Made by a program: the position numbers and the translations under genes. A stretch of DNA of 20,000 nt from an uncultured virus (IMG/VR IMGVR_UViG_3300050821_011652) (Duplodnaviria > Heunggongvirae > Uroviricota > Caudoviricetes), in IMG/VR virus record IMGVR_UViG_3300050821_011652; one strand, given 5' to 3'. The notes beneath the pieces were generated by a model. The model had not been told where the DNA came from and searched no databases. It saw only the letters and a list, made by a program, of their open reading frames with translations. This document shows, one piece after another, positions 1 through 20,000 of this stretch (the first letter of the stretch is position 1; each line of letters opens with the position of its first letter).

Positions 1-284
1 GTCCATGACTCACTTGTGCCTGCGCCAGCAGCTGGAAAAAGAAAGGCCGCCCCATTTGCGACCTGGACGGTCGAGGTGCCTGTCGCGTTCGGAAAATTAG
101 CGCCGTTGGCTGCAATAGCGACTCTCGCATAATTCGTGTAGGTCGACTCCGTACCGCCACCAGCCGCCGTGGGAGCTACCTTAAATCCGGCCAAATACCA
201 AGTGGTGAGTGTACCACGGGGCTGCCCGGCGAGCACCGAGTTTAAAATAATTGTCGACGCGTAGTTTGTAAATCCGGAGGCCAT
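1..284 (-). CDS. Phage tail fibre / minor tail-type structural protein (partial, runs off the window start)
   Basis: Not in the ORF track. My translation from ATG 284 is MASGFTNYASTIILNSVLAGQ...WYLAGFKVAPTAAGGGTESTYTNYARVAI...VQVANGAAFLFPAAG, open to the window edge. The GTE...YARV...N...FP pattern is typical of small phage tail structural proteins. Confidence 0.7.
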   Translation of the reverse strand, partial: MASGFTNYASTIILNSVLAGQPRGTLTTWYLAGFKVAPTAAGGGTESTYTNYARVAIAANGANFPNATGTSTVQVANGAAFLFPAAGAGTSESW

Positions 285-285
285 T

Positions 286-756
286 CTAAAGAAACAATAA
301 TGCAGATATGGAATCGGCGCATTCCATATTTCTGGACTGAAGGAAGCGAAGAGTTCGCCCGATAATCTTCATCTCCGCCACCGAAAAAGTATCAGAACGA
401 ATGCGATTGCACTGGGCACAACAAGGCACAATGTTGCCTGGACTGTACCCACGAGCGTTATTTATACGGTCAGCGCCGACGCCCTTTTCTACTCCGCAGT
501 AGTGACAAGGCTTTGATAAAACGTGCTTCTCCAACCATTCCTCAGTTATGGTCACAGACAAACCCCGCCGACGACTTCTGCGTTGATAAAAATACAGCAA
601 GCGGTGCGCCCGATGATTCAATGAATAAACCTTATCGCGCTTAGCAGAACAGACGCGACAAACGCGGGCAAGCCACCGTTGACCGCGCTTGCGAAAATAT
701 TCCTCCGTCTCTGGTTTCTCCTTCTTACAACGCGAGCAGCGCCGGAGTTCTGTCAT
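286..756 (-). CDS. HNH-type (beta-beta-alpha-Me) endonuclease with N-terminal zinc finger, probable free-standing homing endonuclease
   Basis: N-terminal CxxC...CxxC (CSRC/CRVC). C-terminal CHYCG...DRINNARGY...NIVPCCAQCN motif. ATGA overlap with the upstream gene. Confidence 0.85.
   Translation of the reverse strand: MTELRRCSRCKKEKPETEEYFRKRGQRWLARVCRVCSAKRDKVYSLNHRAHRLLYFYQRRSRRRGLSVTITEEWLEKHVLSKPCHYCGVEKGVGADRINNARGYSPGNIVPCCAQCNRIRSDTFSVAEMKIIGRTLRFLQSRNMECADSISALLFL
307..328 (-). promoter_or_regulatory. Dispersed palindrome copy (perfect)
   Basis: Sense TATGGAA-tgcgccga-TTCCATA, 22 nt upstream of ATG 284. Confidence 0.75.
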
Positions 757-3700
757 TGCCTAGGAGAGATTGTTCCTACCCGGGCGTTATATTGATCCTG
801 GGTTTCGCCCGGCAGAGGCTTTCGACCGGTGCGAATATCCCACACGAGATCCGATTCATGCCCAGGGGCGGCAGCGGGGATCGGAACGGGCGGCCTCATT
901 AAGGTCAACGGATCCTTGGCGGGAAGAAACGTGCCGTAAGGTCCCACAGTCGAAACATTATCCACGGCTGCCCCGACGCGGGAGTTGTACTGCGCCTGGG
1001 TTTCAGTCGGCAATGGTTCGACCGTCTGATTAATCGAAAACGTCGGAATCGGCGGCCGCATCAACGTGTCTGGATCTTGAGCCAGGATATGGCCGTCATA
1101 CGGACCCGGACCCGAAGTGGGCGCTAGCCCAATGGCCACTCCGGGCGTGACAGAGCTTCCACTTGCGTTGACTGCGCGAACTCGGTAGAAATATTGGGTC
1201 GTTGCAGGGGTCGCGCTCGTATCGGTGTAGGACGTCGTTCCTTGAGTTAGCACTACCGAAAGAACATTTTGAGTGAAGGCGCCATCTGTCGCTCGGTCCA
1301 GGTATAGCCCGTGCGGCTTCGTCTCATTGTTCGTCCAGCTTACGTTAACGCCTACAGCCACTCCTAATCCGGACGGCGCCGCGGGTTGGCCGGTGAGTGG
1401 CGGGAATACTGAATCAAAGGTCCAGTTATTCGTCCAGCTAATCGATAATGCGCCGGAGTTCGGATCAACTGCAACCGGCAACATGATATGTCGCCAACCT
1501 TTAAAGCTGTCGTTTGTCGTCTGTATTGAGGGAGGGAAGACGCTAAAATCCCAGCGATCTCCGACGTATATAAGCGCCGGAGTTCCTGCGTTTATTCCCT
1601 GCCTACCGGGAATAATGTAAAACCCGTCAGTCTGAGAATCGAAAGCGAAATTCTGTGATGGAGTGAAAGGATGAGAACCAGAACTCCAATTCCCGGCTGC
1701 ACCATCAGTGAGTTCGTTAGCGTCCGGCTGGAAAGGATTAGACGGAGCGCTCCATGTACCGAGTGGACCTGTAGTATTTGTTACATACAGATTGAGGCCA
1801 GGAGGCCATGGCGATAGATTTGACGATTGCCAATAGTACGTGCTCCCGATCTTGAACATGGCAAAACCTTCTGACTGTCGTCCGAAAGGAGTTGTATTTG
1901 TACCATCGCTCTGATTGTTGTATGCAACAAATGATCCGCTCGTGTTAGTGTAGGTTGAATTGAGTTTATGAATTACTATGTAAAAGGTAGTGTTGTTGGG
2001 AGTTCCTCCTGCATTATCGCAAATAATTAGATAACAACTACCATCAGTATCTAAGAATAGTTTAAAATCTCCCTGGGTATTATAACCATCTAGCACCGTG
2101 TACGACGCGAAGAGTGTCCACGGACCACCGGGAGCAGGAGCCGTGAATACTGACGAATTATTCGACAGACCCTGTTGCGTCCACATCACATAGTTATTGT
2201 TAGCAACATTATAAACCACGCTGACCCTGTTAACTGGAGGGGCGCTTTGTGCTATATTGCTGCAATTGCTAACATAATTCCAGTTGCGAAGATCAATAGA
2301 GGAATAACAATCAACACCTGCTCCTTTAGCCTCTACTACACCATTTTGGTCTACGTTCTGTCCGTACCAGTACCAAAGACCGCTAACCGGGTCTAGGAAC
2401 TTATCGCCTGCGATTGTCCAGATTCGGTAGCCTCCTCTATTCAAGGAGTAAGGAATATCAGTAGGAACGATCGAGGTGATGTGATAGCTGGCCAAAGTTA
2501 CCCGGCTGTTAGACAAGCCGCTCAAGACAGCAATCGCTTGGATCACTTTGTTGGATGAAATAACAATTGGGCCGGTGTATTGCTGAGATGTACCTCCGCC
2601 CGCGCTCGGTGTGCTGCCGTCGGTTGTATACCAAATGGCAGCGCCGGTGGTCGGAGTCGCCATGCTAACCTGAACAGGCAAATCGTAGTATCCACCAGTC
2701 GTTCCGTTCGTGTTGGTTATTGAAACTGGAGCACAGGTCGCGGCAACACCAGAGTAATAGGAACCATAGAACTCCAGATCGGCTGGTGCGCTAGATGCGG
2801 CTGGTAGTGTAATCCGATAGTATCTGTAATAACCCGATAACTGAGGGAACGTTAAATTATTATGCAGCGTCCCCCACTGAGGGGCCGCAGCTGGAAGTGT
2901 TGCAGTAGCGTTAATCGGAAATATGGTCTGGAATGAGGCAAACGTAGGATCATTACTGGCCTGAATTTGAGCTGTGTTGGGCGTGACTAAATTGGTGTAA
3001 TTAACCGGATTTATAAAGCTAAGTAACACATGATCAGCCTGGATAGGTGCGCCACAATCAATTCCAACATAGTCGCCGCTAGCGTTAGGGTTTAACCATT
3101 GCGTCCAAGAACCACCGGCGGTCGGAATGGCCTGTGTCTGTGATCCGGCATCAAACACCAAAGCTTTTGTGGTGGCATTACCATTTGGATCATTGCCGCC
3201 TCCGGCAGTGCCGATAATACTTCCCGCTCCTCCATTAGTTCCGAGTACTACTTGACCATTGGTTATGGTTCCAAGAGCATTCGACCAACCCACCGCAATG
3301 CACACCCAGTCAGCCGACACGCTGGATGTCATAACTGCTGAGGTAGCGGCTTGTGTGGCTATTAGCTGAGAAGCGGAAGCCCCAAGTAAAGGGGATGTTC
3401 CTCCAGATTGCGCTGCTGTGTACCCGCTACCAGGAGTAATGACCGCGCTGGCAGCGTGGACATAACCAAACTCAATAAAGAGTTCGTTAGCTCCGGGCAT
3501 TGAAAGATTAGGCGTGCTGAGATCTGTCCCGGAAGAAGCAGAGGCTTGCCCATTAGAGCACCCAACTATAGGAGCATTACTAATTTCGTGAAGCTCCAGA
3601 TAAACGTATTGAACTGTAGTTGCGGATCCGAAATTAACAGTGACGGTCGTTGATCCGGCAGCAACATTTACAGCTGCCCAAACTTGACCCCAGGATCTAT

Positions 3701-3914
3701 TGGCTCCTCCGTAACCTATAGTAACCGGTTTCCATACATTGCCGAGGTTATCGGTTACGCTCTGAACTGCGGGGATGCCCGCCCCCCGGAAGCATCCAAT
3801 ATCAAGCTGAAGGGAATTGCCTGTGGCAACGCCGGTTAAAGTAATGGAGACGGAGGATGTAGTTCCGCTCCCATTAGAAACCTTATTACCCTGAACGTAT
3901 GCTGGATTAGGCAT
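753..3914 (-). CDS. Multidomain virion/receptor-binding glycoside hydrolase: N-terminal beta-sandwich, galactose-binding-like domain, Fn3-associated (CHB_HEX_C-like) domain, GH43 five-bladed propeller (GH43_24-like), Fn3, C-terminal repeats
   Basis: IWYTTDGSTP...YTGPIVI (about 2480-2680). WYWYGQ, GVDCYSSIDLRNW, YVMW, GDFKLFLDTDG, SEGFAMFK, FDSQT, YVGDRW (about 1420-2430). PAAPSGL...VSW...YFYRVRAVN (about 1130-1390). Ser/Thr/Gly-rich, no signal peptide. Confidence 0.8.
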   Translation of the reverse strand: MPNPAYVQGNKVSNGSGTTSSVSITLTGVATGNSLQLDIGCFRGAGIPAVQSVTDNLGNVWKPVTIGYGGANRSWGQVWAAVNVAAGSTTVTVNFGSATTVQYVYLELHEISNAPIVGCSNGQASASSGTDLSTPNLSMPGANELFIEFGYVHAASAVITPGSGYTAAQSGGTSPLLGASASQLIATQAATSAVMTSSVSADWVCIAVGWSNALGTITNGQVVLGTNGGAGSIIGTAGGGNDPNGNATTKALVFDAGSQTQAIPTAGGSWTQWLNPNASGDYVGIDCGAPIQADHVLLSFINPVNYTNLVTPNTAQIQASNDPTFASFQTIFPINATATLPAAAPQWGTLHNNLTFPQLSGYYRYYRITLPAASSAPADLEFYGSYYSGVAATCAPVSITNTNGTTGGYYDLPVQVSMATPTTGAAIWYTTDGSTPSAGGGTSQQYTGPIVISSNKVIQAIAVLSGLSNSRVTLASYHITSIVPTDIPYSLNRGGYRIWTIAGDKFLDPVSGLWYWYGQNVDQNGVVEAKGAGVDCYSSIDLRNWNYVSNCSNIAQSAPPVNRVSVVYNVANNNYVMWTQQGLSNNSSVFTAPAPGGPWTLFASYTVLDGYNTQGDFKLFLDTDGSCYLIICDNAGGTPNNTTFYIVIHKLNSTYTNTSGSFVAYNNQSDGTNTTPFGRQSEGFAMFKIGSTYYWQSSNLSPWPPGLNLYVTNTTGPLGTWSAPSNPFQPDANELTDGAAGNWSSGSHPFTPSQNFAFDSQTDGFYIIPGRQGINAGTPALIYVGDRWDFSVFPPSIQTTNDSFKGWRHIMLPVAVDPNSGALSISWTNNWTFDSVFPPLTGQPAAPSGLGVAVGVNVSWTNNETKPHGLYLDRATDGAFTQNVLSVVLTQGTTSYTDTSATPATTQYFYRVRAVNASGSSVTPGVAIGLAPTSGPGPYDGHILAQDPDTLMRPPIPTFSINQTVEPLPTETQAQYNSRVGAAVDNVSTVGPYGTFLPAKDPLTLMRPPVPIPAAAPGHESDLVWDIRTGRKPLPGETQDQYNARVGTISPRQ

Positions 3915-4473
3915 TGCTTAGTGAATTCTTATCAAATGTGCGAAGGTCGGCGTCCCTGTTCAGCCAACCGTGAAGGAATTGCCGGAGACGAGAGTTGTTG
4001 TCGGCCAGGTGTTCATAATGAATGTCGGCCAGGTCAACGATCTTAAGTGCGAGCTGCTGCGGCGACGCCCACTGCTTCACCAAAGAAAGCGTCTGCGGTC
4101 CAATAACGCCGTCGGGTGCCGCATGCACCGCCATCTGTAATAGCCGGGCGGCCTCAGACTCACCGCAATTCACAGAGTAGTTAGCCACCGTCGCACCGAC
4201 AGGCGCCGGCAAACGGTCGGCAGAAGACTTAAGCCAGTCATCCGTGTACTCGTTCACAACGGCTTCAGGCGTAGGATGGGAAAAGGGAAATTTCTGATGA
4301 GACGACTGGTCAATGCCAGCGAAGGTCAGGCCGCCACCATCGCCCGGAACGTTCTCAAACTTGATCGTGCCAGTGTGAGGATCGGTCACATCCTCATGAT
4401 CGAGTTCAAAACCCAACCAGTCGGTGAAGGCGTGGTCGGAGCCGGAAGCGTTAAGGACGTCTTGTTTAGTCAT
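3907..4473 (-). CDS. Endolysin, glycoside hydrolase family 108 with C-terminal peptidoglycan-binding segment
   Basis: HE...DGGGLTFAGI catalytic-region motif, VNCG, LQ...DGVIGPQTL and FLHGWLNR, all characteristic of GH108 phage lysozymes. Confidence 0.9.
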   Translation of the reverse strand: MTKQDVLNASGSDHAFTDWLGFELDHEDVTDPHTGTIKFENVPGDGGGLTFAGIDQSSHQKFPFSHPTPEAVVNEYTDDWLKSSADRLPAPVGATVANYSVNCGESEAARLLQMAVHAAPDGVIGPQTLSLVKQWASPQQLALKIVDLADIHYEHLADNNSRLRQFLHGWLNRDADLRTFDKNSLSNA

Positions 4474-4639
4474 CTATTGAGACCGGTTGTCCATCGTCGG
4501 CCGGCGGTTCCCACCACGGACCGATCGACCAGTGAATCCAAGCGACATGCGCCACTACCACCCCACGATTGTCGGCCCCTTGCGGAGCCGATGATCCTAC
4601 ACAAGAGGTCAAGAGGAATAGTAGTGGCAGCCACTTCAT
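4466..4639 (-). CDS. Small lipoprotein (57 aa), o-spanin-like candidate
   Basis: Not in the ORF track. MKWLPLLFLLTSC/VGSSAPQ...WSIGPWWEPPADDGQPVSIDD has lipobox LTSC. ATGA overlap with the upstream stop and 8-nt overlap with the endolysin start. Confidence 0.75.
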   Translation of the reverse strand: MKWLPLLFLLTSCVGSSAPQGADNRGVVVAHVAWIHWSIGPWWEPPADDGQPVSIDD

Positions 4640-4845
4640 TTCTTAGGCGGCACCAAACTTGTGGGAGCCCCATTGCTTGATGGAGCACTGCCCACGGATG
4701 GAACAAAGTGATTCCATACCTGAGCGATGATTGCCCCAACGCCGGCTACCCACAGATTGTGCGACAAAAAGTCATTGATCTGCGGGGTAAAAATCCCGAC
4801 GAGTTGAATCAAAATAGGAACGAGAAGAGCTAGAAGAGAATTCAT
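4636..4845 (-). CDS. Small membrane protein (69 aa), holin-like candidate
   Basis: Likely start is ATG 4845, just after the upstream TAA, rather than 5064. MNSLLALLVPILIQLVGIF...LWVAGVGAIIAQVW...PPKK gives two hydrophobic segments and a basic C-terminus. Confidence 0.7.
   Translation of the reverse strand: MNSLLALLVPILIQLVGIFTPQINDFLSHNLWVAGVGAIIAQVWNHFVPSVGSAPSSNGAPTSLVPPKK
4697..4718 (-). promoter_or_regulatory. Dispersed palindrome copy
   Basis: Sense TATGGAA-tcactttg-TTCCATC, upstream of the small lipoprotein and endolysin. Confidence 0.65.
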
Positions 4846-4846
4846 A

Positions 4847-5248
4847 TTAATAACCAGCATTTGTGAGACCATTAACAAAGTCGGTGCAATACGTATCAAA
4901 GACGGTATTACCCAACCCATAGGTCGTATATACTTCAGCGAACACCGCACTCGCGGCACCCAACGCAATCGACAATGCCGGTGCATCTTTCGAAGGTAAC
5001 TTGGCAGCGATAAGCGCCTGTAGCTGAGCGACGGGCAGCGTACCATTAGCGAACGCAGCGACACCGGTTTTGATCACTGAAATGTCACCGACCTCGCTGG
5101 CCGTCAAATATGGCCTCGCGATAGTCGCGACCGTTTGAATATCTGCTCCGACCTGCGCCGGGGCCACAATCGCCGGAGGCTGCTGATTCGCAGCACAGCC
5201 AGCGAACAGAGCCAGCCCGACACAACACACTAACAATTTGATTTTCAT
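4847..5248 (-). CDS. Lipoprotein (133 aa) in lysis cassette
   Basis: MKIKLLVCCVGLALFAGC has lipobox FAGC, followed by an Ala-rich helical body. Confidence 0.8.
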   Translation of the reverse strand: MKIKLLVCCVGLALFAGCAANQQPPAIVAPAQVGADIQTVATIARPYLTASEVGDISVIKTGVAAFANGTLPVAQLQALIAAKLPSKDAPALSIALGAASAVFAEVYTTYGLGNTVFDTYCTDFVNGLTNAGY

Positions 5249-5406
5249 TTTTTGTCTTTCGAGTTTGATTTGGTGAGTGAAACCAATGACGCGGCAACAG
5301 AAAGTATGAGGGCCGTTATCGCTAGTCCCTCATGGATGTTTTCTAACGCGCCGCCCGCGCCAGCTAACACCACGCCTGCCAATGCGAAGGTGCTATGCGA
5401 GTGCAT
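5245..5406 (-). CDS. Small two-TM membrane protein (53 aa), holin-like candidate
   Basis: Not in the ORF track. MHSHSTFALAGVVLAGAGGALENIHEGLAITALILSVAASLVSLTKSNSKDKK has two hydrophobic segments and a Lys-rich tail. It fills the gap exactly, with an ATGA overlap to the next gene. Confidence 0.75.
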   Translation of the reverse strand: MHSHSTFALAGVVLAGAGGALENIHEGLAITALILSVAASLVSLTKSNSKDKK

Positions 5407-5644
5407 TTAGGAAGCCATTTCCATTCTGGCCTTGGTCGGTGTCGGACTCGGAACCAGCCTGCGATTTCGATGACTTTTTATCGTCCTCGTCGCCGTCATC
5501 ACCGATCGGAATACCATCGAGGGAAACTAGCTCGGCGGATCCATCCTCTGCCAACTTAAGGCTGGCGACAGCGTCGAACGTCTGACCAGGCTCCACATCC
5601 TGTGGCACCTGAAAACCTTGAGGGAGTGGAAATTCTACAGCCAT
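5393..5644 (-). CDS. Small acidic protein downstream of capsid gene (possible head accessory protein)
   Basis: 83-aa ORF with ATG after an A-rich leader. Compact N-terminal domain plus acidic tail. Function inferred from position only. Confidence 0.65.
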   Translation of the reverse strand: MAVEFPLPQGFQVPQDVEPGQTFDAVASLKLAEDGSAELVSLDGIPIGDDGDEDDKKSSKSQAGSESDTDQGQNGNGFLNALA

Positions 5645-5664
5645 TTTTCTTTTCTAATCCTCTT

Positions 5665-5690
5665 CAACCGGGGGCGTTAACCCCCGGTTG
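5665..5690. other. GC-rich stem-loop after capsid gene (mRNA stabiliser, attenuator or processing site)
   Basis: Perfect 10-bp inverted repeat CAACCGGGGG-cgttaa-CCCCCGGTTG. No U-tract follows on the coding (-) strand. Confidence 0.7.
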
Positions 5691-5707
5691 GTAGGAGGAG
5701 CGGCAGG

Positions 5708-6922
5708 TTAGGAAATGTTAGCAAGCTGAGCGCAAGTGACATCAGCCAGCGGCACGTCGCAGCGAATGTGACGAACAACCCATGCGTAATCAGGGAAGAT
5801 CGACTTGGTACCCTGGGCAAACACTCCCCTAAAAAATCCAATCGTGCCATCAGGATTGTCTTTTGCGTGCGGGATGTTGAGCCATTTGAACTCGCCTTTG
5901 TAGGTGAGCGGATCAAACTTGGTGTTACCACCAGGAGCGGTCAGCGGTCGCGGAACCATCGAGGACATCGCGTCGCGGACGAAGATCACGGAATCCGTGT
6001 AAGCGGCAGCCTCATACAACGGGTCGATGAATGCGCCTTGGCCCATGGTCACCGATTGATTGGTGTACGGGAACCGGCGAACCCAAGCGCCGGAAACGAA
6101 GTCCCAGCGAGCGGGCAGGTCATCGATCAAATGGAAGAAGCCCCGATAAGACCGCTCAACGCCCAGAGGCTTGAGCAAATCTTCCACTTCTTTACTCCAC
6201 CGGAAGTCTTGGCGGATAGCCTGAGACTGCAGGATCAAGTTGGCAGAAGTTTCGGAGTCAGTGATGAGCGTAAAGACCGGGCGTCCGTTTTCACGGGCCA
6301 GCGCGGTTTTTCCGGCGCCATTACGAATCTCCTTCTGGTAAATCTTTTGCAGGATACCGTCGGACAGGGTCGAGGTTGGCTGGACTAAAGGGAATCCGGC
6401 TCCCAGGCCGTCGGGTAGTCCGCCCGAAACCGAGGCGATGAGTTGGTGACCGGCGAGACGAGAATACTCATCCCGGTACCGATTGATCCAGGCAAAGCTG
6501 GTGTTATCGGTCAGCACGTTCATCATCGAGTTCAGCTGCTCTTTGCGTTGAAATGCAGTACGCAAGTCATTTACGCAGAGTGCCGGCGACTCGAGCGCCA
6601 TTTGGTTCAGGTTGTACTGGCGCAGGGTTTGCGCGAAATTGACGGTTTCAACGGGAGGCAAACAAGTGCCGCCAGTCGTACCGGATCCACCGCCGGTATT
6701 CGGATCGGCCGAATAACCAATCGGGGTCCACGTAATCGGGTAGGAAGGAATGGAGCGCTCATAGATTAGAACGCTAACAGTCGCGCCCATCTCCTCCGGA
6801 AATTCCTCCTGTTGGAAGAGCGACAAATAAGGTGACATGAACAGGGAGCGCTGATGTATGTCCTTTCCGATACGACCCGACTCGGATATGAGCAATTGAT
6901 CAATTGTATATGGCTCTTGCGT
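5708..6922 (-). CDS. Major capsid protein (start uncertain: ACG 6922, ATT 6904 or TTG 6895)
   Basis: About 400-aa ORF in terminase-portal-scaffold-capsid synteny, followed by a strong hairpin. Frame is open up to 6952 with no ATG in the 5' region. Confidence 0.8.
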   Translation of the reverse strand, partial: TQEPYTIDQLLISESGRIGKDIHQRSLFMSPYLSLFQQEEFPEEMGATVSVLIYERSIPSYPITWTPIGYSADPNTGGGSGTTGGTCLPPVETVNFAQTLRQYNLNQMALESPALCVNDLRTAFQRKEQLNSMMNVLTDNTSFAWINRYRDEYSRLAGHQLIASVSGGLPDGLGAGFPLVQPTSTLSDGILQKIYQKEIRNGAGKTALARENGRPVFTLITDSETSANLILQSQAIRQDFRWSKEVEDLLKPLGVERSYRGFFHLIDDLPARWDFVSGAWVRRFPYTNQSVTMGQGAFIDPLYEAAAYTDSVIFVRDAMSSMVPRPLTAPGGNTKFDPLTYKGEFKWLNIPHAKDNPDGTIGFFRGVFAQGTKSIFPDYAWVVRHIRCDVPLADVTCAQLANIS

Positions 6923-6958
6923 AGAATTACCCTCTGAACTTTCTTTAAAAGGTTAAAG

Positions 6959-6980
6959 TACTGAACTGATAGATTCCATA
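6959..6980 (-). promoter_or_regulatory. Dispersed palindrome copy
   Basis: Sense TATGGAA-tctatcag-TTCAGTA in the capsid leader. Confidence 0.65.
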
Positions 6981-7074
6981 CGGCGACCTGCGCCGACAAA
7001 TAGGAACCAGTTTTACTTCGCCCTTCGAGGGAGAGAGCCTTTATACACTCGAACAGACCGAAAAATCTTGGCTG

Positions 7075-7620
7075 TCAGACCGGGACAGCTCCGTCTTGCA
7101 ATATGGACGGCGCAAATTCCGTATGCAAGCGCAAATAATAGGCCGCTTTCTCGAGAACTTCAGGATTGTCCTTAAACTTACCCAGTCCTAAATTGCACTC
7201 ATTACACAACAATCCTCTGATCTTTCCCTTCGTACGCGATATTTTTCGGACCTCTCCGGGCAAATGAACGTGGTCAATATGAAAACTACTAACACATTCC
7301 GCCTGCGGAAGCGCACAGATCGCGCATAGCCCGTTTTGAGCCTGGAGCATCTCGGCGTACGCCTCGGGCGTAAGCCCGTACGATCTTTTTAGGTCAGTCT
7401 TTCGCGCCAGCTTACGTCGCCCCAGCAATCCAATACGCTGTCTATACCGACGAGTGTTTTCACGTCTTCTCTCGCGGTATTCTGGCTCCTTTTCTTTTCG
7501 TCTGTAATAAGCGGCGTGGCACTTTTTACACCACGAGCCCCTACCATCATGGCGCTGTGGACTTCGAGAGAACTCCTCCAAAGGCTTCTCCTCACTACAC
7601 TGCGTGCAAACCTTCCTCAT
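7075..7620 (-). CDS. Endonuclease VII-family protein with N-terminal zinc finger, probable free-standing homing endonuclease
   Basis: CTQC...WCKKC; YGLTPEAYAEMLQAQNGLCAIC; IDHVH; IRGLLCNECNLGLGKFKDN...AAYYL. Confidence 0.9.
   Translation of the reverse strand: MRKVCTQCSEEKPLEEFSRSPQRHDGRGSWCKKCHAAYYRRKEKEPEYRERRRENTRRYRQRIGLLGRRKLARKTDLKRSYGLTPEAYAEMLQAQNGLCAICALPQAECVSSFHIDHVHLPGEVRKISRTKGKIRGLLCNECNLGLGKFKDNPEVLEKAAYYLRLHTEFAPSILQDGAVPV
7102..7123 (-). promoter_or_regulatory. Dispersed palindrome copy
   Basis: Sense TACGGAA-tttgcgcc-GTCCATA, with additional flanking CTTGCA/TGCAAG symmetry. Confidence 0.65.
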
Positions 7621-8930
7621 CTAATGTTCTTCATCTTTCCCAGGACACTATCCACAAATCCAAGATTCGGATCAGACACCACCGGTGCGTCTCCACCGGC
7701 CGCCCCGCCGCTACCAGCTCCAGGAGTGACCTTCTGATACTTAGACAACGCGGTCTCCAGTTCCTGCACCCGTGCGTGCGCCTGTCTCACAGTCTCGATT
7801 GCCTTCGGCAACAGCGTCGCGGAATAAAGCATCGCCCCAAATTGATCGGGATCCATCTTGGCTTCAGACATCCGGCGAACCACATCATGAGTTTGATCTA
7901 TCGAAGCGTTCCATTCTCGCCAATCGTCGCCCTCCCGCTTTTGAAGCAGCCAAAGACTCTTTTCATAATTGGCCCGCGCAGCCTTTACCCCAGCCTCCTT
8001 GGCCTGCTTAACCTGGGCCGCCGACATCTCTTGAGCCTTGGTCCGGTTCTGCTTAATCTGCTCAATCGACTTGTCGACATCCGAGCGCAACGCTGCTTTC
8101 CTCTGGTCGATTGCCTCAAGCGCTTCCGACATCTTAACAACCTTCGATTGGTCTAGCATGTTCATGCCATCCATCAATTCGGACAACGCATTTGCTTTCG
8201 TATCCGCATCGGCCTCAGACAGCGCCGCAAACAACTTCTTGGAATCCAGACCGTGTTTGGTGGCGAGAGACTCAACCCCCTTCTTCACCTGTTCCAAAGG
8301 CTCGAGGATCGCCTGCTTGTACTCAGGGCTCTGCTCCAAATTGGTAAGCTTGACGACCGTATTAAGATCTCTGTGCTCCTTCTGAACCTTTTCCCATTCC
8401 TCCTTAGGCACGGCTTGCTTAGTCGAGAACTCTGTGAGCTTAGCTTCAAGCTCCGCGATCTTAGCATCGCGCTCGGCATTCTGTGCCTTCAGCTCGTCGG
8501 CCTCTTTCGTCTTGGCCTTAAGCTCAGTGCGCATGCCACCCCAAGCCTTCGTAGCCGCTTCAGTGACTTTACCGGGAGGCTTCTCACTATACTTAGCATC
8601 GATCGGATCGACCGCAGCCGGCTCATCGACTTTCGCCGCCTCGGGGGCTGGCGCCGCCGGGATTTCGAGGGCCTTGAAAGGGTCGTCGATTACCGGGTCC
8701 GGGGCGGCCTCGGCCGGCACCGGTTCTGGAGTTGCCTCGACCGGGGCAGCGGCAGCTGGGGCCGGTTCGGGCGTCGGTCGGTTCAAAGACGAACCCGGCT
8801 GCCTAATCTCCGTACCAGGAATCGTTTCTTTGTGAGCCGCGGTCAGCTTCCCAATCTGGGCGTCTAACGCGTCGGCGAATGAACTATACTGTTCCGGAGC
8901 CTGGGGCTCCACTGTCGTTGGTTGGCTCAT
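7617..8930 (-). CDS. Probable capsid scaffolding protein
   Basis: Pro/Ala/Glu-rich disordered N-terminus, long coiled coil and short C-terminal amphipathic helix. Lies between portal and capsid. Confidence 0.7.
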   Translation of the reverse strand: MSQPTTVEPQAPEQYSSFADALDAQIGKLTAAHKETIPGTEIRQPGSSLNRPTPEPAPAAAAPVEATPEPVPAEAAPDPVIDDPFKALEIPAAPAPEAAKVDEPAAVDPIDAKYSEKPPGKVTEAATKAWGGMRTELKAKTKEADELKAQNAERDAKIAELEAKLTEFSTKQAVPKEEWEKVQKEHRDLNTVVKLTNLEQSPEYKQAILEPLEQVKKGVESLATKHGLDSKKLFAALSEADADTKANALSELMDGMNMLDQSKVVKMSEALEAIDQRKAALRSDVDKSIEQIKQNRTKAQEMSAAQVKQAKEAGVKAARANYEKSLWLLQKREGDDWREWNASIDQTHDVVRRMSEAKMDPDQFGAMLYSATLLPKAIETVRQAHARVQELETALSKYQKVTPGAGSGGAAGGDAPVVSDPNLGFVDSVLGKMKNIR

Positions 8931-9219
8931 CGTCTACTTTTTTCTTTTTCCAAGCTTTGACCGGAGACAACGGATCGGTTCCGTCCTTCTTTTTCGGCTG
9001 GTTCGCCAGCCCGGTCTCTAACATCTGCAGGGTCGCAAAAATGCCATCCCGTTTCGCGTTTTGAAGGGCCTGAGGAATGGCATCGCCAGCGGGCTCACGC
9101 ACTGCCATAACCGTCCGGAGCACTACCTCAAAGGCCTCCTCCACGATCGGGTTCTCGGCTATCAGCTTTCGCCACACCACATCTCTGCCGGTTTCATACC
9201 AGCGTCTTGAAGTCATCAT
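8884..9219 (-). CDS. Hypothetical phage protein between portal and scaffold
   Basis: 111-aa ORF with ATGA overlap to the portal stop; helical character. Confidence 0.7.
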   Translation of the reverse strand: MMTSRRWYETGRDVVWRKLIAENPIVEEAFEVVLRTVMAVREPAGDAIPQALQNAKRDGIFATLQMLETGLANQPKKKDGTDPLSPVKAWKKKKVDDEPTNDSGAPGSGTV

Positions 9220-11618
9220 TGTTGGTTGCCCTCATTTTCAGCTGCTTGATAATCCTGCTGCGAAGCGAGGCCGCCCTCATGCGCGGCACGTTTCGCAAAG
9301 CGGGCATCTTCCCAAGCTATCTTTTGTTTCGCTTTTGCCGACTCGATCTGCATCTGCTGTGCCGCCTCACGCTGCGCAATATCCATCTTCACTTGAGAAG
9401 CGCGGAGTAACGCGGCCGTCTTTGGATCCATACCGGCCGGGAGAGGAGGCTGTCCAGATTGATCAACTTGAGCGCCAGGGACGGGAGCCTTCCCGCCGGG
9501 AACCGGTGCCCCGCCCTCGCCAGGCGCCATCGCGGACATCTGCTCTCCTTGCTTAGCCGCAGCCTGCTGCTCTTCAGCGATGTTGTGGTCAAGCTCGGTC
9601 AAGAAGCCTTCGATCAAATTCAACGTCTTTCCGAACTGGCGAAGCTCAAACCGCCGAGTCGGATCGACCGACATCGCTTGCAAATGCTGTGCGCAGTGCG
9701 GCAAAAATAAATGGAGTTGCTGAGACCCATTAGGACCTGGTACGACTCCTGCCTTGATAGCGTTTATGATCTGCGAAATCTCATTCGTATGGACTGCCAA
9801 GTGAACAATATGCACCTCAGTCTTACCAACTTGGATCTGTTGACCAAGCACCATCTGACCGTTCTCAAGCTCGGCAATCTTCTGATCCATGATCGGACGC
9901 ACGCCTTGATTAAGCGGCGGCGCGTAACGGTCAGCTTGTGCGTAACCAACGTGGGCAGCAATCCGATCGCGAATCACGTTGCGCCGGCCGACTTCATCTA
10001 GCTGAGGAGCAATCTGCGCAATCTCATCAAGTGCCAGCATACGGGCTGACGAGGAACCAAAACCGATGGCGCGAACCGCATGGACATGTTTAACTTTACG
10101 AAACGCCTCTTCCGGAACGTGGCGCTGCATGCACCTGCGCCGGAATTCAAACGCCTCTTTACCCCCGGGAAAATTTTGCTGCAGCCCTTTCTGAACCATA
10201 CGGCGATAAACCTCGTTCAGAGTTTTTTCCCACGGGCCGTAGAATAGGTTCATCGCGCCTGTTGAAATCGTCGCCTGCTGTTGCAACCGCGCCTGCACCT
10301 CAAACTTTGTCTTCTCCGTCCCTTGGGGTCCAAGGTCAGCGCCGCGCGGCTGATAAGAACCGATCTGTGAGTGCAGCATCTGCTCCAAATGCTCGATGGT
10401 AGGAATGCCTTGCTTACCCAAATCCGGACGAGTGACTTCCTGAATCTTCGCGCCTGTAGGGATCACCGAGAAGGGCCCAAAATACGCGAACGCTATCTCA
10501 TCCATCGTGCTCGCATCGTCCACCTGAACGATCTGGCTCATCGCAAAAAACGTCGAATCGATCAAGCCACAACGCAGCATGTTGTTGATCTGAACCTGGG
10601 GGAAAACCTTATAACCTAACCCACGGATTGAGTGGAGAAACCCATCTCCAATCCCGTAAGTAAATAACTGGATGCACTGGTCAATGTTCTCAAACCGGCG
10701 TTCCTTCTTGTAGAGAAAATCCTTCAGCTCGCCGTTTTCAGTCGTGATGTAGTGGGAAACGCTCCCATCAAATTCCACCACGTAGGCATGAACCACATGA
10801 ATTTCCTTAGTCCTCACTCGACCGAAATAGATGTCATTATTCTTGATCTCTACTTCGATCTGCTCCCATTCCATGGTCTGAATGCTTGAGATGTTCGACG
10901 TCGTCGCCCGACGAATCGCTTCCTGGGTCATCTCGATATTCCAGCCCGCCTTCTCCGCTGTCTCCCGATCCTCAATGTATTTGTAGAGCTGCGGAGTAGT
11001 GTAGCGACGACGAACGAATAGATAGTCTATATCGTCTGTAGTAGCCGGGGTGTGCCGGGGCAGAAACACATCCATGAGTCCCGCGACCTTCCACCGCCAG
11101 TCCCATTCATTTTCCCAAAAATTAAACCCGACCCCGTGGTCGATAAAGTTACGTGCCAAGTCCTGCACGTTAAATTCGAACCGGCTCCATCCCCGGAGGA
11201 TGTTATCAAACTCCTCCGCCATTACTTCCTCCCATTCCAGCCTCTGCTGGTTGTCCCCATACTCGATCTCAAAGGTCGCAATCTTATCGACTGAAGATGT
11301 AAGATCATTGTAGGCGGTATGTGCCGCCTCACATAGAGCGGCCCCTTCACCAAAGTTCAGGTTCGCTCTCTGTCCCTGTCCCAATGCATCAAGCTCGGCC
11401 TGATCAAAGGGCGGAGCGTTATCGATCATGCTCGAGACACTGGCCCGATCACGGGAGGACTCGCGGTCGGCGATCAGAGCATTGATATAGATCTCATGAA
11501 GCGCAGTGGCAGTAGTAACACGCGTACGAGGGGCCTTACCCTCGCGGTCGAGGTTTAACAGATAGTCCTCATTGCTTTGGGCGGCAGGAGGAGGTGTTAC
11601 TGACTGTGAGAATTCCAT
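9216..11618 (-). CDS. Probable portal (head-tail connector) protein, podovirus-like with long Gln/Ala-rich C-terminal helix
   Basis: 800 aa. Position between terminase and scaffold/capsid. N.G....L, FIDHGVGF and KTKFEV...Q features plus a Q/A-rich C-terminal barrel, as in P22-like portals. Confidence 0.75.
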   Translation of the reverse strand: MEFSQSVTPPPAAQSNEDYLLNLDREGKAPRTRVTTATALHEIYINALIADRESSRDRASVSSMIDNAPPFDQAELDALGQGQRANLNFGEGAALCEAAHTAYNDLTSSVDKIATFEIEYGDNQQRLEWEEVMAEEFDNILRGWSRFEFNVQDLARNFIDHGVGFNFWENEWDWRWKVAGLMDVFLPRHTPATTDDIDYLFVRRRYTTPQLYKYIEDRETAEKAGWNIEMTQEAIRRATTSNISSIQTMEWEQIEVEIKNNDIYFGRVRTKEIHVVHAYVVEFDGSVSHYITTENGELKDFLYKKERRFENIDQCIQLFTYGIGDGFLHSIRGLGYKVFPQVQINNMLRCGLIDSTFFAMSQIVQVDDASTMDEIAFAYFGPFSVIPTGAKIQEVTRPDLGKQGIPTIEHLEQMLHSQIGSYQPRGADLGPQGTEKTKFEVQARLQQQATISTGAMNLFYGPWEKTLNEVYRRMVQKGLQQNFPGGKEAFEFRRRCMQRHVPEEAFRKVKHVHAVRAIGFGSSSARMLALDEIAQIAPQLDEVGRRNVIRDRIAAHVGYAQADRYAPPLNQGVRPIMDQKIAELENGQMVLGQQIQVGKTEVHIVHLAVHTNEISQIINAIKAGVVPGPNGSQQLHLFLPHCAQHLQAMSVDPTRRFELRQFGKTLNLIEGFLTELDHNIAEEQQAAAKQGEQMSAMAPGEGGAPVPGGKAPVPGAQVDQSGQPPLPAGMDPKTAALLRASQVKMDIAQREAAQQMQIESAKAKQKIAWEDARFAKRAAHEGGLASQQDYQAAENEGNQQ

Positions 11619-11619
11619 T
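11598..11619 (-). promoter_or_regulatory. Degenerate palindrome copy overlapping portal start
   Basis: Sense AATGGAA-ttctcaca-GTCAGTA. Confidence 0.4.
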
Positions 11620-11643
11620 AGTTAATTTATTTTTATCAATGGG

Positions 11644-12729
11644 TTATTGCGGGAAGTCCGAAGGTTGCGGGTAAGTTACCTCGGGCGCTGGTCCGTAGCC
11701 AACAGAAATCCCCTGGCTAACCATTTTCTCCGTCCATAGCCAGTACAAATTTTGTTCGTATTCTAAACTTAGCAGGCTACCAGGCAGGGCGAGATTGCCC
11801 ACGGATGGAACTGCTCCACCGCCGCTGGACTCTAAATAATCCGTCATGGCTGAAGATTGAGTGTTCCACCAGCATACGGTGTTTCCGACGTAGTATCCGC
11901 TATCAGCAGCCCAAGATATTCCAAAGCTGAAATAAGGCTTGTAACCAATACCAACCACGATGTTATCGACGCATTTCGAGACGTTGCCTTGTCCTGGGTA
12001 CTCCATTGAGATTCCGTTTCCCTGTCCATTGAGTATCACGTTGCCAATAACTTCCGTGTATTTAGAATAGTGGCCAGGGTAGCCATCACCTCCTGTAATT
12101 CCTGCACTGAACTGGGTTTGGGGAGCATCGGGGCAACCTTCAACGAAATTGTCTCTCATTGTCAGGTAGCTGTATGGAGTGCCAGACGAATTATACGTAC
12201 TAAATTGGTCGGTGCGGAGGGTATAGGCATCTCCGGTAGCCCGATTGAAAGCCACAAATATATTTGGGTCATTGCAGATACCGTTGAGTTGTTCTGCAAT
12301 GTAGCAGTCGTGGAAATCACTCGCCTCTATGTCTATGATCGCCTGAGTTGAGCTTCCATCTCCCTCTACAATAATTCCCGAACTGCCTCCTCCTTCAAAA
12401 TGGCAATTCCTAACTATTAGTTTCGACGGTTTCCAGGGATTAAGGAGGACTCCACCCACAACCTGTGAACCCAAATAATCAAACTCGAAAGTGAGATTGG
12501 CTCCTGGGACACATTGGAATAACTTCTGCCCGTAGGTAACAAATGCGCAATACCGGAATGTCACTGGCTCGGTTGTATTTACGATTATCCCAGGCGATTC
12601 GCTGAACGTTTGGTCGAAAGTGTAGGTTCCACCCCTGTTGATTACTATGGGGTTGGCGTTCGCGTTGTTTGAGCAGCATAGCCATCCTATAATTAACAGG
12701 ATGATTATCGTAGAGAGTTTCATATTCAT
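11644..12729 (-). CDS. Secreted right-handed parallel beta-helix (pectin-lyase-like) protein
   Basis: N-terminal MKLSTIIILLIIGWLCCSNNANA signal peptide. Repeated beta-helix rungs (IVRNCHFEG, MRDNFVEG, VIGNVILNG, CVDNIVVG, YVGNTV). Confidence 0.7.
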   Translation of the reverse strand: MNMKLSTIIILLIIGWLCCSNNANANPIVINRGGTYTFDQTFSESPGIIVNTTEPVTFRYCAFVTYGQKLFQCVPGANLTFEFDYLGSQVVGGVLLNPWKPSKLIVRNCHFEGGGSSGIIVEGDGSSTQAIIDIEASDFHDCYIAEQLNGICNDPNIFVAFNRATGDAYTLRTDQFSTYNSSGTPYSYLTMRDNFVEGCPDAPQTQFSAGITGGDGYPGHYSKYTEVIGNVILNGQGNGISMEYPGQGNVSKCVDNIVVGIGYKPYFSFGISWAADSGYYVGNTVCWWNTQSSAMTDYLESSGGGAVPSVGNLALPGSLLSLEYEQNLYWLWTEKMVSQGISVGYGPAPEVTYPQPSDFPQ

Positions 12730-12738
12730 GCTAGCGGA

Positions 12739-13551
12739 CTATCTTGTGGCAGTGCCCGGCGGCGCCGGCCGGAACGGAGGTGTCTTCCTACCATTCCAAT
12801 TAGACCCGAAACCTGATTCATCCGATTCCAAGTGATATCCGATAATCTCAGGAATCATCGCCCGATAACTCCGCGGCCACTTCTCCCCGAAAAGTAAATC
12901 CTCCCTGCCGGCATTAGTGTGACCTTCCGGATATTTGGAAACTCCCGAACCTTTCGGGTGCCAAAGTTGAAAGAAGCCGATAGGAACCCACCCATTACCC
13001 ACATCCTGCATCACCCGAGTCCCAATACGGAAAGCGCCAGTATGAATGTAGGTATTATTCTCGTGCTGTAGCGGCGGCTCCGCTCGGAAATCATCAAACT
13101 CCTGATAGCCCTCGATCATGAACCGATCGATCCCGTAAATCATCGTCGGATCCAAATCAGCCTTCTCTAACAGCCCCCGAGTCTGTGGGGGAAGCATAAT
13201 GTCGGCGTCCATGTGAACCGTCCACCCATCCATTTCAAGGTGAGACATCCCCTCATTAATCCCGGCACCCTTACAAAATTCTCCCCACCGACTGCGAAGT
13301 TTGTCAGTTTTAACACACTGGACGTGGTTAACCTCACAAATCTTCTGGGTCGCCTTATCCTCCGCGCTAGTAACCACTACCATTCGGTTAAAGTGGAATT
13401 TGTTAACCGGAAGAGTGTGGGTAAGAAAATCATGGTACTTGTCGCATACGACCACGCATTCGATCTTGAAAGGGCCGGGAGCTTTACGGTTCGGGCAGGG
13501 TTTCACAGTGGGATCACAACAGGGTTTAGATTCGCAATAATTCACTTCCAA
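12739..13551 (-). CDS. GT-A fold glycosyltransferase-like protein
   Basis: VVVCDKYHDFL...VVVT; FCKGAGINEG; WTVHMDADI (DxD); GFFQLW; GREDLLF. Confidence 0.8.
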   Translation of the reverse strand: MEVNYCESKPCCDPTVKPCPNRKAPGPFKIECVVVCDKYHDFLTHTLPVNKFHFNRMVVVTSAEDKATQKICEVNHVQCVKTDKLRSRWGEFCKGAGINEGMSHLEMDGWTVHMDADIMLPPQTRGLLEKADLDPTMIYGIDRFMIEGYQEFDDFRAEPPLQHENNTYIHTGAFRIGTRVMQDVGNGWVPIGFFQLWHPKGSGVSKYPEGHTNAGREDLLFGEKWPRSYRAMIPEIIGYHLESDESGFGSNWNGRKTPPFRPAPPGTATR

Positions 13552-14426
13552 CCTCCCTTCGATCCGGGAAACGGAGCGGGGGCTAGGGGGTCAACGACCG
13601 GAGCGGTCGGCGCAGACTGAGAGACAACGTTTTTCTTTTTCTTATCGATCTTGACTGCCTTTATTCCTTTAGCAGCAAGCCGACCTCGAACGATGTTCAA
13701 AAGCGAATCGTCCTTCACCCCGTGGATCACCGCAGCACTCCAATCAACTGGATGAACCACCAATTCGGCAGGCCTGCGACCGACGCCGATGCCGACCACT
13801 GTGCCATCCTTCTGGGTCTTATACTCAGCGGTCTGCCACTGGTGATCGATCAAGCGCGTGCTGTGCGCGAGGGGCATCAAATACCATTGAAGGAAAACAT
13901 CGAAGGCCAGAGTTGCGACAGTGATGTTATCAAAAATAGGAATCCGACGCGGAAGATCGCGGGAGTAAACCGCGCATCCAACAACGTGATTGCCGTCTTG
14001 GACTAGCTTTCCATCAACACGGCCTCTATAGGACGGATGAACAAAACCCATCACGGGGCGCATGCCACGTCTGTAGTCGGCTTCAAGCTCGTCTAGCCAC
14101 CCAGGACGGGTCGGAACAGAATCACCAGCCTCGAAAAAATACCAGCCCTCACACGGTATGTGTGAATGGATGTGTTTGGCGACGAAATGAAAATAAGAGT
14201 TTGGGCCTTCTGGCCATCCAGTCCTCAACTTCGGAGTCGTCACTGTATGGACCCGAGAAAACAAAGGGCCAATGAGATCTTCAATTTCGTTCCTGACAGG
14301 AACTAATTCCTCGGTCGTTGCCAAGAGAAGATCATGGGTTCCCTCGTTGGGAACGAATTTTAAAAACCTAGCAAGCCGCAGCGCGGCTTCATGGTCAGCA
14401 TGCGAAAAAGCAAAATTTATTAACAT
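13542..14426 (-). CDS. Putative GT-A-like glycosyltransferase (divergent)
   Basis: GWPEGPN...F; WYFFEAGDSVPTRPGWLDELEADY (ExxD in place of DxD); VGCAVY; AFDV; IHGVKD. Likely start ATG 14426 (track start GTG 14456). Confidence 0.6.
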   Translation of the reverse strand: MLINFAFSHADHEAALRLARFLKFVPNEGTHDLLLATTEELVPVRNEIEDLIGPLFSRVHTVTTPKLRTGWPEGPNSYFHFVAKHIHSHIPCEGWYFFEAGDSVPTRPGWLDELEADYRRGMRPVMGFVHPSYRGRVDGKLVQDGNHVVGCAVYSRDLPRRIPIFDNITVATLAFDVFLQWYLMPLAHSTRLIDHQWQTAEYKTQKDGTVVGIGVGRRPAELVVHPVDWSAAVIHGVKDDSLLNIVRGRLAAKGIKAVKIDKKKKNVVSQSAPTAPVVDPLAPAPFPGSKGGWK

Positions 14427-14466
14427 TCGGATTTTACCGCCCGAAGAGGCGTTCACAAGCCTACCG

Positions 14467-15231
14467 CTAAAAGTATGGAATCGTCAAGTTCCATACTTTT
14501 GCAACTTCCATCGCTTCCGGGGACTGACTCCAGCTATGATACTGCTTCCATTTACTGGGCTGCACTTCCTTCAATTCTCTCACACGGTAAAATCCAGGCT
14601 CAAAGTGATCCGCATAGTACCCCAACAGGTCATAGTCTATTAGCGTAATTGGATGCGTCCCAAATCTCTCAGGCCTAAACTCAACACCGCTGTAGACCAA
14701 ATCCCAATAGGCCTGCCCATGCAGCCGCGTTAGCCACTGCCGCATGCCGGCGAACGTGCTCCGGTGATACATGATCGGCGTTGAGGCCATGTAGTGTTTC
14801 TGGGTGCCCTGGCGCGCCAAACGTTCCGTCACCCGTTGCCAAGGGCTGACCGAGTACATTTCGTTGTGCTCCTTATAAGACATGTAGGGGATAATCGGTT
14901 GGTACGCCCCCAGGTCATTCAAATCCGAGGGCCCGGTCAAGATGCAGTCCGAGTCCGTCAAAACAATCAATTCCCCTCTGGAAAACTCATCGGCCATCGT
15001 CTTGACGTACATGGCGTGGCAATAACCGTCTGGCCAAGGCTTCACGTAGAAGACCGAAAGATCGAGATTGAAATCGCTGCCAGAAATACGTCCTCGGCAA
15101 TCTTCGTCCAATACTAAAACGACCTCAGTCTCAGGCGTCTCCCAGTTGCACTCAATCGAGCGCAAAGCATAGGAGAGCCATTTGAGATCACGCGCCCAAC
15201 TCTTAATGAATATCGTAACCTTGGTGCTCAT
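14467..15231 (-). CDS. GT-A fold glycosyltransferase-like protein (DUF6492-like)
   Basis: IFIKSWARDLKWLSYALRSI; GYCHAMYVK; IVLTDSDCIL (DxD); DYDLLGYY; QYHSW. Likely start ATG 15231. Confidence 0.75.
   Translation of the reverse strand: MSTKVTIFIKSWARDLKWLSYALRSIECNWETPETEVVLVLDEDCRGRISGSDFNLDLSVFYVKPWPDGYCHAMYVKTMADEFSRGELIVLTDSDCILTGPSDLNDLGAYQPIIPYMSYKEHNEMYSVSPWQRVTERLARQGTQKHYMASTPIMYHRSTFAGMRQWLTRLHGQAYWDLVYSGVEFRPERFGTHPITLIDYDLLGYYADHFEPGFYRVRELKEVQPSKWKQYHSWSQSPEAMEVAKVWNLTIPYF
14469..14500 (-). promoter_or_regulatory. Dispersed palindrome copy (perfect 12-8-12)
   Basis: Sense AAAAGTATGGAA-cttgacga-TTCCATACTTTT at the GT1/GT2 junction. Confidence 0.8.
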
Positions 15232-15252
15232 AGAGAACCACAACATTCCATA
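15231..15252 (-). promoter_or_regulatory. Dispersed palindrome copy filling the terL-GT1 gap
   Basis: Sense TATGGAA-tgttgtgg-TTCTCTA; the last A is the A of the GT1 ATG. Confidence 0.65.
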
Positions 15253-15253
15253 C

Positions 15254-17029
15254 TCAACGCTTCCTCGCCAACACTCCACGAATCGAAAGCCTCGGCACCT
15301 TAGGCGACCTGGCCGTTAAGATCTGCGTCCAGTTTCGTTTCTCCCTCGGACGGTCATTAGCAGGATACCGCATGCCGGCCTCGCCGCCGGGGATGGCGCC
15401 CAACCGAGTGCGGCACAGATCAACCACAATCATCGCGGCATCGGCAAGGTCAGGGCTCTTACTGATCCGCAGTTTCATGTCGACTTTACTCTCGACCAAC
15501 ATTTTCAAATTATCACCGGCCTTGCGCGTCTCGTATGATCGCGAGGTCAACTCCTTGGCCAGCTCCGAGTCCACCCCTTTGAGTTGGAAATTTCGGAGAA
15601 ACTCATGGCCCGCGAACCAGAGCTCCGATACCCGGTTACAGTATTTATCCGTCCCGACCTCATCCGAGAAAGCGCTTACCCTCATATCGCTGGGGGCTCC
15701 ACCGAACGCGACCGGCAGCACCTTCGAGTCCCACTCCTTGGCCACAATGTCCGCGAACGGGATGTTGGTCGAATCAAAGGCGGCGTGATAGGGGAGGATA
15801 TCCTCCTTCTCACAAAGCTCCTTCCACTTCTGCACAATCTGATAGTTCCGAGGAACGTCCTTCTTGGTCACGTCTTCCTCAAGGATCACCCTCTTATAGA
15901 ACCAGATCACCATCCGGCCATCGACATCCCGGCCGTAAAACGCCAAATAGACGGCTGATCGGTCGCCGCCATTCGTGAATCCGGGATCCAGGGCCGACAC
16001 TTTGATCGGCGCCTCCGTCCCCCAAATCGGCTTATCCCCCGATTTGAACCGGATCATGTCTGCCTCGGAATAAATATTTTGTTCCGACCCGGTCGGGCAC
16101 CAAAACCCCCGGAACATTCTCCAAAATCCAACGCTATTCGGATCCGAGTTATCCAAAGCGTCCTGAATCTTCTTGACCGAAATTATCGGGTATATATCCT
16201 CCTGGGCTAACCAATTGGGCGAATGCAGGGCATCGAAATGCACCACCACCCCCCGTTTAGTTCTCCATTTCTTATCGTCTACCGTGATGGATCCCCATCC
16301 CTCGGCCGGCTCACAGAACAGGCCGAACGGGTCATAGTAGCTCTTCGGGTTACCGGAAGCCACCATCTGAAAGTATGGATTGAGGCTCATGTTGTCATAA
16401 GCCGCATGCAGGATTGCTTCAGTAAGCTCGGGCAACTCATCGGCAATAAGGAAAACGCGCTTCTGCTTCATCCCGATCATTTTGCCGATCTTCTCCTTTT
16501 CGAACTTCTTCTCCCCCGCGATCAAATGGATTCCCACACGATCGGAAAAGGGATTGTTTCCGCGCCCATCGTCGTACCTAATCTGCCCGGCCGACTCAAC
16601 AATCACTCCGGGAAGTCCAGGCGCCGCGCGCCAATACTCGAGAATACTTCCCCATATTCGAAGCCGGGCATCCTTCAACGTGGTGCTCGTAACAAATGTC
16701 AAAGTCCAAGCCGGAGCGCAGGAGTAATTTACGATAGCCCACATAGCCGACAAATCGGTCTTGCCACTCGAACCACAGCCGGCCAGGCCTACATATTCCT
16801 CCCGACACAATTCCTCCAACCCCTCGATGGCCCAAGGATGCCAAACAAAATGTTTCGGGCTGCCAGGACCCCAAAGGACCTGCACAATGCGCTTGAAATG
16901 CTCCGCCTTGCCCATCCCCCCGGACTCCTTCGTATACCCCTCACGAAAAGCGATAAACTCAATGGTCAGTGCGTCAAGCCCCGCCGGAAAAGTGCGGCCG
17001 TATTTGACGACCGGGTCACCAGAACTCAT
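15254..17029 (-). CDS. terL: Terminase large subunit
   Basis: Walker A GCGSSGKT, Walker B FLIADE, motif III SGNP, nuclease-domain ALDPG...GDRSA and C-terminal SPDLADAA. Confidence 0.93.
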   Translation of the reverse strand: MSSGDPVVKYGRTFPAGLDALTIEFIAFREGYTKESGGMGKAEHFKRIVQVLWGPGSPKHFVWHPWAIEGLEELCREEYVGLAGCGSSGKTDLSAMWAIVNYSCAPAWTLTFVTSTTLKDARLRIWGSILEYWRAAPGLPGVIVESAGQIRYDDGRGNNPFSDRVGIHLIAGEKKFEKEKIGKMIGMKQKRVFLIADELPELTEAILHAAYDNMSLNPYFQMVASGNPKSYYDPFGLFCEPAEGWGSITVDDKKWRTKRGVVVHFDALHSPNWLAQEDIYPIISVKKIQDALDNSDPNSVGFWRMFRGFWCPTGSEQNIYSEADMIRFKSGDKPIWGTEAPIKVSALDPGFTNGGDRSAVYLAFYGRDVDGRMVIWFYKRVILEEDVTKKDVPRNYQIVQKWKELCEKEDILPYHAAFDSTNIPFADIVAKEWDSKVLPVAFGGAPSDMRVSAFSDEVGTDKYCNRVSELWFAGHEFLRNFQLKGVDSELAKELTSRSYETRKAGDNLKMLVESKVDMKLRISKSPDLADAAMIVVDLCRTRLGAIPGGEAGMRYPANDRPREKRNWTQILTARSPKVPRLSIRGVLARKR

Positions 17030-17055
17030 TACGGAACCGTCCCACGAATTCCATA
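17030..17055 (-). promoter_or_regulatory. Palindrome variant with 12-bp spacer abutting terL ATG
   Basis: Sense TATGGAA-ttcgtgggacgg-TTCCGTA-ATG. Confidence 0.55.
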
Positions 17056-17100
17056 CCCGAGCAAACTTTAGGAAATTTCAAGTTGCAATATCTTTATTTT

Positions 17101-18240
17101 ATGAGAAATATTGCGCACAATTCCCTACGCAAGGACGAAGACACTATAGACATGAAACAAAGACCAGAACGTAAAGACATGATGTCTCCAATACGCATAC
17201 AAAAAGGGCTGGCAAAGGTTGGGATTTACCACGTGATCAACCGCGACGAGTGGTTGCATTTCCAGGTGATCTGGAGGGAAGCGGGCAAAATGCGCCGAAA
17301 ACAGTTCCCGACCCTTGATGAAGCCAAGGCGTACGCGGAAGAACAAGCCGACAGGTTGGCAAATGGATCCGGCCTGTTGGTCCCGGTGCCCCGGAAAGAA
17401 ATTGCGAGGTACCGAAGCCTAGAGAACATGCTCGGGACCAAGGTCACGCTGGAAGATATCGTCCAGCAGTGGGTGGCGAAAAAGTCACACTTCCACCCGG
17501 GCACGCAAGACACCAAAGCGATTGTCGCCGAGTACCTGAAGCACCGGACCAAAGACAAAGAGGTTCTCCTCAAATTCAGCCTCTTTTTCGAGCCCGTGCC
17601 CTTCTCCAGCATTATCGCTCTGGATATCGAAAGATTCGTCAAAGACCAGAACTGGACCGGCAACCAATCGAGGCTTGATGCACTCCACGCCTTACAAGCC
17701 CTATTCGACTGGGCAAAAGAAAGGGGATACCTGGCCCCCACTACCCATACGGCTGCAGAGCAGGCTCTCGACGCCCAAGAAATAACAGAGATCCTATCTC
17801 CAGAGGAGCTCCGAACGATCTTAAAAAATGTTCCGAAACAAGATATCCCCCTCGTCGCCCTAAGCGCGTACGGAGGGTTCAGCCTGCAGCAGATCGCAAT
17901 GCTGCGATGGGAAGACATCAACTGGTCATCGAAGACGTTAGATCTTCAAGCGCTACAAATGAAAGAGCCGCTCAAGCTGTCGGAAGGCATAACTAAGATG
18001 CTACAGCGGTACCGAAAGCCCAAAGGGCCCTTGAAACAGGATCTCACACCTCAAAATCTCAGGCGCGTCGCGATCCGGTCGGGGATCAAACATTGGAAAC
18101 CCCGAATCCTTACGCGCTCATCCCGGATCTACACGCAGCTAAAAGAGAATCCCGACAACCAAGAAATCACCGGCATCGAATCTAAAGACGCCGAAAAGTG
18201 GTTTGAGGTGCTTGACACCTTAGGGCAAAGCAGCTCATGA
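17101..18240 (+). CDS. Tyrosine recombinase/integrase-like protein, apparently catalytically inactive (start uncertain: 17083/17101/17152/17180)
   Basis: Arm-binding-like N-terminus (RRKQFPTLDEAK), core-binding domain (LQALFDWAKERGYL), EILSPEELRTIL, box I-like GGFSLQQIAMLRWEDI. Catalytic R, HxxR and Y are not recognisable. Confidence 0.8.
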   Translation: MRNIAHNSLRKDEDTIDMKQRPERKDMMSPIRIQKGLAKVGIYHVINRDEWLHFQVIWREAGKMRRKQFPTLDEAKAYAEEQADRLANGSGLLVPVPRKEIARYRSLENMLGTKVTLEDIVQQWVAKKSHFHPGTQDTKAIVAEYLKHRTKDKEVLLKFSLFFEPVPFSSIIALDIERFVKDQNWTGNQSRLDALHALQALFDWAKERGYLAPTTHTAAEQALDAQEITEILSPEELRTILKNVPKQDIPLVALSAYGGFSLQQIAMLRWEDINWSSKTLDLQALQMKEPLKLSEGITKMLQRYRKPKGPLKQDLTPQNLRRVAIRSGIKHWKPRILTRSSRIYTQLKENPDNQEITGIESKDAEKWFEVLDTLGQSSS

Positions 18241-18425
18241 AAAGAGTCGATAAATTCGCGTATATCGTCGGACGAATAGTTGTTTGGCCCCTCTACGTCC
18301 TGATAGCTCTAGTCATGGTTCTAATAATCATTCGGGCAATCCCGGACATGCTTCTGTACTTCGCAATCGCCGCGATTATTTGGGGCATCGTGAAGATCGT
18401 ACAGTTCTTTCGGCGCCAACACTAA
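18237..18425 (+). CDS. Small two-TM membrane protein (possible superinfection exclusion)
   Basis: 62 aa, very hydrophobic with basic ends. ATGA-coupled to the recombinase-like gene and followed by a terminator. Confidence 0.7.
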   Translation: MKRVDKFAYIVGRIVVWPLYVLIALVMVLIIIRAIPDMLLYFAIAAIIWGIVKIVQFFRRQH

Positions 18426-18447
18426 AACCTTTCTTTTCACAATCGAG

Positions 18448-18485
18448 GCCCAGGAGCACGGACGTTCCTGGGCTTTTCGCGTTTT
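18448..18485 (+). terminator. Rho-independent terminator
   Basis: GCCCAGGAGC-acggac-GTTCCTGGGC stem (one G-U pair) followed by TTTTCGCGTTTT. Confidence 0.85.
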
Positions 18486-18498
18486 GCAATGCCCATAC

Positions 18499-18527
18499 TT
18501 TAATCGAAGTGTTAGTAATGCTATAAT
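18499..18527 (+). promoter_or_regulatory. Sigma70-type extended -10 promoter for the HTH/RuvC operon
   Basis: TGcTATAAT at 18519-18527. Weak -35 TTTAAT at 18499-18504 with 17-bp spacing. Confidence 0.65.
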
Positions 18528-18532
18528 TCTCA

Positions 18533-18556
18533 TATTGCACACTTGACTGTGCAATA
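18533..18556. promoter_or_regulatory. Operator-like palindrome at predicted transcription start
   Basis: Perfect 9-bp inverted repeat TATTGCACA-cttgac-TGTGCAATA directly after the -10 element. Contains a TTGACT -35-like hexamer. Confidence 0.6.
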
Positions 18557-18580
18557 GGCATCGCTTAAATCTTCCGCTTG

Positions 18581-18847
18581 ATGATCATCATAGGTTCCCC
18601 TGAAGCAATAGTGCAAAGGTATGATGACCACATAACCTTGCTCTCTGACCCTACAAACCCGGACACCCAGTTAACCAGCGAACAAGCTGCGAAGTTACTC
18701 GGGGTGTCTCTGCGGCAGTTTTATTACTTACGCAAAGACAATGTCCGCCCACTGCCGTACACGCGGAGCGGTTCAAGGGTATGGTTCAGTCGGAAAGCGC
18801 TTCTTAAGTTTAAATATGCTGCCCACCCCGCCTTTCCCCGTACATGA
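18581..18847 (+). CDS. Helix-turn-helix DNA-binding protein (excisionase/MerR-like, HTH_17-type)
   Basis: LTSEQAAKLLGVSLRQFYYLRK...LPYTRSGSRVWFSRKAL. Confidence 0.85.
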   Translation: MIIIGSPEAIVQRYDDHITLLSDPTNPDTQLTSEQAAKLLGVSLRQFYYLRKDNVRPLPYTRSGSRVWFSRKALLKFKYAAHPAFPRT

Positions 18848-19037
18848 AAACAAAGTCACCACTTTCCTTATTCTTAACGGATCCGAATTCATTGTTGGAT
18901 TCGTGATCGGCGACCCCGAACTGGGGCCGCTTATTCACCGCCAAGTCTACGACAATGGTCTCGAAGCACAGTATGCGCTGCGAGAACTGGAGGCCGATCT
19001 CTATGATAGGCCTGTAGAATCGCTCTCGACCACCTAA
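18816..19037 (+). CDS. Hypothetical protein
   Basis: In-frame ATG 18816 within track ORF 18741-19037; fills the gap between the HTH and RuvC genes. Confidence 0.55.
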   Translation: MLPTPPFPVHENKVTTFLILNGSEFIVGFVIGDPELGPLIHRQVYDNGLEAQYALRELEADLYDRPVESLSTT

Positions 19038-19053
19038 CCGCGGCAAGCTAGAA

Positions 19054-19075
19054 TATGGAACGAAATCGATCCTTA
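19054..19075 (+). promoter_or_regulatory. Dispersed palindrome copy at RuvC start
   Basis: TATGGAA-cgaaatcg-ATCCTTA. Confidence 0.55.
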
Positions 19076-19506
19076 TCGCAGCAATCGATCCTGGGCTCAA
19101 AGGCGGAATCGCCACATGGGATGGAAAGATTGTGGAAGCGTACCGAATGCCTGAGACCGACCTCAAACTTATTCAATTGCTCAGAGATCTAAATCCAAAT
19201 GAAACAATTATTGAAAAAGTTGGGACTTGGATCCCTCCTGAATGGAGAGGCAAATACGCTTTCACCTTCGGCTGGGCCGCCGGCGCGCCTTATTGGATAC
19301 TCAGGACACTGGGGAACCGCGTTCGTCTTATCCCTCCACAATGCTGGCAGCGGTCACTCAAGCTTGATCCTAAATCCGATCACGGGAAGAACTGGAAGAA
19401 GTATCTAATGGCTCAGGCCCAGCAAATGTACCCCCAGCTCGCAATCGATTTAACGACAGCCGATGCGCTGTTAATCTTGACTGCGGCTCTTCGCGGCCTA
19501 GTATAG
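19060..19506 (+). CDS. RuvC-like Holliday junction resolvase (start non-canonical or frameshifted)
   Basis: The frame upstream of the track start reads TKSILIAAIDPGLKGGIATW (RuvC motif I), then IIEKV, AFTFG, PQCWQ and ADALLI. Confidence 0.85.
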   Translation, partial: TKSILIAAIDPGLKGGIATWDGKIVEAYRMPETDLKLIQLLRDLNPNETIIEKVGTWIPPEWRGKYAFTFGWAAGAPYWILRTLGNRVRLIPPQCWQRSLKLDPKSDHGKNWKKYLMAQAQQMYPQLAIDLTTADALLILTAALRGLV

Positions 19507-19523
19507 AACAAGCACCATCCATA
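19502..19523 (+). promoter_or_regulatory. Dispersed palindrome copy between RuvC and next gene
   Basis: gTATAGAA-caagcacc-ATCCATAc, 5 nt before ATG 19529. Confidence 0.65.
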
Positions 19524-19528
19524 CCCGA

Positions 19529-19723
19529 ATGACCTTAATCAATAAAAAGGCCGTGCGCACTATCGCGCTCGAGCTAATGAAAACCCGCATACCTGCCCAT
19601 CCAGATGGCCGGCCCAAATTCGTTCGTGTCTCCAAAATCTTCCTCGATGAAACAGAGGCAGAGTTCCGAAACCTGATCGCCCAAAAAATAAAGAGTCACA
19701 GCACCGTGGGAAGGGTCATCTAG
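19529..19723 (+). CDS. Small basic hypothetical protein
   Basis: 64-aa ORF: LINKKAVR...FVRVSKIFLDE...H.TVGRVI. Confidence 0.7.
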   Translation: MTLINKKAVRTIALELMKTRIPAHPDGRPKFVRVSKIFLDETEAEFRNLIAQKIKSHSTVGRVI

Positions 19724-20000
19724 TGCCATCTGAACACGCCGAAATCCCGCCCTCAACGTTCGAGTATGGCGAAATGTGTGACTTCTGGAAGTCGGACAAC
19801 GACGGCGACGACAACGATCCAGAGATGGCCGCGAAGGGAACGGCTATCCACTCAGCAGTAGAAAAAGATGATCTTTCACTCGTCAAGGTCGAAGAAGACG
19901 CGCCGATCGCCCAATACTGCATCCGATACCGGGAACACATCCGAAAGCGGCTAGCAGGGCCCTACACTGAACGCCGAGAGGTCCGAGTACACATCTTGAG
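19723..20000 (+). CDS. PD-(D/E)XK / Cas4-like phage exonuclease (DUF2800-like), partial
   Basis: Not in the ORF track. GTG 19723 gives MPSEHAEIPPSTFEYGEMC...AAKGTAIHSAVE...REVRV, open to the window end. Shows the H...PS...C...GT..H N-terminal signature. Confidence 0.75.
   Translation, partial: MPSEHAEIPPSTFEYGEMCDFWKSDNDGDDNDPEMAAKGTAIHSAVEKDDLSLVKVEEDAPIAQYCIRYREHIRKRLAGPYTERREVRVHIL

Follow-up and report, generated by a model that had tools for sequence, protein, structure and literature searches.

The region analysed is a window of 20 kb (the whole stretch presented above) of a phage genome of roughly 77 kb (longest contig 76,861), about 74% of which lies outside the window. Its genes run on two divergent arms, and two of them are of the endonuclease VII type. 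Scattered along both arms are nine copies of a short dyad, eight of the form TATGGAA-N8-TTCCATA and one with a longer spacer. On the minus strand, a perfect copy at 307..328 (score 24.8) occupies the last codons of an EndoVII-like ORF, 22 nt ahead of the start of a fibre-like gene (284), and the copy at 4697..4718 (one mismatch, in the downstream arm; score 21.1) lies 57 nt ahead of the ATG (4639) of a 57-aa lipoprotein-like ORF, or 23 nt from an alternative ATG (4673). The dyad at 6959..6980 (two mismatches in the downstream arm; score 19.4) is intergenic, 63 nt ahead of the TTG start of a 395-aa ORF, and that at 7102..7123 (one mismatch per arm; score 19.2), at the 3' end of an endonuclease VII gene, has its palindrome lengthened by flanking TTGCA/TGCAA. 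A second perfect copy at 14474..14495 (score 24.8) covers the final codons of ORF261 and lies 17 nt ahead of the GTG of a 304-aa ORF, and the dyad at 15231..15252 (two mismatches in the downstream arm; score 19.0) begins 2 nt past the stop of a terminase-like ORF of 591 aa and runs across the probable start of ORF261. The long-spacer variant, TATGGAA-N12-TTCCGTA at 17030..17055, also on the minus strand, abuts the ATG of the terminase-like ORF within the divergent region that this gene shares with one encoding a 362-aa protein of tyrosine-recombinase fold (17152..18240, plus strand). Further along the plus strand are an 89-aa HTH_17 protein (excisionase/MerR-like; 18578..18847; PF12728, E 1.2e-6), a dyad at 19054..19075 (two mismatches in the downstream arm; score 19.0) overlapping the N-terminal codons of a RuvC-like gene, and a dyad at 19502..19523 (one mismatch per arm; score 19.6), 5 nt ahead of the ATG of a 64-aa ORF, in which a G-to-A change in the upstream arm gives the RuvC-like gene its TAG stop.

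A previous sequence-only reading of this DNA had listed about ten such palindromes, nine of them with an 8-bp spacer, and had counted 10 exact TATGGAA/TTCCATA heptamers against 2–3 expected. The heptamer count was reproduced (10 on both strands versus 2.25 expected; sd 1.36, largest 6) and was attained in none of 200 dinucleotide shuffles, and the 22-mer with up to three mismatches was similarly enriched, with 8 occurrences versus 0.78 expected and 0/200 shuffles getting to 8. In a scan of spacers from 0 to 20 with up to two mismatches, N8 gave eight sites (307, 4697, 6959, 7102, 14474, 15231, 19054 and 19502), N3 (7899), N6 (3717) and N12 (17030) gave one each, and the remaining 17 lengths gave none. 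The N3 and N6 matches are at chance level and were rejected, while the N12 dyad is probably a real site since it carries a single mismatch, and by our arithmetic about 0.003 such sites would be expected per spacer. A half-site weight-matrix scan was bimodal, with eight sites at 19.0–24.8 and the next best, a minus-strand copy at 11598..11619, at 10.8. As this value is within the null of 500 shuffles (95th percentile of the maximum 15.4; a mean of 1.07 sites scoring at least 10), the weak copy is not separable from chance and was rejected, leaving the eight N8 dyads and the N12 variant of the original list; its ATGGAA is the ATG-GAA start of an 800-aa ORF. Reading frames vary from site to site, which rules out a repeated peptide as the source of the motif. 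The sites are real and of a single kind.

The placement and polarity described earlier were both borne out. In eight of the nine sites, on one or other arm, the end falls at -22 to +65 nt relative to an annotated gene start, compared with 10.1% of all positions, the sole exception being 7102, at 206 nt; the starts of ORF261 and the RuvC-like gene were set with the sites known, and leaving both out gives six of seven sites near starts. With each site read the way it is transcribed, upstream arms hold 2 mismatches and downstream arms 10, and the perfect arm is upstream in all five sites with unequal arms (one-sided p about 0.03, our arithmetic). Oriented sites at gene starts with a nearly invariant upstream arm might act as, or partly coincide with, activator sites or promoters specific to the phage, restarting transcription at the junctions and giving short-leader or leaderless mRNAs, and both plus-strand sites have a sigma-70-like -35/-10 pair ending on the first base(s) of the motif. 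However, promoters are not built as dyads around a free centre, promoter-like matches are not enriched in the window (19 versus 15.3 ± 4.0 in shuffles), relatives with the same backbone showed no comparable repeated motif, and a T7-type RNA polymerase was not found in four related genomes, in a search that gave no match in control genomes either. A promoter function is accordingly considered very improbable.

The pattern of variation within the arms bears on whether the motif works as DNA or as RNA. Half-site positions 1, 2, 5 and 6 are kept in 17–18 of 18 arms, positions 3, 4 and 7 change in one arm independently of the other, and no compensatory arm change occurs among the nine sites. Only three sites fold as RNA better than their shuffles (z ≤ -3.4; -9.1 to -10.4 kcal/mol), the other six giving z values of -0.02 to -1.75. 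A 7-bp hairpin upstream of starts, serving as a translational operator, processing site or stabiliser, would account for the polarity, with orientation tracking transcription on both arms, and could tolerate N8 and N12 loops alike; several starts have a site 0–23 nt before them, and the scarcity of Shine-Dalgarno motifs (3 of 22 genes, against a 13% background) makes other initiation signals plausible. This explanation is nevertheless judged improbable on the poor folding of six sites, the uncompensated deviations in mid-stem (positions 3 and 4) and the lack of any Rfam family match. What is conserved in the dyads is sequence, not pairing, and the small number of sites that fold, together with the uncompensated changes, speaks for a site on duplex DNA bound by a dimeric protein. 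Both alternatives offered in the sequence-only reading, promoters and translation-blocking hairpins, are thus weakened, and its suggestion that a fixed spacer around a free centre denotes the binding sites of one dimeric protein is the best-supported interpretation.

Conservation in related phages, a check proposed in the earlier reading, was not observed: the motif with up to two mismatches had no site in four related genomes (299 kb, three complete). A homologue of the 362-aa protein is missing from three of these four motif-free genomes, a co-absence that compares one phage with the motif to four without. In L011, L012 and L010 a catalytically intact homologue occupies the same place, divergent from the terminase-like gene, and the relatives with an intact homologue carry a GGGGACA-N7-TGTCCCC-type dyad 80–100 nt off the gene and nowhere else in 21 kb; a complete 76-kb relative genome has one exact copy. 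Comparison with the tightly packed backbone of the relatives also showed that several sites border genes missing from it, as might be expected of recombination or insertion scars, or hot spots, marking cassette edges (core sites left by a recombinase that was once active, or endonuclease VII-linked targets). ORF261 has a site on either side (15231 and 14474), 7102 and 6959 come after an endonuclease VII gene, the stretch running from the int-like gene as far as a 98-aa ORF sits between 17030 and 19054, and the layout is superficially integron-like, with a recombinase gene divergent from a site array at the 3' ends of genes. Yet the nine spacers all differ, so that flanking pairs do not stem from recent conservative exchange, the neighbouring recombinase is dead, site 19502 lies between two backbone genes, and sites occur at about 4–5 of 11 junctions with a window-specific gene versus 1 of 5 core-core junctions, a difference that is not significant by our count. 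An origin as scars is therefore regarded as having little probability.

The gene adjoining the N12 site encodes the candidate binder. Its start was put at the ATG at 17152, where a relative of 85% identity, P0003, begins. The AF2 model (mean pLDDT 89.1) has as its top Foldseek PDB matches XerA, lambda Int on COC', Brujita Int, Tn1549 Int, IntI, Cre, Phi3T SroF-DNA and YopR, and includes an extra N-terminal beta-sheet domain resembling an arm-binding domain. Arg I, Arg II and the catalytic Tyr segment are all missing from the protein. Of 56 aligned homologues, 49 have an intact Arg-Arg-Tyr triad; it reads S/T/deleted in the window protein and P0003, and P/T/deleted in P0005 (35% identity); within this dead clade of four members the substituted positions are themselves conserved. 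A homodimer model scored 0.48 against 0.00 for the best of three controls, a mark attained by 20 of 30 proteins solved as one-chain pairs and 1 of 23 solved as single chains, counts that hold only roughly as our own alignment was used. The runs agreed in at least 92% of contacts with a partner pLDDT of at least 76, and the modelled interface is two-fold symmetric, via residues 73–108. The protein is thus predicted to form a symmetric homodimer; the pass may also come from the model's memory of solved recombinase assemblies. Being catalytically dead and, in the model, a symmetric dimer, the recombinase-like protein would be an apt subject for the binding tests proposed earlier.

We tentatively propose, with a probability of about 0.4, that the nine dyads are operators of one phage-encoded symmetric-dimer protein, most likely the dead recombinase at 17152–18240; that this protein binds the dyads as a dimer on DNA with repression as the outcome is what we infer from the data above. 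Each protomer would use its core-binding and former catalytic domains to clamp one R-TATGGAA arm, in the way recombinases hold core-type sites, with the 8-bp centre (the counterpart of the crossover region of a recombination site) left unread. Lacking Arg I, Arg II and the Tyr segment, the protein would not cut the DNA. When bound to the dyads, which on both divergent arms sit at gene starts or just ahead of them, it could then block initiating or elongating RNA polymerase and so silence the structural/lysis operon together with the rightward one, either during lysogeny or in one phase of infection. If so, a soil-phage integrase stripped of its cutting residues may act as a genome-wide gene silencer. 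In favour of the dead recombinase, 7-bp inverted arms with an unread 8-bp centre are tyrosine-recombinase core-type architecture, and the candidate gene adjoins the N12 site just as the intact homologue of the relatives adjoins a local dyad. The joint absence of motif and protein from three of the four related genomes points the same way, with one motif-bearing phage in the comparison. Against it, a rigid dimer should not accommodate N8 as well as N12 spacers, the DNA beyond the 20-kb window may hold the gene of a conventional repressor, and the HTH_17 protein is encoded 1.4 kb away.

All evidence for a double-stranded DNA site would fit equally well if the dyads were operators of another protein, whether this HTH_17 protein, encoded on the same arm, a host factor, or, from the 57 kb outside the window, a late activator or a repressor of the CI/Cro type, the dead recombinase being unrelated. 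Dispersed operators bound by a conventional repressor are known from P1, and dispersed sites of conventional repressors are also described in cluster A mycobacteriophages in the part of that literature consulted (PMC9283540). Under this alternative, though, the recombinase-type architecture, the gene adjacency and the local dyads of relatives would all be coincidence, and no CI-like protein was found among the 27 ORFs scanned. The arm centres lie about 15 bp apart; small HTH dimers usually have a spacing of one turn, which is shorter. Another binder is for these reasons viewed as somewhat unlikely, and the dead recombinase as the leading candidate.

Among known systems, the operators of the phage P1 C1 repressor and the KorB sites of IncP plasmids show one regulator acting at a dozen or more sites across a mobile genome, with protein families and site architectures unlike those here. 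The core-type sites of tyrosine recombinases, such as lox, FRT and dif, have inverted arms around a 6–8 bp centre. In lambda, the CB and CAT domains bind core half-sites that, in the account consulted, are imperfect inverted repeats flanking a 7-bp crossover (PMC4880445), and the present dyads resemble such sites (COC') in their imperfect inverted arms around a 6–8 bp centre unread by protein; L011 and L010 likewise have a 7-7-7 dyad by the intact homologue. They differ in forming nine dispersed copies with nine different centres, next to a recombinase without Arg, Arg and Tyr, and their position at gene starts points to a regulatory role and not to strand exchange.

The proposed analogy with L5-type stoperators holds for layout and not for membership. 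As far as the material drawn on from PMC9283540 goes, cluster A stoperators are a short site repeated more than 20 times across the genome, in promoters and in short gaps between genes, and are proposed to halt initiation and elongation alike; they share with the dyads the many copies, the gene junctions and an orientation correlated with transcription. They are, however, asymmetric 13-mers, as opposed to a 22-bp dyad, and are bound by a monomer with an HTH and a stoperator domain, a combination found in none of the 27 ORFs scanned.

By analogy, the closest precedent is offered by MrpR/YopR/SroF, the integrase-fold master repressors of SPbeta-family Bacillus phages, with their SPBRE element. 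As set out in the portions of the two reports used here, these proteins have the tyrosine-recombinase CB and CAT fold with catalytic residues lost, and MrpR/YopR, its recombinase function gone, binds the repeated SPBRE at 9 ChAP-seq peaks (PMC10516654), the element occurring at about nine mostly intergenic places in the genome. The fold search with the window protein matched both the SroF and the YopR structure (9rd5, TMq 0.37; 8bpz). Binding is proven there, in the same portions, and inferred here; MrpR begins with the CB domain, whereas the window protein keeps its extra N-terminal domain; and SroF, an integrase-fold repressor, binds an asymmetric 26-bp box as a monomer (bioRxiv 10.1101/2025.11.27.690993), in contrast to a 7-8-7 dyad and a predicted symmetric dimer, which counts against the dead recombinase as binder. 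No sequence similarity to these proteins was detectable, phmmer giving no match for the 362-aa protein among all PDB chains at E up to 10. This protein is closest in sequence to ordinary, intact integrases from Verrucomicrobia and Planctomycetes, and its domestication was therefore probably independent of that of MrpR/YopR/SroF.

The TATGGAA-N8-TTCCATA dyad, which a sequence-only reading had proposed as a network of about ten oriented palindromes bound by one dimeric protein, was confirmed as a real feature of the window, with 10 exact heptamers against 2.25 expected and none of 200 shuffles containing as many. The 22-mer dyad was observed 8 times (0.78 expected), at positions 307, 4697, 6959, 7102, 14474, 15231, 19054 and 19502. 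N8 was the preferred spacer, accompanied by one N12 site with a single mismatch (17030-17055), and the single matches with N3 and N6 spacers were at chance level. With a half-site weight matrix, the 8 sites scored between 19.0 and 24.8 and the next best match 10.8, shuffles giving about one site of ≥10. In view of this gap the copy at 11598, originally listed as weak and scoring 10.8, a value at chance level in shuffles, was dropped. A synonymous-codon shuffle lowered the dyad count from 8 to a mean of 3.49, a comparison that is not clean in that intergenic sites were left unaltered. No second repeat family was found in the window, and promoter- and terminator-like matches showed no enrichment over shuffles.

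The placement at gene starts and the polarity that had been described for these sites also held. Eight of the nine sites end between -22 and +65 nt from a gene start, as do 10% of positions, and, leaving aside two gene starts that were set with knowledge of the dyads, the proportion was 6 of 7. Relative to transcription, mismatches numbered 2 in the upstream arm and 10 in the downstream arm (our own count), and the perfect arm was the upstream one in all five sites with unequal arms (likewise our own count; p about 0.02–0.03). The reading frame across the motif varies between sites, so that it is not a coding repeat and a repeated peptide was ruled out as its cause. A restriction or methylation target was also rejected, since it would leave the junction placement unexplained.

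Within the half-site, positions 1, 2, 5 and 6 (TA..GA) are kept in 17–18 of the 18 arms, and positions 3, 4 and 7 are variable. As judged from these patterns, both strands are conserved in sequence on either side of a free centre, a hallmark of duplex DNA bound by a protein with two-fold symmetry. If the motif acted instead as an RNA hairpin operator or processing site, or as a single strand, stable pairing with compensatory change would be expected; the N12 variant and the transcription-linked polarity are the best arguments for such a reading. RNA folding showed that 3 of 9 sites beat shuffles (z at or below -3.4), with z from -0.02 to -1.75 for the other six, whose fold energies were -0.6 to -4.7 kcal/mol (five sites) and -8.8 kcal/mol (the N12 site). 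The arm deviations occupy the central positions of the would-be stem, with no compensating change in the opposite arm, and neither Rfam families nor tRNAs were found in the window. Phage RNA-polymerase promoters of the T7 type would combine a conserved, asymmetric block some 20 bp long with a phage RNA polymerase gene. The motif here is a dyad whose centre is free, and PF00940 (phage RNA polymerase) gave no match in four related genomes, although the control genomes gave none either. Overall we favour, with a probability of about 0.7, the dyads being operators or roadblocks to which a dimeric phage protein would bind.

The window covers 20 kb of an uncultured tailed soil phage, and the sites are distributed over two divergent operons. 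The leftward operon (minus strand) begins at 17029 with a 591-aa ORF of weak terminase-large-subunit similarity, followed by ORFs of 261, 304, 270 and 361 aa, an 800-aa ORF, ORFs of 111 and 437 aa, an endonuclease VII gene (7075-7620; PF02945, E 5.9e-22), a 395-aa ORF, small lysis-region ORFs with an endolysin (phrog_315, PG_binding_3), a 1053-aa ORF, a further endonuclease VII-like ORF (286-756) and, last, a GP4-fibre-like ORF. Portal and capsid protein would be our guess for the 800-aa and 395-aa ORFs, respectively, from size and synteny only, neither being named by any tool. The rightward operon (plus strand) begins around 17100 and comprises an integrase-like ORF (17152-18240; phrog_1, E 7.8e-14), a 62-aa ORF, an HTH_17 protein, a RuvC-like resolvase (19033-19506; phrog_1770) and two small ORFs. 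Shine-Dalgarno-like words precede 3 of 22 gene starts (background 13%) and the upstream regions are often A-rich, which fits Shine-Dalgarno-independent initiation in the host. Homologues of the integrase-like protein in genome collections are mostly from Verrucomicrobia and Planctomycetes, giving a hint at the host. The longest contig in the protein cluster of this gene has 76,861 bases, and complete related genomes measure 76–79 kb with direct terminal repeats.

Some local features of these operons deserve mention. In the RuvC-like gene (19033-19506, plus strand) the catalytic IAAIDPG motif is not preceded by any ATG, GTG or TTG. With the frame extended back to 19054, phrog_1770 was matched at E 1.4e-17 instead of 1.2e-8, and the product came into line with the N-termini of relatives. 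This places the start inside the dyad at 19054-19075, where it could be a non-canonical ATC, or translation could shift into frame from the motif's own out-of-frame ATG; the sequence at this start is the same in an independent assembly (L140). Both free-standing endonuclease VII/HNH-like genes (286-756 and 7075-7620, minus strand) lie in the structural operon with a dyad in the last codons of each, and relatives lack the gene at 7075-7620 at this junction but have other genes inserted there (as in the related locus L007). In the 63-nt gap that follows the 395-aa ORF there is a strong GC hairpin, ccgggggttaacgcccccgg, at 5668-5687 (minus strand); unlike the dyads, it resembles a conventional terminator or stabiliser.

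In relatives the backbone is tight, with overlapping stops and starts, and runs in the order terminase-like, 304-aa, 800-aa, then 111-, 437-, 395- and 83-aa homologues. The window has genes additional to this backbone, and several dyads lie at their edges: ORF261 sits between the dyads at 15231 and 14474, endonuclease VII is followed by those at 7102 and 6959, and the block from the integrase-like gene to a 98-aa ORF is framed by those at 17030 and 19054. By our own count the excess of dyads at extra-gene junctions was not significant. The flanking dyads have differing centres and are therefore not fresh recombination products. One may speculate that, as long as the putative binder is present, the dyads keep transcription of acquired genes from reading through into core late genes.

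Among cultured phages, megablast of the window and tblastn of the 800-aa ORF and of the integrase-like protein gave no match, and the 591-aa ORF gave only weak terminase-like matches, in 5 records with 35% identity across 16% of its length. In IMG/VR there was no match to the exact 22-mer at 307. The generic dyad pattern occurred in at least 118 stretches, and among the matches listed only one contig carried two copies; as these were the only copies (up to 2 mismatches) in its 65.6 kb, it was treated as unrelated. Relatives of the terminase-like protein were found in 19 viral loci (42–63% identity), none of which contains the window dyad, and in 13 of the 19 no other repeated dyads were found except coding repeats in L007, L008 and L002. 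A count of 7-mer excess in 9 of the 19 loci gave enriched words in L004, L011 and L018 that were unstructured or intragenic. The terminase-like protein had no match among genome contigs and a single metagenome match, a 16.2-kb contig 100% identical to and wholly inside the window. The same phage was present in three soil DNA metagenome runs from three studies, with 0 differences among the listed pieces, so that natural variation at the dyads is not visible; no RNA runs were among the listed runs carrying the phage. In six of the loci (L001-L006) the terminase-like gene apparently starts at the GTG in the right arm of a conserved dyad, TTTCTAC-N4-GTGGAAA. This dyad (at L004 9950-9975, for example) precedes the terminase-like match by about 20–40 nt and has no further copies in these loci.

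The 362-aa integrase-like protein was examined as a candidate binder. Its start was placed at the ATG at 17152, because residue 24 of the listed ORF is where the 85%-identical homologue P0003 begins. Searching the full library at E ≤0.001 yielded 735 homologues; when the 55 best full-length ones were aligned to the window protein (56 rows), the Arg-Arg-Tyr triad proved intact in 49 rows. The two Arg positions (Arg I and Arg II) are Ser and Thr in the window protein and P0003, and Pro and Thr in P0005 (35% identity), and the whole segment of the nucleophilic Tyr is missing from all three. The Tyr is also missing in four other rows, possibly through truncation or misalignment. P0006, a 138-aa fragment with 56% identity, belongs to the same catalytically dead clade, all four members of which share the substituted motifs LSAYxG..Q and LT[RK]SxRxY. 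Intact homologues exceed the cut-off of Pfam Phage_integrase (PF00589; 27.1 bits), to which the window protein and P0003 showed no match and P0005 and P0006 only partial sub-threshold matches (20.7 and 24.1 bits, respectively). Searches of viral and genome collections with P0005 and the four-sequence alignment returned only distant matches (21–50% identity over the best segments), some spanning only 30–50 residues; L152, the sole one checked for catalytic residues, is intact. In the AF2 model, whose mean pLDDT is 89.1, helical domains follow a beta-sheet domain at the N-terminus. Foldseek, with 8 matches at E up to 0.001 overall, matched structures including XerA, lambda Int on the COC' core site, Brujita Int, Tn1549 Int, IntI and Cre, as well as YopR and DNA-bound Phi3T SroF. 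The protein as modelled has the tyrosine-recombinase CB+CAT fold.

The gene contains an internal direct repeat of 39 nt with 72% identity (17766-17804 and 18150-18188, plus strand), and the C-terminal tail standing in place of the Tyr segment (…QEITGIES…) is similar to a stretch further towards the N-terminus (…QEITEILS…), as if a duplication had occurred when the C-terminus was remodelled. Very weak dyad-like matches at 17069-17090 (score 7.8) and 17172-17193 (7.0), below the null, flank the start of this gene and might be low-affinity autoregulatory sites or chance occurrences.

The link between protein and dyads is circumstantial and rests on position, architecture, a dimer model and relatives. 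The N12 site lies within the 122-nt divergent region between the integrase-like and terminase-like genes. Core-type sites of recombinases are described as inverted arms around an unread centre (PMC4880445), an arrangement shared by the 7-8-7 dyad. The homodimer model scored 0.48 against 0.00 for the best of three controls, a mark reached by 20 of 30 solved same-chain pairs and 1 of 23 solved single chains, these calibration counts being rough because our own alignment was used. Contact agreement between runs was at least 92%, partner pLDDT was at least 76, and the predicted interface is two-fold symmetric via residues 73-108; the result may be partly owed to solved recombinase assemblies. In three related loci (L011, L012 and L010; terminase-like protein 52–53% identical) a catalytically intact homologue occupies the equivalent position, and the intergenic region contains GGGGACA-N7-TGTCCCC (TGACCCC in L010) and a reversed pair 13–14 bp apart. 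These elements occur nowhere else in the ~21-kb loci, and the complete 76-kb genome has one exact copy. A different over-representation in the same three loci is that of the palindromic word GCTAGCA (mostly TGCTAGCA), found 22–25 times per ~20 kb against about 2.5 expected and mostly within genes, not at junctions. Four related genomes (299 kb) contained no dyad at up to 2 mismatches, and three of the four lack a homologue of the integrase-like protein. With 74% of the genome outside the window, this protein is the leading candidate for the dyad binder, at slightly less than even odds.

A joint reading, which we rate as rather unlikely, would be that a lambda-Int-type recombinase was independently domesticated into a dimeric genome-wide silencer acting at conditional roadblocks. 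This would have happened in a podophage whose soil host resembled Verrucomicrobia or Planctomycetes, separately from the YopR/SroF lineage of SPbeta. The silencer would have kept the ancestral core-site plan, with 7-bp inverted arms and an unread 8-bp ‘crossover’, and its retained arm-type N-terminal domain could connect sites that lie far apart. The roadblocks, most of them bordering horizontally acquired genes, would shield core late genes from read-through in the presence of the protein and become transparent once it is gone. If the link between protein and dyads holds, this would be a second, independent case of an integrase turned phage master regulator, outside Firmicutes phages, and would represent an intermediate state in which the operator is still recombination-core-like and the protein still lambda-Int-like. 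It would also provide a search rule (an integrase homologue without Arg-Arg-Tyr together with a dispersed 7-N8-7 dyad) and a warning that “integrase” annotations in uncultured phages are by themselves no proof of a temperate, integrating lifestyle.

Among known systems, the mycobacteriophage stoperators to which the sites had been likened agree in layout, with dispersed copies in promoters and short intergenic spaces and a transcription-linked orientation, but not in membership. Cluster A stoperators are asymmetric 13-bp sites of a monomeric repressor with HTH and stoperator domains, whereas the window site is a 22-bp dyad, and no such repressor was found among the 27 window ORFs. Like att, lox, dif and attC sites, which have inverted arms around a 6–8 bp centre, the window sites are built as 7-8-7 (one as 7-12-7). 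Functional recombination sites have a catalytically competent cognate recombinase, whereas the homologue encoded in the window, beside the N12 site, lacks Arg, Arg and Tyr; and all nine centres differ, whereas functional partner sites have a common overlap sequence. An integron-like attC array was rejected, the sites being too short, the centres all different and the recombinase dead. The system that comes closest is that of SPbeta phages, with a repressor of integrase fold. MrpR/YopR is reported to have a tyrosine-recombinase fold with loss of recombinase function and to bind SPBRE, an element long known “at various intergenic regions” and represented by a 15-bp motif derived from 9 ChAP-seq peaks (PMC10516654). 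With phmmer the window protein matched no PDB chain at E up to 10, and the proteins most closely related to it are intact integrases of the ordinary kind, pointing to an independent domestication outside the MrpR/YopR/SroF family. SroF of Phi3T is described as a monomer encircling an asymmetric 26-bp box (bioRxiv 10.1101/2025.11.27.690993), unlike the dyad and predicted homodimer found here. As in the MrpR/YopR/SroF proteins, a tyrosine-recombinase fold that has lost its catalytic residues is accompanied by a repeated element in the same phage genome, here 9 sites in 20 kb with 8 of them at gene starts.
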